In this document: positions 1 through 64,000 of the stretch, piece by piece
Numbering within the stretch: the first letter of the stretch is position 1
Layout of the letters: every line of letters begins with the position of its first letter
Assembly (NCBI GenBank): GCA_947085205.1
Contig: CAMTVO010000010.1
Coordinates: forward strand, 1 to 64,000
Direction: 5' to 3'
Source: an uncultured Nitrospiraceae bacterium
GTDB lineage: Bacteria > Nitrospirota > Thermodesulfovibrionia > Thermodesulfovibrionales > Dissulfurispiraceae
DNA: 64,000 nt
The notes under the pieces: generated by a model
What the model was told of the DNA's origin: nothing
Databases searched by the model: none
What the model saw: only the letters and a program-made list of their open reading frames with translations
Program-made: the position numbers and the translations under genes

Positions 1-210
1 ACGGGATATTCCGGAAGGATAGCTGTTTATGAATATCTTCCAATAATACCTGCATTAAGAAAATTAATCTCTAATGACGCCAGTGAAAGTTCTCTCATAA
101 TGGCAGCCAAGAACGAAGGGGTCACTTTTCTTTTTGAGGATGCATGGAATAAGGTAAGAGACGGGATAACAACCGTTGATGAAGTAATTGCAAAGGTTCC
201 TGTAGATTAA
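1..210 (+). CDS. 3' end of a GspE/PilB-family secretion ATPase (partial)
   Basis: Frame 1 reads TGYSGRIAVYEYL...LFEDAWNKVRDGITTVDEVIAKVPVD*, the typical GspE/PilB C-terminus (compare TGYKGRTGVYE...GVSTIEEV in 60291..62024). Not in the ORF track. Confidence 0.85.
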   Translation, partial: TGYSGRIAVYEYLPIIPALRKLISNDASESSLIMAAKNEGVTFLFEDAWNKVRDGITTVDEVIAKVPVD

Positions 211-245
211 TCAAAAAATCCCCGCCTTTTAAACAGGACTTCCCC

Positions 246-1727
246 TTAATCCCTATCAATAAAAGCATCCTTAAGCAGCTTGCTCTGCCTTTCAAATGCC
301 TGTCTTGGATTTCTGGGGTCTTTCATAAGGGCAATCTCTTGCGTTATAAGCCTCGCAAGGTTCAATACATAGGTATCAACTCTAGCTGACTCTCTTTTGT
401 AAAGGGGATGGTCGCGGTTTATATAGATGGTTGTCTCCTCGGAGAATACCTCGGGCCCGTCCTCGCCAAAGCTGTCCACCACGCATGACACGCCTGTCTC
501 ACCGAACTTTATTCTCTTTATGATGGCATTGGGTGTAAGTCTTTTTACCTTCGGTTTCTTTTTTCGTTTTTTCTCAACCTTGGGTTTTTCTTCAACCTTT
601 ACATTTTCTTCTTTGACTTCTCCTTCCCTCTTAATAACCTCGGCAGCACTGCCCATGCCTTTCGTCTCGCTGCCGATAGGAAGTGCGCCAAATGGCGATA
701 GGTCAGGATTTGATGCCAACGATTTGTATATTCTCTGGAGCGCCTCTTTTAAGGCACGGCTGACTTTTTTGCCTTCCTTTTTAATAGTCAATTTCTGGAG
801 TGCTGCCTTTATATCTTCCATTATCCTGCTCATAACCCTGAGAAACTCATGGTATTCGTCGGAATCTCTGATAAAGCCTGTTCTGTCGCTTGTGATGGGC
901 AAGAAATCTGCATTGACCTCGCCCCTTACCCTTGCCATTGCCTTTCCCCATGTCTCCATGCCGAAAAATTCCCTTCTTATAGTTACCTGCTTCACCTTCA
1001 CATCAATACCGATGTCCGTTGTTGTGGATGCTGTTTCTGAAAGGATTACTATTTCACCACTCACGGGGCCAAAAGGAGTTCCCTCAAGGAATGGGATTTT
1101 ATGGCCTGATAGGCTTCGGGGCATCACAGTATGATTATTTATTCTCACTCTAAAATGGGGCGCTTTAATGGGCGTACCTTCTATTATTTTTGCCTCTATA
1201 TCTCCGGTATCAAATGCCCTCTCAAGCCCCATCAATATAACTGTAGTGCCGTTTTGTTTCCTGAAATTGGAAGGAAGTCTCTCAAAGGGCAATTGCCATG
1301 CATCCGGGGTCTTTTCCCATTGTTCTTTATCAAAGATTACCCTTCCCACAAAGTCATCCCTCTTTGTGATAACCTCAAATCGCTTACACGCTGAAAGGCT
1401 TGCAAACTTGCCGATGCCGAATTGCCCAATCCTGTCTCTGTTATATACCGGCGATTTTGGGGAATAGAGTTTCTGCTGAGAGCCTATATTGAAATATTGT
1501 TTGAGTCCTTCCATATCCATACCGCTTCCATTGTCCCTTATCTCAATACTATCTTCGGCAATAATAATCTCAACCAGACTTGCATCAGCATCATAGGCAT
1601 TATTAACAAGCTCCCTCACAAACTCAATGCTTTCGGCATAGAGCCTTTCACCTATGGTAGTTATATGACTTTTATCAATGGTTACAGAAATAAATTCAGG
1701 GAATGATTGCACAGAGGTGTACCCCAT
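246..1727 (-). CDS. GHKL (HATPase_c_3/MORC-like) ATPase, function unknown
   Basis: GHKL motifs ELVNNAYDADA, DNGSGMD, GQFGIGK, GTTV. Lys-rich linker and a C-terminal INRDHPLY motif. Exact start uncertain. Confidence 0.8.
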   Translation of the reverse strand: MGYTSVQSFPEFISVTIDKSHITTIGERLYAESIEFVRELVNNAYDADASLVEIIIAEDSIEIRDNGSGMDMEGLKQYFNIGSQQKLYSPKSPVYNRDRIGQFGIGKFASLSACKRFEVITKRDDFVGRVIFDKEQWEKTPDAWQLPFERLPSNFRKQNGTTVILMGLERAFDTGDIEAKIIEGTPIKAPHFRVRINNHTVMPRSLSGHKIPFLEGTPFGPVSGEIVILSETASTTTDIGIDVKVKQVTIRREFFGMETWGKAMARVRGEVNADFLPITSDRTGFIRDSDEYHEFLRVMSRIMEDIKAALQKLTIKKEGKKVSRALKEALQRIYKSLASNPDLSPFGALPIGSETKGMGSAAEVIKREGEVKEENVKVEEKPKVEKKRKKKPKVKRLTPNAIIKRIKFGETGVSCVVDSFGEDGPEVFSEETTIYINRDHPLYKRESARVDTYVLNLARLITQEIALMKDPRNPRQAFERQSKLLKDAFIDRD

Positions 1728-1887
1728 TTATTGGACAGTTTAGGGGCTGATTTAAGGTGGAAACCACCATCCATCATGCCGCCTCCAATAACTGTTCTGA
1801 CTTTACATATCCGCCGAGTTCAGCCGGATGCCATGATGAGCCGGCAGGTATTGTCTCCGGCTTATGAGAAAGTTGTTTAAGTGTCAT
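1714..1887 (-). mobile_element. Possible IS3-family right-end remnant
   Basis: A 37-aa ORF (1774..1887) ends ...PAELGGYVKSEQLLEAA* and is followed by CTGTCCAATAAATGGGGTACACCTC, which resembles IS3-type right termini. No intact transposase. Confidence 0.3.
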
Positions 1888-3218
1888 CATAATTTCATTA
1901 TTCTTTTTAATTCTTCGAAAAATCCGGGGAATGATATATCGACACATGATGCATTGTTTATAGTCGTTGTGCCGTCTGCAACAAGCGCAGCTATTGCAAA
2001 CGACATCGCTATCCTATGGTCGTGATAACTCTCTATGAAAGCGCCTTTTAAGTCTGTTCTGCCTTTTATTGATATTCCGTCAGGGTATTCCTCAAGTTCA
2101 ACGTTCATTTTTTTCAATTCAGATGCCATTGCCTTAATTCTGTCCGACTCCTTGACCCTTAATTCTTCAGCGCCTCTTATCTCTGTGATGCCTTCGGCCT
2201 GTGTTGCTAAAACACAAAGGATTGGGAACTCATCAATAAGCGAAGGCATAATCTCTTTGCCTATTTTAACAGCCTTGAGTTTTTGAGTAGACCTGCAGTA
2301 AATATCGGCAACAGGCTCGCCCGAAACATCCCTGACATTTTTGAGTTTGGCTGTTCCGCCCATTTGATTTATGACTTCAAGGAACCCTGTCCTTGTGGGG
2401 TTTATTCCGACGCCTTTAATCAATATCTCAGAATCAGGCGCTATGAGCGCTGCTGCAATAAAAAAAGCTGCGGATGAAAAATCGGATGGAATTGTTATAT
2501 CAATAGGGCTTAACCCCCCTTTAATTGATATAGGGGGGTGACCCTTGACTTTTATTGTAAGACCATCAACTTCTATTTCCGCACCCATTGATTTAAGAAT
2601 CCTCTCTGTATGGTCTCTCGATTTATAAGGCTCTGTTATCAGTGTTGTGCCGTCCGCATACAATCCTGCCAGAATCAGACATGACTTTACCTGAGCGGAT
2701 GCCACAGGCATGGTGTAATCTATTGCCTTAAGTTTTTTGCCTTTTATTGCAATGGGCAGATACTTGTCTTCATCCCTGCCCGAGATTTCCGCTCCCATCT
2801 CTTTAAGCGGATTTATTACTCTTGCCATCGGCCTCTGCTTTAGAGAGTTATCTCCGGTAAGCACGTAAAAAAAGGGATTTCCAGCTAATATTCCCGACAA
2901 AAGCCTTACCGTCGTCCCAGAGTTTCCGCAGTCTATTACATCGAACGGCTCTTTAAGGCCATGCAATCCTTTTCCATGAATTATTATTTCATCCCTTGAC
3001 CCTTGACCCTTGACCCTTGCATCTTCTATTTCAATACCGAGCATTTTAAAGGCATTCATGGTGCTTATCGGATCTTCTGCCCTGAGAAAATTTCTTACAA
3101 TACTCTTTCCGTCCGCCAGAGATGCAAACATCACTGCTCTGTGGGAAATGGATTTATCGGAAGGGACTGTTATTGAACCTTTTAAGGATTTCGCTTTTTT
3201 CAGTTCTATGCGTTCCAT
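1887..3218 (-). CDS. aroA: 3-phosphoshikimate 1-carboxyvinyltransferase (EPSP synthase)
   Basis: PSDKSISHRA, DCGNSGTT, SAQVKS, ELRVKESDRI and DHRIAMS motifs. Confidence 0.97.
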   Translation of the reverse strand: MERIELKKAKSLKGSITVPSDKSISHRAVMFASLADGKSIVRNFLRAEDPISTMNAFKMLGIEIEDARVKGQGSRDEIIIHGKGLHGLKEPFDVIDCGNSGTTVRLLSGILAGNPFFYVLTGDNSLKQRPMARVINPLKEMGAEISGRDEDKYLPIAIKGKKLKAIDYTMPVASAQVKSCLILAGLYADGTTLITEPYKSRDHTERILKSMGAEIEVDGLTIKVKGHPPISIKGGLSPIDITIPSDFSSAAFFIAAALIAPDSEILIKGVGINPTRTGFLEVINQMGGTAKLKNVRDVSGEPVADIYCRSTQKLKAVKIGKEIMPSLIDEFPILCVLATQAEGITEIRGAEELRVKESDRIKAMASELKKMNVELEEYPDGISIKGRTDLKGAFIESYHDHRIAMSFAIAALVADGTTTINNASCVDISFPGFFEELKRIMKL

Positions 3219-3220
3219 CG

Positions 3221-4138
3221 CTATTTCAGCTTCTTTCTCAATTCCTGCGCCTTCAAAAACTCTTTTTCTATTCCGGATGTATTATTTTCTTTAAGATATT
3301 GAGACATATTGTCGAGATTATCCCTGAAGACATCCAGCATCTTGATGATATTGTCTTTGTTGAATATAGATATATCCCTCCACATCTCCGGAGAACTGAG
3401 GGCAATCCTTGTCGTGTCCTTAAAGCCCTGACCTGCGTATCCTATATATTTGGAATCAACATCTCCAACTGTATTTACTAAGGCATAGGCGACAATATGA
3501 GGAAAGTGGCTTACAATTGCATATATTTCGTCATGCTTAAAAGGATCCATCAATTCCACCCTTGCTCCAAGGGTTTTCCATAGGGAAACAACTATCTCCT
3601 GAGAATCCTTATCAGAATTCCCTGTGGGCGTAATGATACATCTCGCATTATTGAACAAATCCGGCCTCGCATCGTCTATACCGGATTTGTCGCTGCCTGC
3701 TATTGGGTGGGAGCCGATATAATAAACTCCATCAGGCATTAAAGATTCCAGTTCATGAACCAGTCCGCCTTTTACGCTTCCCACATCCGTTATCAGTGCA
3801 CCTTTCTTTACAGCGCCTTTTATTTTCTCGGCAATTTCTACGAACACACCAACAGGCGTTGCAAGGAGTATAAGGTCGGAATCTTTGCACGCCTTGCAGA
3901 CATCGAGGCTGCAGTCGTCGATTATCCCGCGCTCCTTTGCCCTTCTGAGATTATCTTCATTCCTGCCATAGCCGTATATGATCTTGCATAAACCATTTTT
4001 CTTTAGAGCAAGGGCAAAGGATGCGCCTAAAAGGCCTACGCCGATAATAGTTACTTTATTAAAAAATATTTCCTTACCTTCACCCCAAAAAATCTCACGA
4101 TTTTTTGGGGAACCCTTAGCTTCTTTACCACTATTCAC
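3221..4138 (-). CDS. tyrA: Prephenate dehydrogenase
   Basis: GVGLLGAS Rossmann motif, DVGSVK, HPIAGSDKSG, HDEIYAIVSHFPH, GFKDTTRIA. Start moved to GTG at 4138, just after the aroF stop. Confidence 0.92.
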   Translation of the reverse strand: MNSGKEAKGSPKNREIFWGEGKEIFFNKVTIIGVGLLGASFALALKKNGLCKIIYGYGRNEDNLRRAKERGIIDDCSLDVCKACKDSDLILLATPVGVFVEIAEKIKGAVKKGALITDVGSVKGGLVHELESLMPDGVYYIGSHPIAGSDKSGIDDARPDLFNNARCIITPTGNSDKDSQEIVVSLWKTLGARVELMDPFKHDEIYAIVSHFPHIVAYALVNTVGDVDSKYIGYAGQGFKDTTRIALSSPEMWRDISIFNKDNIIKMLDVFRDNLDNMSQYLKENNTSGIEKEFLKAQELRKKLK

Positions 4139-4143
4139 CGTCG

Positions 4144-5169
4144 TTATATTTCCCTTCCAACCGCCTGCGCTATCGGCTTTAACTCTTTCATCAATTGCGC
4201 GAACATATCGGGTTTCAAGGACTGTTCGCCGTCTGAAAGGGCCTCTTCCGGATTTGTATGAACCTCTATGATGAGCGCATCCGCGCCGGCGGCCACCGCG
4301 GCCTTTGTCATAGGCGGGACCAGATCCCATTTCCCGACCCCATGGCTCGGATCAACGACAACAGGCAGATGAGTCAATTTCTTAAGCACCGGCACTGCGC
4401 TTAAATCAAGAGTATTCCTTGTTGCGGTCTCGAATGTCCTTATCCCCCTCTCGCAGAGCATCACATTCTGATTGCCTCTTGACATTATGTATTCGGCAGA
4501 CATAAGCCATTCCTTTATGGTTGCGGACAGACCGCGTTTAAGAAGAACAGGCTTGTCAACAGAGCCGACCTCGAGAAGGAGTCTGAAGTTCTGCATATTC
4601 CTTGCGCCTATCTGGATTATGTCCGCATATTCAACGATTACATCCATATCCCTCGGGTCCATTATCTCTGTGATAATAGGGAGTCCTGTCTTTTCCCTTG
4701 CATCTGCAAGGTATCTGAGGCCCTCCTCGCCGAGCCCCTGAAATGAATAAGGAGATGTCCTCGGCTTATATGCGCCGCCTCTCAGAAACGTCGCTCCTCC
4801 ATCCTTCACCTTCTCCGCTATGGTCATCAGTATGGTCTTATTCTCTACAGCACAGGGGCCTGCCATTACAGTCACCTTCTTGCCTCCGATTATTTTTCCC
4901 CTTACATTTATCTCTGAATTTTCCTTCTTGAACTCACGGCTTGCGAGCTTGTACGGCTTTAGTATCCTCACTACATTCTCGACGCCTGTCATTGCGCGGA
5001 TGGCATCCTCTTCTTCCTCCGTCACCTTTGCTGTATCTCCAATTACGCCGATAATAGTCCTCTCAGTACCCTGTGATACTGTCGCCTTAAGCCCTTTACT
5101 TTCAAGCTTTTTAAGGACATGCCTTACATTATCTTCCGTCGTATCAGGACCCAATACTATTATGTCCAT
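4144..5169 (-). CDS. aroF: 3-deoxy-7-phosphoheptulonate (DAHP) synthase, type I-beta with N-terminal regulatory domain
   Basis: [30 protein letters not shown] and DPSHGVG motifs. Confidence 0.96.
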
Positions 5170-5255
5170 AATTTCCTCCTTTTTACTTCGTGATGCGTAA
5201 TGCGTAACGCGTAATGCGTGATGAGATGATGAGTAAGTCTTTCACCCATTACGGA

Positions 5256-6416
5256 TTACGCATCACGCATTACGGTTTTTAATGCTTCTATGAAGCGCTT
5301 ATTTTCTTCCGGCAATCCTATGGTAACCCTTATCTCCTTTGGCCCTACGGGCCTTACAATCACGCCCATTCTCAAGAGCGCCTCATAAATAATCCTTGAC
5401 TCCATATTCAACGGCATATATATGAAATTCGCCTCTGTAGGGACATAGGGAATTCCGATGGAATCGAGTTCTTTATAAAGAAATTCCTTGCCCTGCTCAT
5501 TGAGCTCTATCGACTTTTCCAAATGCTCCTCGTCAGCCAATGCATTCAACGCCGCCTGTTGAGCCATAGTATTCGTATTAAACGGCTCTCTGATTTTATT
5601 CATCTCTTCTATTATGTCTTTCCTCGCTATGCCGTAACCTATCCTAAGACCGGCAAGCCCGTATGCCTTTGAGAATGTCCTCAGAATCAAGATATCACGC
5701 CCCTCCATGAAATACCTGAAAGTGTCGGGATACTCGGAATCCCTCACATATTCGTAATATGCCTCATCCATAACCACAAGGACACCTTCGGGGACATTTT
5801 CCATAAATCTTGAGAACTCATCCTTTTTGTTGATAGCTCCTGTGGGGTTGTTGGGATTTGCAATGAAAACTATTTTCGTTCTTTCGGTAATTGCATCCGC
5901 CATTGTCATCAAGTCATGCCTGTAATCCGTAAGCGGCGCCTCTACAACAGTTCCGCCGACAGATTGAACTGCCATAGAATAGACAACAAACGAAGGAGTT
6001 GCCATTAAAGCCTCATCTCTCTTACACATGAATGTCCTGACGGCAATGTCAATCAGTTCATTTGAGCCGTTGCCCAATATTATTTCATCAGGGCTGACCC
6101 CCCTATAAGTAATCCCCCCTTGCCCCCCTTTAGTAAAGGGGGGATGGGGGGATTCGAGGGGATTTAGGGGGGTAGATAATTTTTTGGATAAGGCATTTTT
6201 CAGATAATAACCATTACCGTCGGGATAGCGGCTTAGTTCATGCCCGTTATGTAAAAATTCCTTTAAAGCCTCCACCACCTTCTTTGAAGCACCAAGAGGA
6301 TTTTCGTTTGATGCCAATTTTATACTGCCTTTTATACCCAGTTCACGTTCGAGTTCCTGTATGGGTTTCCCTGGCACATACGGCTTTATCTTTGATACAT
6401 ATTCCATCGGTTTCAT
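5256..6416 (-). CDS. hisC: Histidinol-phosphate/aromatic aminotransferase
   Basis: KLASNENP, GNGSNELI, NPNNPTG, DEAYYEY, RTFSKAYGLAGLRIGY. Start set at MKPMEY (approximate). Carries an in-frame hairpin insertion. Confidence 0.93.
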   Translation of the reverse strand: MKPMEYVSKIKPYVPGKPIQELERELGIKGSIKLASNENPLGASKKVVEALKEFLHNGHELSRYPDGNGYYLKNALSKKLSTPLNPLESPHPPFTKGGQGGITYRGVSPDEIILGNGSNELIDIAVRTFMCKRDEALMATPSFVVYSMAVQSVGGTVVEAPLTDYRHDLMTMADAITERTKIVFIANPNNPTGAINKKDEFSRFMENVPEGVLVVMDEAYYEYVRDSEYPDTFRYFMEGRDILILRTFSKAYGLAGLRIGYGIARKDIIEEMNKIREPFNTNTMAQQAALNALADEEHLEKSIELNEQGKEFLYKELDSIGIPYVPTEANFIYMPLNMESRIIYEALLRMGVIVRPVGPKEIRVTIGLPEENKRFIEALKTVMRDA

Positions 6417-6438
6417 AGATATAGCTTTCACAGGACTA

Positions 6439-7539
6439 TTACCTTTCAATTCTTTCATCGATGGGATACGAGCCAAGATGCTTCAGATAAAGGCATGTCT
6501 CCTTTATGTCTTCTATTGCCTTTCTTACTTTCTTGTCTTCCACATGTCCTTCCATATCGACAAAAAATATGTATTCCCAAGCCCTTCTCTTTGACGGCCT
6601 CGACTCTATCTTCGTGAGATTTATCTTTGATTTCCTGAAAGGAAGCAGCACATCATAAAGCGCTCCAGGTCTGTCCTTTACGGAAAACAATATTGATGTC
6701 TTATCCTTTCCTGATTTTGACGGATACTCCTTGGCTATCACCAGAAACCTCGTATAGTTGTTTTTATTATCCTCTATATGCCTCTCCACAAACTGCATGT
6801 CATAAATCCTCGCAGCAAGCTCGCTTGCTATGGCAGCGGCATCTTCATCTCCGGCTGCAATCTCGGCAGCCCTCGCAGTGCTCGTTGATTCGAGTATCGG
6901 AATATTCGGCATGTTTGCTTCAAGCCAGCCCCTGCACTGGGCAGTGGCCTGCGGATGTGAATATATCTTTTTTACCTTATCTTTGCCGCCGCTCTTTGAC
7001 AGAAGGTTGTGGGAAACCTCCAAAAGCACTTCTGCCGATATTTTGAGGTCGTAATCCATGAACATATCGAGGGTATAGCTGACAACGCCTTCATTGGAAT
7101 TCTCTATGGGCACGACTCCATAATTAACCCTTCCGCTCTCCGCTGCATCAAAGACAGCCTTTATGCTTTCAACGGAAATATACTTTGCAGAAAATCCGAA
7201 GTGCCTCATTGCAGCAAGATTGGTATACGTGCCTTCAGGTCCGAGATATGCCACTTTAAGGGGCTCTTCGAGTGAAAGTGATGCCGACATTATCTCTCTG
7301 AAAATAACTCTCAGTGCGTCGTTCGGGAAAGGCCCTTTGTTCAGCGCAGTGATTCTCTCAAGTATTGCCCTTTCGCGTTCAGGAGAGTAGAACTTTAGAT
7401 TTGCCTTTTTCTTTATATTCGCTATCTCTATGGCTATATTGGCCCTTTTATTTAAAAGCTCAAGTATCTCCGCATCTATTCCGTCTATATCTCTCCTGAG
7501 TTTTTCGAGAGCGGCATTTATCTCTTTGTTTTCGGACAT
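6439..7539 (-). CDS. pheA: Chorismate mutase/prephenate dehydratase
   Basis: N-terminal CM domain (LRRDIDGIDAEILELLNKRA), YLGPEGTY, PIENS, NYTRF, ACT domain with IESRPS. Confidence 0.96.
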   Translation of the reverse strand: MSENKEINAALEKLRRDIDGIDAEILELLNKRANIAIEIANIKKKANLKFYSPERERAILERITALNKGPFPNDALRVIFREIMSASLSLEEPLKVAYLGPEGTYTNLAAMRHFGFSAKYISVESIKAVFDAAESGRVNYGVVPIENSNEGVVSYTLDMFMDYDLKISAEVLLEVSHNLLSKSGGKDKVKKIYSHPQATAQCRGWLEANMPNIPILESTSTARAAEIAAGDEDAAAIASELAARIYDMQFVERHIEDNKNNYTRFLVIAKEYPSKSGKDKTSILFSVKDRPGALYDVLLPFRKSKINLTKIESRPSKRRAWEYIFFVDMEGHVEDKKVRKAIEDIKETCLYLKHLGSYPIDERIER

Positions 7540-7580
7540 GGTTTTTAATAATACAGCAATATTTCTTATTTTTTCAATGA

Positions 7581-8990
7581 TTAGAGCCTGTGAAGCCTAA
7601 TGATATTCGGCTTGCCTAAAAACGAAGAGCTTGCGACAAAGACGATGCTGTCACCCTTTGAAACAAGACGTTCTTTGATAAGTGATTTTTCTATTTCTGA
7701 CATAAATGCCGTATCAAGGATTTCGACATTCCTTCTTTTCATCAACTTAGCGGCGGTTCCCCAATAAAGAGGCAGTCGCCTTAGAACCACTTCATCGGGT
7801 GTAAAGGCTATTACAGGCACATCCGGTCTGAGCTTCGAGATTAATTTTGCTGTAAATCCTGAATGGGTAAAAACAACAATGGCCTTTGCGTCTGTGTCGT
7901 GGGCTGCCTTGCAAGCGCCGTCTGCGATGGCTTCGGGAAATGTCTTTCCTATCTGATATGGAGAGACGGCCCTGTGGACGATGCTCTCTTCCGTGTATCT
8001 TATTATCATGTCCATCATCTTTACAGACTCGACAGGATATTTGCCCGTAGTCGTTTCTGCAGAAAGCATCAATGCGTCTGTTCCATCAAGCACCGCATTC
8101 GCAACATCAGATGCCTCCGCCCTTGTGGGTCGTGTATGCTGGGTCATTGATTCGAGCATTTGAGTGGCTGTTATCACAAGTTTTCCTTTTTTGTTTGCAA
8201 AGTCTATGAGCATCTTCTGAATCATAGGCACCTTTTCTGTAGGCATCTCAACTCCGAGGTCTCCCCTCGCCACCATAATTCCGCCAACGATTTCCATAAT
8301 CTCATTGATATTTTCGAGAGCCTCCGGCTTTTCTATCTTTGCAATTAAAGGGGGCAAAGTCACTCCCTTTCTTTTTGCCCAATTCAGCACAAGCTCAATA
8401 TCCTCCGCCGTCCTCACAAAGGATATGGCGACATAATCAACACCTAACTTAAGTCCGAACTCCAAATCCCTTCTGTCTTTTTCTGTAAATGCGGGCAGGG
8501 ATGTCCTTGATGTAGGCATATTAACGCCCTTCCTCGATTTTACAATTCCTCCTTCAACGACTCTTGCCTTTAATGCATTTTTTGTTTTTCCTGTTACATT
8601 CAGTTTTATGAGGCCGTCGTCGATGAGTATTCTATCGCCTTCTTTAACATCCTTCAATAAGGCAGGATAGGATACGAATAGATTCTTTTCATCGCTTAAT
8701 TCCTTGCCCGGATGAAGGAAAACTTCTTTTCCTGTCTTCAGCATAACACTACCGCCCTCTATATCGCTCAACCTTATCTTTATGCCCTGCAAATCCTGAA
8801 GTATAGAAACTACTTTATTCTGTCTTGATGATTCCTCACGAACAAGGGATGCCACTTTCTGGTGCGTCTCATGCTCTCCGTGGGAAAAGTTCAATCTCGC
8901 CACATCCAGGCCGCTTTTGATTAATTCGCGGATTATCTTTCTCTCGCCGGATGCAGGCCCTATCGTGCAGACGATTTTAGCTTTTCTCAT
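7581..8990 (-). CDS. pyk: Pyruvate kinase
   Basis: KIVCTIGPAS, RLNFSHG, AKIEK, MVARGDLGVE, ATQMLESM. Confidence 0.97.
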   Translation of the reverse strand: MRKAKIVCTIGPASGERKIIRELIKSGLDVARLNFSHGEHETHQKVASLVREESSRQNKVVSILQDLQGIKIRLSDIEGGSVMLKTGKEVFLHPGKELSDEKNLFVSYPALLKDVKEGDRILIDDGLIKLNVTGKTKNALKARVVEGGIVKSRKGVNMPTSRTSLPAFTEKDRRDLEFGLKLGVDYVAISFVRTAEDIELVLNWAKRKGVTLPPLIAKIEKPEALENINEIMEIVGGIMVARGDLGVEMPTEKVPMIQKMLIDFANKKGKLVITATQMLESMTQHTRPTRAEASDVANAVLDGTDALMLSAETTTGKYPVESVKMMDMIIRYTEESIVHRAVSPYQIGKTFPEAIADGACKAAHDTDAKAIVVFTHSGFTAKLISKLRPDVPVIAFTPDEVVLRRLPLYWGTAAKLMKRRNVEILDTAFMSEIEKSLIKERLVSKGDSIVFVASSSFLGKPNIIRLHRL

Positions 8991-8991
8991 G

Positions 8992-10572
8992 TTATACCAC
9001 CTCCATTCCTTTTTCTGTCTTGACTATACTTATATGCCTCTGCCAGTTTTCGCCCCTTTCTTTAAAATCCGACATGTAATGGGCTCCGACGCTTCCTTTT
9101 CTTGCGAGCGCTGATTCTGTAATCATCACAGCGACTGTAAGCATGTTCTTTAGCTCAAGCCCGCGCCTCGTATTGAAATTCATGTCAAGCATAAATCGCC
9201 ATTCGGATAGCTTTTCAATCGCTTCACTAAGAGAGATGCCGCATCTTATTATCCCGACCTTTTCCCACGTTAGTCTTCTTAGGGAAGTCCTTATTTCCTC
9301 TATATCGTGAAGTTTTAGAGTTTTAGAATCTTGGAGTTTTGGAGTTCTTAAATTTTCCTGAACTCTTAACTCTGAACTCTTAACTCCCAACTTTTTAGTT
9401 GCAGCAGCAACGCCTGCCCTGTATCCATAAACAAGCCCTTCAAGGAGGCTGTTGCTTGCAAGCCTGTTTGCGCCGTGAACTCCTGTGCATGCCACCTCGC
9501 CTGCCGCGTACAATCCTTTTATGCTTGTGGCTCCGTTGAGACCTGTTTTCACGCCTCCCATCATGTAATGCGCCGCCGGAGAGACGGGTATTAAATCTTT
9601 TGTTATATTCAAGTCATATCGAAGGCATGTGGAATAAATCCTCGGAAATCTTTTTTTAATGAATTCAGAATCGCGATGCGTAAGATCGAGATATACATGG
9701 CTGTTGTTTGTCCTAACCATCTCTGATATAATCGCCCTCGAAACAACATCCCGGGGTGCAAGCTCAGCATCAGGATGGTAGTTCTTCATAAAGGGCTCTT
9801 TAAAGATATTCCTTAAAACCGCACCTTCTCCCCTCATTGCCTCGCTCAAAAGAAACTGCGGCGCAGCCGGTGCAAAAAGGACTGTGGGATGAAACTGGAC
9901 AAATTCCATGTCCTCAAGGACGGCGCCTGCCCTGTATGCAATGGCCATGCCGTCGCCTGTTGCAACAGCAGGATTAGTTGTCCTCGAAAAAACCTGTCCT
10001 GCACCGCCTGTTGCCAGTATCGTTGCATTTGCATGGACAGCAATAACATCGCCATCCTTTAACGCATATACGCCGGAACATCTCCCATCTTCAACAATAA
10101 GATCAATTGCCGTGCAGAATTGAAGCCTACGGATATTTTTGAATAATTTGACTTTATTTATCAGCACCCTCTCCAGTTCCTTTCCTGTAGAGTCGCCGTG
10201 GGCATGTAGTATCCTGCGTCTTGAATGGGCTGCCTCTATTGTGAAAGACAGTTTTGTACCCTCTTTATCAAACTCAGCGCCCCATTCAATAAGCTCAAGG
10301 ATTCTTGCAGGGCCTTCTTCCACAAGCGCTTTCACTGCATCTTCCCTGCAGAGTCCGTCCCCTGCCTTTATGGTATCTTCGAAATGAATGCCTACTTCAT
10401 CTTCATCGCTGAGTGCAACTGCAACACCTCCCTGTGCATATTCTGTGCTGCTTTCTGTGGGGATATCCTTTGTGACCACAATGGCACTGCCATGCGAGGC
10501 AAGCTCAATTGCAGCCCTGAGACCTGCAACTCCGCTACCGATAACAAGAAAATCGGCGGTTACCTTGTTCAT
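8992..10572 (-). CDS. nadB: L-aspartate oxidase
   Basis: GSGVAGL, AQGG, HSRRRILH, QFHPT, LAPRDVVSRAI, GVHGANRLASNSLLEG. Confidence 0.95.
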   Translation of the reverse strand: MNKVTADFLVIGSGVAGLRAAIELASHGSAIVVTKDIPTESSTEYAQGGVAVALSDEDEVGIHFEDTIKAGDGLCREDAVKALVEEGPARILELIEWGAEFDKEGTKLSFTIEAAHSRRRILHAHGDSTGKELERVLINKVKLFKNIRRLQFCTAIDLIVEDGRCSGVYALKDGDVIAVHANATILATGGAGQVFSRTTNPAVATGDGMAIAYRAGAVLEDMEFVQFHPTVLFAPAAPQFLLSEAMRGEGAVLRNIFKEPFMKNYHPDAELAPRDVVSRAIISEMVRTNNSHVYLDLTHRDSEFIKKRFPRIYSTCLRYDLNITKDLIPVSPAAHYMMGGVKTGLNGATSIKGLYAAGEVACTGVHGANRLASNSLLEGLVYGYRAGVAAATKKLGVKSSELRVQENLRTPKLQDSKTLKLHDIEEIRTSLRRLTWEKVGIIRCGISLSEAIEKLSEWRFMLDMNFNTRRGLELKNMLTVAVMITESALARKGSVGAHYMSDFKERGENWQRHISIVKTEKGMEVV

Positions 10573-10661
10573 AGTGTTTACATTTTACCATATATTTCTT
10601 GACTACATATTACCGGTTTAAATAAAATCCATGAGCAAATTATATCTAAGGAGGAGTTGAG

Positions 10662-11147
10662 ATGACTGAAGAAAAGCTCGAAGAATCATTAAAAGGCTAT
10701 AAAGGAAAGATAAACCCCGTTGTTAAAGCCACACTATCCTGGGATAGAGACCTGATATTTGTCGGAAGGACAAACGAAGGGTATGAGATAGAATTCGACG
10801 CTCATGTGCAGTGGGGATGCAAGCCCACAGATGCATTATTACTGAGCCTTGCAGGATGTATGGGTATTGATGTGGTAATGTTTCTCCAGAAGATGCGGAC
10901 CGAGATTGCAAACTTCAAAATCGACATTATCGGAGAAAGAAATCCTACGCCTCCCCAGTATTTCAAGGCAGTCGAGATGATATTAAACATCGCAGGCAAA
11001 AACTTAGATCCAAAGAAGGTTGAGCGTGCAATAGCGCTTTCGCATGAAAAGTATTGCTCTGTCTATAATTCTCTGAGGAAGGATATGGATGTAAAGGTAA
11101 GATACATTCTTGAGGAAAAAGAACCGTCAAAAGAGATCAGCGATTGA
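10662..11147 (+). CDS. OsmC/YhfA-family protein
   Basis: P-x3-LLSLAGCMGIDV and ALSHEKYCSVYNSL, the two-Cys OsmC pattern. Confidence 0.88.
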   Translation: MTEEKLEESLKGYKGKINPVVKATLSWDRDLIFVGRTNEGYEIEFDAHVQWGCKPTDALLLSLAGCMGIDVVMFLQKMRTEIANFKIDIIGERNPTPPQYFKAVEMILNIAGKNLDPKKVERAIALSHEKYCSVYNSLRKDMDVKVRYILEEKEPSKEISD

Positions 11148-11818
11148 AATTATTAGGAATCATAGCCTCGACAGAGATAGAAGCCGGTCTGATTATAGGG
11201 CGACTTGAAGATAAAGAGAGTCTCTCCATACAGGGGAAGTCCTTTTATAAAGGCATCTTAGAGAATATACCTGCGATAGTTTGCATATGCGGTATTGACA
11301 AGGCCAACGCCGCACACGGAACAACACTTCTTCTTGAAAGATTCAAACCGGATTTTGTGTATAACATCGGCGTTGCAGGCGCTTATCCGTCATCGGGATT
11401 AAAAATCGGAGATGTAGTCATTGCGGAAAAAGAGATATACGGCGACGAAGGATTGTTGGCAAAAGACGGCTTTCATCCGATGAACAAAATATTGAACAAC
11501 GCTGTTCAGTATGAGTTTATTATGCATATTACCGAAAACCTGAAGGAATTTAAAAACAAAGGCAATTTCGTTACAGTCTCAACATGCACAGGTACATTGG
11601 AAAAGGGGAAAGAGATAGAAAAAAAATTCAATGCAATATGCGAAAATATGGAAGGTGCTGCCATTGCCCATATCTGTCTATTATCAGGTATTCCTGTGGC
11701 AGAGATAAGAGGGATAAGCAATATTATCGAGGATAGGACAGCAGCGCCTCTTAATAAATCTGATATTGTAAAAGCCGCAGAAAATGTGCAAAAATTCTTT
11801 TTAGAAATCGCACCTTAA
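11144..11818 (+). CDS. mqnB: Futalosine hydrolase (PNP/MTAN fold)
   Basis: NIGVAGAY, EIYGDEG, VTVSTCTGT, ENMEGAAIAH, EIRGISN. Confidence 0.85.
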   Translation: MKLLGIIASTEIEAGLIIGRLEDKESLSIQGKSFYKGILENIPAIVCICGIDKANAAHGTTLLLERFKPDFVYNIGVAGAYPSSGLKIGDVVIAEKEIYGDEGLLAKDGFHPMNKILNNAVQYEFIMHITENLKEFKNKGNFVTVSTCTGTLEKGKEIEKKFNAICENMEGAAIAHICLLSGIPVAEIRGISNIIEDRTAAPLNKSDIVKAAENVQKFFLEIAP

Positions 11819-11981
11819 CAGCAGGGTACGACTGACTTTCGCAAAATTATTAGTCCTTTGTGCTTTATGGAAGCTAAGACAGAATACAAATATTTTATTC
11901 AGTGCAAAAGTAGGGGGCAGTCGTTACTTTGCCCCTTAGAGAACCTAGAAATTTTGCTTCAAGTCAGCCTCACCCTGCTGT
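11818..11981. mobile_element. MITE-like element with about 31-bp imperfect terminal inverted repeats and an internal GTAG hairpin
   Basis: Left end ACAGCAGGGTACGACTGACTTTCGCAAAATT; reverse complement of right end ACAGCAGGGTGAGGCTGACTTGAAGCAAAATT. Internal GTAGGGGGCA...TGCCCCT near 11909-11936. Confidence 0.6.
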
Positions 11982-11994
11982 CAGCAAATCATTG

Positions 11995-12633
11995 TCATTT
12001 TTTATATAATCTCATCACATCATCCCTTGTTACGACTGATTCGATAAGCTTGTAATCCACCTTAATATCTTTTAGCGTTTCGGCTATATTTTCGTATCCG
12101 CCTTCCTGCCTGTCAACAAGGGCAATTACCTTTACAATCTCAAGCCCTGCCTCTCTTACCCTCATTATCGCCTCAATCGTTGATTTGCCAGTAGTAATTA
12201 CATCGTCCACAATAACAACCCTGTCACCTGCCTTCACATCGCCCTCTATCCACTGCATCGTACCGTGACTCTTTGCGGTCTTTCTGACCACGAACGCCTC
12301 GATGGGTGTAACGAGAGGTGGCCACAACCCCGATCCTGATCTTAGCCTTGAGACACTAGATTTTTCTTCTAAATAATTTAAATAAGATGTGTACGCCACT
12401 GCATTAGCTATCGGGTCTGCACCGAGGGTAAGGCCGCCGATGCCTTTAACATCAAGGTCTTTTATCATCTCAAAGATAATATTGCCTATAAGGTACATCC
12501 CCTCCGGATGAAGCGTTACGGTCTTGCAGTTGAAATAATAATTGCTCATGCGGCCTGAAACGAGCTTAAATATAGGCTCTTCGCTGTATTTAAATGCCTT
12601 TTCATAGATTAATCGTATTAGCCTGTCCTTCAT
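11995..12633 (-). CDS. pyrE: Orotate phosphoribosyltransferase
   Basis: LVSGRMSNYY, GGLTLGADP, VRKTAKSHG, PRPP motif VVIVDDVITTGKS. Confidence 0.95.
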   Translation of the reverse strand: MKDRLIRLIYEKAFKYSEEPIFKLVSGRMSNYYFNCKTVTLHPEGMYLIGNIIFEMIKDLDVKGIGGLTLGADPIANAVAYTSYLNYLEEKSSVSRLRSGSGLWPPLVTPIEAFVVRKTAKSHGTMQWIEGDVKAGDRVVIVDDVITTGKSTIEAIMRVREAGLEIVKVIALVDRQEGGYENIAETLKDIKVDYKLIESVVTRDDVMRLYKK

Positions 12634-12754
12634 AAAACCTCCTGTCGAATTCAGGCAATATTATAACATCTCCGCTCATACGTTGACTTAAAGAAAGCAA
12701 AACAATTATTTTAAACTCTGATACAAATGCCTTTTAAAAGGCGCTAAAAGGGGT

Positions 12755-13657
12755 ATGAATATGGCACAGATGATGGAAGGGAAAAGGCTTGCAGAGGAAA
12801 TAAAAAACAATGTAAGGCAGCAGGTGGAGGCATTAAACAGCATGGGTATAGACGTGGGTCTTGCGCTTATGCTCGTTGGAGAAAACCTTTCATCAAAGCA
12901 ATATCTCTCGGCAACACTAAAGGCATGCAAAAAGACAGGAATAACCCCTTACGAATACAGGTTTCCGGAATCGGCGACTATGAACGAACTCCTGAATGCC
13001 GTCCATTCAATAAATAACGACGAGCGTATTCACGGACTGCTTGTATTTTTCCCGCTTCCGAGGAGAATCGACAGCAGAAAGATTGTTAACTCAATACTTC
13101 CGGAAAAGGATGTTGACGGCCTCGGCTCAATACCCATAGGAAAATTTGCCGCCGAAGAGTCCACGCTTCAGCTTTACTCAAAACAATATGACCCTGCAAT
13201 AACACACCATCTGGGCTTCCTTCCATGCACACCATTCGGCGTAATAAGGCTGCTTGAGCATTACAATGTGGAAATAAAAAGCAAGCACGCCGTTGTAATA
13301 GGCAAAAGCCTTGCAGTAGGAAAACCATTGTCACTTATGCTTTTGACAAAGGAAGCTACAGTTACAATCTGTCATAAAGAGACCAAAAACCTCGCAGAAA
13401 TGACGAGGCAGGCGGACATTCTATGCGTTGCTGTAGGAAAACCAAATCTCATTACCGCAGATATGGTGAAAGAAGGAGTTGTAGTTGTTGACATCGGAAT
13501 AAATGTCCTCGAAAACGGCCGTGTGGTCGGAGATATAGACTTTGATTCTGTCTCTCAAAAGGCATCTCTCATTACTCCGGTTCCTGGAAGCGTAGGCCCT
13601 GTAACCATAGCGATGCTTCTTGAGAATACTGTCAAATCAGCAAAGGCAAAGATTTAG
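12755..13657 (+). CDS. folD: FolD-family methylenetetrahydrofolate dehydrogenase (cyclohydrolase residues altered)
   Basis: KDVDG, PCTP, VIGKSLAVGKP, DIGIN, TPVPGSVGPVT. Confidence 0.9.
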   Translation: MNMAQMMEGKRLAEEIKNNVRQQVEALNSMGIDVGLALMLVGENLSSKQYLSATLKACKKTGITPYEYRFPESATMNELLNAVHSINNDERIHGLLVFFPLPRRIDSRKIVNSILPEKDVDGLGSIPIGKFAAEESTLQLYSKQYDPAITHHLGFLPCTPFGVIRLLEHYNVEIKSKHAVVIGKSLAVGKPLSLMLLTKEATVTICHKETKNLAEMTRQADILCVAVGKPNLITADMVKEGVVVVDIGINVLENGRVVGDIDFDSVSQKASLITPVPGSVGPVTIAMLLENTVKSAKAKI

Positions 13658-13670
13658 GCTGCATAATTTT

Positions 13671-13883
13671 TCATACAGCGATGAGTTCTTCACGGAAATC
13701 ATTTCCAGCGGCTGAAAGAGCTTCCTGTCTGTTAAACTCAAGAGCCTCTCGTAATGTTTCTTTAAGGCTCACTATGAGTTCATCATAGGTCTCTTCTTGG
13801 CAGTTAACCCATGGGACCTCTTCAATCCAACTAACCCACCAACCCTCAACTTTTTTTATAACAGCAGTGTATTCAGACCTCAT
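13671..13883 (-). CDS. HicB-family antitoxin (orphan)
   Basis: YTAVIKK-x-EGWW...EEVP-x-VNCQEET...LREAL pattern of short HicB proteins. SD GAGGAGG upstream. Confidence 0.8.
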   Translation of the reverse strand: MRSEYTAVIKKVEGWWVSWIEEVPWVNCQEETYDELIVSLKETLREALEFNRQEALSAAGNDFREELIAV

Positions 13884-14092
13884 AAGAATGACCTCCTCAC
13901 AGTTTACGGCATAAATTCGTTGATACTATTGCTGTCCAAAATAATTGTTTTAAAGGCATATAGCTCAATTTCCTTGCAAAAGAACTACCTTTATGCAAAC
14001 GCATATCATTATTTGACCATAATATTTTTAGCAAAATATTTTACTCGGCTTCCGCTTCGACTTCAGCCGAGTTGAGGTAACCCGTGCTTTTG

Positions 14093-14146
14093 CGACCGAA
14101 ATCAGCGGCGGCGTTTTACGCCGTCCGCTGGAGTGGCTTGTTAGGC
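14093..14146 (+). other. Degenerate integron attC-like site
   Basis: CGACCGAAATCAGCGGCGGCGTTTTACGCCGTCCGCTGGAGTGGCTTGTTAGGC: imperfect hairpin with extrahelical bases ending in GTTRRRY. The left RYYYAAC box is not intact. Confidence 0.5.
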
Positions 14147-14171
14147 GAAAAGCTTCTTGTTGTAGGAATGA

Positions 14172-14474
14172 TTAGTAACGTCGACCACCACCTGGTCTAC
14201 CGCCCGGTCTTCCTCTGCCTCCCCCTCTTTCTTCCCGGGGACGAGCCTCATTCACATTGACTGCTCTGCCCTTTAACTCTTTCCCATTCATACCGTTAAT
14301 CGCCGACTGGGCTTCCGACGCAGAGGGCATCTCCACAAACCCAAATCCTCTCGACTCCCTCGTAAACTTGTCTCTTACCACGGTGGCAGATTCAACTCTT
14401 CCGAAAGACTCAAAAGCCCTAAGTAAATCCTCATCATTGACATCGCGAGATAAATTGCCGACAAAAATTTTCAT
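14172..14474 (-). CDS. RRM RNA-binding protein with Gly/Arg tail
   Basis: RNP2 IFVGNLS and RNP1 RGFGFVEM. Confidence 0.95.
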   Translation of the reverse strand: MKIFVGNLSRDVNDEDLLRAFESFGRVESATVVRDKFTRESRGFGFVEMPSASEAQSAINGMNGKELKGRAVNVNEARPREERGGGRGRPGGRPGGGRRY

Positions 14475-14590
14475 CCTGTTCTCCTCCTATCATTAGTCAC
14501 TAATAGTCTAGCATTCATTATATTACTTTGTAAGCATATAGTAAAGCCTTTTCTAATCACCCAAATCCCGATTTAGAAATTTTAAAATAG

Positions 14591-14824
14591 TCCCCTCTCC
14601 CTTGACGGGTTAGGGTGAGGGTGAATAGTTCACCTTTAAGGTTACCCCTCCCCTTGCAGGCTGTCCGACTATTATGACAGTGCTGAATGTTAGAATGTAG
14701 GGGCAGAGTAGGGGCAGACCTGCGTGTCTGCCCAAAAGACTATTATCAGCAACATAAAGCAAAATCACATTATTATCGTTAGATTTTCGGGTAATTGTCG
14801 GACAGCCTGTTGACGGGAGGGGGA
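14591..14824. repeat. Cluster of CCCCTCCCCTTGACGGGAGGGG-type hairpin repeats, one split by a MITE
   Basis: TCCCCTCTCCCTTGACGGGTTAGGGTGAGGG, plus CCCCTCCCCTTG...ACGGGAGGGG flanking the 14657..14809 insert. Related copies at 33140-33296. Confidence 0.75.
14657..14809. mobile_element. 153-bp MITE with 18-bp TIRs and a 3-bp target duplication (TTG)
   Basis: CAGGCTGTCCGACTATTA ... TAATTGTCGGACAGCCTG (1 mismatch). TTG on both sides (14654-56, 14810-12). Internal REP GTAGGGGCAGACCTGCGTGTCTGCCC. Confidence 0.8.
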
Positions 14825-14885
14825 TTATAAGGAATGACAGTCTTCTATGTCTATTTTTCGGTAGTTATGGCATAATTTTAACAAT

Positions 14886-15632
14886 ATGAGAATATTCATT
14901 CCTCCTGAAGACATAGAAAAAAAGGAAGGCATTAAGCTGAATGAGGATAAGTCCCATTACCTCATTTCTGTTCTCAGACTAAAAAAAGGCGATACAATTG
15001 AGATTATTGACGGAAAGGGAAAGGCTTACGAGGCGAAGATTTCCGAGATTTCAAAAGGGAATGTTTTTGTGAATATAACAGGCGAAATTCCATCAGATAC
15101 AGAATCCTTCTTAAATCTTATTCTCTGTCAGGGAATACTAAAAGGCGAGAAGATGGACTTGATAATTCAGAAAACAACGGAACTTGGTGTGAAAAAGATA
15201 ATTCCTATAATTACAGAAAGATGTCTTGTAAAAGAAACAAGGAAAATCAAGAGATGGCGGAAGATAGCTGAGGAAGCGGCAGAACAGTGCGGAAGGACAG
15301 TGATACCAACTGTTCACGAGCCGGTACAATTCGGTTCACTGTTCACGGTTCACTGTTCACAGCAGATGGATGGTTTTATTTTCTGGGAAGAGGGAGGGTT
15401 GCCTTTAAAAGATGCAATTCAAAGGCTTCTGTCTTACACAACACTCCATCACCCCAACACTCCAATACTCCTTTTCATTGGTCCTGAAGGAGGTCTCACT
15501 TTTGAAGAGGTTCAACTTGCAGAGAAACACGGACTTATCAGGACGAGTCTCGGCAAGCGGATTCTACGTGCAGAGACAGCGGCAATTGCATCAGTGACAC
15601 TTGTTCAGTTTTTACTTGAAGAAAAGCACTAA
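14886..15632 (+). CDS. rsmE: 16S rRNA m3U1498 methyltransferase
   Basis: HYLISVLRL, QKTTELGV, EAAEQCGR, FIGPEGG, LGKRILRAETA. Confidence 0.96.
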   Translation: MRIFIPPEDIEKKEGIKLNEDKSHYLISVLRLKKGDTIEIIDGKGKAYEAKISEISKGNVFVNITGEIPSDTESFLNLILCQGILKGEKMDLIIQKTTELGVKKIIPIITERCLVKETRKIKRWRKIAEEAAEQCGRTVIPTVHEPVQFGSLFTVHCSQQMDGFIFWEEGGLPLKDAIQRLLSYTTLHHPNTPILLFIGPEGGLTFEEVQLAEKHGLIRTSLGKRILRAETAAIASVTLVQFLLEEKH

Positions 15633-15640
15633 TCTTAGCA

Positions 15641-15820
15641 TATTGAGCAGAACTATCTTTTGCTCACGCCGCTATTTTTCTATAGTTCTAAACTTATTCC
15701 GCTACAGCCACAAAACTCGCCCCTTCTGGACTCAAACAGGTTGCGGCTGTTTAACGCTCCACTTCGTTAAGAACTATCAACGAAAAATACCAATTTCGCT
15801 CAATCCAGCCCTGCCCAATA
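15641..15820. repeat. About 180-nt irregular long hairpin (structured intergenic element)
   Basis: Nested complementary blocks TATTGAGCAG/CTGCCCAATA, ATAGTTCT/AGAACTAT, CAGCCAC/GCGGCTG around AAACTCGCC...CTCAAACAG. Confidence 0.5.
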
Positions 15821-15888
15821 CGAATTTTTTGTTACTGTTTCTCTAAATTCTGCTATAATATCCAAAAACAGAAAGGAGCGGTACTCAA

Positions 15889-16257
15889 ATAGAAAGCAAG
15901 GCTAAGGCATTAGAGGCTGCAAGGGCAGCCCTTGATAAAAAGGCAACGGACACGGTAGTCCTCGAATTAAAAGATATTACAATAATTGCAGATTATTTTG
16001 TAATCTGCTCGGGCGAAAGCATCACACAGGTTAAGGCAATAGCAGAAAACATCGAAAAGGTATTAAAAGAGTACGGGAAAAAGCCGCTGAGCATCGAAGG
16101 TTTGAGTTCTGCCCGATGGATTTTGATGGACTACGGAGATATAATAGTCCATATCTTTGAAGAAGAGACGAGGGCATATTATGAGCTTGAGAAGTTCTGG
16201 CTTGATGCGCCGAGAGTGCCTTACGAAAAGGAAGGGGTTCTCGTAGGGGAAAAGTAG
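15889..16257 (+). CDS. rsfS: Ribosome silencing factor RsfS (Iojap), apparent ATA start
   Basis: My translation: DKKA...IADYFVICSGES..QVKAIA...EG...WILMDYGDIIVHIF...RAYYELEKFW. SD AAGGAG upstream. Missed by the ORF track. Confidence 0.9.
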   Translation: MESKAKALEAARAALDKKATDTVVLELKDITIIADYFVICSGESITQVKAIAENIEKVLKEYGKKPLSIEGLSSARWILMDYGDIIVHIFEEETRAYYELEKFWLDAPRVPYEKEGVLVGEK

Positions 16258-16268
16258 TTTCCCCTACG
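16242..16268. repeat. 27-nt palindromic element overlapping the rsfS stop
   Basis: CGTAGGGGAAAAGTAGTTTCCCCTACG. A sibling CGTGGGGAAGACAAAGTCTTCCCCACG lies in frame in cobU (23734..23760). Confidence 0.65.
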
Positions 16269-16388
16269 CACTATGAAGATAAGGATACTATCTAAAATGA
16301 CCCTGACATATGAAATGGCAAGGCTCGTATTTTTAGAGCAGTTGTACAGGTCAATGACCATAATAAAAGGCATGGAGTACCACCACTG

Positions 16389-17702
16389 ATGGGCAAAATA
16401 GCGATACTGGTATTTTTGGTCTTTCTTGCAGTTCTCGGATTTTTCGCGGTAGAGAATAAGGACATTGTGAGCGTAAAGGTTCCATTTGGGAGCAGTTATG
16501 AGATTCCGAAGATTGCCCTTATACTTCTGTCATCGACGGTTGGCGCACTTGCAATCCTGATTGTTTTTTTCATAAGGGACACAAAGAGGGTCATAGACAA
16601 TCTGCAGTATCAAAAAAGGCAGAAGAAAGAAGCCAAAATTCAGGAATTCTATTCAAGGGCGCTGAATGCCATATTGGGTAATAAAGAGGAAGAGGCGGAA
16701 GAGGCATTGAGCGAGATACTGAAGGAAGACCCGGAACATATCGATGCCCTTTTGAGATTAGGCGACATATCCCTTAGCAATGGAGATTATAAGACAGCAT
16801 TTGAACATTATAAAAAGACTCTGGACATAAGTCCTAAAAACATGCAGGCACTCCTCTCTGTGGAAACTGTGATCGAAAAGATGCAGAGGTACGACGATGC
16901 AGTTAGATACTTGGATGAGATACTCGATATAGATTCAGAAAACCTCACAGCCCTTTACAGAAAGCGCTCAATTCTCGAAAGGAAAGATATGTGGGATGAT
17001 CTGCTTTCTCTTCAGAAAGTAATACTCAAACTTGAGCATAATGAGAACGACAAGCAGAGGGAAGAGAGAAGGTTTTTAGGCTATAAGTATGAATACGCAC
17101 GCGCGAGCCTTGAAAACGGAGAACTGGAGAAGGCTGAAAAGGCATTCAGGACAATGCTCAAGATGGCTGACAACTTTATCCCTGCATATTTAGGTCTGGC
17201 AGAGGTTATGCTGACCAAGGGAGAAACTGAGGAGGCAATAAACTTTCTTGAAAAGGCATACGACCAGCTTAAGTCAATAATAATCCTTGCAAGGCTTGAA
17301 GACCTGCTAATCAATGTCGGCGAGCCGGGAAGGCTGATAAGATTTTACAGGAATGCCATAGCTAAAAATCCTCAGGACAACGGTATCAGATTCCTCCTCG
17401 GAAAGCTTTACTACAGGCTTGAAATGGTTGATGACGCAATGGAGATACTGAACTCGATAGATATGAATGTCTTTTCGGTTCCAGAGCTTTACAGTCTTAA
17501 GGGAGAGTTGTATATAAAGAGAAACCAGATTCCGAGGGCTCTGGATGAGCTTAAAAAGGCATGCGGCATAAAACGTCCTTTCAGGATTCAATACTGCTGC
17601 TCCAATTGTAATTTCAAATCCGAAGACTGGTCGGGGAGATGTCCTCACTGTACTGAATGGAATACCTACAGGCTTGATGTATATGGCACCTGCAAGGCGT
17701 AA
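16389..17702 (+). CDS. LapA/LapB(YciM)-like TPR membrane protein with C-terminal rubredoxin-like domain
   Basis: Two N-terminal TM segments, many TPRs, C-terminal CSNC...W..RCPHCTEWNT. Confidence 0.8.
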   Translation: MGKIAILVFLVFLAVLGFFAVENKDIVSVKVPFGSSYEIPKIALILLSSTVGALAILIVFFIRDTKRVIDNLQYQKRQKKEAKIQEFYSRALNAILGNKEEEAEEALSEILKEDPEHIDALLRLGDISLSNGDYKTAFEHYKKTLDISPKNMQALLSVETVIEKMQRYDDAVRYLDEILDIDSENLTALYRKRSILERKDMWDDLLSLQKVILKLEHNENDKQREERRFLGYKYEYARASLENGELEKAEKAFRTMLKMADNFIPAYLGLAEVMLTKGETEEAINFLEKAYDQLKSIIILARLEDLLINVGEPGRLIRFYRNAIAKNPQDNGIRFLLGKLYYRLEMVDDAMEILNSIDMNVFSVPELYSLKGELYIKRNQIPRALDELKKACGIKRPFRIQYCCSNCNFKSEDWSGRCPHCTEWNTYRLDVYGTCKA

Positions 17703-17724
17703 AGGCAGTGATGAGTTATCAGTA

Positions 17725-18417
17725 ATGAGTAATGAGTTGCAAGATAAAAAAGTTTCAAAACAAAAAAAGAAAACTTCAAAAGAAACCCCATTACCCATTA
17801 CTCATCACGCATCACCGCCGTTAAACGTTGTCCTTGATACAAGTCTCTTTGTTAATCCTGATGTAAGACATTCTTTAGGGAATACCCCTACAGAGGCACT
17901 GGAGACATTCCTTTTCCTTGCAGCGCAGATACATGTTCTTGAATTCTACATGCCCCCTTCCATCTTTGAGGAACTCCTGCACTTTGTGGAGAGGGACAAG
18001 ATACCCGGAGACCTGTTACTGATTCTTCATCAAAAACCCCCAAAAAAACATGAACTGAAGACCCCTGCCTTTCTTCTGTATGAATTGATTGAAGACATAC
18101 GGGAAAGGGTGAATAAGGGATTAAGGGTTGCAGAGAAGGCTGTAAGGAGTGCCGAACACAAAAAGATGGATGAAATCATTCAGGACATGAGGAGAAAGTA
18201 CAGAGAGGCATTGAGGGAGGGCATAATCGACAGTAAGGAGGATGTGGACCTCCTTTTGCTTGCCATGGAACTGGATGCCCTGCTGATTACAGCAGATCAG
18301 GGTTTGATAAAATGGGCTGAAAAGCTTGGTATAAGATGGCTTTTCCCAGAGAAATTCAAGGAATATCTGATGGGTGCTATAAAAAGGACAGCGCTTCTTT
18401 CAGGGGTGAATACTTAG
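17725..18417 (+). CDS. HARP, protein-only RNase P (PIN_5; RNA ligase partner family)
   Basis: VLDTSLFVNP, FYMPPSIFEEL, RERVNKGLRVAEKA, RRKYREALREGIIDSKEDVDLLLLA, ADQGL..WAEKLGI. Start uncertain. Confidence 0.88.
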   Translation: MSNELQDKKVSKQKKKTSKETPLPITHHASPPLNVVLDTSLFVNPDVRHSLGNTPTEALETFLFLAAQIHVLEFYMPPSIFEELLHFVERDKIPGDLLLILHQKPPKKHELKTPAFLLYELIEDIRERVNKGLRVAEKAVRSAEHKKMDEIIQDMRRKYREALREGIIDSKEDVDLLLLAMELDALLITADQGLIKWAEKLGIRWLFPEKFKEYLMGAIKRTALLSGVNT

Positions 18418-19529
18418 TCGAAGAATCCTCGCCCCATAAGTTTTTGCCTTAGCTCTCTTGTTCCCTTTATATAAATCCTGTGAAATCTTGCCTTATAGTA
18501 ATCCCCGGACTTTTCGACAGATACAAGCTGGCTGCGGACTCCTGAGCGATTCAGGTGCTGGATTAATTCGTCTATAGTGTTTTTATTCCTCACTGTGATA
18601 TTAAATATCTCTTTCACGCTTCCACCGCCTTCTATCTCTTTTATGGTCTCTTCAGGAATCAGATACAATGCCTTTGCAGAATCCATTAAATATTCGCTGC
18701 TGAACGGTATCCTGAACTCATTGCAGAAAAATACAGCCCTTAGTATCCTCTGCATGAAGAAGCCTGCCGGAAGCTCTGTTATGAGATGGGCTGTTGCCTG
18801 CAGGTCTCTCAGGCATGACGAGAGGGTCACATATTTTACGGACTTGCCGTTTGAAACAGGCTTGATTACTATACCTTCCCTGCCATTGCTGTCGAGCTCA
18901 AGGACTATCTCTTTTATCTTATTTGTATCAGATGCGCTAAAATGCCCCCATCTCCTTATCTGTTTAATGTTAAATCTTTCAAAGATTTGGTATCGCTCTT
19001 CTATGGAGAGCCTTTTCCCATTTTCATCCATGATGTCAAAGGCAAAGAAGACTACATCTTCGTCAGCATATGGAACAACCTCTGTGTTGTAAGGACTTCC
19101 CGGACCCACAACCTCGCCGCAGATTATGTATTCTGGATATTTTTTAAAGAAATTAAGGTCAATAAGGTCAGAAATTCTGTCTGTCGTAAAGGGGCATATA
19201 AATCCTCCCCGTGTGAATGCAAGTGGAGTGCCGTTTATGACTGCTACCCTCACATTGTAGCCGTCCACCTTTTCCTCGACATAAAATCTGTCTTTGAAGT
19301 ATCGGGATATGCCATTTTGGAGATGAAGAATCCTCATTATCCCCGGATAGCCATTTATAAAACCGCTCTCATAAAAAACAGCGCCCCTTGGAATGTCCTT
19401 ATATTCCTGAGAAAGCCTTACAAATGCGAGTTCATCCCGTTGATATACATGAAGAGAATCTCTCTCTTGAAGTATTGCTATGTCTTTATCCGGAAGGTAT
19501 TTTGTTAAGAAGGGAGGTGGGGTATTCAT
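18414..19529 (-). CDS. ATP-dependent RNA ligase, Rnl3/Pab1020 family
   Basis: Motif I EEKVDGYNVR, TRGGFICPFTT, GEVVG, FFAFDI, REGIVIK, KYVT. Confidence 0.88.
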   Translation of the reverse strand: MNTPPPFLTKYLPDKDIAILQERDSLHVYQRDELAFVRLSQEYKDIPRGAVFYESGFINGYPGIMRILHLQNGISRYFKDRFYVEEKVDGYNVRVAVINGTPLAFTRGGFICPFTTDRISDLIDLNFFKKYPEYIICGEVVGPGSPYNTEVVPYADEDVVFFAFDIMDENGKRLSIEERYQIFERFNIKQIRRWGHFSASDTNKIKEIVLELDSNGREGIVIKPVSNGKSVKYVTLSSCLRDLQATAHLITELPAGFFMQRILRAVFFCNEFRIPFSSEYLMDSAKALYLIPEETIKEIEGGGSVKEIFNITVRNKNTIDELIQHLNRSGVRSQLVSVEKSGDYYKARFHRIYIKGTRELRQKLMGRGFFD

Positions 19530-19678
19530 TGATTGCTTTTTTCTTTCAGTTCTTCTTTTTTTAATGCCTTTTCAATGAGCCTTCTCTTTTTAGAAGAGAC
19601 TATCTTCCCTTTCAAGGAAGATACGGGTATCTGTTCTCTGGATGCTTTTTTGATAAGCTTTATTGTCTCTTTTTTCAT
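19526..19678 (-). CDS. Small basic hypothetical protein (50 aa)
   Basis: MKKETIKLIKKASREQ...KEKSNQ*. Starts just after tRNA-Leu; its stop overlaps the ligase ATG (ATGA). Confidence 0.55.
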   Translation of the reverse strand: MKKETIKLIKKASREQIPVSSLKGKIVSSKKRRLIEKALKKEELKEKSNQ

Positions 19679-19691
19679 TGAAAATAAAAAA

Positions 19692-19775
19692 TGCCGAAGG
19701 CGGGAGTCGAACCCGCACGGCCTTTCGACCACTAGACCCTGAACCTAGCGCGTCTGCCAGTTCCGCCACTTCGGC
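19692..19775 (-). tRNA. tRNA-Leu(CAG), CCA not encoded
   Basis: GCCGAAG acceptor stem, anticodon loop TT-CAG-GG, long variable arm, GGTTCGAC T-loop. Confidence 0.95.
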
Positions 19776-19856
19776 TGGTTTTATTTTACCACAATTCCCA
19801 TAAATGAGTATTAGATGTGCTACAGCAGTTTTATAATGTGTTAAAATATTCAGGCT

Positions 19857-21536
19857 ATGGAAATACAGACCGCTAATTTTATCCGCAATATAGTTTCTGA
19901 AGATGTAAATGCAGGAAAGAATAATGGGAAGGTTATAACCCGATTCCCTCCTGAGCCAAATGGATACCTCCACATCGGACATGCCAAATCCATTTGCCTC
20001 AATTTTGGTCTGGCTGATGAGTTTGGAGGCATCTGCAACCTCCGCTTTGATGATACCAATCCGAGCAAAGAGGAGCAGGAGTATGTTGATTCTATTATTG
20101 AGGATGTCAGGTGGTTGGGCTTTGACTGGGGAGACAGGCTGTACTATGCGTCTGATTATTTCGAGCAGCTTTATGATTATGCCATAGAACTCATCAAAAT
20201 GGGCAAGGCTTATGTCTGCGATTTGAGCACAGAGGAAATAAGAGAGTACCGCGGCACTTTGACAGCGCCTGGTAAAGAGAGCCCATATCGCAACCGTTCT
20301 GTAGAGGAAAACCTCGATTTGTTCCAGCGAATGCGTAAAGGCGAGTTCGAGGATGGTTCAAGGGTGCTCAGGGCAAAAATAGATATGGCATCGGGCAATA
20401 TCAATATGCGAGACCCTGTGATGTATCGTATAAAACATGAAGCTCACCACAGGACTGGCGGCAAGTGGTGCATATACCCGATGTATGACTGGGCTCATGG
20501 CCTTTCTGATTCCATAGAAGGCATAACTCATTCCATATGTACAATGGAGTATGAGGACCATCGTCCTTTGTACGACTGGTTCCTTGACCACTTGAATATA
20601 TTTCATCCGCAGCAGATAGAATTTGCACGTCTCAATTTAAGCCATACGGTGCTGAGCAAACGTAAACTTCTGAAACTTGTGAATGACAGGTATGTTGCAG
20701 GGTGGAATGACCCGAGAATGCCGACCCTTGCAGGTATGAGGAGGCGCGGTTATACGCCTGATGCAATAAGGAACTTCTGTGAGCGCATAGGAGTTGCCAA
20801 AAAGGAAAGCCTTGTGGATATGGGGCTGCTGGAATTCTGTGTCCGTGAGCATTTGAACAAGATTGCCCCCCGTGTGATGGCTGTGCTGCATCCGCTCAAG
20901 GTGGTCATCATCAACTATCCTGAAGACAAGGTTGAATATCTTGATGCCGTAAATAATCCAGAAGACCCTTCAGCAGGCACAAGGAAAGTTCCGTTTTCAA
21001 AGGTGCTTTATATAGAAAAAGATGATTTCATGGAAGACCCTCCAAAGCAGTTTTTCAGACTCGCTCCTGGGCGTGAAGTCCGTTTAAGATACGCATATTT
21101 TATTAAATGCGAGAATGTTGTTACGGATGAAAACGGCGAAATAGTAGAACTTCACTGCACCTATGATCCTGCTACAAAAGGCGGTGATTCGCCTGACGGA
21201 CGAAAGGTCAAAGCAACATTGCATTGGGTCTCTGTAAAACACGTCATTGAGACAGAAGTGAGGCTTTATGACATGCTTTTTACAAAAAGAGACCCCAATG
21301 ATGTTGCGGAGGACAAAGACTTCACGGATTATATAAATCCAAAATCCATTGAAGTCCTGAAGTCATGCCGCCTTGAACCAAGCCTGAAAGACGCAAAGCC
21401 TGGAGACAGGTTCCAGTTCGAAAGGCTCGGCTATTTCTGCGTTGATACCGTCGATTCCATGCCCGAAAAACCCGTCTTTAACAGAATTGTAACATTAAAG
21501 GACGAATGGGCGAAGATAATGAAGGGGAAGAAATAG
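19857..21536 (+). CDS. glnS: Glutaminyl-tRNA synthetase
   Basis: [45 protein letters not shown]. Confidence 0.96.
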
Positions 21537-21541
21537 ATAAC

Positions 21542-21709
21542 CTATTTTAAAGCTGTCGCTTCGTCAATGAGCATTACGGGGATGTCATCTTTTATCGGAT
21601 ACATGAGCTTGCATTTATTGCAAATCAGGCCGCTTTCTTCTTTGTAAATCAAATCCCCTTTGCATTTAGGGCAGGCTAAGATTTCAAGGAGTTCTTTGTT
21701 CAGTGCCAT
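21542..21709 (-). CDS. Trm112/YcaR-family protein (55 aa)
   Basis: My translation [20 protein letters not shown]...[24 protein letters not shown]. Below the ORF-track cutoff. Confidence 0.9.
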
Positions 21710-21710
21710 T

Positions 21711-23126
21711 TTATCCCTCCGATATCACCTTCGACAATCTCTTTAATACCTTATCTTTCTCCACAAGCTCCAGAACCTCAAAAAGTCCCGGGCTTGCAAT
21801 TCCTCCTGTTATTGCGACTCTCACGGGCTGGGCGATTGAGCTTAACTTTATTCCGTGTTTCTCGACAAATACATGAAAGAGCTTTTCTATCTCCACTGCT
21901 GTGAAATCTGAAAGTCCTGATAACAGTTCTTTTAATTCCGACAGATGTTTTATATTCTCCGGCTTCAGGAATTTTTCCTTTGCCTTTGGGTCTATCTCTA
22001 CATATTCTGAGATGTAGTATCTCAATGAACATGCAAGCTCTATTAGTGTATGAACCCTCTCTTTAAGGGAATTGACTGCCTTTGAGAGCCATTCCATATC
22101 AAGTTGCTGTCCCTCGGATATTATTCCTTCTTCCACTAAAAATGGGATCACCATTTCTGCAAGATTTTTTGCATCCTCTTTAATAATGTACTGGTTGTTG
22201 AGCCATAAGAGTTTTTCCGGATTAAAGACTGCTGCTGATTTTCCGATATTTTCCAATGAGAAATATTTGATTAATTCCTCTTTTGTGAATACCTCCTGAT
22301 CGCCGTATGACCATCCAAGCCTTACGAGGTAGTTTACAAGGGCATCAGGAAGGTATCCCATATCCTTATATGCTATTACAGATGTAGCGCCGTGCCTTTT
22401 GCTCAACCTCGTCTTGTCAGCGCCTAATATCATTGGAAGATGGCCGAACTGGGGTGGCTCCCACCCGAATGCCTTATAGATATGTATCTGCTTCGGAGTG
22501 TTGTTGAGGTGGTCGTCTCCCCTGATAATATGTGTTATTTTCATGTCTATATCATCTACTACCACAACGAAATTATATGTAGGCGTACTGTTTGAGCGCA
22601 TTATAATGAGGTCTTCAAGTTGGTTGTTATCGAATTCCACAACCCCTTTTATGAGATCATTAACGACTGTCCGGCCTTCCTGCGGCATCTTGAATCTCGC
22701 AGCAGAAGTCCTGTCAGGCATCGGCTCTGTGAGGTTCCTGCACCTGCCGTCGTATTTAGGCTGTTTGCCCTGTGCAAGGGCTTCCTGCCTGCGCTGTTCC
22801 AGTTCCTCCTGAGTGCAATAGCATCTATATGCCTTGCCCTCTTTTAATAGCCTTTCCACATAGCTTCTGTATATATCGAACCTGTCTGTCTGCCTGTAAG
22901 GCCCCTCATCCCAGTCGAGTTTCAGCCACTTCATACTTTCTATGATGGCTTCTATGTATTCCTCTGTTGATCGGGTTGTGTCGGTATCCTCTATTCTGAG
23001 GATGAATGCGCCGCTATTATGGCGTGCAAAAAGCCAGTTAAAAAGGGCAGTTCGGGCGCCTCCTATATGGAGATGTCCTGTCGGGCTTGGCGCAAATCTT
23101 ACGCGTACTCTTTGGGTTTCGCTCAT
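21711..23126 (-). CDS. gltX: Glutamyl-tRNA synthetase
   Basis: [33 protein letters not shown]. Confidence 0.97.
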
Positions 23127-23250
23127 AGGGTCTACATTATAACACAGCTAACCGTTAGCCTACTATATCTAATCGAAAAAGGTATGGGAAAAGGAATATC
23201 GGTGTTAACCCCTTGACTTTTGTATTCGTCATTTAGATAAAATATACTAT

Positions 23251-23464
23251 TCAGGCGCCGAAAGGCTTAATAGGGAATCCTGTGAGGGTGTATTGCCCGA
23301 TTCAGGAGCGGTCCCGCCGCTGTAACCGGGGACGAAAGCCATCTTAGCCACTGCCCGATTTGAACCGTTTGAACGATTCAAACGGTTTGAACAGTTTAAA
23401 CGGGTGGGAAGGCCGGCGAGTAGGCCAAAGCATCAGAATACCCGGGAGCCAGAAGACCTGCCTG
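23251..23464 (+). ncRNA. Cobalamin riboswitch
   Basis: AATAGGGAATCC, GCGGTCCCGCCGCTGTAA, GCCACTG, TGGGAAGG and B12 box GAGCCAGAAGACCTGCC, upstream of cobU. Confidence 0.92.
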
Positions 23465-23592
23465 TGAACGAATAGTGATAGTGTTTAGTGTCAGTGTCAG
23501 ATTTTTTCAATAAACTGACACTAACAACTGACACTGACACTGAAAAGTCTTCCCGTGGAGGAAGAAGGTGAGGATGAAGTGAAACAGGGTGC

Positions 23593-23630
23593 AATCCTCA
23601 TGGCATCATGCCATGAGGATTTTTTGTTTT
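23593..23630 (+). terminator. Intrinsic terminator of the riboswitch expression platform
   Basis: AATCCTCATGGC-ATCAT-GCCATGAGGATT followed by a T-run, just before the cobU SD. Confidence 0.75.
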
Positions 23631-23640
23631 GAGGAGTTTC

Positions 23641-24210
23641 GTGATAACTTTTATCATAGGCGGAGCAAGAAGCGGCAAGAGCAGGTTTGCCTTAAATCTT
23701 GCGGACAATTTTGTGTCCTCTAAAGAGGTGGCTCGTGGGGAAGACAAAGTCTTCCCCACGCTCAAGAAGGCGTATATAGCCACCGCCCAAGCGCTGGATG
23801 AAGAGATGAAGGAAAGAATCCAAAAACACAAAAAGGAACGATCCGGATATTGGGCGACATACGAAGAGCCGATTAATATCTCCTCACTTATAAAAGATAT
23901 TCATAAAAGCCATAATGTAGTTCTCATTGATTGCCTGACATTGTGGTTGTCTAACCTTATGATTTCTAATTCAAATTCAAACATTGAACGAGAAATTAAA
24001 CATCTTATTGATATATTAAAAAACCCCGAACTCCAAACTCCAAACTCCGAACTCTTTATTGTCTCCAATGAGGTGGGGCTTGGAATCGTTCCTGACAATG
24101 CATTATCAAGGAAATTCAGGGATATGGCGGGCTATTTAAACCGGAAAGTCGCAGAGATTGCGGCTGAGGTATATTTTGTAACAGCAGGAATACCGTTGAA
24201 GATAAAATAG
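23641..24210 (+). CDS. cobU: Adenosylcobinamide kinase/phosphate guanylyltransferase
   Basis: [40 protein letters not shown] start after GAGGAG. Confidence 0.95.
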
Positions 24211-24218
24211 GAGGACGG

Positions 24219-25274
24219 ATGGATTTGCTAAGTAATATATTGAAAAAAATAAAACCTGTAAACGATGAATGGTTTGCCATCGCCCAAAAACATCTCGACA
24301 ATCTCACAAAACCCCCCGGAAGCCTCGGAAGGCTTGAGGAGTTTGCAAGAAGGCTCGTTGCCATAACAGAAAACAAAAGCCCTGTTCTTGACAAGAAAGT
24401 AATATTTACATTCGCCGGAGACCACGGCATTACTTCAGAAGGAGTATCCGCCTATCCGAAAGAGGTCACTCAGCAGATGGTTTTTAATTTCTTGAGGGGT
24501 GGCGCAGGTATAAATGTACTCGCACGACATGCCGGCTCGGAGGTTGTTGTAGTGGATATCGGCGTTGATGCCGACTTTGGAGAACTCGACGGTCTGGTGA
24601 AAATGAAGGTAATAAGGGGGTCTAAGAACTTTGCAAAAGGCCCTGCAATGACAAGGGTTGAGGCTGTCGGATGCATCGAAGTCGGAATAGATCTGGCAAA
24701 CGGATATGCAAAAAAAGGCTTCAAGATATTCGGCACAGGAGAGATGGGAATAGGCAATACCACGCCTTCGAGCGCTATTGCATCCGCGCTTACAGATAGA
24801 CCTGTCTCGGAAGTAACAGGCAAAGGCACAGGCATAACAGAGGAGTCGTTAAAGAGAAAGATTAAGATAATCGAAAACAGTATAAAGCTAAATAAGCCGA
24901 ATCCTAAAGATGCAATAGATGTGCTTTCAAACGTAGGCGGAGCGGAAATCGGGGGTATAGCTGGACTTATATTGGGCGCGGCAGCGAACAGAATCCCTGT
25001 TGTCATCGACGGGTTCATCTCCACCGCAGGCGCTCTCGTCGCTTATTGCATTGAGCCTAAAACGAAAGATTATATGTTTGCCGCTCATAACTCTGTCGAG
25101 ATAGGGCATAAGGCAATGCTCGATAAGATTGGATTACGACCCATTTTAGATCTCGATTTAAGGCTTGGCGAAGGAACAGGAGCAGCATTGGCAATGCTCA
25201 TAATAGAGGCAGGGTTGAAGATATACAAGGAGATGGCGACCTTCGGCGAGGCTGGGGTATCAGAAAAAGTTTAG
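24219..25274 (+). CDS. cobT: Nicotinate-nucleotide--dimethylbenzimidazole phosphoribosyltransferase
   Basis: [35 protein letters not shown]. Confidence 0.97.
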
Positions 25275-25294
25275 AGTTATGAGTTAAGAGTTAA

Positions 25295-26116
25295 ATGATA
25301 AAATATATTTTGCTTGCATTTCAGTTTTTAACGATAATACCGGTCAAAACGGCCAAAACCGTTAATAAACCCGTTAATGAAGATGATATTGCGAAAAGCG
25401 CCTCTTTCTTTGTTTTAGTAGGGCTTATACAAGGAATATCGCTTGCGGTAATAGAGTATATGTCAGGCATGGTATTTCATCCCGACCTTATTCCTGCAAT
25501 AGTCATTTTTGCATACGTCTTATCCAACGGAGGATTTCATCTCGATGGTCTTGCAGATACCTTTGATGCTGTCGCAGCAAAAACAAAAGGCAATGCAGAC
25601 AGTGACAGGCAAAAACGGCTTTCGATAATGAAAGATAGTTCAATAGGGCCTATAGGCGTAACAGCAATAGTCTTTGCTCTGTCCTTTAAATATCTGCTTC
25701 TTAAAAATCTGTCTCATTTCACACCCTTCACTTATTACTCATCTATTATCGTGCTGCCGATACTGTCCAAATGGACAATGGTTATATCCATGTTTCACGG
25801 CAAGGCAGCAAGAGAAGACGGTCTTGGGAAGATGTTTCTCAGCAGAATAAGCTCAAGAGAGGTCGTCATTTCCACACTGACACTTTTTGTATTGCTCTCG
25901 ATGCTGCTGTTATTTTTCAGCCGCTTTGCGCCTGATTTTCAATATCTCTTTTACGCGGCTTTGATAGCAGCGATGTATATCCTCTGCCGTTTGTTTATTA
26001 ATTTCTTCAACAAAAAATTCGGCGGTCTCACAGGCGATACGCTCGGCGCTGTGAGCGAACTTACAGAAATAGCCTTTTTATTACTGGTTATAGTATGGTT
26101 ACGACTCTCTATTTAA
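25295..26116 (+). CDS. cobS: Cobamide synthase (adenosylcobinamide-GDP ribazoletransferase)
   Basis: FQFLT.IP, GFHLDGLADTFD, IMKDS, FGGLTGDTLGA; polytopic membrane protein. Confidence 0.95.
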   Translation: MIKYILLAFQFLTIIPVKTAKTVNKPVNEDDIAKSASFFVLVGLIQGISLAVIEYMSGMVFHPDLIPAIVIFAYVLSNGGFHLDGLADTFDAVAAKTKGNADSDRQKRLSIMKDSSIGPIGVTAIVFALSFKYLLLKNLSHFTPFTYYSSIIVLPILSKWTMVISMFHGKAAREDGLGKMFLSRISSREVVISTLTLFVLLSMLLLFFSRFAPDFQYLFYAALIAAMYILCRLFINFFNKKFGGLTGDTLGAVSELTEIAFLLLVIVWLRLSI

Positions 26117-26838
26117 TAAGGCACGGCGAAACCGAAGGTAGCGAGACTAAGCGCTACAAAGGAAGCATAGACGTACCTTTGTCCGAAAAAGGGATTGAGC
26201 AGATAAAAAAGACCTCTGTTTTCATTAGTGCAGAAGCACAGAAGCGCAGAAGAGGCAATGTAGGGGCAGTTTACTGCTCACCGTTGAGCAGGGCATTAAA
26301 GAGTGCGGAGATAATCGCAGAACCGCACGGTCTAAAGCCGGTCGTAATAAATGATTTGAGGGAAAGGAATTTCGGCATATGGGAAGGCATGTCGTTCGCA
26401 GAGATTAAAGAAAAATATCCGCAGGAATTCGAGGAATGGGCACAAAATCCGCTTAAATACAGTCCGATAAAAGGAGAAAGCACCATTGTTGTGAAGGACA
26501 GAGTCATAAGGGTTTTAGATGAAATAATAGAAAGGCATAATCCCCCTCACCCTAACCCCATCTCTTCCCCAAAAAGTCTTCGACTTTTCGGAGACCCCTT
26601 TCTCTCGCAAGGGGAGAGGGGAACTGAAAATATATCAATAGTTGCGCACGGCGGAGTAAACAGGATAATACTCTGCCATATCATGGGTATACCTTTAGAA
26701 AATATCTTTAGAATCGAGCAGGATTTTGCAGCGGTGAATATCATAGAATTCTGGGAGAAATATCCGGTTGTAAAACTTTTAAACGGGACAAGCACTCACG
26801 AGCTTTCGGCTCACAAGGGGCATAAAAAATTCAAATAA
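26095..26838 (+). CDS. cobC: Alpha-ribazole phosphatase (histidine phosphatase)
   Basis: LIRHGET, SPLSRA, ERNFGIWEG, VAHGGVNR; cob operon context. Confidence 0.88.
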   Translation: MVTTLYLIRHGETEGSETKRYKGSIDVPLSEKGIEQIKKTSVFISAEAQKRRRGNVGAVYCSPLSRALKSAEIIAEPHGLKPVVINDLRERNFGIWEGMSFAEIKEKYPQEFEEWAQNPLKYSPIKGESTIVVKDRVIRVLDEIIERHNPPHPNPISSPKSLRLFGDPFLSQGERGTENISIVAHGGVNRIILCHIMGIPLENIFRIEQDFAAVNIIEFWEKYPVVKLLNGTSTHELSAHKGHKKFK

Positions 26839-26840
26839 TT

Positions 26841-26943
26841 GTCATTCCGCACTTGCCTGCCCTCGAAGTCCTTAATCGGGGGATGCGGAATTCAGAGAAA
26901 AGACGGAAGAATGGATTCCCGCTTACCGACTGCGGGAATGACG
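26841..26943. repeat. GTCATTCC...GGAATGAC palindromic repeat
   Basis: GTCATTCCGCA...TGCGGAAT and TGGATTCCCGC...GCGGGAATGAC paired hairpins between cobC and cobQ. Confidence 0.7.
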
Positions 26944-26965
26944 AAAAAGAGGCATATTAGGGATA

Positions 26966-28519
26966 ATGGCTAAATCATTGATGATACAAGGAACAGGGTC
27001 AGGCGCGGGCAAAAGCCTGATTGTTGCTGCACTGTGCAGGATTTTCAGGGATATGGGCATAAATGTAGCGCCTTTCAAGGCTCAGAACATGGCGCTGAAT
27101 TCTTACATAACTCCAGACGGCGGAGAGATAGGAAGGGCGCAGGCATTGCAGGCAGAGGCAGCAAAGATAGAACCTACAGTGGACATGAATCCGGTATTGC
27201 TCAAGGCATCGGGAGAGATGGGTTCGCAGGTGATTATCCACGGCAGAGTTCACTCTACCATGAAAGCAAGAGAGTATTATTCCTTTAAAAAAGAGGCATG
27301 GGAAGCTGTAAGGGCTTCTTACGACAGGCTTTCAGAAAATCATGAACTCATAATCATGGAAGGAGCCGGAAGTCCTGCTGAGATAAACCTGATGGATGTC
27401 GATATCGTAAACATGGCTGCTGCAAGATATGCAAAGGCGCCTGTAATCTTGGTCGGAGATATAGATAAAGGGGGTGTATTTGCGTCTCTTTACGGAACCG
27501 TTAAGCTCCTCGGAAAAGAGAGCAGGCACATCAAGGCATTTGTAATTAATAAATTCCGCGGCGACTTGGAGATACTCAGATCAGGACTTGAGATGATAAA
27601 GGACAAAACAGGAAAACCCGTAATAGGAGTGCTGCCCTATATAAAAGATATAGGCTTGCCTGAAGAAGATGGACTTGTCTTATGTCACGGTTCACGGTTC
27701 ACGGTTCACGGTTCACGGGGAATTAAGATTGTTGTAGTGAAGCTGAAGTATATATCTAACTTCACTGATTTTGACCCGTTCTTATGCGAGCCTGATGTGG
27801 AACTCATATATTCCCGCAATACGGCAGATATAGAAAATGCAGATATGGTAATCGTCCCGGGCTCGAAGAATACAATAAAAGATCTGCTGTTCCTAAAAGA
27901 AAACCATCTTGATGAAAGCATTAAAAAGGCATATGCAAAAGGTATAAATATTATAGGCATGTGCGGAGGATACCAGATGCTCGGCAAAAAGATATACGAC
28001 CCGCACTGTGTAGAAAGCTTACATAAAGAAATCGACGGCATCGGACTGCTGAACATAGAGACCGCATTCGAGAAAACAAAGGTAACATCACAAGTAGAAG
28101 CGGAACTGGTTGATGGCTCATGGCTCATGGCTCATGGCAATAAAAACTATCAGCTATCAGCTATCTGCTATCAGCCGCTAAGAGGCTATGAGATTCATAT
28201 GGGACAAAGCACAGGCGATATAGGACTTTTTAAAATAAAAAGAATTTCATCCGGCTCGGAACTCTCAATTCTAAACTCTAAACTCGTTTATGACGGTTCT
28301 AAAAACGGTAACTGTTGGGGGACTTACATGCATGGGATTTTTGAGAATGATTCATTCAGGAGAGGAATCATCAACAGACTGAGGAAACAGAAAGGATTAC
28401 CACCCATCGACCCATCAATCGTATATTCCGAGATTAAAGACAATGCTATCGATAACCTCGCAGATGCCGTAAGAGAAAATATAGATATGGATTTCATAAA
28501 GAGGATTGCAAAGATATGA
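26966..28519 (+). CDS. cobQ: Cobyric acid synthase (CobQ/CbiP)
   Basis: QGTGSGAGKS, PFKAQNMALNS, EGAGSPAEINL, SNFTDFDP, GMCGGYQMLG, GTYMHG. Confidence 0.96.
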   Translation: MAKSLMIQGTGSGAGKSLIVAALCRIFRDMGINVAPFKAQNMALNSYITPDGGEIGRAQALQAEAAKIEPTVDMNPVLLKASGEMGSQVIIHGRVHSTMKAREYYSFKKEAWEAVRASYDRLSENHELIIMEGAGSPAEINLMDVDIVNMAAARYAKAPVILVGDIDKGGVFASLYGTVKLLGKESRHIKAFVINKFRGDLEILRSGLEMIKDKTGKPVIGVLPYIKDIGLPEEDGLVLCHGSRFTVHGSRGIKIVVVKLKYISNFTDFDPFLCEPDVELIYSRNTADIENADMVIVPGSKNTIKDLLFLKENHLDESIKKAYAKGINIIGMCGGYQMLGKKIYDPHCVESLHKEIDGIGLLNIETAFEKTKVTSQVEAELVDGSWLMAHGNKNYQLSAICYQPLRGYEIHMGQSTGDIGLFKIKRISSGSELSILNSKLVYDGSKNGNCWGTYMHGIFENDSFRRGIINRLRKQKGLPPIDPSIVYSEIKDNAIDNLADAVRENIDMDFIKRIAKI

Positions 28520-29559
28520 CGGACTTTATTAATACTTCACCGTTTATTCTTCATCCTTTAATCCTTGTTGCAGCACTTCTGCTTGACTTCGCCATAGGAG
28601 ACCCGAGATGGCTGCCTCATCCTGTGAGGATTATCGGAGGCGCGATAAGTAGGATAGAAAAATTTTTTAGGATATATTTTAAGACGCCTTTTCAGGAAAA
28701 ATTCGGCGGCATTTTTCTTGCTGTAATAATCGCTGTTCCCGTGTTCGGGATTGTAGTTATTATACAAAAGGCATTCTTGTCAATTGCGGTATCCTCTTAT
28801 ATCTCCACCGCTCCATTACTCCAATACTCCATGAATATCTTCGTAGTGATTTTCCTTGTATATCTCACATCAACCACAATCGCTGTAAAAGAATTAGTCA
28901 ATTCTGCAAGACTTGTAATAGAAGCCGTAAAAGATAAAGACCTCGACTCCGCAAGGAAAAATCTCGGAATGATTGTCGGACGCGATACGAAAAACCTATC
29001 AGAGAAAGGGATATTGAAGGCAACCATAGAAACCTTGGCGGAAAATCTCTCGGACGGAATCATAGCGCCGTTATTTTATCTTGCCATAGGCGGACTTCCG
29101 CTTGCCGTAACATATAAGGCGATAAACACTCTCGATTCAATGGTAGGCTACAAAAACGAAAGATACAAAAACTTCGGGTGGGCATCGGCGCGGCTTGACG
29201 ACATCGCCAATTATATCCCTGCAAGAATAACAGGTATCATTATTGTTGTAGTATCGTTCTTTGTTTCCCATTCACTGTCTACTATTCACTGTTCACTATT
29301 CACTATGTTACGCGACGGTAAAAAACATACAAGCCCGAATGCAGGTATTCCAGAAGCGGCAATGGCAGGAGCGCTCGGCGTCATGCTCGGAGGCCCTTCG
29401 ACGTATGGAGACGTTATTGTAGAGAAACCTCATATTGGAAAAAATATCGAAAAAGACTATCTAAAGGCATCAGAAAATACGACATTGATTGTAAAAATTG
29501 CCTCATTTCTCAGTATCGGAATTGCTGCAATCATTTTATACATAAGGGGACTTCCATGA
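28516..29559 (+). CDS. cbiB: Adenosylcobinamide-phosphate synthase
   Basis: GDPRWLPHPV, IVGRDT, AENLSDG, YKAINTLDSMVGY, SPNAG.PEAAMAG. Confidence 0.95.
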   Translation: MTDFINTSPFILHPLILVAALLLDFAIGDPRWLPHPVRIIGGAISRIEKFFRIYFKTPFQEKFGGIFLAVIIAVPVFGIVVIIQKAFLSIAVSSYISTAPLLQYSMNIFVVIFLVYLTSTTIAVKELVNSARLVIEAVKDKDLDSARKNLGMIVGRDTKNLSEKGILKATIETLAENLSDGIIAPLFYLAIGGLPLAVTYKAINTLDSMVGYKNERYKNFGWASARLDDIANYIPARITGIIIVVVSFFVSHSLSTIHCSLFTMLRDGKKHTSPNAGIPEAAMAGALGVMLGGPSTYGDVIVEKPHIGKNIEKDYLKASENTTLIVKIASFLSIGIAAIILYIRGLP

Positions 29560-30668
29560 AATATTTAGAGCCTCACGGCGGCAACATATATAGGACAGCA
29601 GAAAGATTGGGAATAGCTGAAAACAACATAATAGACTTCAGCGCATCCATAAATCCCCTCGGAGTTCCTAAAAGCGTTGAGTCAGCCATAAAAAACGATA
29701 GCAGATATCTTTATAATTATCCAGACCCTGATGCAACACAACTCAGACTACAGATTGCAAAATACCATAATATCAAGCCTGAATCCATCATATGTGGCAA
29801 CGGTAGCACGGAATTGATATATCTTGTTGCAAAAGCTTTAAGACCAAAGAGGACTTTAATGCCTGCGCCCACATTTTCTGAATACGAAAGGGCGTGCAGA
29901 ATGAGTTATGAGGTAAGAGTTATGAGTTATAAGTTAAAAAAAGAAAACAATTTTGATATAAATCCTGATGAATTTATATCGGCTATAAACCGGAATCTAC
30001 CCCCCCACCCCCCCCTTATTAAGGGGGGGAGTAGGGGGGGTAATATGGCTTTTCTCTGCAATCCAAACAATCCTACAGGCAGGCTACTCAAAAAGGAAGA
30101 CGTGCTGAAAATCGCAAATGCTGCAAAACGGCTTAAATGCTACCTGATAGTTGATGAGGCATTCATAGACTTCCTGCCTGAACATTCTGTAATGAAAGAA
30201 GTTAAAAACAATCCGTATCTTATTGTGCTGCGCTCTATGACAAAATTCTATGCACTGTCCGGGCTTAGACTCGGCTATGGAATATTCCCATTAAAAATTA
30301 TAAGAACTCTTCAGGAACAGAAAGAACCATGGACAGTAAATACCCTTGCGCAAAAAGCAGGCTTGGCTGCACTCAATGACGCTGCTTATAGGAATAAAAC
30401 TTTCAAACTTATCCCTAAAGAGAAAAAATTTATGGAAGAAGGATTCAAAAAGCTGCGCATAGATTATATCCCTTCATCTGCCAATTATTACCTGATAAGA
30501 TTAGACAATGCGGGTAGGAAAATAACTTCACTCCGCAAAAAAGGTATTCTGGTGAGGGATTGTTCGAATTTTGAAGGACTTGATGGCTCTTATATCAGGG
30601 TTGCGGTTAAGAGTCGCAAAGATAATGCAAGGCTGCTCAAGGAGATATCTCAATGCCTAAAGGCTTAG
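29556..30668 (+). CDS. cobD: Threonine-phosphate decarboxylase
   Basis: HGGN, DFSASINPLG, CNPNNPTG, DEAFIDF, RSMTKFYALSGLRLGY. Confidence 0.93.
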   Translation: MKYLEPHGGNIYRTAERLGIAENNIIDFSASINPLGVPKSVESAIKNDSRYLYNYPDPDATQLRLQIAKYHNIKPESIICGNGSTELIYLVAKALRPKRTLMPAPTFSEYERACRMSYEVRVMSYKLKKENNFDINPDEFISAINRNLPPHPPLIKGGSRGGNMAFLCNPNNPTGRLLKKEDVLKIANAAKRLKCYLIVDEAFIDFLPEHSVMKEVKNNPYLIVLRSMTKFYALSGLRLGYGIFPLKIIRTLQEQKEPWTVNTLAQKAGLAALNDAAYRNKTFKLIPKEKKFMEEGFKKLRIDYIPSSANYYLIRLDNAGRKITSLRKKGILVRDCSNFEGLDGSYIRVAVKSRKDNARLLKEISQCLKA

Positions 30669-32110
30669 TGATAGCAGGCACCCACAGCGGCTGCGGCAAG
30701 ACGACCGTAACACTCGGCATCCTTGCGGCCTTAAAGAAAAAGGGATTGCATGTGCAGTCATTTAAGACAGGGCCTGATTTTATAGATGCAGGTCTTCACA
30801 GGCTCGTTACAGGCAGGCATGCAAGAAACCTTGATATATGGATGTGCGGAGAGGACTATGTAAAATCTTGTTTTTATAAACACGCTGCGGATGCCGATAT
30901 TTCGGTTGTGGAAGGCGTGATGGGCATGTATGATGGTGAGTTCAGCACAGCAATGCTTTCAACTATGCTAAACCTTCCAATAATCCTTGTTGTCGATGCT
31001 TATGGGATGGCCGAAAGCGCAGGCGCGGTTGTGAAAGGATTTGTGGAGTTCTGGAAAGAGAATACCCCCCCTGATATCCCCCCCTTATTAAGGGGGGGAA
31101 TAGGGGGAGTGATGGGTGTTATCTTCAATCGAGTCGCCTCAGAGAGCCACTTTAAAAGGCTCAAAAACAATGTTCAGGATGTGCCTGTTTTAGGTTATCT
31201 TCCGAGAAATCTGAATTTCGAGATTCCTCACCGACATTTGGGACTGACCGTTGCAGAAGAAAATCCGATTGCCTCCGAAAACATAGAAAGGCTTGCAGAT
31301 GCAGTGTTAGAACATATAGATGTTACCCTATTAGTGCGGAAGTGCGGAAGTGGCAATGTAAGGGCAGACCTGCGTGTCTGCCCAAAAGACAAAAAAGGCG
31401 AACACATAGGTTCGCCCCTACAAAGCTTCCGAACTTCTGACCTAAAGGTCGCCATTGCATACGACAAGGCATTCTGTTTTTATTATGAGGATAATCTTGA
31501 CTTACTAAAAGAAGCAGGCGCTGAAATAGTAACATTCAGCCCTCTCTCTGATTCAAGGATTCCTGATAATATTGATGCCTTATACATCGGCGGCGGTTAT
31601 CCGGAGCTTTGGGCAAAGGAATTATCACAAAACACATCAATGCTTAAAGCTGTCCACGACTGGGCAGATTCGGGAAGGCATGTATATGCAGAATGCGGAG
31701 GGTTGATGTACCTATCTCAAGGAATTCACGATTTTGACGGCAATTTCTTTAAAATGGCCGGTATTTTCCCATTTGAAACACAAATCCCCCCCTACCCACC
31801 TTTAGCAAAGGGGGGCAAGGGGGGATTGCGGCCTCATTTAGGCTACAGGGAAATCATTTTAAAAGAAGACTGTATCCTCGGCAAAAGCGGCTACAGATGC
31901 AGAGGGCACGAGTTCCATTATTCCGAGATAAAGCAGCCGGCAGTCGGCAACTGTTGCATTATCTTTAATAATAAAGGGCAGAATATGGGAAGTGAAGGGT
32001 ACAGGTATAAAAATACCATTGCGAGTTACATGCATGTGCATTACGGCAGCAATCCTGACATTGCAAGGAATTTTATAAATTTTATAAGGGAGACATCATG
32101 GAAAACATAA
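30653..32110 (+). CDS. cbiA: Cobyrinate a,c-diamide synthase
   Basis: SGCGKTT, GPDFID, EGVMGMYDG, RHLGL, AECGGLMYL, HEFHYS; cob operon context. Confidence 0.93.
   Translation: MPKGLVIAGTHSGCGKTTVTLGILAALKKKGLHVQSFKTGPDFIDAGLHRLVTGRHARNLDIWMCGEDYVKSCFYKHAADADISVVEGVMGMYDGEFSTAMLSTMLNLPIILVVDAYGMAESAGAVVKGFVEFWKENTPPDIPPLLRGGIGGVMGVIFNRVASESHFKRLKNNVQDVPVLGYLPRNLNFEIPHRHLGLTVAEENPIASENIERLADAVLEHIDVTLLVRKCGSGNVRADLRVCPKDKKGEHIGSPLQSFRTSDLKVAIAYDKAFCFYYEDNLDLLKEAGAEIVTFSPLSDSRIPDNIDALYIGGGYPELWAKELSQNTSMLKAVHDWADSGRHVYAECGGLMYLSQGIHDFDGNFFKMAGIFPFETQIPPYPPLAKGGKGGLRPHLGYREIILKEDCILGKSGYRCRGHEFHYSEIKQPAVGNCCIIFNNKGQNMGSEGYRYKNTIASYMHVHYGSNPDIARNFINFIRETSWKT
31358..31420. repeat. REP-like doublet inserted in frame in cbiA
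   Basis: GTAAGGGCAGACCTGCGTGTCTGCCC ... GGCGAACACATAGGTTCGCCCCTAC. The first arm is nearly identical to the REP inside the 14657..14809 MITE. Confidence 0.8.
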
Positions 32111-33135
32111 TACTCATAGGACACGGAAGCCCTAAAAAAGATGCTAATAACATCGAGCTCACAGGCAGGCTCCTGCACAGTGCAATTCATCCCAACTGTA
32201 ATAACAACTGCGTAAAGGTCGCGTACCTGCAGTTTGCAGAGCCTGAGATTGCAGACGCAATTAGAGATTGTGTCCAGAACGGCGCTAAAAGAATAATTCT
32301 GCATCCATATTTTTTAAGCAGCGGTATGCATGTTACAAAAGATATACCTGAAATAATAAAAGAATCTGAGAAGAAATATCCTGATACAGAATTTGTTTAT
32401 ACAGAGCCGCTCGGCATCCATGAGAAATTAGTCCATGTGGTAATCGAAAGGATATGCTCTGCAAACGGACTTCTGCCGCAGGAGATAGAAAAGAGGAGCT
32501 TTGAGATAATCTCCGAGGAAATTGATTTGAGCGGTGTGCCGCCAGAGCAGTTACCGATTATAAAACGGGTGATACACGCTACTGCTGATTTTGAATTCAA
32601 AAATACGCTTATGTTTCATCCCGATGCCATTAAAGCAGGGGTTGATGCAATACGTGCAGGAAAAGACATTCTCACTGATGTCGAAATGGTAAAGACAGGA
32701 ATAAACAGAAGGCTCCTCGAAAAATGGGGAGGACGAGTAATCTGCAATATACAGAAGACAGAAGACAGAAGGCAGAAGTCAGAAATTAAAACAAAGGCAG
32801 AGACCGGAATTGAAATAGCATTAAAAGAAAATAACAACATCGGAATAATAGCCATCGGCAATGCCCCGACTGCCCTGCTTAAGACAATTGAGCTTTTAAA
32901 CTCCGAACTCCGAACGGCTCGACTGAGCTCGCCGAAGTCTCCGAACTCTGAACTTTTAGTTATCGGCGTTCCAGTAGGCTTTGTCAAAGCGCTCGAATCA
33001 AAGGCGCTGCTCGCAGCGCAGAAATTCCCGTTTATAACAAACTTGAGCAGAAAGGGCGGCACTCCTGTGGCAGTCGCAATAATAAACGCATTATTAAAAA
33101 TAGAGGCTCTTTCTCAAATTGAGTGGGTAACATAG
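32098..33135 (+). CDS. cbiX-cbiC: CbiX cobaltochelatase - CbiC precorrin-8X methylmutase fusion
   Basis: N-terminal IGHGSP...PYFLSSGMHVTKDIP; C-terminal RVIHATADF, IGNAPTAL, PVGFV, RKGGTPVA. Confidence 0.9.
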   Translation: MENIILIGHGSPKKDANNIELTGRLLHSAIHPNCNNNCVKVAYLQFAEPEIADAIRDCVQNGAKRIILHPYFLSSGMHVTKDIPEIIKESEKKYPDTEFVYTEPLGIHEKLVHVVIERICSANGLLPQEIEKRSFEIISEEIDLSGVPPEQLPIIKRVIHATADFEFKNTLMFHPDAIKAGVDAIRAGKDILTDVEMVKTGINRRLLEKWGGRVICNIQKTEDRRQKSEIKTKAETGIEIALKENNNIGIIAIGNAPTALLKTIELLNSELRTARLSSPKSPNSELLVIGVPVGFVKALESKALLAAQKFPFITNLSRKGGTPVAVAIINALLKIEALSQIEWVT

Positions 33136-33139
33136 ACTA

Positions 33140-33296
33140 TCCACTCCTTCTTAACCGGGGAGACAACCCAAATATTCCCTCCCCATTTGACGGGGGAGGG
33201 TGGGGGTGATAGAATGTTGTTTTCACCCTCCCCTTAATCCCCTCCCGTCAAGGGAGGGGAAACTAAAAGGAGTGTCTCCCGTCAAGGGTGGGGAAT
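33140..33296. repeat. Cluster of C-run/G-run hairpin repeats
   Basis: CCCTCCCCATTTGACGGGGGAGGG, CCCCTCCCGTCAAGGGGAGGGG and further partial copies. Confidence 0.75.
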
Positions 33297-33363
33297 TTAT
33301 CCACTTGAAATGAGAAAGAGCCAAAACTTTTGACAATACGATTAAAAACCGAGGAGGTTTATT

Positions 33364-34308
33364 ATGTCAGATTCATTATATGATGTAATTATAATCGGCG
33401 GAGGGCCTGCAGGGCTCAGCGCTGCGCAGTATACATCGAGGGCAAAATTGAAAACAGTGGTGCTCGATAAATCTGCCGCTGCAGGCGCTCTTGCCTTTGC
33501 GAGCCTTATCGAAAACTATCCCGGGCTCGAAAGAACTTTAACAGGCAAAGAGCTTCTTGATATATTCCGCAAGCAAGCATTAGATTTCGGTGCAGAGTAT
33601 ATAGAGGCTCAGGTCATCGGCGTATCCCTTGAAGGTGAAGTAAAAGAAGTCTTCACAATGGATAAGACTTACCAGTGCAAGACCGTTATCATTGCTACAG
33701 GCTCTATGGGAAGAAAGCCGACCATCAGAGGAGAGGCTGAATTTTTAGGCAGGGGTGTGAGTTATTGCGCTGTCTGCGATGCTGCTTTTTTCAAGGGGAA
33801 GACGGTTTGTGTTCTTGGTGATTCTGAGGAGGCAGCTAAAGAAGCAGGTTATCTGGCAAAGTTTGCAGAGACCGTTTATCTTTTATCGCCGTCGAAAAAA
33901 CTCAAGGTGGATGACGACTATCCAGCTTTGAAGATGGAGAATATCAAAGTTGTTTTAGGGCATATGGTGTCATCCATCGAAGGCAGCGAGCTTGTGGAAA
34001 GGATAAGGCTGAGGGATATAGAGGGAAATGAAAGCACTATCGAGCTTTCGGGGGTTTTTGTATATCTTCACGGAAGTAAGCCCGTAATCGATTTCCTTCA
34101 GGGTTCTATTGAGGTTTCTGAGGATGAGTGTGTATCTGCGAACAAGATGATGGAGACGAATATTCCGGGTGTATTCAGCGCAGGGGATGTGACATGCACA
34201 GAAGTGCGGCAGGTCGTGGTTGCTGCGGCGCACGGGTGTATTGCAGCACTTTCTGCGGAGAAGTATATTTTTCACAGGAAGAGAAGGAGATACGACTGGC
34301 ATGGATAA
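33364..34308 (+). CDS. trxB: Thioredoxin reductase
   Basis: GGGPAGL, IENYPG, GVSYCAVCD, GVFSAGD. Confidence 0.9.
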   Translation: MSDSLYDVIIIGGGPAGLSAAQYTSRAKLKTVVLDKSAAAGALAFASLIENYPGLERTLTGKELLDIFRKQALDFGAEYIEAQVIGVSLEGEVKEVFTMDKTYQCKTVIIATGSMGRKPTIRGEAEFLGRGVSYCAVCDAAFFKGKTVCVLGDSEEAAKEAGYLAKFAETVYLLSPSKKLKVDDDYPALKMENIKVVLGHMVSSIEGSELVERIRLRDIEGNESTIELSGVFVYLHGSKPVIDFLQGSIEVSEDECVSANKMMETNIPGVFSAGDVTCTEVRQVVVAAAHGCIAALSAEKYIFHRKRRRYDWHG

Positions 34309-34394
34309 TACAAATGGAGTGCCGGAGTAATGGGGTAATGGTCTATTTATAAAAATCCATGAGCCATTGCTCACAAATGGGTAATGAAGATCAG

Positions 34395-34423
34395 AAAGGA
34401 GGCTACTGACACAGCCTCCTTTT
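34395..34423 (+). terminator. Hairpin/terminator after trxB
   Basis: AAAGGAGGCT-ACTGACAC-AGCCTCCTTTT. Confidence 0.55.
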
Positions 34424-34438
34424 GAGAGGTATTTTTAG

Positions 34439-34840
34439 GTGAAAAATGATGAGCTTAAAATAATGATTTTGGACTACATGGAGAAGGGATTTCTTGAGAA
34501 TATCATCGATATGTTCAAGCACGACGAGAGCCTCTTTCCGCTGATAATCGATATGATTAAAGACGAAAGGGTGCGTGTAAGGCTTGGCGCTACAGCGCTT
34601 GTGGAGGAACTGATAAAGCAGAAGCCGGAGCCTCTTGTAAGGCTAATACCTGATATTGCGATACTCTTAAAATACGAAAATCCTACTGTCCGAGGAGACG
34701 CAGCTTATCTTCTCGGCATCATAAGGCATAAGGATGCACTGTCTTTTCTTGTCGATGTTGAAAATGACGAAGACCCAAGTGTTAAAGAGATTGTAAGAGA
34801 TGCCATGCAGGACATAAAATCTATCGTTTCTGCAAACTGA
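34439..34840 (+). CDS. HEAT-repeat protein
   Basis: DERVRVRLGA, ENPTVRGDAAYLLG, DEDPSVKEIV repeats. Confidence 0.8.
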   Translation: MKNDELKIMILDYMEKGFLENIIDMFKHDESLFPLIIDMIKDERVRVRLGATALVEELIKQKPEPLVRLIPDIAILLKYENPTVRGDAAYLLGIIRHKDALSFLVDVENDEDPSVKEIVRDAMQDIKSIVSAN

Positions 34841-34981
34841 TATATTTGAGAAGACCCATGATTACCCTAAAACAGAGATAGAAAATTGTTTTCCAAGTAA
34901 ACCCAGCACTTTCCAGCAACCTAATCGTCAGGCTATAATATCAATTCTGCTATAATAAACAATTCATCTAAGGAGAGCGTA

Positions 34982-36868
34982 TTGTCTACCGCAATATTAT
35001 ACATAACCAACAACGGCCTCACTCTTGCAAAAAGGCTTAAGGGACTTTATCCAGATGCAAAAATTTTAAAATTTAAATCAGAAGCTGTTTCTGAATTCTG
35101 GAATGAGTACAGAAATCTCATATTCATTATGGCATCAGGCATCGTTGTCAGAACTATTGCGCCTCTCATAAAAGACAAGAAAACAGACCCTGCAGTTGTT
35201 GTGATAGATGAAGTAGGAAAATTTGCCATAAGCCTTTTAAGCGGCCATCTCGGCGGAGCTAATAAAATTGCCGAGGCTATTGCAGACTTTTTGGGCGGCG
35301 AGGCAGTCGTTACAACTGCATCTGATGTAAACAATATGCCCCCCATAGACTTGTGGGCAAGGGAGAATAATTTCGTTATCGATGATTGGGATATCCTCCC
35401 GCAAGTAGGCACAAGGCTTATAAACAGCGGTGCATTAAGAGTATATACAGAAGTCGAAATAAAGATTCCCGATGAGTTTTTAAAGGTTGCAGAGCCGAGA
35501 TTCGGGGATGTGCTTATTACAAACAGAAAGGATGTGTATCTCAGTCGTCCGACATGCAATTATGCGGCAGGAGAGCAGTGCTCCACAAGTGCATGCAGAG
35601 TAAAAAGCCAGCTTTATCTCCGCCCAAGAAATCTTGTTGTAGGAATCGGCTGCAACAGCGGCACATCAGAGAAAGAGATAGAGGATGCTGTCAAAAAAAC
35701 ATTGGAAGAAAACAATCTATCATTTTCCTCTATTCATTCTATCGCAACCATAGATATAAAGGCTAATGAGCATGGACTCGCAGCATTTGCCAAGAGACAC
35801 AATTTTGAGATTAATGCCTTTACTCCAGATGAATTAAACACTGTTCAGAGAGTAGAAAAGTCAGAGGCTGCATTTAAGGCGACCGGCGCCATAGGTGTGG
35901 CAGAGCCTGCAGCAATAATCTCATCCGGTAACGACAAACTGCTCGTTCAAAAACAAAAAATCGGGAATGTAACAGTTGCAATAGCAGAAAAGCGGTCAGC
36001 GGTCAGCGGTCAGCAGTCAGAGAAAAAAGGCAAAGTCTACATCATCGGGACCGGCCCTGGGAGCATCGAACATATCACTCCTTATGCCAGAAATGCCATT
36101 AGAAAATCAGATGTAATAGTTGGATATGATACCTATTTGGATTTGATAAGAGAGTTAATAAATGATAAAGAGATTGTTTCTACAGGAATGACCCAGGAAA
36201 TAGACAGATGTAAAAAAGCAGTGGAACTTGCCATAGAAGGAAAGACTGTTTCGGTGATAAGCAGTGGAGATCCGGGAATATATGCCATGGCAGGACTGGT
36301 GTTTGAGATCATCAGAGCGATAGAGCGACAGAGCGGCAGTGCAGAATATCCTAATAAAAATTTTTTACCTGATGAACTGTCGCACTGTAGCGCTGCCGCA
36401 CTATCTGTAGAAGTAATTCCCGGCATTTCTGCCCTGAATGCCTGTGCAGCAAGACTTGGCGCGCCTCTTATGCATGACTTCGCAGTGATAAGCCTTTCAG
36501 ACAAGCTTACACCGTGGGAATTGATAGAGAAAAGAATTACATCAGCCGCAATGTCGGATTTTGTAACTGTTCTCTATAATCCCAAAAGCATGGGCAGGCC
36601 GGAACATATTAATAAGGCAAGAGCGATATTCTTTAAATATAGAAGTGCCGAGACTCCTGTTGGCATAGTCAAAGGCGCGATGAGAGAAGATGAGAGTGTT
36701 ATTATCACAAACCTTAGAGACATGCTCAATTATGATATTGACATGCAGACAACAGTGATAATAGGTAATTCACAGACCTTTACATGGAATAACCGGATGA
36801 TTACACCGAGGGGTTATGAAAAAAAGTGGAGCAATGGAGTTATGGAGCAATGGGGACTAAAAGGTTAA
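34982..36868 (+). CDS. cbiG-cbiH: CbiG cobalt-precorrin-5A hydrolase - CbiH C17-methyltransferase fusion
   Basis: DKKTDPAVVV, SGHLGGAN, GIGC, GVAEPAA; then GTGPG, SSGDPGIYAMAG, LYNPKS, ITPRGY. Confidence 0.92.
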   Translation: MSTAILYITNNGLTLAKRLKGLYPDAKILKFKSEAVSEFWNEYRNLIFIMASGIVVRTIAPLIKDKKTDPAVVVIDEVGKFAISLLSGHLGGANKIAEAIADFLGGEAVVTTASDVNNMPPIDLWARENNFVIDDWDILPQVGTRLINSGALRVYTEVEIKIPDEFLKVAEPRFGDVLITNRKDVYLSRPTCNYAAGEQCSTSACRVKSQLYLRPRNLVVGIGCNSGTSEKEIEDAVKKTLEENNLSFSSIHSIATIDIKANEHGLAAFAKRHNFEINAFTPDELNTVQRVEKSEAAFKATGAIGVAEPAAIISSGNDKLLVQKQKIGNVTVAIAEKRSAVSGQQSEKKGKVYIIGTGPGSIEHITPYARNAIRKSDVIVGYDTYLDLIRELINDKEIVSTGMTQEIDRCKKAVELAIEGKTVSVISSGDPGIYAMAGLVFEIIRAIERQSGSAEYPNKNFLPDELSHCSAAALSVEVIPGISALNACAARLGAPLMHDFAVISLSDKLTPWELIEKRITSAAMSDFVTVLYNPKSMGRPEHINKARAIFFKYRSAETPVGIVKGAMREDESVIITNLRDMLNYDIDMQTTVIIGNSQTFTWNNRMITPRGYEKKWSNGVMEQWGLKG

Positions 36869-38166
36869 AATCTGTTGCTTTTCTCTGGGACGAATCGTTT
36901 TTATGGGGATTGATGGCCTATAAAGCCATGCAATTCAACAACCTCTCATTTGAACTTTTACGGGCAGCGGACATAAAAAAAGGAAAACTCAAAAATTACA
37001 GAATGCTCTTTGTACCCGGAGGCTGGGCATCGAACAAGCTAAAAACCCTTGGCGATGAGGGCATCAGCGAGATAAAAAAATTTGTGAACAGAGGCGGCAA
37101 CTATCTCGGATTCTGCGGAGGCGCTGGTCTTGCAACACTTGATGGCATAGGTCTCTTAAATATAAAAAGGATGCCCACAAAGCAGAGAGTGCCGAGCTTC
37201 AGCGGAAGAATTCATTTGAATGTAACTGAACATCCAATCTGGAAAAATCTCATTAACTCATCACTCCATAACTCCATAACTCCATCACCCATTTTTCATG
37301 CTTGGTGGCCTTCGCAGTTCTTAATAGAAGACAGGGGCATAAAAATACTCGCCACGTACGGAGACGCGCTGCCGGATTCTTTCAGTTCTGATTTGAATGT
37401 AGGCGACATGGAAGCTAACGGCGGCTGGCTGGAAATGGAGGAGATTTATAAAATTAATCTCGACCCTAAAAGACTGAAGAACGAACCAGCAGTAATAGAA
37501 GGCGCTTTCGGAAAAGGCAAAGTAATATTATCACTTATCCACTTCGATACCCCTGATGATAAGAATGGAGCAAAGGAATTAAAGAATTTGTGGAAATATC
37601 TTTTGGGGAACTATAAAGCTATAAAGCCCTTAAACGATGCACTAATCGCCCCATCACTCCATTACTCCATTGCTCCATCACTTCTTGACGAACTTGAGTC
37701 ATCAGTTAATGACCTAATTAACCACGGCATGCGGAATTTTCTATGGTTTTGGCGAAATCCGATGCTTTTGCAGTGGAGAAGAGGAGTAAGAGGACTTGAA
37801 TGCTGCACGCTCTATATAATAGTAAAGGAGATTGCTGAGATAGTTAAAAACTGTGATGCGTTATCCGTGATGCGTGATGGAGTAAAAGAAAAGTTTTTAA
37901 ACTCATTACCCATTACGGATTACTTATTACGCATAAGAGAATTGCTAATACCCTTTGTAGATAATGCAAAACGGCTTCTGATTTTGGAAAGGCATGCCAT
38001 GCAGAATGGGTATATAACATACGAAAAATGCAATGACCCGGAGATACAGAAAATCAGGACAGAGCTTTTTTCCAACTCAAAGAGTCATGGAGGATTGTTT
38101 AAAAGGCTTATAGATGAGGTTGATAATGTTTTATATGCATTAATAAAAAATAAGGAGGCGCAATGA
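36826..38166 (+). CDS. BPL_N-like (class I glutamine amidotransferase-like) protein of unknown function
   Basis: LFVPGG...FVNRGGNYLGFCGGAGLA and GKGKVILS..HFD. Stop overlaps the next ATG. The true start may be 36850. Confidence 0.7.
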   Translation: MEQWSYGAMGTKRLKSVAFLWDESFLWGLMAYKAMQFNNLSFELLRAADIKKGKLKNYRMLFVPGGWASNKLKTLGDEGISEIKKFVNRGGNYLGFCGGAGLATLDGIGLLNIKRMPTKQRVPSFSGRIHLNVTEHPIWKNLINSSLHNSITPSPIFHAWWPSQFLIEDRGIKILATYGDALPDSFSSDLNVGDMEANGGWLEMEEIYKINLDPKRLKNEPAVIEGAFGKGKVILSLIHFDTPDDKNGAKELKNLWKYLLGNYKAIKPLNDALIAPSLHYSIAPSLLDELESSVNDLINHGMRNFLWFWRNPMLLQWRRGVRGLECCTLYIIVKEIAEIVKNCDALSVMRDGVKEKFLNSLPITDYLLRIRELLIPFVDNAKRLLILERHAMQNGYITYEKCNDPEIQKIRTELFSNSKSHGGLFKRLIDEVDNVLYALIKNKEAQ

Positions 38167-39464
38167 CACAGCTTCAAATGGCAGTAAGAGGAGAAGTTAC
38201 AACAGAGATAACAAAAGTAGCAGCAGATGAGGGCATTGACCCTGAGATTGTAAAAACAAGGGTTGCATCAGGAAAGATTGTTATTCCTGCAAACAGAAAC
38301 AGAAAAAATACGATTGTCGGCATCGGCAAGGGATTAAGGACAAAGATAAACGCATCCATCGGCTCATCAACAGATATCGCAGACATACTCATGGAAGTAG
38401 AAAAGGCAAAGGTGGCAGAAGAGTACGGCGCAGATACATTGATGGACTTAAGCGTTGGAGGAGATGTGCGCGGAATAAGAAGGGCAGTAATGGAGGCTAT
38501 TAATCTGCCAATAGGCACTGTTCCCCTTTATGAGGCATTTGCCATTGCCATAGAAAGATACGGCGGCGCTGTAAATATGCCTGAAGAGTTGCTCTGGGAA
38601 ATACTCGAAATGCAATGTGAAGAGGGGGTCGCATTCATGGCAATCCACTGCGGTATTAATCTTATGACCATAGAGCGTCTGAAAAAACAGGGCTATCGCT
38701 ATGGAGGACTTGTATCAAAGGGAGGTTCGTATCTCACAGCATGGATGCTCCATAACAATAAAGAAAATCCATTGTACGAAAAATTCGACAGGGTTGTTGA
38801 GATATTGAAAAAGCATGATGTAGTGCTGAGCCTCGGAAACGGCTTCAGGGCAGGCGCAATACATGACTCCAGTGATAGAGTCCAAATTCAGGAACTCATT
38901 ATAAACTGCGAGCTTGCAGAGATCGGAAGAAATATGGGATGCCAGACAATGGTTGAAGGCCCCGGACACATTCCCATTGACGAGATAGAGGCAAATGTAC
39001 TTCTCGAAAAGAAGATGAGCGGAGAATCACCGTTTTATATGTTAGGCCCTATAACCACAGACATTGCGCCCGGATATGACCATATAACATCAGCCATTGG
39101 CGCAGCCCTTTCATCTGCCTATGGCGCGGACTTTATCTGTTATGTTACGCCCGCAGAGCATTTAGGGCTGCCATTTCCAGAGGATGTTAAGCAGGGTGTT
39201 ATTACAGCAAGGATTGCAGCATATATCGGAGATATGGTCAAACTGAAAAAACGGGACAGGGACAAGGAGATGTCCATTGCAAGGAGAGACCTCGACTGGC
39301 AGAAGCAGTTCGAACTGGCAATCGCAAAGGACGAGGCAATAAGGATCAGAAGTGAAAGACAGCCGTCCTTCGAAGACTCATGCACCATGTGCGGCCAGTT
39401 CTGCGCATCAAGAATACTGAAGGGAATGTTTGATGATGAAATAAAGAGAGGTGGAAAACTTTAA
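38163..39464 (+). CDS. bzaF: ThiC-family radical SAM enzyme, probably 5-hydroxybenzimidazole synthase
   Basis: ThiC fold (EGPGH, C-terminal CTMCGQFC) with KINASIG, GYRYGGLVSKGG and SLGNGFRAG rather than ThiC SLGDGLRPG. Lies at the end of the cobamide gene run. Confidence 0.75.
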   Translation: MTQLQMAVRGEVTTEITKVAADEGIDPEIVKTRVASGKIVIPANRNRKNTIVGIGKGLRTKINASIGSSTDIADILMEVEKAKVAEEYGADTLMDLSVGGDVRGIRRAVMEAINLPIGTVPLYEAFAIAIERYGGAVNMPEELLWEILEMQCEEGVAFMAIHCGINLMTIERLKKQGYRYGGLVSKGGSYLTAWMLHNNKENPLYEKFDRVVEILKKHDVVLSLGNGFRAGAIHDSSDRVQIQELIINCELAEIGRNMGCQTMVEGPGHIPIDEIEANVLLEKKMSGESPFYMLGPITTDIAPGYDHITSAIGAALSSAYGADFICYVTPAEHLGLPFPEDVKQGVITARIAAYIGDMVKLKKRDRDKEMSIARRDLDWQKQFELAIAKDEAIRIRSERQPSFEDSCTMCGQFCASRILKGMFDDEIKRGGKL

Positions 39465-39505
39465 AGGTATTTCACTGTATTTCCTTAATTATCAGCATTT
39501 TTCTA

Positions 39506-39535
39506 TTGACAAGTATAGCTTATAACTGGTATAAA
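39506..39535 (+). promoter_or_regulatory. Sigma70-type promoter of dsrH-E-F-tusA
   Basis: TTGACA-18 nt-TATAAA with an extended -10 TG. Confidence 0.6.
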
Positions 39536-39624
39536 GTCATGTTTATTTTTGATTGTGGACCTCAGATTTCAGATTTTAAAAATCTAAAATCATAAATTAT
39601 AAATCTAAAACTGGAGGTGTTAAA

Positions 39625-39921
39625 ATGAGGCTTGGTGTTTTTATGAGCGATTTAAGGATTGGATCTGATATCCTTGACAGGTTAAGTGCCGAAAAACTCG
39701 GTATTATCCTTGTTGGTAATGGCGTCTATCATGCAACTGTTAAGGAAAACGGTAGAGGTTCTTCCATTCTCGACAAATCTGCGACTTTCTATGTACTTAC
39801 AGAAGACATGGAAAGCCGTGGGCTAAGCTCTGCAAGTGTAGACAGTCGCGTAAAGCCTGTCACTTACAGTGATGTGGTTGACCTCATATTCGATGACTAC
39901 GAAAAAATAATATGGATATAA
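39625..39921 (+). CDS. dsrH: DsrH/TusB-like sulfur relay protein
   Basis: ILVGNGVY, YVLTEDMESRG, VTYSDVVDL...IIW. Confidence 0.75.
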   Translation: MRLGVFMSDLRIGSDILDRLSAEKLGIILVGNGVYHATVKENGRGSSILDKSATFYVLTEDMESRGLSSASVDSRVKPVTYSDVVDLIFDDYEKIIWI

Positions 39922-39934
39922 AAAGGAGGCAGTT

Positions 39935-40297
39935 ATGGGAAAATTAACAATTGGCTGCTTTTCATCATTAGTGGGTTCATTGTCCCTTGACTTTGCAGTA
40001 AAGCTCTCGGAAGTAGCCGTAAAAAAAGGCCATAAGGTCGATTTATGGGTATCAGGAAACGCTACAATGCTTTCAAAAAAGGGTCAGAGGGCTTTTAAGG
40101 ATTATTCATCTCTCCAGAAGACATTAAAAGAATTATTGGAAACCGGCAGCTTTCAGATGACAGCCTGCGAGGCATGTGCCGAGGCAAGAGGTTATCACAA
40201 GGAAGACACAATGGAAGGCTGTAAAAGGTTTAGTATGGACTGGTATCTTGCAAGCTGTTTCAGTGCAGATAGAGTGCTTCTCATAGGAGGTGATTAA
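39935..40297 (+). CDS. dsrE: DsrE/TusD-like sulfurtransferase
   Basis: KGHKV.LW.SGNA, ACEACAEARG (active-site Cys position), ADRVL. Confidence 0.78.
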   Translation: MGKLTIGCFSSLVGSLSLDFAVKLSEVAVKKGHKVDLWVSGNATMLSKKGQRAFKDYSSLQKTLKELLETGSFQMTACEACAEARGYHKEDTMEGCKRFSMDWYLASCFSADRVLLIGGD

Positions 40298-40298
40298 T

Positions 40299-40712
40299 AT
40301 GGCTATTAAAAAATTTGCCTTTATCATCAGGTCGCTCCCCTATAAAACAGAGGCATCAAGGCTTGCGATGACACATGCAATTGCAAGTCAATCGGTTGAA
40401 ATATATTTGGAGGACGGAGACAATGTAGAGCCGGTTGTCTGCTTTATTGGCGATGGCGTATTCAATTGCCTAAAAAACCAGCAGGCAATGAAACACTACG
40501 GTATTACAAGCCTGGAACAACATATAAAGAACAGCCTTCTCCTTGATCTGAATATTATGATATGCAAGGAAGACATCGACAGATTTGGCATCACAGAAGA
40601 TTCCCTCATTATGGATGCAGAGGATATCGGAGGAGAGACAAATGCCCGGATTGTCCCATATAGCGAGATTGCAAAAATAATGGAATCCGTAGATCACCTG
40701 CAGTTTTTTTAA
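40299..40712 (+). CDS. dsrF: DsrF/TusC-like protein
   Basis: FIIRSLPY, FIGDGVF.CLKNQ, ICKEDIDRFGI, C-terminal DHLQFF. Confidence 0.75.
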   Translation: MAIKKFAFIIRSLPYKTEASRLAMTHAIASQSVEIYLEDGDNVEPVVCFIGDGVFNCLKNQQAMKHYGITSLEQHIKNSLLLDLNIMICKEDIDRFGITEDSLIMDAEDIGGETNARIVPYSEIAKIMESVDHLQFF

Positions 40713-40742
40713 GAACTATACAAGATAAGGAGGATTTAAAAA

Positions 40743-40994
40743 ATGTCAGACTTAAAGTCACAGACGCCAACAGAAACTTTAGATGTATTAGGAAGGGTTT
40801 GTCCCTATCCATTAGTTTTAACAAAAAAGGCCCTTGAAAAGTTACCGAGCGGTTCTATACTTAAAATTATGACCGATGCTCCTGCATCAGCGGAGGATTC
40901 AATACCAAGGTTTGCTGAAAAGCAGGGCTGCGAGATTGAATCAGTAAAACTCGAGGACAAAGGCTATTGGGAGATTTACTTAAAGAAAAAATAA
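40743..40994 (+). CDS. tusA: TusA sulfur carrier
   Basis: LDVLGRVCPYP (CPxP) and MTDAPASAEDSIP. Confidence 0.9.
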   Translation: MSDLKSQTPTETLDVLGRVCPYPLVLTKKALEKLPSGSILKIMTDAPASAEDSIPRFAEKQGCEIESVKLEDKGYWEIYLKKK

Positions 40995-41004
40995 TCGAGC
41001 AGAT

Positions 41005-41041
41005 AAAAAAAGGCGCTGAGTTTTTCTCAGCGCCTTTTTTT
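41005..41041. terminator. Bidirectional intrinsic terminator
   Basis: AAAAAAAGGCGCTGAG-TTTTT-CTCAGCGCCTTTTTTT between convergent operons. Confidence 0.9.
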
Positions 41042-41050
41042 ATGAATCTT

Positions 41051-41236
41051 TTAAATCTCAGTTATCGTAATTGCATTAGGTGCGCAGACCTGCAAACATG
41101 TCTCACAAAAAACACATTCAGATGACTGATACGGATCAGACTTTCCGTCAACCATTCTAAATACTTCTTGCGGACATTGATTGACACACTCTTCGCATCC
41201 TTCACACTTAGCTGTATCCACTGTCACAATGTACAT
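41051..41236 (-). CDS. 2[4Fe-4S] ferredoxin
   Basis: CEGCEECVNQCP and CVFCETCLQVCAP. Confidence 0.92.
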   Translation of the reverse strand: MYIVTVDTAKCEGCEECVNQCPQEVFRMVDGKSDPYQSSECVFCETCLQVCAPNAITITEI

Positions 41237-41283
41237 CTTCTAATCACCTCCCTAATAATTTCATCTACTTAAGTCTATAATCA

Positions 41284-41601
41284 TTACTTCTGAGGAACTA
41301 TCTTTTTAGCCCCTACATAATCATGACACCTGTTACAGAACTTATCAATTTCCATGTGACAGCCGAGACACTCCTCCATTTTCATCTTACCAGCACTCAG
41401 TTTGTCCATATGGGTGGCTACCCATTCCCTTGTTGGTTTATGGTAATCAGGAGCAGGTAATCCTTCCATTACCTCAAGTGCAAGTGGCCCTTTCCCTTTT
41501 ACCGCAGGTTTTTCAATCTTTTGACATGCAACAGAAAACAGGACAACGAGGACTAACAGTGCAACAAAAGCTTTGAACCTTAAACCTTGAACTTTAAACA
41601 T
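41284..41601 (-). CDS. DsrJ-like c-type cytochrome lipoprotein with two CxxCH motifs
   Basis: Lipobox-like FSVAC, THMDKL, CLGCH and FCNRCHDYVG; directly after dsrK. Confidence 0.7.
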   Translation of the reverse strand: MFKVQGLRFKAFVALLVLVVLFSVACQKIEKPAVKGKGPLALEVMEGLPAPDYHKPTREWVATHMDKLSAGKMKMEECLGCHMEIDKFCNRCHDYVGAKKIVPQK

Positions 41602-41602
41602 A

Positions 41603-43156
41603 TTATACCCCCTCTTTTGCGCCAAGTACTATTGCCCTGCCTACTAACTGATGTATCCCTCCGACCTCTTCCATCGGATAGCCATAAGTTGGGAACATCT
41701 TGCTCATTTGCGCCTTGCAAATTGCACAGATAAGGGCAAGGAAGTTTACATCGTGGCTGTCCTTTACTGCCTTTACTGCCTGCATCCTCGGCATGGCTCC
41801 CTTCACCCTTATTGGCAGCATATCATCACCGAGGAGCCCCTGCCCTGCACCACAACAGAATGTCTTTTCTTTGATTGTATTTTCAGGCATGTCAACATAC
41901 TTATTAACACACGCCTTTATTACTGCCCTCGGTATCTCGTATTGTCCGTGTGCTGAACCTCCCATCTCCATTCCCCTCGCAACCTGACAGGAGTCATGGA
42001 AGGTTACGGTAAACGCATCATTTGCAGACTTATCAAGCTTCAAAGCGCCTTTATTTATAAGGTCAAGTGTAAATTCGCATATATGTTGAGGTATCGGGTG
42101 CTTCGGGTCAAGAAAGTCAAATGGTCCCCATAATGTGTTACTGTATGAGGACAGCACCCTCCACATATGACCACACTCACCACCTACAACCCTTTTAACA
42201 CCTAACTCCCTCGCTGCATCCCATATCCTCTTGTTGATAATTTTTACATGGTTGTAGTTGCTTGAAAATAATCCGAAGTTTCCACCCTCTGATGCATATG
42301 TGCTCATTGTCCAACTGATGCCTGCCTGGTGAAAGACCTTTGCATACCCGTAGAGGGATTCAATATGGGGCGATGCGAAAAAGTCTGCTGAAGGTGTCAC
42401 AAAAAGCACTTCTGCACCCTTTACATCCAGCGGGATCTTTATATCCATTCCTGTCTGGTCTTTCAAATCACTCTCTACAAATTCAATGGAATTTCTCACA
42501 GCATCAGGAATCATACCGAGATTGTTTCCTATATACTGAGCCTTATCAATAATCTCGTGCATATACTTCTGGACCAGTCCAACGCTGTTGAGGATCTCCC
42601 TTGCAGCCATTGTAATCTCTGCTGTATCTATTCCGTAAGGGCAAAAGACAGAGCAGCGTCTGCATTCAGAACACTGATAGAAATAGATATACCATAATGC
42701 AAGCAGCTCTTCACTTAACTCTTCAGCAGCGCCGAGAGACTTGCCAAATACTTTGCCCGGGGTTGTGAAGTATCTCCTGTAAACCCTCCTCATCAACTCT
42801 GCCCTTGCAACAGGCATATTGAGGGCGTCTTTGGTCCCGAGGAAGAAATGGCACTTGTCTGCGCATGCGCCGCATCTCACGCATATATCCATGAAGAGCT
42901 TCACAGACCTGTATTTCCGTAATATTTCATCGAATTTCTCAAGGAACTTTGTCTTCCAGTCAGGGATGAGTCCTTCTATTGGATAGCCAAGCCTCTGCAG
43001 GGCATCTTTATTTTTAAAGAGCTGTGATGTGTACTTTCTGGATGCAAACTCTTCTATCTTTGGAGTTTCTACCATTCCTGTAAGATCAGGCACTTCGTAT
43101 TTTATCTTTTCCCATTTAATTAACTCTTCCACATTCTTCTCTACTTCTGTCCCCAT
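41603..43156 (-). CDS. dsrK: DsrK (heterodisulfide reductase-like Fe-S subunit)
   Basis: CVRCGACADKC, CSECRRCSVFCP, GECGH, FHDSC, FCCGAG, CAIC. Start at ATG 43156 after GGAGGG. Confidence 0.95.
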   Translation of the reverse strand: MGTEVEKNVEELIKWEKIKYEVPDLTGMVETPKIEEFASRKYTSQLFKNKDALQRLGYPIEGLIPDWKTKFLEKFDEILRKYRSVKLFMDICVRCGACADKCHFFLGTKDALNMPVARAELMRRVYRRYFTTPGKVFGKSLGAAEELSEELLALWYIYFYQCSECRRCSVFCPYGIDTAEITMAAREILNSVGLVQKYMHEIIDKAQYIGNNLGMIPDAVRNSIEFVESDLKDQTGMDIKIPLDVKGAEVLFVTPSADFFASPHIESLYGYAKVFHQAGISWTMSTYASEGGNFGLFSSNYNHVKIINKRIWDAARELGVKRVVGGECGHMWRVLSSYSNTLWGPFDFLDPKHPIPQHICEFTLDLINKGALKLDKSANDAFTVTFHDSCQVARGMEMGGSAHGQYEIPRAVIKACVNKYVDMPENTIKEKTFCCGAGQGLLGDDMLPIRVKGAMPRMQAVKAVKDSHDVNFLALICAICKAQMSKMFPTYGYPMEEVGGIHQLVGRAIVLGAKEGV

Positions 43157-43959
43157 TTTTCCCTCCATTGCTCCATTGACCATGGTTTGTAGGCATCAGG
43201 TTTTCCTTCAGCCTCTGCCAGTCTTTTACCCCACTCCTCATCTGCCCATGGATTGATATGTCTCTTTGTCCTCGGGTTGTTGACCATTGCCCTTGTTGGT
43301 GTTATGAAAACACCTCCGGCATGCATCAGCTTACTAAACGGAAAGAGGAAAATCAAAAGCAACACCATTATAAGATGCAGAATAAACATGCCGTCCAGAG
43401 AGTCAGGCAAGGGTATGGGACTTAATGCCATTAAATGAAGCATAAAGTCCTTTATGTCTACAATAATAGGCCTTGCGACATATTTCATTATCAGTCCTGT
43501 TGTTCCGATTGCAATTATCAGTGCAGGATAAAGGTAATCCATAAAATTTGAAATATATCTTACTCTGTCAATAGCAAGTCTTCTTAACAGGAGATAGAGC
43601 AGTGAAAGAACCAGCGTGAATCCTGCATAAATTCCGATCTCTGAGAAAAACATAACCCATTCTGGAACAGGATAAAAGAAGTAGCGGAGATGCCTCAGAA
43701 TAACAATCAGGAATGAAAGATGAAAAATGTATCCACCAAGCCAGAGGCCTTTGTCCGCAGCAAAGAGACTCCGGAAAAGAACAACCTCGCTCAACACCCT
43801 CAGCGCTGTCCCCCCCTGTGTTACAGGAGCAGGTCCTGTCGGGATTTTAAGAGGATTTGGAGAGGCAAGCCATCTTGCAAAATGGCCAACAAAACCAATT
43901 ATGAAAATACATGTTACGGCATATACCAAAACTGCAAAAATAATTCTATCTGTTCCCAT
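43141..43959 (-). CDS. dsrM: DsrM (NarI-like membrane cytochrome b)
   Basis: FRSLF, WLGGYIFH, RHLRYF, RYIS...DY, FPFSKLMHAGG, HINPW. Confidence 0.93.
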   Translation of the reverse strand: MGTDRIIFAVLVYAVTCIFIIGFVGHFARWLASPNPLKIPTGPAPVTQGGTALRVLSEVVLFRSLFAADKGLWLGGYIFHLSFLIVILRHLRYFFYPVPEWVMFFSEIGIYAGFTLVLSLLYLLLRRLAIDRVRYISNFMDYLYPALIIAIGTTGLIMKYVARPIIVDIKDFMLHLMALSPIPLPDSLDGMFILHLIMVLLLIFLFPFSKLMHAGGVFITPTRAMVNNPRTKRHINPWADEEWGKRLAEAEGKPDAYKPWSMEQWREKWGQK

Positions 43960-43973
43960 ATGCTCCCCTCTCT

Positions 43974-44017
43974 AAAACAAAGGCAATGCCTTTATAAAAG
44001 CCATTGCCTTTGTTTTT
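43974..44017 (-). terminator. Terminator after dsrC
   Basis: AAAACAAAGGCAATG...CATTGCCTTTGTTTT inverted repeat. Confidence 0.75.
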
Positions 44018-44041
44018 AAATTGTTATCGGCTTTTCTGGGT

Positions 44042-44377
44042 TTACACGCAGCCTGTTGGCTTTGGCAGCCCTGCATATCTACATGCCTGTTTTGCAGGTC
44101 CATCTGGGAAGAGCTCGTAAAGGTACTTTGTATTGCCCTTCTCAGGTCCCATTATCTTGGCGATCTCCTTCACGAGGATCTTTATCATTGGGGCAATCTG
44201 ATATTTCTGATAGTAATCCCTCAGGAAGTTTATAACCTCCCAGTGGCCTTCTGTTAGCGTTAAACCATCCTGTTTTGCCATCTGCTCACCGAGATCCTTT
44301 GTCCAGTCGTCAAGGTTTACAAGATACCCGTCCTCGTCCACCTCGATTTGTTTCTCCTGAAAATCAACTGTTGGCAT
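44042..44377 (-). CDS. dsrC: DsrC sulfur carrier
   Basis: DEDGYL, HWEVI, C-terminal ACRYAGLPKPTGCV with both conserved Cys. Confidence 0.97.
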   Translation of the reverse strand: MPTVDFQEKQIEVDEDGYLVNLDDWTKDLGEQMAKQDGLTLTEGHWEVINFLRDYYQKYQIAPMIKILVKEIAKIMGPEKGNTKYLYELFPDGPAKQACRYAGLPKPTGCV

Positions 44378-44521
44378 TGTGCTACCTCCTTTCTCTGTTT
44401 TAATTTTGTTGAAGATTATACTACTATCGATGGTTTTTATTCAAAACAAAAGTGGTAAGAAAATAATATAGACTTATAAGCCAGGTCAAATAAAATAATA
44501 TTATATATATATTTGCTATTT

Positions 44522-45616
44522 TTATTTATTCTGTTGAGTAACTATCTTATTTATTGCTTCTTTAACTATTTCGCTAACCGTTTTCTTTATCAGCTCTCCA
44601 TCATGATAAAAATTTATTGTGCTGGCATCGTTTACAAGGCTGCTTATATCCTCCGAAAGGATCTTCTCTCCAAGGATTCCGACAACCCATGCGGCATGTC
44701 CCCTGACAGAAGGATTGCTGTCCTTTATCATTAGCTGCAAATCTTTTAATATAAATTTAACAAGGTCCGGCCTAACAGCAGCTATCCGCCCCATTGCCCA
44801 TATTACGCCCGCCCTGAACATCTCTTCATCACGGAAAGACCATACTATGGGAATAATGTCGCTGAATTCATCCGGATCGCTTCTGATAATCTCCCCAAGC
44901 ATATCTGCGGCGCTCCATCCGATGCCTCCCGACTCCTCGCGCATAGACCACAAAAGTCTCCTGATTGTGTCCCTTATCACGTCTCTCCTGTCTCTTGACA
45001 ACTCTCCTGCTACTATTCCTATTGCCTCTATTGCCCTCCAGCTTATGACATCTTCCTTATCGTATGCCAGAGAAATGAGACGCCTCATTACGCCTTTATC
45101 CATTTTTGCAATCTCTGTGATTGCATTGTATGAGCTGGTTTCCAAAAAATTCCTGATCCTGCCCTTCAAGTCTCGCTTTTCTGGCATCCACTCTTCCTCT
45201 GTATTATTTTGATTCTTATTTTCGTTTTTGTCATTGCGAGCAGAAGGCGAAGCAATCTTGAAATTATTGGATTGCTGCGGCATATCATGCTCCTTGAGTT
45301 TAACAAAAACAAGCTTTCCCCTTGCTTCACCGCCCATTCCGGTCGAATAAAGCCTCATATGGTTTTTTAAATCATAACCCATATCCTGAGTCTGATAGTC
45401 CGCTTCTTCTCCGATGAGGTTTATATCCCAGTCTCCCTTTGCCATTGCAAGGGCTTCCATGTAAGCCTCTCCTGCATTATGCCCTGTCGGGTCGCAGACA
45501 TAAACAGCACCGCAGTCGCATTTCCCGCTCAGCACTTCACCAAACTCCGTCCTCGTTTCCTCTGGACGGGCAATATAACGTCCGCAAAACGGGCATTCAG
45601 ACGGATATTTATTCAT
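44522..45616 (-). CDS. Cys-motif plus HEAT-repeat protein (DVU0298-like C-terminal region)
   Basis: N-terminal CPFCG...CDCGAVYVCD; C-terminal WRAIEAIG, RRLLWSMREESGGIGW, VRGHAAW. Confidence 0.7.
   Translation of the reverse strand: MNKYPSECPFCGRYIARPEETRTEFGEVLSGKCDCGAVYVCDPTGHNAGEAYMEALAMAKGDWDINLIGEEADYQTQDMGYDLKNHMRLYSTGMGGEARGKLVFVKLKEHDMPQQSNNFKIASPSARNDKNENKNQNNTEEEWMPEKRDLKGRIRNFLETSSYNAITEIAKMDKGVMRRLISLAYDKEDVISWRAIEAIGIVAGELSRDRRDVIRDTIRRLLWSMREESGGIGWSAADMLGEIIRSDPDEFSDIIPIVWSFRDEEMFRAGVIWAMGRIAAVRPDLVKFILKDLQLMIKDSNPSVRGHAAWVVGILGEKILSEDISSLVNDASTINFYHDGELIKKTVSEIVKEAINKIVTQQNK
45230..45258. repeat. GTCATTGCGAG...GAAGCAATC palindromic repeat in frame
   Basis: GTCATTGCGAGCAGAAGGCGAAGCAATCT in the interdomain linker (reads KIASPSARND on the minus strand). 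Confidence 0.6.
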
Positions 45617-45633
45617 AGCTCATAGTTCATAAT

Positions 45634-47154
45634 TCATGGTTTATAGTCCTTGCTATCAGCTACAAGCCATGAGTTGCGAGCTAATTTATACTCCTTTGCG
45701 TTTCTTATAAGTCCTTCGACCCATTCCCTTGTGCCGAGGGCGTGAATATGCGTGTACGTGGCAAGGACATTTTTATAACATATGCCGTCCATTTTATCTT
45801 TTATACCATGGCCCCTCTTCATTCTGAATGCTGAGTATACCCCCCCTAATCCCCCCCTTAATAAGGGGGGATTAGGGGGGGTGAAAGAATTCTCCACAAC
45901 AGCCGAATAATGGAATTCATGTCCGTGCAGCAAAGTCCCTACAGGATAAAATGGGTTTTCTTTCTCCACCTCAACAATTGTATATCCGTGCGCCTGAGGC
46001 TTATTTTTCATTTCAAAAGTTATTGGAAAGATGTCCACCATCGGATATTTTTTGCCTTCGACTATAATGGAGTTTCCCAGAAACATCAGTCCTCCGCACT
46101 CCGCGTAGATCGGAAGGCCGTTTTCTGCCGAGTTTTTCAAAGAACTTCTGAATTCAGCATTCTCTGCAAGCCTTATGGCATTGGTCTCAGGAAAGCCTCC
46201 GCCGATGTAGAGGGCATCAATATCCGGCAGATGTTTATCTTCAAGTGCATTGATTTTGACAATCTCCGCACCGTTTCTCTGGAGTTCTTCGATGTTTTCA
46301 GGATAATAGAATTGAAATGCGGAATCTCTTATAACACCGATTCTAATTTTATCCGAAACGGTGAATGGGTGATACGGTGAATCGGTGAATGAATGAACGG
46401 ACATGTCTTCTCCATTTCTCCATTTCTCCGTTTCTCCGTTTCTCACATAAAGTAGTTCAGCTTCCTTTGCGATATTTATTATCCCATCAATATCTATATA
46501 TTTCTTCGCAATCTCCCCCACAAATGATATCGCATTCTCCATATCGCGGTGCTCTTGATACGGCGTCAGGCCCATGTGGCGTTCAGGGAACTCTCCTTCC
46601 TTCAATCTCGGCATTGCACCGAGAACAGGCATTGAACAATATTTCTCAACAGAGGCACGCACTACTGATTCGTGCCTGCTTCCTGATACCTGATTCAGAA
46701 CAACTCCTTTTATTCTGACATCTTTATCGAGATTCATACAGCCCAGAACAACTGCTGCAGCAGTTCTTGTCATCTTTGTGCAGTCAATTACGAGTATCAC
46801 AGGCGATTTTAAAAGTTTTGCAAGCTCTGCAGTGCTGTAAGAGCCTTCCGTATCCATGCCATCATAAAGCCCCCTGTTGCCCTCTATAACCGCAATATCG
46901 CCTTTAAAATGCGATATAAAGGAATCCCTTACCTTTTCTTTCGATATGAGAAATGGGTCGAGGTTATAGCATGGATTCGCTGCTGCAACAGACATCCAGC
47001 CTGCGTCTATAAAATCCGGCCCTTTTTTAAAGGGGATAACCTTGAAGCCTTTCTGAGACCTGAATGCGGCAATAATTCCGAGAGAGAGGGTCGTCTTTCC
47101 GCTTCCGCCTCTAATTCCGGCAATAGTCAAACGGGGATAATTATTCATGGACAT
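45634..47154 (-). CDS. dsrN: DsrN siroheme amidase (CbiA paralog)
   Basis: GGSGKT, KKGPDFIDAGW, EGNRGLYDG, ERHMGL; directly downstream of dsrABD. Confidence 0.88.
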   Translation of the reverse strand: MSMNNYPRLTIAGIRGGSGKTTLSLGIIAAFRSQKGFKVIPFKKGPDFIDAGWMSVAAANPCYNLDPFLISKEKVRDSFISHFKGDIAVIEGNRGLYDGMDTEGSYSTAELAKLLKSPVILVIDCTKMTRTAAAVVLGCMNLDKDVRIKGVVLNQVSGSRHESVVRASVEKYCSMPVLGAMPRLKEGEFPERHMGLTPYQEHRDMENAISFVGEIAKKYIDIDGIINIAKEAELLYVRNGETEKWRNGEDMSVHSFTDSPYHPFTVSDKIRIGVIRDSAFQFYYPENIEELQRNGAEIVKINALEDKHLPDIDALYIGGGFPETNAIRLAENAEFRSSLKNSAENGLPIYAECGGLMFLGNSIIVEGKKYPMVDIFPITFEMKNKPQAHGYTIVEVEKENPFYPVGTLLHGHEFHYSAVVENSFTPPNPPLLRGGLGGVYSAFRMKRGHGIKDKMDGICYKNVLATYTHIHALGTREWVEGLIRNAKEYKLARNSWLVADSKDYKP

Positions 47155-47345
47155 TTATTATACCTTCCGCCCAAACTTTTGTCATTCCATTGTAAACGAG
47201 AAAAATTGCATAAAACTGGCTCTTTCTCATTTCAAGTGAATAAATATCCCCTCCCCCGGTTTTATCTGTTCTTTTTCGGAATCATCCTTTATTGCACATA
47301 ATTACAACAAATACTGTACCCACAGAAATGCCGGAAGAACCAAAC

Positions 47346-47384
47346 AAAAAGGCAGTCCGCCACCCTCTAAGTGGACTGCCTTTT
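47346..47384 (-). terminator. Terminator after dsrD
   Basis: AAAAAGGCAGTCC...GGACTGCCTTTT. Confidence 0.7.
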
Positions 47385-47408
47385 GAAAACTAAGAATACT
47401 AAAATTTA

Positions 47409-47624
47409 TTACTTTGGTGGAATCTCTACGAAACTGCCGCCAAAATATGTATATATAAGCTTGCCTTCGTCGACTAAATCCTTTAATGCATCTTTTACCT
47501 CATCCCTTGAAATACCGGCCTCTGCTGAGACTGTCTTCTGGATGTCGCTTGATTTCAGCTTTTTCTTGCCCGTAGACTTCTCTACCAACTCGTAAATCTT
47601 CCTCTTTACTTCTTCCTTTTCCAT
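47409..47624 (-). CDS. dsrD: DsrD
   Basis: Winged-helix, GKKKLK...VKDALKDLVDEGKLIYTYFGGS; directly after dsrB. Confidence 0.88.
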   Translation of the reverse strand: MEKEEVKRKIYELVEKSTGKKKLKSSDIQKTVSAEAGISRDEVKDALKDLVDEGKLIYTYFGGSFVEIPPK

Positions 47625-47663
47625 CTCGTACCCCTTTTTAGCAGTTTAGCGGTTAATATTTTT

Positions 47664-47700
47664 CTGCCGGGGGATATGCAATCCGCACATCCCCCGGCAG
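47664..47700 (-). terminator. Stem-loop between dsrB and dsrD
   Basis: CTGCCGGGGGA...TCCCCCGGCAG. Confidence 0.55.
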
Positions 47701-47715
47701 CTTCTAACATATATT

Positions 47716-48786
47716 TTACCACTTGAATGTTGCTGCTGTTCTGAAGGTCTCCCTTGCAATGACAAAGTCATCAATATGCTGGAATGTAAACGGTAACCCT
47801 GTAACCTTGAAGAACTTCTCCCAGCCTATCCTCTCAATCCACTCGCCGACCCTCTCATGCTTCTTTGCATCTGCAACATAGGCATCGAGGATATTCTTCA
47901 CTGCTGCGGTGACTTCAGGCCACCTCGGAGGATTGTTCTTGATGAACGGCACCGCGAGCTTGGAGAATTTCGGGTTGCTCCTGAGGTTTCCAACCTTACC
48001 GCCTACCACGATTGCAACACCGTCATACTCGGGGTCGTGTATCTCTATAGGAGGGCAGACAGTAAAACAGTTGCCGCAATACATGCACTTCTCTGCATTG
48101 ATCTTCACGCTCTTCTTTGAAGGCTCAGGGCTGATTGCTCCTGTAGGGCATGATCCAATTGTAGATGGAACCTCACACATGTTCTTAACCTTGTCATGGT
48201 CAATTGTCGGAACCTTCCTGTGGACGGCAACAACGGCAATATCGGAGCAATGAACAGCACCGCACATATTAACGCAGCATGCAACAGCCATCCTGACCTT
48301 GTTAGGCAAAGTCTTTGTAGTAAAATAATCTGCAAAGTCATCCATCAATGCCTTTACAATGCCTGAAGCATCTGTACATGCAGAATGGCAGTGAACCCAT
48401 CCCTGCGTATGGACGATATTGCTTATCATGTTGCCGATACCGCCAACCATGTATTTCTTGTCTTGCAGTTCTTTCTGCAGCGGCTCAAGGTTCTTCTCAT
48501 CAGAGACGAGAAACTCGACATTGTTCCTTGTTGTAAACCTGATATAGCCGCCGCAATATTTCTCGGCAATGGCAGCCATATCCCTGATTGTATCTGTGCT
48601 GAGAAGCCTTGGAGATGCTACCCTTACAGACCAAATTTTATCGCCGCTATTTGCCACATGCACCATAACACCAGGATTAATAATCTCATGATGTTTCCAA
48701 TCTCCATAGTTTTTCTGGATAACCGGCGGCAAAAAGTCCTTATAATGAGGCGGACCTATATCTGTTCTTCTTTGTGGTAATGTCAT
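47716..48786 (-). CDS. dsrB: Dissimilatory sulfite reductase beta subunit
   Basis: [52 protein letters not shown]. Confidence 0.98.
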
Positions 48787-48817
48787 ATATTCCTCCTTAT
48801 ATTTATAATTTCTCTAT

Positions 48818-50002
48818 TTATTTCTGCAAGTCTGCTTCTGTCCAGAAGAAGAATGGGTCTCTTCTCGGCTCTTTAACCTGCTGAGGAACAGGCTCAACAC
48901 CAATGAACTCAAGGAACTCTCTCATTCCTTTTCTGATGATAAGCTCGCCAATTCTCTCCCTGTTCTTTCCATACTCATCCCAGAACTCCCACATCTTCCT
49001 GATAAGATCTTTGAACTCATCATAGGGCGGCTCCATCTTTATAAATGGAACAATTACCCATGAAAGTGTTGCGCCGATAACAAATGGAGCCTTGCTGCCG
49101 ATGAGAATTGTTGCGCCCTTTTCACCTGTAGGCTTAAGCGCCTTTGTCATTTTTGCAATACAGTGCATACACCTTATACAGTCTGCGTCAGTTATCTTTA
49201 ATTCCTTTCCATCATAGCTCATGCACTTGCTTGGGCACATATTTACGATTTCTTCCTGAATATTCATGCCGCCCTTTGCATAGTTGGCAACCTCAGACTG
49301 ATCAACTGCTATACTGCCTTTCCATGTGCCTATGATTGAGCAGTCTGCACGGGCAATAGATGCGATACAGTCAACTGCGCATCCTGCTGTCTTAAATTTA
49401 AACTTGTAAGGGAATGCAGGCCTGTGCATTTCGTCCTGCCACTCCTGTGTTATGCTGTAATTAATATCGAGAGTGTCGATATTTGACCACTCACACCTTG
49501 CCGGGCCAACGCAGCAGCTTGGTGTTCTCATTGCTGAACCTGAACCACCGAGGTCCCATCCGCGGGATGTAAACTCTGCAAAAATAGGCTCAAGGTTTTC
49601 GCTGTTTGTTCCAAGAAGAATAAGGTCACCTGTAGAGCCATGAAGATTTGTGAGACCGCTTCCATACTTATCCCAAATATCGCACATCTCATTTAAAAAC
49701 TTTGATGTGTAGAAAAACCCTGAGGTGGAATTAATTCTTACAGTATGAAAGTTTGCAACATTAGGGAATTCTTCAGGAAGGGACGAGTATCTTCCTATAA
49801 CACCTGCACCATAACCGCGGACACCGACTATACCGCCGTGTTTCCAGTAACCGCGTTTGTCCCTGTATGACTTTTCAAGCTGGCCAAGCTCGTCGGCAGC
49901 CATATCGCTCTTTGCCGCCGCTTTCTTAATCTCTGTCACGAAGCTTGGAAACGGGCCTTTTTCCAGTTCGTCCAACAGCGGAGTCTCATACTTCTTTGGC
50001 AT
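48818..50002 (-). CDS. dsrA: Dissimilatory sulfite reductase alpha subunit
   Basis: [61 protein letters not shown]. Confidence 0.98.
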
Positions 50003-50183
50003 AAAATCCTCCTCTTTATTTAATTTTAAGGCTTTTAAACATATTAAACATATTAAACATAGAAGGTAAAGACTAATACAGAAGCCGATGGCTCGTCAAA
50101 TAAAAAAAATTTATCGCTATATTAGCTTTATTTTAAAGTTTAACTTGACCGTTTTGATGCCTCATGCGTAAAATTAAAGGCGT

Positions 50184-53100
50184 ATGAAAATTAGACAGAT
50201 CGAGTTTATTGGTTTCAAATCCTTTGCCGACAAGACCTTATTTCCTCTCCACAACGGCATTACCTGCATCGTAGGGCCGAACGGCTGCGGAAAGAGCAAC
50301 ATTGCAGATGCATTCAGATGGGTGCTCGGAGAGCAGAGCGCAAAGAGCCTGCGCGGCGAAAAAATGGAAGAGGTCATATTTCAAGGGTCAGCCACAAAAA
50401 AACAGAAGGGAATGGCTGAAGTCACGCTCATCTTTTCCCAGTCAAGCCGTACCGTGCCGAAAAGCGATTCCGGCAACGGAAACGGCTCCTCCTCTGATGA
50501 GAGCGTTTCGGATGAAATCTCAGTATCGAGAAGGCTCTACAGGTCAGGAGAGAGCGAATATCTCATTAATAAAAAACAGTGCAGGCTTAGGGATATTAAA
50601 GATATATTCCTCGACACAGGCCTCGATGTCAAAAGCTATTCCATATTGGATCAGGGCAGGATCGGCGAGATTATCAATGCAAAACCCCATGAAAGAAGAT
50701 TCCTCATCGAGGAAATTGCAGGGGTTATGAAATATAAGGTCAGAAAGGCGGAGGCGCTTTCGAAACTCGAATCTTCAAAGCAGAATCTCTTGAGGATAAA
50801 CGACATCGTATATGAAGTCAAACGCCAGATAAACAGCCTCGACAGGCAGGTAAAAAAGGCAGAGAGATATAAAAGACTGATAGGAGAGCTGAAAGAGGTC
50901 GAATTAAGAACGGCAAAGAGGGAGCACGCAAGACTCAGCAATGCCCTAAACGCTCTCTTATCAGAGATAGCGAAACAGAGAGAAGCGGATTCCGCAAACA
51001 GGGCCGAGCTAGCAACTTTAGAAAATCTGATAGAGACTAAACGCCTCGAACTCGCAGAGAAAGAAAAAACACTTTTAGAACTCGAAAACAGCCTCTATGA
51101 AAAAGAACGGATAGTCTCAGACACAGAAAAACGCATAGCAGTATTGAAGGCAAATATAGAAAATAAAAAGGCCGACATTGTCAGGCTCACAAACCAGCAG
51201 GAAGAGATAAAGACCAAAAAAGAGGAGCTTTCCGGAAAGATTGTAGAGCTCGATGATGCCGAAAATGCCCTGTTGTCCAGCATGGAAAACATATCGCTGG
51301 AGCTCAACGAGAAAAAGGATTGGGCAGCAGACATCGAGATGTCGATTGCGGATAAAGAATCGGAGATAGAAAACAAAAGAAAAGAGCTATTCAAGGTATC
51401 GGAAAACCTGAGCAATAAAAAGAATGAGCTTCACAAGCTCCAGTCTTCTCACGCAACCCTGAAATACAGGGAATCCGTATCCCTGAAGGATATGGGGAGC
51501 ATAAAGGCCGGAATTGAGGATTTGCAAAAGTCCATAAAAGAAGCCGAAGATTCTATAAAAACCAAAACCGAAGAGCGCCTCAAACTCAATTCCGAAAAGG
51601 AAGCAATAGCTTCCGAGATAACAAAATTAAAAGGTGAAATCGAAAACAGTAAGACGCTACTTGCCAAAGAAAGGGAAGACCTTGCCTCAAACATATCCAG
51701 ACTGAATTCATTAAAAGAGTTGATTGTCGACAGGTCTTTGATGGATTTCATGTCCGAAGGAAAAAGTTATAAAGTCCTTTCTGACGCCGTCTCGGCAGAG
51801 AAGGACTTTGAAATGGCCATTGAGGCCGTCCTTTCAGAAAAGATCAACTCGCTCATAATCGACAATATCGAAGACATCATTTCAGTAGTGAATATTGTTA
51901 AGGAAAAACACCTCGGAAGGACAGCAATACTATACACGGAAATCAGAAGTCGGAAGTCAGAAGTCAAGAGTCAGGAGTCCCATCTCTTCACTCATCCATC
52001 ACTTATCGGCAGGGTATCTGACTTCGTAACATTCGAAAACCCCGATGCTCAGAACATTATAGGCAATCTTCTGGAGAATACATACATAGCAAAAGACTTT
52101 CAATCTGCCGTTGAAATACTTAACTCTGAACTCTTAACTCATAACTCTGAATTAACCCTTGTTACCCTCGACGGCGAGGTTATAAACAGCGAGGGGTGGC
52201 TTTTCGCAGGTCACGGGAAGGATATTCTAAAAAAGAAGAGGGAGATAAAAGAACTTCAGACCACAATAGACGAACAGCAGAACAAGATAAGCGCTCTTGA
52301 GAGCGGTTTAAACACATTGAACGACGGTTTGGCTGCTAAAAAAGATTCTTTGAAAAACATCGAGGACTCCATTATCGACATTGAAAAAAACATATCCCTC
52401 GCCAATCAGTCGTTAAATAACCGGAGAGAAGAATTGGAAAGAAAGACAAGGCGGCTTTCTTTCTTAGACACAGAAATCTCGACTATTTCGCATGAGATAG
52501 AGTCTCTTCAGAATCTTATGAACTCGAAGACAGAAGATATTGCCCTGCTCGAAAAAGAGATAAAGGAGGTTAACGATGCAATAGCTTCCATGCAGGAATC
52601 ACTTTCTGCGATAAAGGGAGAGTACGAAGATGCAAGGTCTCACATCACAGACCTGAAGCTCTCAATGACATCTTACAAAGAGAAGGTGGATGCGCTCAGA
52701 AAAGGAAGGGATAACATTAACAATACAATCGCAGAGTTTGAGAGCAAAAAAGAGGAGGCATTAAAGGAGATTCAGGAGGCTGAGGAAAGGATAAAAGAAT
52801 ATGTCGAAGAGTTACAGAATCTTGAGGAAGGCATAAAAGACCTTATTATTGAGGCCGACAAGATACAGATAGAGAGAACAAACCTGAAAGAAACCATACA
52901 TTCGGAGAATCAAGAGTTAATCTCAAAGGGCAATATCCTCAGGAATATAAGGGTGCAGATAGACGAAATATCCCAGCAACTCTCTGAGCTTAACTCCAGA
53001 GCAGTAGAAAACAGGCTCAGGATAGAGAATATTGAAAGTTCGATTTCGCAAAAATACGGGCTCGATATAAAGACCGAGGCAGTAGAAACAGAAGGGTTCG

Positions 53101-53759
53101 ACGCATCAGAAGACGAAAACATGATAAATGAATTGAACAACAAGATACGGGAACTCGGGCCTGTAAATCTCGGCACTATTGAAGAGTACGAAGAACTCAA
53201 AAACCGCTATGATTTCCTGATAAAGCAGCAGCAGGATCTGACAATGTCCATTGCAGAGCTTGAAGAGGCGATAAGCAGGATAAACGCAACAACAAGGAGA
53301 AGGCTCCGCGAGGCCTACGATGCGCTGAGGACAAAATTCTCTGAAGTATTTACCACGCTGTTCGGCGGTGGAAAGTCCGATATTATACTAACGGATGAGG
53401 AGAACATACTTGACTCAGGTCTGGACATCATAGCCCAGCCTCCCGGCAAAAGGCTTCAGAATATAAATCTGCTTTCAGGAGGAGAAAAGGCGCTCACCTC
53501 GCTTGCTCTTCTCTTCGCAGGATTCCTGATAAAGCCAAGCCCTCTCTGCATCCTCGACGAGGCAGACGCTCCACTGGATGAATCAAACACAGTCAGGTTC
53601 GTCCGGATGATAAAAGAACTCTCTAACGAGACGCAGTTTATAGTGATTACTCATAACAGGACAACAATGGAGGTCGCTGATTACCTTTACGGCATCACAA
53701 TGGAAGAGCCTGGTGTATCAAAGGCGATTTCACTGCAGTTTGCTGATGTGGAAATTTAA
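50184..53759 (+). CDS. smc: Chromosome segregation protein SMC
   Basis: GFKSF, GPNGCGKSN, coiled coils and hinge, LSGGEK, LDEADAPLD. Confidence 0.97.
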   Translation: MKIRQIEFIGFKSFADKTLFPLHNGITCIVGPNGCGKSNIADAFRWVLGEQSAKSLRGEKMEEVIFQGSATKKQKGMAEVTLIFSQSSRTVPKSDSGNGNGSSSDESVSDEISVSRRLYRSGESEYLINKKQCRLRDIKDIFLDTGLDVKSYSILDQGRIGEIINAKPHERRFLIEEIAGVMKYKVRKAEALSKLESSKQNLLRINDIVYEVKRQINSLDRQVKKAERYKRLIGELKEVELRTAKREHARLSNALNALLSEIAKQREADSANRAELATLENLIETKRLELAEKEKTLLELENSLYEKERIVSDTEKRIAVLKANIENKKADIVRLTNQQEEIKTKKEELSGKIVELDDAENALLSSMENISLELNEKKDWAADIEMSIADKESEIENKRKELFKVSENLSNKKNELHKLQSSHATLKYRESVSLKDMGSIKAGIEDLQKSIKEAEDSIKTKTEERLKLNSEKEAIASEITKLKGEIENSKTLLAKEREDLASNISRLNSLKELIVDRSLMDFMSEGKSYKVLSDAVSAEKDFEMAIEAVLSEKINSLIIDNIEDIISVVNIVKEKHLGRTAILYTEIRSRKSEVKSQESHLFTHPSLIGRVSDFVTFENPDAQNIIGNLLENTYIAKDFQSAVEILNSELLTHNSELTLVTLDGEVINSEGWLFAGHGKDILKKKREIKELQTTIDEQQNKISALESGLNTLNDGLAAKKDSLKNIEDSIIDIEKNISLANQSLNNRREELERKTRRLSFLDTEISTISHEIESLQNLMNSKTEDIALLEKEIKEVNDAIASMQESLSAIKGEYEDARSHITDLKLSMTSYKEKVDALRKGRDNINNTIAEFESKKEEALKEIQEAEERIKEYVEELQNLEEGIKDLIIEADKIQIERTNLKETIHSENQELISKGNILRNIRVQIDEISQQLSELNSRAVENRLRIENIESSISQKYGLDIKTEAVETEGFDASEDENMINELNNKIRELGPVNLGTIEEYEELKNRYDFLIKQQQDLTMSIAELEEAISRINATTRRRLREAYDALRTKFSEVFTTLFGGGKSDIILTDEENILDSGLDIIAQPPGKRLQNINLLSGGEKALTSLALLFAGFLIKPSPLCILDEADAPLDESNTVRFVRMIKELSNETQFIVITHNRTTMEVADYLYGITMEEPGVSKAISLQFADVEI

Positions 53760-53878
53760 GCATTTACAATTAAATGCCTCTGGTTTATACTAATGAATAG
53801 CTTTTCAAAGTTAAAGAATCCATGGAGACTTTAAAAGCTCTGGGGTTTTTTATTTTTACCAAATTAAGGAGGGTAAGT

Positions 53879-54202
53879 ATGAGCAAAAAAATCTATGTGG
53901 GAAATCTCTCGTTTAGGGCAACAGAAGATGACATCAGAGGAATCTTCTCAAAAGTCGGCGAAGTGGAATCGGTTAACATACTAACCGATGCGCACACAGG
54001 CCGCTCCAAAGGGTTTGGCTTTGTTGAGATGGCATCAGAAGAAGATGCAAAAAAGGCGATAGAATCCCTGAACGGCTCATCATTCATGGAGAGGACTCTA
54101 ACCGTTGCCGAGGCAAAGCCCCAGAAGCCAAGAGAAAGAGGTGGTTTTGAAGGCAGAAGAGGCGGTTATGGCGGAGGCAGGGGGCACGGAAGGAGAGGAT
54201 AA
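53879..54202 (+). CDS. RRM RNA-binding protein
   Basis: IYVGNLSF, KGFGFVEM, Gly/Arg tail. Start at ATG 53879 after AGGAGG. Confidence 0.95.
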   Translation: MSKKIYVGNLSFRATEDDIRGIFSKVGEVESVNILTDAHTGRSKGFGFVEMASEEDAKKAIESLNGSSFMERTLTVAEAKPQKPRERGGFEGRRGGYGGGRGHGRRG

Positions 54203-54244
54203 AGGCTGCAAGATCCAAGAGACCTGTAGTATAATTTTCATTGT

Positions 54245-55600
54245 ATGAAGAATCCTTCTGGTATCTCCGGCATTCAAATCTCCGCGGATAAAGAAGACCT
54301 AATATGCTACAGCTTTGATGCATCCATTGCAGAGTCAAAACTTCCGCAGGCTGTTGCATGGCCGAAAAATACAGATGAGGTAGTAAGGCTTGTCAAATAC
54401 GCAGGCGAAAACAACCTCTCGATCATACCTCGCGGCGCAGGCACAGGCATGTCCGGAGCGTCAGTTCCATCAGGGAATTGCATGGTCCTGAGCTTCGAAA
54501 AGATGAGAAAGATTCTGGATGTCGATACCAGAAACATGACTGTAGTTGTTGAGCCTGGCATTGTAAATGTCAGGCTTCAGAAAGAGTTGGAATACTTAGG
54601 ATACTTTTACCCGCCCGACCCTGCAAGCCTCGATATATGCACTATCGGAGGCAATGTTGCAACAAACGCAGGAGGCCCGAGGACGATAAAATACGGTGTT
54701 ACAAGGGATTATGTCATGGGCATAGAGGCTGTTCTGCCTGACGGAAGCATAATAAACACAGGAGGCAAGACCTACAAAAAAGCTGTTGGATATGACCTGA
54801 AAAATCTGCTCATAGGCTCTGAAGGAACCCTCGCTATTTCTACAAAGATAAGGCTTAAGATGCTACCCCTGCCGGAGGATGTGATAACGCTCCTTGTGCT
54901 TTTCAATAATCTTGAGGCGTCAGGAAATGCGGTCACAAAGATTCTCTCGTCAAAGATAATACCGAGGACAATGGAATTCATGGACAGGCTCTCAATAGAG
55001 GCCATAGAAAATTACAAGCCTACAGGGCTTCCGACAGATGTGGAAGCGCTTCTCTTAATAGAGCTTGACGGATACCCTGCAACAATCAAAAAAGAGGCTG
55101 AAAGGGTCGTCGATATCTGCCGTTCGCTCGGAGGCGAGGCTGTTGTCGCAGAAGACGACATGGCGCGTAATGGGCTTTGGGAGGCGAGGAGGTCTATCTC
55201 CCCTGCCCTTTACCACATCAAGCCCACAAAGATTAATGAAGATATCGTTGTTCCGAGGGATAAAATTCCATCCATTCTCATGGAATTAAGAAAATTATCA
55301 GAACAAAGCGGGATAAAGATTATCAGCTTCGGCCATGCAGGAGACGGAAACATCCATGTGAATATAATGGTTGATAAAAACGATAAAAATGAATACGCAA
55401 AGGGCATGGAAATCGTAAAAAAGATATTCGCGCTTACCGTCAACCTCGGCGGCTCAATCTCAGGCGAGCACGGAATAGGCATAACAAAAGCGCCTTACAT
55501 CGGCATGGAGACAAAAGAGAAAGAACTGGAACTAATGAAAGGCATCAAGGGATTATTCGACCCAAAGGGAATAATGAATCCGGGGAAGATATTCGGGTAA
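54245..55600 (+). CDS. FAD-linked oxidase, GlcD/D-lactate dehydrogenase family
   Basis: PRGAGTG, PPDPAS, GGNVATNAGG, GSEGTL, GHAGDGNIH, SGEHGIG, NPGKI. Confidence 0.9.
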   Translation: MKNPSGISGIQISADKEDLICYSFDASIAESKLPQAVAWPKNTDEVVRLVKYAGENNLSIIPRGAGTGMSGASVPSGNCMVLSFEKMRKILDVDTRNMTVVVEPGIVNVRLQKELEYLGYFYPPDPASLDICTIGGNVATNAGGPRTIKYGVTRDYVMGIEAVLPDGSIINTGGKTYKKAVGYDLKNLLIGSEGTLAISTKIRLKMLPLPEDVITLLVLFNNLEASGNAVTKILSSKIIPRTMEFMDRLSIEAIENYKPTGLPTDVEALLLIELDGYPATIKKEAERVVDICRSLGGEAVVAEDDMARNGLWEARRSISPALYHIKPTKINEDIVVPRDKIPSILMELRKLSEQSGIKIISFGHAGDGNIHVNIMVDKNDKNEYAKGMEIVKKIFALTVNLGGSISGEHGIGITKAPYIGMETKEKELELMKGIKGLFDPKGIMNPGKIFG

Positions 55601-56626
55601 ATGGAAAAAACCGACCTCAAGGCCTTATCGAAGCAGGAATTGGAATCTTTTGTCAAAGAATCAGGACTGCCTTCGTTTAGGGCAAAACAGATACTGCACT
55701 GGATTTATGAAAAGCATACACAATCGATTCAGGAGATTACAGAACTCTCAAAAGACCTGGGAGAAAAACTTTCGGAAAAGGCGTATATAAGTAATCTTGA
55801 ACTGCTCGACAGACAAATCTCTAAAGATGGCACAGAAAAATTTCTTTTCGGGCTTGAGGACGGAGAGACCATCGAGAGCGTCTTAATTCCTGACGAAGAC
55901 CGCTTAACGCTCTGCATTTCATCACAAGTAGGCTGTGCAACGGTTTGCAGATTCTGTCTTACAGGCAAATTTGGACTAAAAAGAAATCTCAATGCCCATG
56001 AAATAGTTGACCAGATAATATTCACAAGCAGAACCATTAAGCCAAGACGGCTTACCAATGTTGTATTAATGGGCATGGGAGAGCCTCTGGCGAATTTCGA
56101 GAATGTTGTTGAGGCATTGTGGCGGATTACAGAATTTATGAAAATCTCTCCGAGGAGGATTACCCTTTCCACATCAGGCATTGTGCCTAAAATCCTGGAA
56201 CTCCCCCAAAAAGCTCCTATGGTGAATCTGGCCATATCTCTGAATGCAACAACGGATGCTGTAAGGGATTACATAATGCCAATCAATAAGACCTACCCGA
56301 TTAAACAATTGCTTGATGCATGCCGTAAATTCCCGCTTCCGGCAAGGAGAAGGATAACCTTTGAGTATGTGATGCTGAAGGATATTAATGACACACCTGA
56401 AGACGCAAAGAGGCTTATAAATCTACTTAAAGGGATACCCTCAAAAGTGAACTTAATACCCTTCAATCCCTATGAAGGCTCTGAATTTAAGAGGCCGGAT
56501 GATAAAAGGGTTTTGGAATTCCAGAATATTCTCATTAAGGGCAATGTAATCGCCCTTATCAGAAAGAGCAAGGGGCAGGATATTCTTGCAGCCTGCGGAC
56601 AGTTAAAGGCAAGATATGCGTTATAG
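55601..56626 (+). CDS. rlmN: 23S rRNA m2A2503/tRNA methyltransferase
   Basis: CISSQVGC...CRFC, MGMGEP, FEYVML, VNLIPFN, AACGQL. Confidence 0.96.
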   Translation: MEKTDLKALSKQELESFVKESGLPSFRAKQILHWIYEKHTQSIQEITELSKDLGEKLSEKAYISNLELLDRQISKDGTEKFLFGLEDGETIESVLIPDEDRLTLCISSQVGCATVCRFCLTGKFGLKRNLNAHEIVDQIIFTSRTIKPRRLTNVVLMGMGEPLANFENVVEALWRITEFMKISPRRITLSTSGIVPKILELPQKAPMVNLAISLNATTDAVRDYIMPINKTYPIKQLLDACRKFPLPARRRITFEYVMLKDINDTPEDAKRLINLLKGIPSKVNLIPFNPYEGSEFKRPDDKRVLEFQNILIKGNVIALIRKSKGQDILAACGQLKARYAL

Positions 56627-56654
56627 CGACTTCCTTGCGCTACAACGCTCAACG

Positions 56655-57425
56655 CTATAATGCCTTACACTTCAGCGTTTCTTCCATCATCAGGATGTAT
56701 TTTGTGTAGTCAAAGCCGAATTTCATCAGTTCTATTTCATCACTCTTTATTTTTTCTAAGGTTTTTTCATCAACATTAAACATCTCAAGGAACTTGCTCT
56801 CGAAGACAAATCTCCTGAATCTGTCGACATCATAGCATGCCATGTAAAATGCCTTCTGTTTTTTCTCGTCAAGGGAATGCCCAGGGAGGTTTCTTCTGAA
56901 CAGGATTTCCTTCCATCCCCTGTTCATGTCGTCATAGACATCCACTCCCTGATCATCCCTCCAACTCTTTATTGTCCACGCTGCATCTTCGTTGAAGCCG
57001 AGGCAGTGCGGCTCTTTAATGAAGAAATAGAATTCCTCGGTTATAGGCTCGTTTATTTTATCGTCCATTTTTTTAAGTGATGCCTGTCCAACAGGATAGT
57101 ACCTGCAGTTTGCAGGCCTGTCCGAGTATATTGTGCAGCCCTCTGCTGTTACAAAGGGACATTTTCTTTCTGCATCTTCGTTCATCTTCAAGAATACGAA
57201 GGGATGGGAAGTCTTCTCGTCTATCTCTATATAAGTAGAGTTGGCCAGAAAATCGCCTGATGAGATGCCCATCCTGTTTTTAAGCCTGAGAATGTCGTAC
57301 GGGGTGAGCATAATATCAATATTGCTGCAGCATTTTGTGAAACATCCGATGCCTTTATGACATCTGAATTTGAATCGTGAATCTATGGAAAGTTGTACTT
57401 TCTCTACATGCTTCATGTTTAACAT
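56655..57425 (-). CDS. YkgJ/CxxCxxCC cysteine-cluster protein
   Basis: CHKGIGCFTKCC, CPF...GCTIYSDRPANCRYYP. Confidence 0.85.
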   Translation of the reverse strand: MLNMKHVEKVQLSIDSRFKFRCHKGIGCFTKCCSNIDIMLTPYDILRLKNRMGISSGDFLANSTYIEIDEKTSHPFVFLKMNEDAERKCPFVTAEGCTIYSDRPANCRYYPVGQASLKKMDDKINEPITEEFYFFIKEPHCLGFNEDAAWTIKSWRDDQGVDVYDDMNRGWKEILFRRNLPGHSLDEKKQKAFYMACYDVDRFRRFVFESKFLEMFNVDEKTLEKIKSDEIELMKFGFDYTKYILMMEETLKCKAL

Positions 57426-57529
57426 CGCGGGCCTCCAAAAAAACAATTTATTTATTTTAACACGCGGCAGCCAAAAAGGGCTACCGCAAATTGACTTTTA
57501 TCAAGGCGTTTTAGTATTCTAAATGTTTA

Positions 57530-57607
<78 letters not shown>

Positions 57608-57608
57608 T

Positions 57609-57685
<77 letters not shown>

Positions 57686-57694
57686 TATACGAAC

Positions 57695-57770
57695 GGTGGG
57701 CGTAGCTCAATGGCAGAGCACTGGACTGTTGCTCCAGTGGTTGCGGGTTCGATCCCCGTCGCCCACCCCA
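57695..57770 (+). tRNA. tRNA with His-type body (G-1:C73) but GTT anticodon
   Basis: G+GTGGGCG...CGCCCAC+C+CCA 8-bp acceptor; loop CT-GTT-GC. Confidence 0.9.
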
Positions 57771-57868
57771 AAAATCGTGATGGGTAAAGCGTGAAGCGTA
57801 AAGAGTCAAAAATTTTTAGCATTAAAATCCATACTCATTACCGATTACTCGTTACGGATTACGAATAT

Positions 57869-57942
57869 GCGCCTGTAGCTCAGCGGATTAGAGCATCGGC
57901 CTCCGGAGCCGAGGGTCGGAGGTTCGAATCCTCTCAGGCGCG
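57869..57942 (+). tRNA. tRNA-Arg(CCG), CCA not encoded
   Basis: GCGCCTG acceptor, loop CT-CCG-GA. Confidence 0.95.
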
Positions 57943-58005
57943 TTATTAGTGAATAGTTATTAGTATTTAGTTAGTTTATTTTTACTATTCACTGTTCACT
58001 ATGCA

Positions 58006-59220
58006 CTATACACTATCTAATAAGTGGCCTAATTTCTTCTTCTTTGTTTTCAGATAAACGATATTTTTGTCGTGAGGTCTTGACTCTACCGATACCCTTT
58101 CAACAACCTTAAGTCCGTATCCTTCGAGGCCTATTATTTTCTTTGGATTATTTGTCATCAGCCTCATCTTTCTTACGCCGAGGTCAACGAGTATCTGTGC
58201 GCCGATTCCATAGTCGCGCAAATCCGGCTTAAACCCGAGTTTGATATTGGCCTCAACAGTATCGAGCCCTTTATCCTGAAGCTCATATGCCTTCAGTTTG
58301 TTTGCAAGACCTATACCCCTTCCTTCCTGCCTCATGTAGAGTATAACACCCTTTCCTTCTTTCTTTATCATCTCCATTGCCTTGTGAAGCTGGTCGCCGC
58401 AGTCGCATCTCTTCGAGCCGAAGACATCGCCTGTGAGGCATTCTGAATGCACTCTTACAAGCACCTTATCCTCAGGTTTTATCTCTCCTTTTACAAGCGC
58501 TATATGGACATTCGGGTCAACATCATTGGAATAGGCTATTGCTGTAAAATCACCGCCGTATTCTGTCGGCATCTGGACAGTCGCAACCCTTCTTACAAAC
58601 CTCTCTGTCCGCATCCTGTACTGAATCAGGTCTTTCACTGTTATGATTTTCATATTATGTCTTTCTGAGAACTCCATTAACTGGGGAACCCTCGCCATTG
58701 TCCCGTCGTCGTTCATTATCTCGCATATAACGCCTGCCGGATAGAGACCTGCGAGTCTCGCAAGGTCAACAGAACCTTCGGTCTGGCCGGCCCTCTGCAA
58801 GACACCTCCGGGCTTTGCCCTGAGAGGGAAAACGTGTCCAGGCCTTGCAATGTCTTCAGACTTTGATTGCGGATTTATGGCAGTAAGTATGGTAACTGCC
58901 CTGTCATGGGCGGATATTCCTGTTGTAACGCCTTTTTTTGCCTCGATGGATACTGTAAAGGCAGTGCCGAATGAAGATGTGTTGGCGTCGGTCATCATAG
59001 GAAGCTTCAGCTCTTCGACCCTTTGAGGCGTTAAAGAGAGGCATATAAGTCCCCTTCCGTGTTTTGCCATGAAATTTATAGCCTCCGGCGTGACCTTCTC
59101 TGCAGCCATGCATAGGTCTCCCTCGTTTTCCCTGTCCTCATCATCCACAAGGATAACCATCTTGCCCTTTGTTATGTCTTCAAGGGCATCTTCTATTGTG
59201 TTGAATTTATGTTTTTCCAT
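58006..59220 (-). CDS. ribBA: Bifunctional DHBP synthase/GTP cyclohydrolase II
   Basis: [28 protein letters not shown]...[19 protein letters not shown]. Confidence 0.97.
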
Positions 59221-59433
59221 CCTGAATCCTCCATAAAAACAGGCTATGGGCAATAGGCCATAGGCAATAGGACAATCTATCGCTCTATTGACTATCGCCT
59301 CTTGCCTTTTGCCTAACCTATTGAGTATAGCAAAATCGGTATATATCTTTCCATTTGGCTTATTTTATGAGAAAAATGTGGGAAAGGCCGAAAGTTCTGG
59401 TATAATTTAGTCAATATTTGCAAAGGAGCTGCA

Positions 59434-60291
59434 ATGGAGCAACTATCGCTGAAGACAGAGAAATTTTTCGACATCCTCAATACCGTCCTTTCTACTCTGA
59501 ATATCGATGAAGTGCTCACAACTGTCGTCAGAGAGATAAAATTCCTCCTCGGCGCTGACAGATGCACCTTGTTTTTGGTCGACAGAGATAACAACGAACT
59601 CTATTCAAAAGTCCTTCAGGCGGACAATCTTATAGAAATAAGGGTTCCACTCACAAAGAGCAGCCTTGCAGGCTATTCGTCCATAACAGGGACGGTCATG
59701 AATATAAAAGACGCATACGATGAAGTTGAATTGAAAGCAATAGACAGCGGCCTGTCTTTTGACAAAAGATGGGACGAAAAGAGCGGATACAGGACAAAAG
59801 GCGTGCTGGCAATACCTGTCAAGGCAAAAGGCGAGATTGTCGGGGTATTTCAGGCGCTTAACAAGCCGGACGGTTTCTCTGCCTCTGATGTCAGCATGAT
59901 GGAGCAACTGTCTTTTCTTTTAGGAATTGCCGTAAACAATGCACTTTCATACCAGACCATAGAGGAAGAAAAGAAGCTCAGAGAGTACATCATAGACGAT
60001 ATAGAAGAGGGCATTTGCATTCTCGATACAAAAAAGAGAATTATCGCTGCAAACAAATTCTTAGAAGTCATGAGCGGCATGAGATCTTCAACAGATGCCA
60101 TGGTTGGAGAATACTTCTTTGAACTCTTCCCGAATTTTGCAAATACACAGCTTGAAGAAAAGATAAACGAGGTATTCCTTTTTGGTTTTAAAAAGATAGC
60201 ATTGCTTGAAGTGCTCGAAGTAAAGATTATTCCGTACCTTGATGAAAAAGGAAGAGTAAAAAAGTTGATACTCATCTTTACGAGGGTATAG
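59434..60291 (+). CDS. GAF plus PAS-like domain protein without an output domain
   Basis: ADRCTLFLVD, NIKDAYD...FDKRWDEKSGYRTK, ALNKPDGF...D; then IIDDIEEGICILD...IIAAN. Confidence 0.82.
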   Translation: MEQLSLKTEKFFDILNTVLSTLNIDEVLTTVVREIKFLLGADRCTLFLVDRDNNELYSKVLQADNLIEIRVPLTKSSLAGYSSITGTVMNIKDAYDEVELKAIDSGLSFDKRWDEKSGYRTKGVLAIPVKAKGEIVGVFQALNKPDGFSASDVSMMEQLSFLLGIAVNNALSYQTIEEEKKLREYIIDDIEEGICILDTKKRIIAANKFLEVMSGMRSSTDAMVGEYFFELFPNFANTQLEEKINEVFLFGFKKIALLEVLEVKIIPYLDEKGRVKKLILIFTRV

Positions 60292-62024
60292 TGGCGTTTA
60301 AGAGACCAACAGGCAAAAGCTTTGAAGAGCTGCTCATAGAAAGAGGTCTCCTGACAAAGGAGAAACTACAGGAGTTTCTCACAAAGATAACAAAGGAGAA
60401 AAAGAGCCTCGAACAGCTCCTTCTTGAATCCGGATTTTCGGAGGAGAAGATATCCTCCATTAAGGCGGAATACCTCGGCTACGAATTCGTAGATCTATCC
60501 TCCTATCCCCAGCCGTCAATGGATTTATTGAAGCACATCAAGCCTGCCTATGCAAAAAACTATAAGGTGTTGCCTGTGAAATTCGAAGATGAAGCCCTGA
60601 CCATCGCAATGGTAGAGCCAAGGGATTTTATGGCTCTGGACGAGGTTATCCGTCTTTACAGGGATTCAAAGTTCAGGATAAAAGATTCTAAAGTAGTAAT
60701 GACCACAACAAAACACCTCTTTTCGGCCATCGAAAAATTTTATGCCATCCCGAAGGAGGAGATGGGTCTCGGAAGCATACTATCACAGGTTGCAGAGACA
60801 TACAGGGCCGAGATAGAAGTGGCAGAGGTTGCAAGAGAGGATGCCACAGAAAACAGCGCTCCGATTGTCATGCTCGCAAATAAGATAGTGGAAGAGGCAT
60901 TCCGGAAAAGGACAAGCGACATACATCTTGAACCGGCAATAGACCATCTCCGCGTCAGATACCGCGTAGACGGTGAACTGGCGGAAGTAATGCGCGTGCC
61001 GAGATATGCGCAGGATGCCCTTATTACCAGATTTAAAATCATGTCAGACATGAGGATAGACGAAAGACGACAGCCTCAGGACGGCAGGATAGACTTTACA
61101 AAATACAGTCCCGCAGTCGAGATAGACCTCCGTGTCTCTACGGTTCCGACGCCTCATGGAGAGGACATTGTGATGAGGATACTTGACAAGAAGAGCTCTA
61201 TCCTCTCGCTCGATATGTTGGGATTCAATGAACATAATATGAAGTTGTATAAGGAAGCAATAGCTTCACCATATGGCATCCTTCTCCATGTCGGACCTAC
61301 AGGAAGCGGAAAGACAACCGGCCTTTACGCTGCCTTGAAATCCATGGACACCCCTGATGTCAAGATAGTCACAGCAGAAGACCCTGTGGAATATACCCTT
61401 GGAGGACAGATTATACAGAGCAATATCAATCCGCCTGCCGGTTATACCTTTGCAAAGGCAATAAGGGCATTTATGAGGCACGACCCTGATATTATCCTCA
61501 TAGGTGAAATCAGAGACCTCGAGACAGCAAAGACAGCAGTTGAGGCATCACTTACAGGACATCTTGTTTTTTCAACACTTCATACAAACGATGCCATTGG
61601 AACAGTAACGAGGCTTACAGAGATGGGAATAGAGCCTTACCTCGTTGCAGACTCCCTACTTTTAGTCTGCGCCCAGAGGCTTATGAGGAGGATATGCAAA
61701 AAGTGCAAGGAGTCCTACATCGTTACAGACGAAGAGGTGGAGATGTCCAAAGGCGATATCAAGCCCGGAACTACGCTCTATAGGGGCAAGGGCTGCGATG
61801 CCTGCGAAGGTACAGGCTATAAAGGACGTACAGGAGTTTATGAGATACTTGCAATGAACAAAAAGCTAAGGAGCCTTTTGATAAAAGGGGCTTCCACAGA
61901 GGAATTGAGGAAAACGGCCATCGAGACAGGAATGCTGACATTAAGGCAGGATGCAATAGAAAAGGCATTGACAGGCGTCAGCACCATAGAAGAAGTCGTT
62001 TCTACCACACTGGCAGAAGGATAA
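60291..62024 (+). CDS. GspE/PilB-family ATPase
   Basis: SDIHLEP, PQDGRI, GPTGSGKTT, EDPVEY, RHDPDIILIGEIRD, STLHTND, Zn motif CKKC/CDAC. Confidence 0.93.
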   Translation: MAFKRPTGKSFEELLIERGLLTKEKLQEFLTKITKEKKSLEQLLLESGFSEEKISSIKAEYLGYEFVDLSSYPQPSMDLLKHIKPAYAKNYKVLPVKFEDEALTIAMVEPRDFMALDEVIRLYRDSKFRIKDSKVVMTTTKHLFSAIEKFYAIPKEEMGLGSILSQVAETYRAEIEVAEVAREDATENSAPIVMLANKIVEEAFRKRTSDIHLEPAIDHLRVRYRVDGELAEVMRVPRYAQDALITRFKIMSDMRIDERRQPQDGRIDFTKYSPAVEIDLRVSTVPTPHGEDIVMRILDKKSSILSLDMLGFNEHNMKLYKEAIASPYGILLHVGPTGSGKTTGLYAALKSMDTPDVKIVTAEDPVEYTLGGQIIQSNINPPAGYTFAKAIRAFMRHDPDIILIGEIRDLETAKTAVEASLTGHLVFSTLHTNDAIGTVTRLTEMGIEPYLVADSLLLVCAQRLMRRICKKCKESYIVTDEEVEMSKGDIKPGTTLYRGKGCDACEGTGYKGRTGVYEILAMNKKLRSLLIKGASTEELRKTAIETGMLTLRQDAIEKALTGVSTIEEVVSTTLAEG

Positions 62025-62085
62025 GCGTTATAGCGTAAAACGATATAACACCGTAACGCAACGCTATAAATGCTATAACGATGAT

Positions 62086-64000
62086 ATGAAGAAAAAAACA
62101 GGCATCTTCATAGGATTATCCATTACTATCTTTGTCGCTGTATTAATGCTCCTCAAACTATCCCCTCTCGAAACCTTTGAAGAAAAGCTCTACGATTATA
62201 GATTCAAAATCAGAGGCACAATCAAACCGCCGGATACCGTCGTAATTGCCGCCATAGATGAAAAGAGCATAGAAAGGCTCGGCAGATGGCCGTGGAGCAG
62301 GGACAAGATAGCGAGGCTTGTAGAAAAGTTAAATGAGGCGGGAGCAGAGATAATAGTCTTTGATGTGATTTTCAGCGAGAGCGAAAGAAACGACGCCATG
62401 CTCGGCAAAGCTATTAAGGATGCGGGGAATGTGATACTGCCGATAGCCTTTGACTTCGAAAAAGAATCAGCGATACAAGACAAGGAATTCCTCCTCCGCG
62501 CATCATTTTACTCGGTCAGCAATCATGAGATGTTTGATAAATATAATCCTATTACGGCAAAGAGCATACTAATGCCTGTTTCAGAACTTATCAGGGAGGC
62601 GATAACCTTAGGACATATCAATATGTTCCCTGACAGCGACGGCACTCTGAGGTGGGAATCTCTCGTAATAGCATATAACGGCTATCTTTATCCTTCAATT
62701 ACGCTTAATGCTGCAGCCTCTTATCTCGGCATTCCTCATGAAAAGGTTGTTTTGAAAGCAACAGAAGGGGTATATGCCGGGAAAAGGTATATACCTACAG
62801 ACAGATGGGGCAGAACGCTTATAAACTATTACGGCTCTAATCAGACTTTCAAACATATATCCATATCGGATATTTTAGAGGGCAAGGTTAATCCAGACGA
62901 ACTTCAGGGCAGGATAATACTCATCGGCGCAACTGCAATCGGCATCTATGATTTGAGGGTCACTCCGTTTTCTCCTGCTATGCCCGGAGTCGAAAAGCAC
63001 GCAAGCGTCATATCGTCCATAATGGAAAACAGATTGCTGAGATGCGTTCCACTGCATACAAATCTGATTATTATCCTGTTGTCAGGAATTTTGTTCTCCT
63101 TTCTTATTGCGAGATTTAAGGCATTGGGCGCAGCTTTCGTCACAGGAATATTTCTTTCGGTTATATTTTCTACAGGCTATTACCTGTTTGCACAAAAAGG
63201 TTTGTGGATAAACATCACGTATCCGTCCATCAACATCCTTCTCATATTCATAAGCGTTACTGCTTACAACTATGCGGTTGAGGAGAGGTATGCAAGGAGA
63301 ATAAGGGCGATGTTTTCAAGTTATGTAACAGAGAAGATTGTGAATGAATTGATCAGAAACCCTGATATGGCAAAACTTGGAGGCGAAAGGAGAGAAATTA
63401 CAATTCTTTTTTCCGATATAAAGGATTTTACATCATTCGCGGAAAAACACTCCCCTGAAGAGGTTGTTTCAATACTTAATGAATATCTCGGCGAAATGAC
63501 AGATATAGTCTTTAAATGGGAAGGCACTTTGGATAAATTCATCGGCGACGCCATTTTAGCCTTCTGGGGCGCGCCAATGAAACAGGAGAACCATGCAGAG
63601 CTTGCTGTCAAATGTGCATTACACATGGTGAGAAGACTCGAAGAGCTCCAGCAGAAGTGGCAGTCCGAAGGCAAGCCTGTTCTGGATTGCGGAATAGGCA
63701 TAAACACAGGAGAGGTGCTCGTGGGAAACATCGGCGCAGAAGGCAAAAAAATGGAATACACTGTAATCGGAGACCATGTAAATCTTGGCTCAAGGGTAGA
63801 AGGTCTCACAAGGAAGTATAATGTGCATATCCTGATAACAGAATTTACTATGAACAGGATAAAGGATTTAATCTCATCAGGCAAGCTATGGCGCACTGAA
63901 GTCACAGGGCTCGAAAGGGTGGTTGTTAAAGGAAAGGAAACACCCGTCTCTATATACGAACTCAAATCCGCAGAATACGGCGTTGAGTCAAAGATTACAG
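62086..64000 (+). CDS. CHASE2-domain class III adenylate/guanylate cyclase (runs off the window)
   Basis: My translation: IDEKSIERLGRWPWSR, DSDGTLR, PGVEKHA, TM helices, ILFSDIKDFTS, DKFIGDAI, GINTGEV.VGNIG, YTVIGDHVNLGSRVEG. Confidence 0.92.
   Translation, partial: MKKKTGIFIGLSITIFVAVLMLLKLSPLETFEEKLYDYRFKIRGTIKPPDTVVIAAIDEKSIERLGRWPWSRDKIARLVEKLNEAGAEIIVFDVIFSESERNDAMLGKAIKDAGNVILPIAFDFEKESAIQDKEFLLRASFYSVSNHEMFDKYNPITAKSILMPVSELIREAITLGHINMFPDSDGTLRWESLVIAYNGYLYPSITLNAAASYLGIPHEKVVLKATEGVYAGKRYIPTDRWGRTLINYYGSNQTFKHISISDILEGKVNPDELQGRIILIGATAIGIYDLRVTPFSPAMPGVEKHASVISSIMENRLLRCVPLHTNLIIILLSGILFSFLIARFKALGAAFVTGIFLSVIFSTGYYLFAQKGLWINITYPSINILLIFISVTAYNYAVEERYARRIRAMFSSYVTEKIVNELIRNPDMAKLGGERREITILFSDIKDFTSFAEKHSPEEVVSILNEYLGEMTDIVFKWEGTLDKFIGDAILAFWGAPMKQENHAELAVKCALHMVRRLEELQQKWQSEGKPVLDCGIGINTGEVLVGNIGAEGKKMEYTVIGDHVNLGSRVEGLTRKYNVHILITEFTMNRIKDLISSGKLWRTEVTGLERVVVKGKETPVSIYELKSAEYGVESKIT

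Follow-up and report, generated by a model that had tools for sequence, protein, structure and literature searches.

What is the short C-run/G-run hairpin that recurs in the coding frame at six sites of five enzyme genes in the analysed stretch of DNA (64,000 nucleotides, hereafter the window), and how did it come to be there? By NCBIfam matches above cut-offs, the host genes encode AroA, HisC, CobD and two CobB/CbiA-family proteins (Table 1); the second of the latter is named dsrN from context only, because it adjoins dsrAB. A first-pass annotation had described these hairpins as a mobile element read in frame as Pro...Gly peptides, and the positions, in-frame reading and translations of all six were borne out. 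An assembly artefact is contradicted by separately assembled contigs of public runs, which carry the cobD, cbiA and hisC copies. Contigs from a run that is possibly the source sample (X1) cross the cobD copy and both cbiA copies gap-free, and two X1 contigs cover both hisC junctions; an X2 contig crosses the second cbiA copy and two contigs from another study (X5) cover both cobD junctions, each with 0 differences. A 151-base contig from X4 crosses the aroA copy.

Table 1. Repeat copies, their host genes and a cassette derivative in the window
Feature	Position	Strand	Remarks
aroA remnant	2513..2539	-	in frame; outer C-tail and G-tail kept, inner hairpin lost
hisC full double-tailed copy	6111..6154	-	44 bp, in frame
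hisC older degenerate copy	6097..6173	-	encloses the 6111..6154 copy
cobD full copy	29997..30043	+	in frame; net +15 aa
cbiA site 1 full copy	31064..31110	+	in frame; aa 138-152
cbiA site 2 full copy	31783..31827	+	45 bp, in frame; aa 378-392
dsrN-type cobB homologue full copy	45838..45883	-	in frame; net about +11 aa
Host gene aroA	1887..3218	-	443 aa
Host gene hisC	5256..6416	-	ATG start at 6416; upstream TTG extends to 6476
Host gene cobD	29556..30668	+	370 aa
Host gene cbiA/cobB	30653..32110	+	485 aa; two repeat copies and one GTAG-type repeat
Host gene dsrN-type cobB homologue	45634..47154	-	506 aa; adjoins dsrAB
Gene-less DUF559-cassette derivative, intergenic	33177..33262	+	hairpin + G-tail, 13-base spacer, C-tail + hairpin

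In keeping with an insertion element, the repeat is missing in most orthologs. At cbiA site 2 it is missing in 23 of 23 and accounts for a net gain of 11 residues, and gains across the sites range from 6 (the aroA remnant) to 25 (the whole hisC insert), both relative to insert-free orthologs. The full hisC copy appears to be nested in the older degenerate one, while the aroA remnant was left unscored by the repeat profile HMM in the genome scan and falls outside the class II triplex rule given below. In predicted structures, the window inserts are located between secondary-structure elements and have low model confidence, in agreement with the loop placement proposed earlier; in the HisC model, for example, residues 85-100 have pLDDT <50 and lie between a helix (67-81) and a strand (112-115). 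The repeat would add Pro-Gly loops to its host enzymes, translation of the peptides being predicted. That it "remodels proteins" was an overstatement, since four of the six sites are variable loops with unrelated inserts in other genera. At cbiA site 1, relatives carry other inserts in the loop. The cbiA gene also contains a third in-frame repeat, unrelated and of GTAG type (31358-31421), from a separate family with five copies in the genome.

Each unit consists of a C-tail, a hairpin and a G-tail, in this order, and measures 44-45 bases. Insertion in clean multiples of three, as initially supposed, was mostly not found: copies bounded by AATC..GATT are 44 (n=5) or 45 (n=4) bases long, and a built-in multiple-of-three element length was rejected. 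For the five full window copies, the hairpin z ranged from -2.5 to -4.6 (folding tools, hairpins only). We re-implemented the ITxF definition of a class II triplex, in which a pyrimidine stem and a purine stem are joined by a reverse-Hoogsteen third strand, with stems of 6-15 nt, loops of 1-6 nt and no more than one mismatch. Thirty of 34 genome copies conform to it, 22 of them on both strands and all five full window copies included, as do 76 of 95 upstream (coding strand) and 74 of 97 downstream (opposite strand) ends of the nuclease cassettes described below, against 4 of 1500 random windows. Furthermore, the G-tail mirrors the arm of its own hairpin at 7.08 of 8, compared with 5.85 +/- 0.09 when tails were swapped (0/2000; 89 distinct ends) and with 5.62 when tail and arm of these ends were aligned as direct repeats; a perfect hairpin was present in only 113 of the 192 flanks in this test. 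Extending across nuclease clades, the tail/arm mirror is comparative evidence, at the level of sequence, for selection on a putative DNA triplex.

The first-pass annotation had drawn an analogy with Rickettsia palindromic elements (RPE), which holds for the in-frame palindrome in open genes but not for the closest DNA family, which is the BoxC/PIT/TM (TMECO) repeat. According to the accessible text of Holder et al. (2015, PMC4666352), these are G/C-rich class II intrastrand triplex repeats, and the window repeat has in common with BoxC/TM i) a 9-base C-rich stem, a 9-base G-rich stem and a 9-base G-rich third strand, in this order and separated by short loops, and ii) patchy copy number among relatives and inverted pairs (here 33177-33262). 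By inspection, it departs from the TMECO consensus, with plain C6-7/G6-7 stems and TT/AA closing pairs. Other hairpins in this genome come nearer to that consensus. In contrast to BoxC/TM, the repeat is tailed on both sides, so that both strands can satisfy the triplex rule. In the same accessible text, all TMECO copies of E. coli K-12 lie between genes, no mobile-element link is found for TM in E. coli, and no protection of TM guanines is observed in vivo; here, most copies are genic and a nuclease gene is linked to them (see below).

How widely, then, is the repeat spread in the genome, and where does it settle? A core regular expression matched 45 times, whereas two Markov simulations gave 7 matches each, and the profile HMM retrieved 34 copies at >=20 bits, the reversed genome reaching at most 13.3 bits. 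The coding-versus-intergenic count that had been suggested gave 32 copies in frame in genes, one intergenic copy and one beside the sole DUF559 gene, with no out-of-frame genic copy among the 34; as also anticipated, the Pro...Gly peptide arises from both orientations. The two open frames are equally used (13 and 14 of 28 parsed copies) and the third is stop-free in just 1 of 28 on each strand. Presumably, one of the three frames on either strand is closed by a stop in the loop; whichever frame is open, C runs would yield Pro and G runs Gly, and selection would retain only in-frame copies in permissive loops, often already occupied by other short repeats.

Such a frame filter predicts an intergenic share of 0.25, while 1 of 33 was observed (P 0.0009). 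The shortage of intergenic copies exceeds the frame-filter prediction and is unaccounted for by the selfish-element model of DUF559 set out below. Intergenic copies hidden at contig breaks were considered and rejected, as a C5/G5 run lies within 60 bases of only 2 of 130 contig ends (background 2.9%) in this assembly of 90% completeness. A coding excess beyond neutral filtering would suit a host function that keeps the copies, be it phase variation via slippage of C/G runs or translational pausing (poly-proline, mRNA hairpin); runs of 6-8 C or G do occur in coding frames, and some sites are common to several genera. We nevertheless find this very improbable, given that none of the 34 copies is out of frame, that the host genes are functionally unrelated, that orthologs are without the repeat or have unrelated peptides, and that no indel was present at the inserts in the public-run contigs examined, which drop rare variants. 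(AlaRS was dropped as an intact essential host, only its C-terminal 570 residues being assembled.)

Among 201 genomes of the host's order, copy number is patchy and varies from 0 to 206 per genome. A filled/empty pair was found within one genus, where genome G071 has 54 bp more than three congeners. No target-site duplication is visible at this clean site or at cbiA site 2, the partners being only about 77-86% (DNA) or 70% (protein) identical. Some sites (in ThiL, a histidine kinase and cbiA, site 1) carry copies in more than one genus, which indicates that a fraction of the copies may be old and inherited.

A mobiliser had been proposed as something to search for, and DUF559 (PF04480) was found as a candidate: in related genomes, the ends of DUF559 cassettes are formed by the same repeat. 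The DUF559 link had been predicted before testing. C/G hairpins flank 89 of the 97 strong DUF559 loci of the host's order, and were absent from the flanks of five weak Vsr-like matches (G027, G001, two in G016, G021). The triplex ends are placed around DUF559 with fixed inward polarity. At locus L340, an exact window-type unit begins at the DUF559 stop codon, and at L044, L178 and L196 the gene is bracketed by ends of the window subtype. The window itself contains an intergenic gene-less pair (Table 1) whose halves resemble both cassette ends of L154, the right half and spacer aligning to its downstream end. The sole DUF559 gene of this genome is open (Pfam 125.8 bits), has related hairpins on both sides and encodes a protein matching PDB 3HRL (E 8e-24); it belongs to another clade and another loop subtype than the window copies, and a cassette with exact window-type ends was not found in this assembly, which is 90% complete.

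In a quick nuclease tree, end types cluster (13 changes versus 19.4 shuffled, 0/500), while host families are mixed; the clustering is loose, because the A/B label, set by score threshold, needs 13 changes, 7 of them forced by starred branches. At least 10 core copies were present in 25 of 66 DUF559-positive but only 10 of 135 negative genomes (odds ratio 7.6, or 9.5 when stratified by family), kin not being independent. The 10 genomes without a DUF559 match (E<=1e-15) contain up to 68 copies, and 41 of the 66 with a match carry fewer than 10.

Because the same repeat forms DUF559 cassette ends in relatives, it is likely selfish and spread by DUF559. We regard it, with slightly better than even confidence, as a BoxC-type triplex unit, namely a gene-less selfish element that this candidate nuclease spreads and that is tolerated because the resulting loop is nearly neutral. 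When single-stranded, the DNA of each cassette end would form a hairpin to which the G-tail adds a third strand, giving a purine-motif triplex; DUF559, a Vsr/EDxHD-type nuclease, would recognise this fold and nick, and host repair would insert the unit elsewhere, usually in exchange for a few codons and without visible target duplication. The double-tailed form may represent a right end joined to a left end at their common hairpin, which could be a circle junction, a tandem junction or a scar left after loss of an in-frame cassette.

The last possibility can be taken further: whole DUF559 cassettes could have inserted in frame with tails outward, after which hairpin-hairpin recombination removed the nuclease and left an immobile short unit. 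This would account for the coding location of the double-tailed form and the intergenic one of the inward pairs, and outward in-frame cassettes do exist (L162, L169) in genes reading as restriction-modification subunits. These two are, however, the only complete ones among 97 loci, both are of another subtype and none is present in this genome, while, at up to 206 copies, the small enzymes of a single genome would have had to tolerate insertions of 150 residues dozens to hundreds of times, so that we hold such an origin to be quite improbable. More improbable still is a RAYT-type (Y1 HUH) transposase as the mover, as for GTAG REPs. The genome does carry one Y1_Tnp match alongside its five GTAG-type repeats; no copy of the window repeat, however, occurs in 2.1 kb around that gene (the locus stops at a contig end), and the repeat is without a GTAG or CGTC tag, its hairpins clustering at DUF559 instead. 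What the DUF559 cassettes share with REP/REPIN-RAYT (TnpA-REP) is a small nuclease gene between inverted repeats, the repeat being also scattered gene-less. The bracketed gene differs, as DUF559 has a Vsr-like PD-(D/E)XK fold and is not a HUH tyrosine transposase, and a mirrored purine tail takes the place of the GTAG tag.

A more serious alternative, though an unlikely one in our judgement, is host-driven turnover. The repeat structure would stall replication and cause breaks, host repair would copy the repeat into further loops that hold repeats, with DUF559 cassettes as passengers that target or have captured the repeats, like some IS at REPs. Accessible parts of the literature describe E. 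coli TM loci as unstable (PMC4666352) and the targeting of REPs by IS as already known (PMC3184786). At five of six G071 sites, congeners hold other short inserts at the same position, three of them heptamer arrays. The variable loops at four window sites point the same way, as do 273 period-7 and 42 period-8 arrays in the genome (3 and 0 in the Markov control), mostly inside rough gene calls. Very small mobile repeats with nested copies and linked heptamer tandem arrays are reportedly also present in cyanobacteria, as small dispersed repeats (SDR; Elhai et al. 2008). Coding bias is lineage-specific as well, with 35 of 44 copies in frame in Nitrospirota/Nitrospinota versus 5 of 28 elsewhere; from this and from the sites already being variable loops, tolerance appears to be largely a property of host and site. 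Left unexplained by host-driven turnover are the fixed inward polarity around DUF559, the clade-linked end types with a tail/arm mirror kept across clades, and the resemblance of the spacer in the gene-less pair (33177-33262) to a cassette's own end.

In-frame palindromes in genes are already known from Rickettsia RPE. As far as the accessible texts go (Di Nocera et al. 2013, PMC3733652; Delihas 2011, PMC3184786), RPE and intragenic GTAG/CGTC REPs are likewise in-frame palindromes in unrelated housekeeping genes, sometimes twice per gene, and presumed neutral in loops. The window repeat differs from both in its apparently unrelated and untagged sequence, triplex-type mirror tail and candidate nuclease partner, and from RPE also in length, i.e. 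44-45 bp versus about 105-146 bp (table of Delihas 2011, PMC3184786); short RPE types are marked by a CGTC tag instead. DUF559 has been placed in one group with Vsr and a homing endonuclease of a group I intron, as the available portion of PMC3424549 states. EDxHD/Vsr-like homing endonucleases such as I-Bth0305I provide a precedent for mobility in the same nuclease group and fold (see also the accessible part of PMC9403480). Unlike that type, DUF559 is here associated with neither intron nor intein, has about 125 aa and no added DNA-binding domain, and many unrelated insertion sites are used in place of one homing site.

On a wider and tentative reading, which we think rather less probable than that for the window repeat itself, DUF559 might mobilise widespread, undescribed minimal selfish elements with triplex-recognised ends, third strand and enzyme co-evolving. 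BoxC/TM repeats, functional orphans since the 1990s, would then be gene-less offspring, and in Nitrospirota swapping into repeat-held loop slots would have given dozens to hundreds of proteins in each genome their Pro-Gly loops. In the literature covered (titles and abstract openings, with most subscription journals outside coverage), neither a link between DUF559 and repeats nor a report of repeats in Nitrospirota proteins was found; the supplementary material of Holder 2015 and Di Nocera 2013 may list such repeats. The proposal would bring the BoxC/TM triplex repeat and the DUF559 nuclease, both orphans so far, together as one testable element. If DUF559 indeed reads and moves a triplex, this would be a new mobility chemistry beside RAYT/REP, and the mirror bears on triplex selection, which in vivo footprinting did not see. 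For protein evolution, the recurrent filling of the same loops by selfish repeats in a free-living lineage would provide a natural chart of where insertions are tolerated; in annotation, Pro/Gly peptides of this kind would be taken as deriving from repeats and not as motifs. Should DUF559 be merely a passenger, one more lineage with RPE-like inserts would be of modest interest.

As for the cassettes themselves, carriage by phages was considered and rejected, DUF559-like matches at 11 viral loci being only weak (26-58% over part, E>=3e-6). Direct repeats of at least 22 bases surround 9 of 95 cassettes, a count made without control and weak as a sign of circle integration. Finally, the cassette of this genome and that of its nearest relative (G036) have flanking sequence in common, which indicates that it may, instead of moving by itself, ride a larger restriction-modification island.

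All six hairpins that the first-pass annotation had placed inside enzyme genes were verified in the window sequence, at the places and in the frames claimed. Their hosts AroA, HisC, CobD and two CobB/CbiA-family proteins, one of which adjoins dsrAB, score above NCBIfam cut-offs. Five of the six were assigned to a single family by a repeat finder, and folding gave nested hairpins (z -2.5 to -4.6). The aroA copy has no inner hairpin, and the hisC copy is nested within an older copy of the repeat. The unit opens with a 9-base C-tail and closes with a 9-base G-tail; between them stands a 9-bp C/G hairpin (3-base loop), set off from each tail by 2-3 bases. Elsewhere in the window there are a degenerate TM-like copy (TM being a published triplex repeat) and two members of a GTAG-type REP-like family (five in the genome, 4/5 within rough gene calls); one of these lies in the CbiA linker, where residues 234-260 are modelled at pLDDT <50 (see the table).

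A profile built from 18 copies retrieved 34 copies at ≥20 bits from the 1.885 Mb genome, the reversed-genome control reaching 13.3 bits. As for coding versus intergenic location, 32 of the 34 lie in open frames of genes, one between convergent genes and one at a DUF559 gene. The hosts, named by Pfam and NCBIfam in two sets of 25 and 7 proteins, include IleRS, ThiL, PrmC, a KsgA-type methylase, RNase R, GlnD, homoserine dehydrogenase, NnrD and TatD. In the 28/32 coding copies with a parsable core, two open frames were used 13 and 14 times, while the third was stop-free, on either strand, in just one. The anticipated clean insertion in multiples of three mostly does not hold: bounded copies measure 44 (n=5) or 45 (n=4) bases, so the frame is kept via junctions and selection and not via element length.

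For five of the six copies, assembly artefacts, which would have undermined these observations, are contradicted by separately assembled contigs from public sequencing runs. Contigs of run X1, perhaps the source sample, span the cobD and both cbiA copies and cover both junctions of the hisC copy; the second cbiA copy is also spanned in X2 and the aroA copy in X4, and both cobD junctions are covered in X5, from a different study. In many other contigs, loose ends fall at 6111/6154 and 31827, the edges of the element.

Orthologs were compared for AroA (18 genomes, 19 loci), HisC (12 of 16 fetched regions), CobD (21/23), CbiA (23/23) and DsrN (18/18). Over the shortest ortholog state, the net gain was about 6 residues in AroA, 25 in HisC, 15 in CobD, 15 and 11 at CbiA sites 1 and 2, and 11 in DsrN. 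The expectation of clean insertion was borne out at CbiA site 2, where 15 codons replace 4 and none of 23 orthologs carries an insert. At the HisC site, 4/12 orthologs have just a 5-residue extra. The remaining four sites are variable loops with different inserts in other genera. In two other genomes CbiA site 1 is occupied by the same element (G015) or by a variant of it (G019), and another AroA loop is filled by the element in G002 and G005. On AlphaFold models, the HisC (85-100) and CbiA (144-150, 384-390) inserts lie between secondary-structure elements at pLDDT near or below 50. One genome (G071) contains 55 copies against 0-1 in its congeners. For six of the ten sites retrieved, comparison with the congeners showed one clean empty site (+54 bp), three with different heptamer arrays at the same position and two with other short inserts. 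No target duplication was visible at the clean G071 site or at CbiA site 2, the partners being of limited identity. It looks as if repeat families replaced one another in fixed loop slots within a genus. In one genus, nearly every species has a different short repeat at the same loop position (L236/L256-L259, L241/L264-L267, L242/L268-L270). Heptamer and octamer tandem arrays also lie in frame in many genes; the genome contains 273 period-7 arrays versus 3 in a Markov control, and 42 of period 8 versus 0.

Only 1/33 non-cassette copies is intergenic, in agreement with gene density (9% intergenic); a filter removing out-of-frame or badly placed inserts predicts 25-57%, significantly more than was seen (P≤0.0009). 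In six other genomes of the family, 20/20 sampled copies were in open frames. A scan of species genomes gave at least 125 stretches; among the 80 listed (8 on short contigs), 35/44 in Nitrospirota and Nitrospinota were in frame versus 5/28 in other phyla, by a test that random windows also pass in 72% of cases where they overlap a gene and in 12% where they are intergenic. From this, it can be inferred that the element is cross-phylum while its coding habit is specific to the Nitrospirota/Nitrospinota lineage. One record bearing the label Promethearchaeota (L337) has an exact copy of the element in an open frame; the label may be a binning error.

A search of the genome for a mobiliser had been suggested, and DUF559 was named as candidate partner before the genome was checked for it. 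Its only DUF559 gene, whose product matches PDB 3HRL, is bracketed by related hairpins; the single Y1 transposase has no such flanks at its locus. Across 97 DUF559 loci (92 of 114 matches, the 22 omitted being mostly partial or weaker, plus 5 from a separate search), a script found C/G hairpin flanks in 89, usually arranged as hairpin and G-tail, start codon, gene, C-tail and hairpin. Five weak Vsr-like hits had no hairpins in their flanks. In one nuclease clade (L044, L178, L196) the gene is flanked on both sides by ends of the window's subtype, and in L340 the DUF559 stop codon is the start of an exact window-type unit. On a quick tree, end types cluster (13 changes versus 19.4 shuffled, 0/500 shuffles) and host families are intermixed. 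Among 201 genomes of the order, at least 10 core copies occur in 25/66 with a DUF559 hit versus 10/135 without (odds ratio 7.6, or 9.5 stratified by family; kin are not independent). The window also contains a gene-less inward pair resembling the ends of cassette L154. Against the link, the nuclease of this genome belongs to a different clade and end subtype from the window unit, and its cassette has flanks in common with its relative in G036, so that it may travel on an island. Taken together, the repeat is almost certainly a real insertion element, and very probably shares its origin with the DUF559 cassette ends.

The inward pair is enclosed by a longer inverted repeat, which also borders several cassettes in relatives and recurs in the window. 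At a distance of 3.7 kb from this genome's DUF559 cassette, a 1052-aa gene contains, in frame, a gene-less near copy of the 120-bp 3' end of that cassette. Three near-identical, internally truncated cassettes at different G015 loci (L049, L051, L053) suggest that deletion derivatives may get copied.

The class II triplex rule, re-implemented after Holder et al. 2015 (PMC4666352), describes 30/34 copies, 22 on both strands, and 76/95 upstream cassette ends (coding strand) and 74/97 downstream ends (other strand) versus 4/1500 random windows. To avoid circularity, hairpins were found by Watson-Crick pairing alone (113/192 flanks, 89 distinct), and the tail was scored over 8 positions as a mirror of its arm, with G matching G and A or T matching A. 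Tails mirror arms at 7.08/8, versus 5.85 ± 0.09 for tails swapped among ends (0/2000) and 5.62 for a direct repeat. Eight or more different arm patterns come with a mirror tail of their own. Although related ends are not independent, the pattern differs from clade to clade. Because purine-motif triplexes cannot form in RNA, as stated in the same paper, the structure under selection is probably DNA.

What is observed is the repeat's anatomy and copy number, the frames it uses, its resemblance to cassette ends and the mirror relation; the chain that follows is a proposal towards which, as a whole, we lean slightly. DUF559, placed in the Vsr/EDxHD nuclease group in PMC3424549 and PMC9403480, would recognise the folded end and nick it; host repair would paste the unit into a new site with a few codons lost, the double-tailed form being a putative junction of right end to left end; and selection would retain copies in frame within permissive loops. 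That DUF559 itself mobilises the repeat by reading the triplex is a tentative proposal. Alternatively, in-frame copies could be scars of whole cassettes; cassettes in frame with outward tails do exist (L162, L169), and we nevertheless regard this as very improbable compared with insertion of the unit itself. In-frame cassettes within larger genes resembling restriction-modification subunits were also seen in L181, L037 and L227, as well as in those two loci, and related TM-like hairpins of this genome likewise lie mainly in restriction-modification-like genes.

Palindromes read in frame are already known from the literature, among them the Rickettsia RPEs and the GTAG/CGTC REPs (PMC3733652, PMC3184786). 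Our repeat resembles RPEs in protein use and REP/RAYT in layout, yet by membership tests belongs to neither, nor to strict TMECO, while following the general class II rule. BoxC/TM repeats are described in PMC4666352 as intergenic and without mobile partner, and the literature searched yielded no paper linking DUF559 to these repeats. New here are a Nitrospirota variant that is double-tailed and almost all coding, the covariation of tail and arm, the association with DUF559 across the order and the exchange of loop slots between repeat families.

Coordinates of further features in the window and on other contigs of the genome
Feature	Position	Strand	Context
Heptamer/octamer array	2995-3018		aroA
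Heptamer/octamer array	27674-27716		cobQ
Heptamer/octamer array	28257-28284		cbiB
Heptamer/octamer array	28791-28832		cbiB
Heptamer/octamer array	29264-29310		cbiB
Heptamer/octamer array	32749-32803
Heptamer/octamer array	51927-51981
GTAG-type inverted pair	31358-31421	+	cbiA, in frame
GTAG-type member	14708-14733
Degenerate TM-like copy	14588-14625
Gene-less inward pair	33177-33262
Enclosing repeat, arms	33083-33130, 33297-33344
Enclosing repeat, recurrence	47217-47250
Cassette 3'-end copy (L138)	C42:6022-6146
Alanyl-tRNA synthetase (L117)	C15:43309-45021

The alanyl-tRNA synthetase is assembled for its C-terminal 570 residues only. A search of the assembly for four motifs of the N-terminal part found none of them, and the gene begins abruptly beside a stretch with a probable serine recombinase (by eye) and an integrase fragment.

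Follow-up and report, generated by a model that had tools for sequence, protein, structure and literature searches.

Organization of the locus

Within the window (the whole 64,000-nucleotide stretch of DNA that was analysed, from a contig of an uncultured Nitrospiraceae bacterium), the features that concern us here are the following, in the order of their coordinates:

16389..17702 (+), lapB/yciM-like gene; N-terminal membrane helix, TPR repeats and a C-terminal LapB-type zinc ribbon
17674..18417 (+), open reading frame of HARP, a predicted protein-only RNase P of the PIN_5 family; PF08745, TIGR03875, solved structures
18414..19529 (-), Rnl3/Pab1020-type ATP-dependent RNA ligase; TIGR01209, PF09414, PF18330 Lig_C, 8uce, 2vug
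19526..19678 (-), gene for a 50-aa basic protein; 17 Lys/Arg, net charge ~+11, predicted helical hairpin
19692..19775 (-), tRNA-Leu(CAG); found with ARAGORN, no encoded CCA
19783..19791 (-), putative extended -10 promoter element TGGTAAAAT; read from the sequence, ends 7 nt before the first base of the tRNA-Leu

The genes for HARP (+) and the Rnl3 ligase (-) converge, and their stop codons overlap by 4 nt (18414-18417), which bears out the tail-to-tail arrangement described in a first-pass annotation of this DNA. On the minus strand the stop codon of the small ORF overlaps the ligase start codon as ATGA (19526-19529), and the 3' end of the tRNA-Leu lies 13 nt upstream of the ATG of the small ORF, with a run of T residues directly after the tRNA; the layout proposed earlier, a Lys-rich ORF of 50 residues coupled by ATGA to the ligase just downstream of a CCA-less tRNA-Leu, is thus the one that exists. 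The same annotation had placed the locus among translation genes, and here rsmE, glnS and gltX each match their families in profile searches, as do the lapB-like and Trm112-like genes of the window, while rsfS is identified by resemblance only.

The product of the lapB-like gene has many TPR Pfam matches as well as a match to PF18073 (Zn_ribbon_LapB), and it matches the NCBIfam LapB models over its full length at scores below their cut-off. The 3' end of this gene overlaps the HARP reading frame, and HARP is immediately preceded by a lapB-like gene at 18/20 and 24/27 loci in two partly overlapping sets. As judged from this gene order, HARP and the lapB-like gene form a conserved operon, of which the latter is probably the first gene. 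A tRNA-Leu lies downstream of HARP at 8/20 and 12/27 loci, with or without a ligase between them, and its position facing HARP is by the same measure an ancestral synteny that is independent of the ligase. Since the tRNA-Leu, small ORF and ligase of one relative (G021) lie beside glnS on one contig and its lapB and HARP genes on another, the boundary between two units is visible there. We envisage two separate transcription units, arranged tail to tail, the first of which would consist of the lapB-like gene followed by HARP, and the second of tRNA-Leu(CAG), the small basic protein gene and Rnl3, with a probable promoter directly before the tRNA. We infer these units, together with the processing steps, all of the enzymatic activities and any cooperation between HARP and the ligase that are discussed below. 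A search of sequencing runs over positions 17600-19900 yielded 6 DNA runs that contain the region and 0 RNA runs, and a generic scan for promoters and terminators returned fewer sites than in shuffled controls, none of them useful.

HARP and the RNase P inventory

The identification of HARP rests on matches to PF08745 PIN_5 (E 1.4e-60, 204.7 bits, cut-off 27) and to TIGR03875, "RNA ligase partner protein" (E 2.3e-61, 206.8 bits, cut-off 95.3), and on alignments to solved structures, which range from an E of 6.7e-66 for the best, an "RNA-free ribonuclease P" chain (7e8k), down to 4.6e-41. The PIN domain (~17827-18372) is preceded by a variable Lys/Ser-rich N-terminal extension. The true start of the protein is uncertain: it is likely at 17677 or 17683, the latter being the position in the window of a "MAPA[K/R]RK" start that recurs in relatives, or else at 17725, the in-frame ATG further in that the first-pass annotation had taken. 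In the numbering of the 247-aa form, Asp55 (VLDTS), Asp186 and Asp190 (DSKED) and Asp208 (TADQG) coincide with identical residues in 5/5 solved HARPs aligned. The catalytic aspartates of Aq880 are given as D7, D138, D142 and D161 in the excerpt of PMC8266387 drawn on here, and in our reading of the alignments these four probably correspond to Asp55, Asp186, Asp190 and Asp208.

Only one PIN_5 copy, HARP itself, occurs in the genome. The question that had been raised of whether rnpA and rnpB are also present can be answered to the extent that neither was found: the genome, an 89.7% complete draft, has no match to RF00010, RF00011, RF00373 or PF00825. In a draft of this completeness such a result by itself is weak evidence, and it is the family-wide result that carries the argument, with neither rnpA nor rnpB in 24/24 sampled members of the genome's own family and rnpA in 0/15 members of that family in the sample of the order; these counts are of genes not found in draft genomes rather than of proven absences. 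In 41 genomes (our own and its relatives) rnpB and rnpA were detected in the same 7 genomes. The 151 genomes sampled from the order divide into 91 with HARP only, 43 with rnpA only, 13 with both and 4 with neither, in a tabulation that uses rnpA (the RNase P RNA was searched for in our own genome plus 40 relatives) and that overstates the number of evolutionary events, as related genomes are not independent.

The genome needs an RNase P activity, and its tRNA genes include clusters with spacings of 1-10 nt. Since the searches detected neither rnpA nor an RNase P RNA in this genome and in the 24 family members, HARP probably serves as the sole RNase P, a housekeeping enzyme rather than the specialised nuclease of a module. 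It would trim the 5' leaders from all pre-tRNAs, those from the tightly packed tRNA clusters included. Four bacterial HARPs were inactive on pre-tRNA (PMC12153264).

An excerpt of Daniels et al. 2019 (PMC6380272) credits "a few" Nitrospirae genera with HARP only. The numbers above suggest that HARP appears to have replaced the RNA-based RNase P across most families of the Thermodesulfovibrionales (91/151 genomes, 8/13 families), an order that may be a larger natural experiment in protein-only RNase P than the Aquificaceae.

The Rnl3 ligase and its association with HARP

The ligase matches TIGR01209 with an E of 4.6e-98 (328.4 bits, cut-off 136.9) and both of its domains score above their cut-offs (PF09414, 90.5 bits; PF18330 Lig_C, 55.8 bits), and over its full length it matches the structures 8uce (E 1.3e-74) and Pab1020 2vug (E 1.4e-71). 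The sequence EEKVDGYN, which with Lys87 we take to be the adenylation motif I (KxDG), has Lys87 and Gly90 invariant and Asp89 conserved in at least 90% among 14 relatives. These matches, and those of HARP to PF08745 and TIGR03875, uphold the identities assigned to both genes at the outset. The protein would seal or circularise RNAs that have 5'-phosphate and 3'-OH ends in an ATP-dependent reaction. The background against which the pair was first presented, namely that HARPs cleave pre-tRNA leaders to leave such ends and that the two families co-occur mostly in archaea and Aquificae with an unclear joint function, is correct.

The pair and its convergent orientation were described by Seshadri & Gopalan (mBio 2025, PMC12153264), and the locus reported here is a rediscovery whose value lies mostly in its context. 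In that survey a pair was scored when the two genes lay no more than 5 kb apart, as a rule in opposite (convergent) orientation; the genes here are convergent with a 4-nt overlap of stop codons. The authors found co-localisation in 127/164 bacterial and 163/501 archaeal ligase-positive genomes, and for the Thermodesulfovibrionales their supplement lists 9 HARP-positive genomes, 1 ligase-positive genome and 1 genome with a co-localised convergent pair (PMC12153264).

Our larger sample of the order (151 genomes) has the ligase in 33 genomes, in 31 of them over the cut-off, and 32 of the 33 are HARP-positive, the exception being a fragment match in a genome that is 89% complete. The ligase occurs in 0/43 rnpA-only genomes, in 24/91 genomes with HARP only and in 8/13 dual genomes with HARP and rnpA, and it is convergent to HARP and within ~700 nt of it in 27 of the 32, over 9 families. 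The strict nesting of the ligase in HARP-positive genomes and the near-constant convergence suggest some functional or regulatory link. The ligase is nevertheless present in 32/104 HARP-positive genomes and missing from the other 72, so that the dependence looks one-sided, with HARP occurring without the ligase in about two thirds and the ligase almost only in HARP-positive genomes. Rnl3 is accordingly an optional accessory in this order, kept almost only beside HARP. In trees of 9 genomes the terminal branches of the ligase are longer than those of HARP (median 0.19 vs 0.069), with 0/6 inner branches of the HARP tree supported and 6/15 ligase rows removed by a motif filter.

The one-sided dependence constrains the cooperation hypotheses that are already in print (PMC12153264), among which is the idea of a bacterial module for cutting and ligating RNA raised in the first-pass annotation. 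In the form that might apply here, HARP, alone or with a 3' nuclease, would beside its housekeeping role make 5'-phosphate and 3'-OH ends on particular non-tRNA RNAs, which Rnl3 would join or circularise, and the overlap of the two genes would keep the activities linked. Both the restriction of the ligase to HARP-positive genomes (32/33, with none in the rnpA-only group) and the recurrence of the adjacent convergent pair across 9 families are what such a partnership would leave behind, although shared descent inflates the co-occurrence, and HARP, to judge from the 72/104 genomes that have it alone, does not need the ligase. The two genes would moreover belong to different transcription units. 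Circular C/D box sRNAs, the substrates known for the ligase, come from archaea, and there is no report of a biochemical link (PMC12153264). We hold this cooperation to be possible but tentative, with the balance somewhat against it.

A relationship of the toxin-antitoxin kind, in which the PIN nuclease would be the toxin and the ligase its antidote, was also considered in PMC12153264, and the membership of HARP in the VapC-like PIN_5 group and the adjacency of the genes might bring it to mind. An obligate partner is contradicted by the same 72/104 genomes, HARP shares a conserved operon with a gene of housekeeping type and is the only RNase P candidate found, and the idea was judged unlikely from a Thermococcus ligase knockout (PMC12153264); we regard it as extremely improbable.

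It might also be that the adjacency has no functional meaning and that the ligase is one cargo among others of a variable slot between HARP and tRNA-Leu(CAG). The contents of the interval from the HARP 3' end to the tRNA-Leu do differ across relatives: it may be empty (37 nt), carry only the small ORF, only the ligase or both of them, and in other relatives it holds a gene for a membrane-anchored protein of 127 aa, a CBS-domain-like ORF or a gene of 425 aa. The convergent HARP-ligase adjacency exists, however, also in families of the order that have no tRNA-Leu nearby (for example in G031 and G040), and the bacterial and archaeal co-localisations counted in PMC12153264 (127/164 and 163/501) would be hard to explain by one local slot, so that we consider a purely positional association unlikely.

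A probable tRNA-led transcript

Because tRNA-Leu(CAG) is present as a single copy in the assembly, it is the housekeeping copy; it is one of 13 among the 43 tRNA genes of the genome that lack an encoded CCA, the other 30 having one. Its distance to the small ORF is 11-13 nt in 4 species, a stretch too short to accommodate a promoter of its own, and the tRNA-Leu probably leads a transcript that continues through the small ORF and the ligase gene. The putative -10 element at 19783..19791 has counterparts of the form TGnTA[A/G]AAT 7-9 nt upstream of the tRNA in 11/17 related loci, and was absent from the list of the generic promoter scan; in a genome-wide count without a control, many -10-like hexamers occur 0-16 nt upstream of tRNA genes. 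If the element acts as the promoter, the predicted 5' leader of the tRNA would be only ~0-2 nt long.

From the gene order and spacing we infer co-transcription, processing at the tRNA 3' end and translational coupling within this second unit. If the CCA-less tRNA is cut off at its 3' end, the mRNA that remains would begin with a leader of ~13 nt, and translation of Rnl3 would proceed by termination-reinitiation where its start overlaps the small ORF as ATGA. A 10-bp terminator-like hairpin inside the small ORF (19601-19623) was dropped from consideration, as it is not kept in 7 related sequences.

The small basic protein

Over the first 41 codons of the small ORF in 8 species the variable sites are distributed 21:8:35 over codon positions 1:2:3, with the frame open throughout, and because of this pattern we take the ORF to be a genuine gene. 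It has 60 homologues of 27-84 aa in a set of 5.8 billion proteins, all of them unnamed or "hypothetical", and a profile search of 1.84 billion representatives returned 22 clusters that contain only small relatives and no informative fused form. The protein has no match in Pfam or NCBIfam, retrieves unnamed clusters only from the ESM Atlas (scores 0.89-0.90), and gave a single row at E 8.9 when its model was compared with the PDB by Foldseek. The AF2 model (mean pLDDT 76.5) has helices at residues 3-16, 19-22 and 29-49. On the evidence of these searches the protein constitutes a narrow new orphan family restricted to the Thermodesulfovibrionales. The adjacency to a tRNA gene, once a candidate trait of this family, was given up, there being a tRNA within 200 nt in 2 contexts outside the genome's own family (17 rows, three of them duplicates or fragments).

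According to the first-pass annotation the small protein might be a third subunit of a module for cutting and ligating RNA. In its fuller form this proposal has the 50-aa protein act on the ligase (or on HARP) as a subunit or specificity factor, with the tRNA-Leu as a substrate. It draws on the ATGA overlap between small ORF and ligase, which is conserved in 5 species, on the genome G021, where small ORF, ligase and tRNA-Leu stay together though apart from HARP, and on the character of the protein, strongly basic and predicted to be helical as small RNA-binding proteins often are. The distribution of the gene speaks against it. The small ORF accompanies 7 of the 31 ligases over the cut-off among the 151 genomes sampled, and 7/15 firm small-ORF genomes are without a ligase. 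It is found without the ligase in G018, G142 and G183, and five carriers (G058, G128, G146, G161 and G148) have neither HARP nor ligase. Conversely, the ligase follows directly after the tRNA-Leu, with no room for a small ORF, in G008, G007, G036 and L071, the first of which belongs to the same genus (g9) as four small-ORF carriers. In other families the surroundings of the small ORF are unrelated, and in one case the downstream gene that it overlaps is a different one; the tRNA-Leu, for its part, is the housekeeping copy. By this distribution the small protein does not look like a dedicated third part (complex predictions from ligase and small-protein alignments, with run scores of 0.00, 0.58 and 0.00, weigh on neither side of the question of binding), and nothing yet links it to RNA ligation; we consider a three-part module very unlikely.

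A local partnership between the small protein and the ligase would also agree with the ATGA coupling that one subclade conserves. In such a scenario, within the genus studied here and g9, g14 and g22, an orphan basic protein of 48-56 aa would have been recruited as an RNA-binding helper of Rnl3, made in fixed proportion to it through the ATGA overlap, on a transcript with tRNA-Leu(CAG) at its head, and processing of the tRNA by HARP and a 3' nuclease would control the release of the ligase mRNA. If true, this would mean that tRNA maturation is linked to the supply of an RNA ligase in a bacterium with a protein-only RNase P, but we give the scenario little credence. In the reading that we prefer, the small protein is real and lineage-specific, probably binds nucleic acids, and would share the tRNA-led transcript by chance.

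Taken as a whole, then, the locus is quite likely to represent two transcription units in which HARP is most likely the sole RNase P, Rnl3 an optional accessory and the small protein no dedicated subunit. The fixed lapB-like operon partner of HARP and the probable location of the ligase on a tRNA-led transcript provide handles for transcript mapping.

Comparison with known systems

With the published HARP-Rnl3 pair (PMC12153264) the present locus shares both gene families, their adjacency, their convergence and an order that is listed there. It differs in having tRNA-Leu(CAG) and the small ORF ahead of the ligase, and the order as sampled here has the ligase in 32/104 HARP-positive genomes as compared with 89% overall in PMC12153264.

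The HARP resembles Aquifex aeolicus Aq880 and the Aquificaceae HARPs in its PIN_5 family and in four conserved Asp (residues as given in the excerpt of PMC8266387), and no genes for an RNP RNase P were found in its genome or family, as in the Aquificaceae, where HARP is the sole RNase P after the loss of rnpA and rnpB. It is unlike the Aquificaceae HARPs in its Nitrospirota host, its variable basic N-terminal extension and its fixed place downstream of a lapB-like gene. Among solved structures it is closest to 7e8k and 7e8j rather than to the chains at ~1e-46, and its activity is predicted.

Like Pab1020 and the archaeal Rnl3 ligases (2vug, 8uce and 5d1o; also the bacterial 3qwu), which it matches over its full length, the ligase has a Lig_C domain and a KxDG motif; unlike the archaeal enzymes, it comes from a bacterial host without known C/D box sRNA substrates, and its dimerisation and circularisation activity are predictions.

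Finally, the thrU-tyrU-glyT-thrT-tufB operon of E. coli is a mixed operon led by tRNA genes. There, as in the second unit described here, a tRNA gene stands directly before protein genes with no room for a separate promoter, whereas in the present case it is the genes of a small orphan protein and of an RNA ligase that would be co-transcribed with tRNA-Leu(CAG).

HARP and its gene neighborhood

The gene that the first-pass annotation had read as a HARP, a protein-only RNase P of the PIN_5 family, follows directly on a gene of a different kind:

16389-17702, forward strand: lapB/yciM-like gene, with a membrane helix, TPR repeats and a LapB-type zinc ribbon
17674-18417, forward strand: HARP, matching PF08745 PIN_5 (E 1.4e-60) and the NCBIfam family TIGR03875, "RNA ligase partner protein" (E 2.3e-61)

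The identification is borne out by the best solved relatives of the protein, all of them "RNA-free ribonuclease P" chains, from 7e8k (E 6.7e-66) to 7og5 (4.6e-41). The alignment places identical residues of the solved HARPs at Asp55, Asp186, Asp190 and Asp208 of the window protein; the indispensable aspartates of Aq880 are named as D7, D138, D142 and D161 in an excerpt of PMC8266387. The start of the gene is ambiguous. A "MAPA[K/R]RK" start at 17683, which recurs among relatives, lies inside the 3' end of the preceding gene, and the stretch between this start and the PIN domain varies among relatives in both length and sequence.

The 3' end of the lapB/yciM-like gene falls within the HARP reading frame, and HARP has such a gene immediately before it in 18 of 20 loci and on 24 of 27 named contigs, two sets that share some loci. 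This recurrent gene order argues that HARP is a member of a conserved operon to which the ligase does not belong. The operon would join an envelope-biogenesis-type gene to an RNase P.

Two other genes of the window can be recorded here:

14172-14474, reverse strand: RRM-domain RNA-binding protein of 100 aa with a Gly/Arg-rich tail (PF00076, E 4e-24), upstream of rsmE
15859-16257, forward strand: RsfS-like frame, open over 132 codons between stops, with no ATG, GTG or TTG before codon 82

Probable explanations for the RsfS-like frame are a non-canonical start codon or an error in the sequence there.

HARP as the probable housekeeping RNase P

The first-pass annotation had raised the question of rnpA and rnpB, the genes for the protein and RNA of the RNA-based (RNP) RNase P. 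The assembly to which the window belongs (1.885 Mb in 65 contigs, 89.7% complete) contains one PIN_5 gene and, at that completeness, no match to rnpA or to the bacterial type A, type B or archaeal RNase P RNA. Neither rnpA nor rnpB was found in any of the 24 genomes of its family, and 22 of these carry HARP. Among 41 genomes of the order Thermodesulfovibrionales, this one included, rnpB and rnpA occur in the same 7 and HARP in 33.

In a larger sample of 151 genomes of the order, HARP was matched in 104 and rnpA in 56, and a cross-tabulation of the two (rnpB being covered in the 41-genome set) gave 91 genomes with HARP only, 43 with rnpA only, 13 with both ("dual" genomes, mostly of family f8) and 4 with neither; these counts rest on draft genomes of relatives that are not independent of each other. 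The HARP-only genomes are spread across 8 of the 13 families. In eight families rnpA gave no match, and in each of these HARP is present in every sampled genome or in all except one. Another three carry rnpA and lack HARP in the sampled genomes; of the rest, a single family is mostly dual, another is largely rnpA and includes two genomes with HARP, and one is represented by a lone dual genome. The pattern points to HARP as the probable housekeeping RNase P of this genome.

The genome encodes 43 tRNA genes and a tmRNA. Some of the tRNA genes stand in clusters with spacers of 1-10 nt, so that an endonuclease is needed to generate their 5' ends. One such cluster lies in the window:

57530-57943, forward strand: tRNA-Pro, tRNA-Arg and tRNA-Asn, spaced by 1 and 10 nt, with a further tRNA-Arg 97 nt on

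These packed genes demand endonucleolytic 5' processing, yet no gene for an RNP RNase P was found. The 3' CCA is encoded by 30 of the 43 tRNA genes, and PMC12153264 cites one HARP whose cleavage of pre-tRNAs bearing CCA is slower by about 10-fold. A HARP-only genome in which most tRNA genes encode CCA deserves biochemical attention.

An optional ligase found almost only with HARP

The gene that converges on HARP was confirmed as an Rnl3 (Pab1020-type) ATP-dependent RNA ligase, and the tail-to-tail overlap claimed for the pair is real, the two stop codons sharing 4 nt (18414-18417):

18414-19529, reverse strand: Rnl3/Pab1020 ligase, matching TIGR01209 (E 4.6e-98), PF09414, PF18330 and the solved structures 8uce (E 1.3e-74) and 2vug (E 1.4e-71)

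Its EEKVDGYN motif, which bears Lys87, is conserved, and Lys87 is invariant in 14 relatives.

The ligase occurs in 33 of the 151 genomes, with 31 scoring above the cut-off. HARP accompanies it in all but one of the 33, the exception being a fragment that scores 35 bits in a genome of 89% completeness. No ligase turned up in the 43 rnpA-only genomes; its frequency is 24/91 in HARP-only versus 8/13 in dual genomes. In 27 of the 32 genomes with both HARP and ligase, the ligase is convergent to HARP and within about 700 nt of it, and in the others it lies on another contig (four cases) or is broken and 32 kb away (one). The broken ligase (G074:C10:6886-8074, in a genome of the order) has come apart into two fragments, with a TGA in frame, and has the look of a copy in decay.

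The ligase is missing from 72 of the 104 HARP-positive genomes, a distribution at odds with both an obligate two-enzyme HARP-ligase machine and a HARP-ligase toxin-antitoxin pair. Taken together with a ligase that, bar one fragment, is found only with HARP, these genomes fit the reading of the ligase as an optional accessory that would in some way be tied to HARP. The dependence between the two appears to be one-sided in the Thermodesulfovibrionales.

The small basic ORF

Upstream of the ligase are a small Lys-rich frame, a tRNA gene and a promoter-like element:

19526-19678, reverse strand: small ORF of 50 aa, overlapping the first codon of the ligase (ATGA)
19692-19775, reverse strand: tRNA-Leu(CAG), CCA not encoded, the sole copy in the assembly
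19783-19791, reverse strand: extended -10-like element TGGTAAAAT, ending 7 nt before the tRNA

As first described, the small ORF starts close to the CCA-less tRNA, 13 nt past it. The frame is kept open in 8 species, and its first 41 codons align gap-free, with variable sites distributed 21:8:35 over codon positions 1, 2 and 3, a pattern that marks the small ORF as a real gene. Its product belongs to a clean and narrow orphan family of 60 proteins of 27-84 aa in a set of 5.8 billion (22 clusters among 1.84 billion representatives), unnamed or "hypothetical", and the organism labels among the homologues listed are Nitrospirae, Nitrospirota, Thermodesulfovibrionales or Dissulfurispira. AF2 models the protein as a helical hairpin (mean pLDDT 76.5).

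The small ORF is present in 25 of 317 genomes of the order and, in its own family, always directly 3' of tRNA-Leu(CAG). Behind this tRNA it is accompanied by the ligase in the present genome and six relatives (G013, G021, G064, G075, G124, G165) and stands without it in three (G018, G142, G183). In four others (G008, G007, G036, L071) the ligase follows the tRNA straight away with no space for the small ORF; G008 shares its genus with four carriers. Families f12 and f4 have the small ORF in rnpA genomes devoid of HARP and ligase, in unrelated neighborhoods. In the order sample it occurs in 7 of 31 ligase-positive genomes, and 7 of its 15 firm carriers lack the ligase. The spread of the small ORF is independent of the ligase, and the suggestion that its product is a third subunit of an RNA cut-and-ligate module is not supported by these comparisons. 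The ATGA overlap with the ligase is present and kept in 5 species. In another family the small ORF shares 4 nt at its end with some other gene downstream of it, and such an overlap is therefore not ligase-specific.

On four contigs of relatives (L050, L051, L052, L062) the 52-53-nt spacer between tRNA-Leu and small ORF contains a GC-poor hairpin with a stem of ~11 bp, whose sequence differs between the two species pairs. It may serve in processing or attenuation.

The slot between HARP and tRNA-Leu(CAG)

tRNA-Leu(CAG) lies downstream of HARP in 8 of the 20 loci and 12 of the 27, regardless of what lies between, which may be a 37-nt spacer alone (G029 and L060), either or both of the small ORF and the ligase, or genes unrelated to them. 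The unrelated cargo (L042 5428-5811, L044 4277-4663, L064 3230-3595, L061 1198-2404) varies by relative; among it are a protein of 127-128 aa with a hydrophobic N-terminal segment, a gene of 425 aa and an ORF of 121 aa taken by eye for a CBS-domain protein.

An element of the form TGnTA[A/G]AAT is found 7-9 nt upstream of tRNA-Leu(CAG) in 11 of 17 related loci. In the window, TGGTAAAAT predicts a leader of about 0-2 nt, that is, an almost leaderless tRNA in a HARP-reliant genome. With such a leader, this tRNA would be an unlikely choice as a special HARP substrate. A special role for it is not supported. Nor is its CCA-less state special, since 13 of the 43 tRNA genes share it. Because only 11-13 nt separate the tRNA from the small ORF in 4 species, the simplest reading would be that small ORF and ligase are transcribed by read-through from the tRNA promoter.

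Comparison with known HARP-ligase pairs

The HARP-Rnl3 pairing is already known. A full-text literature search on HARP, RNase P and Thermodesulfovibrio matched only PMC12153264 (Seshadri & Gopalan, mBio 2025), in which 89% of 751 HARP-positive genomes are ligase-positive and every ligase-positive genome is also HARP-positive. The two genes co-localize in 127 of 164 bacterial cases, with an orientation that is "typically bidirectional", and a hypothesis put forward there has the ligase circularize RNAs that HARP would have trimmed. The bacterial orders listed include Thermodesulfovibrionales, for which an excerpt of the supplement scores 9 as HARP-positive, 1 as ligase-positive and 1 as co-localized convergent. 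Excerpts of PMC10941002 and PMC12439589 state that rnpA and rnpB accompany HARP in most of the bacteria that carry it, and HARP is the only RNase P encoded by "a few" genera of Aquificae and Nitrospirae in the portion of Daniels et al. 2019 (PMC6380272) drawn on here. Set against that portion of the literature, the HARP-only state in the Thermodesulfovibrionales is far more widespread than "a few genera" of Nitrospirae.
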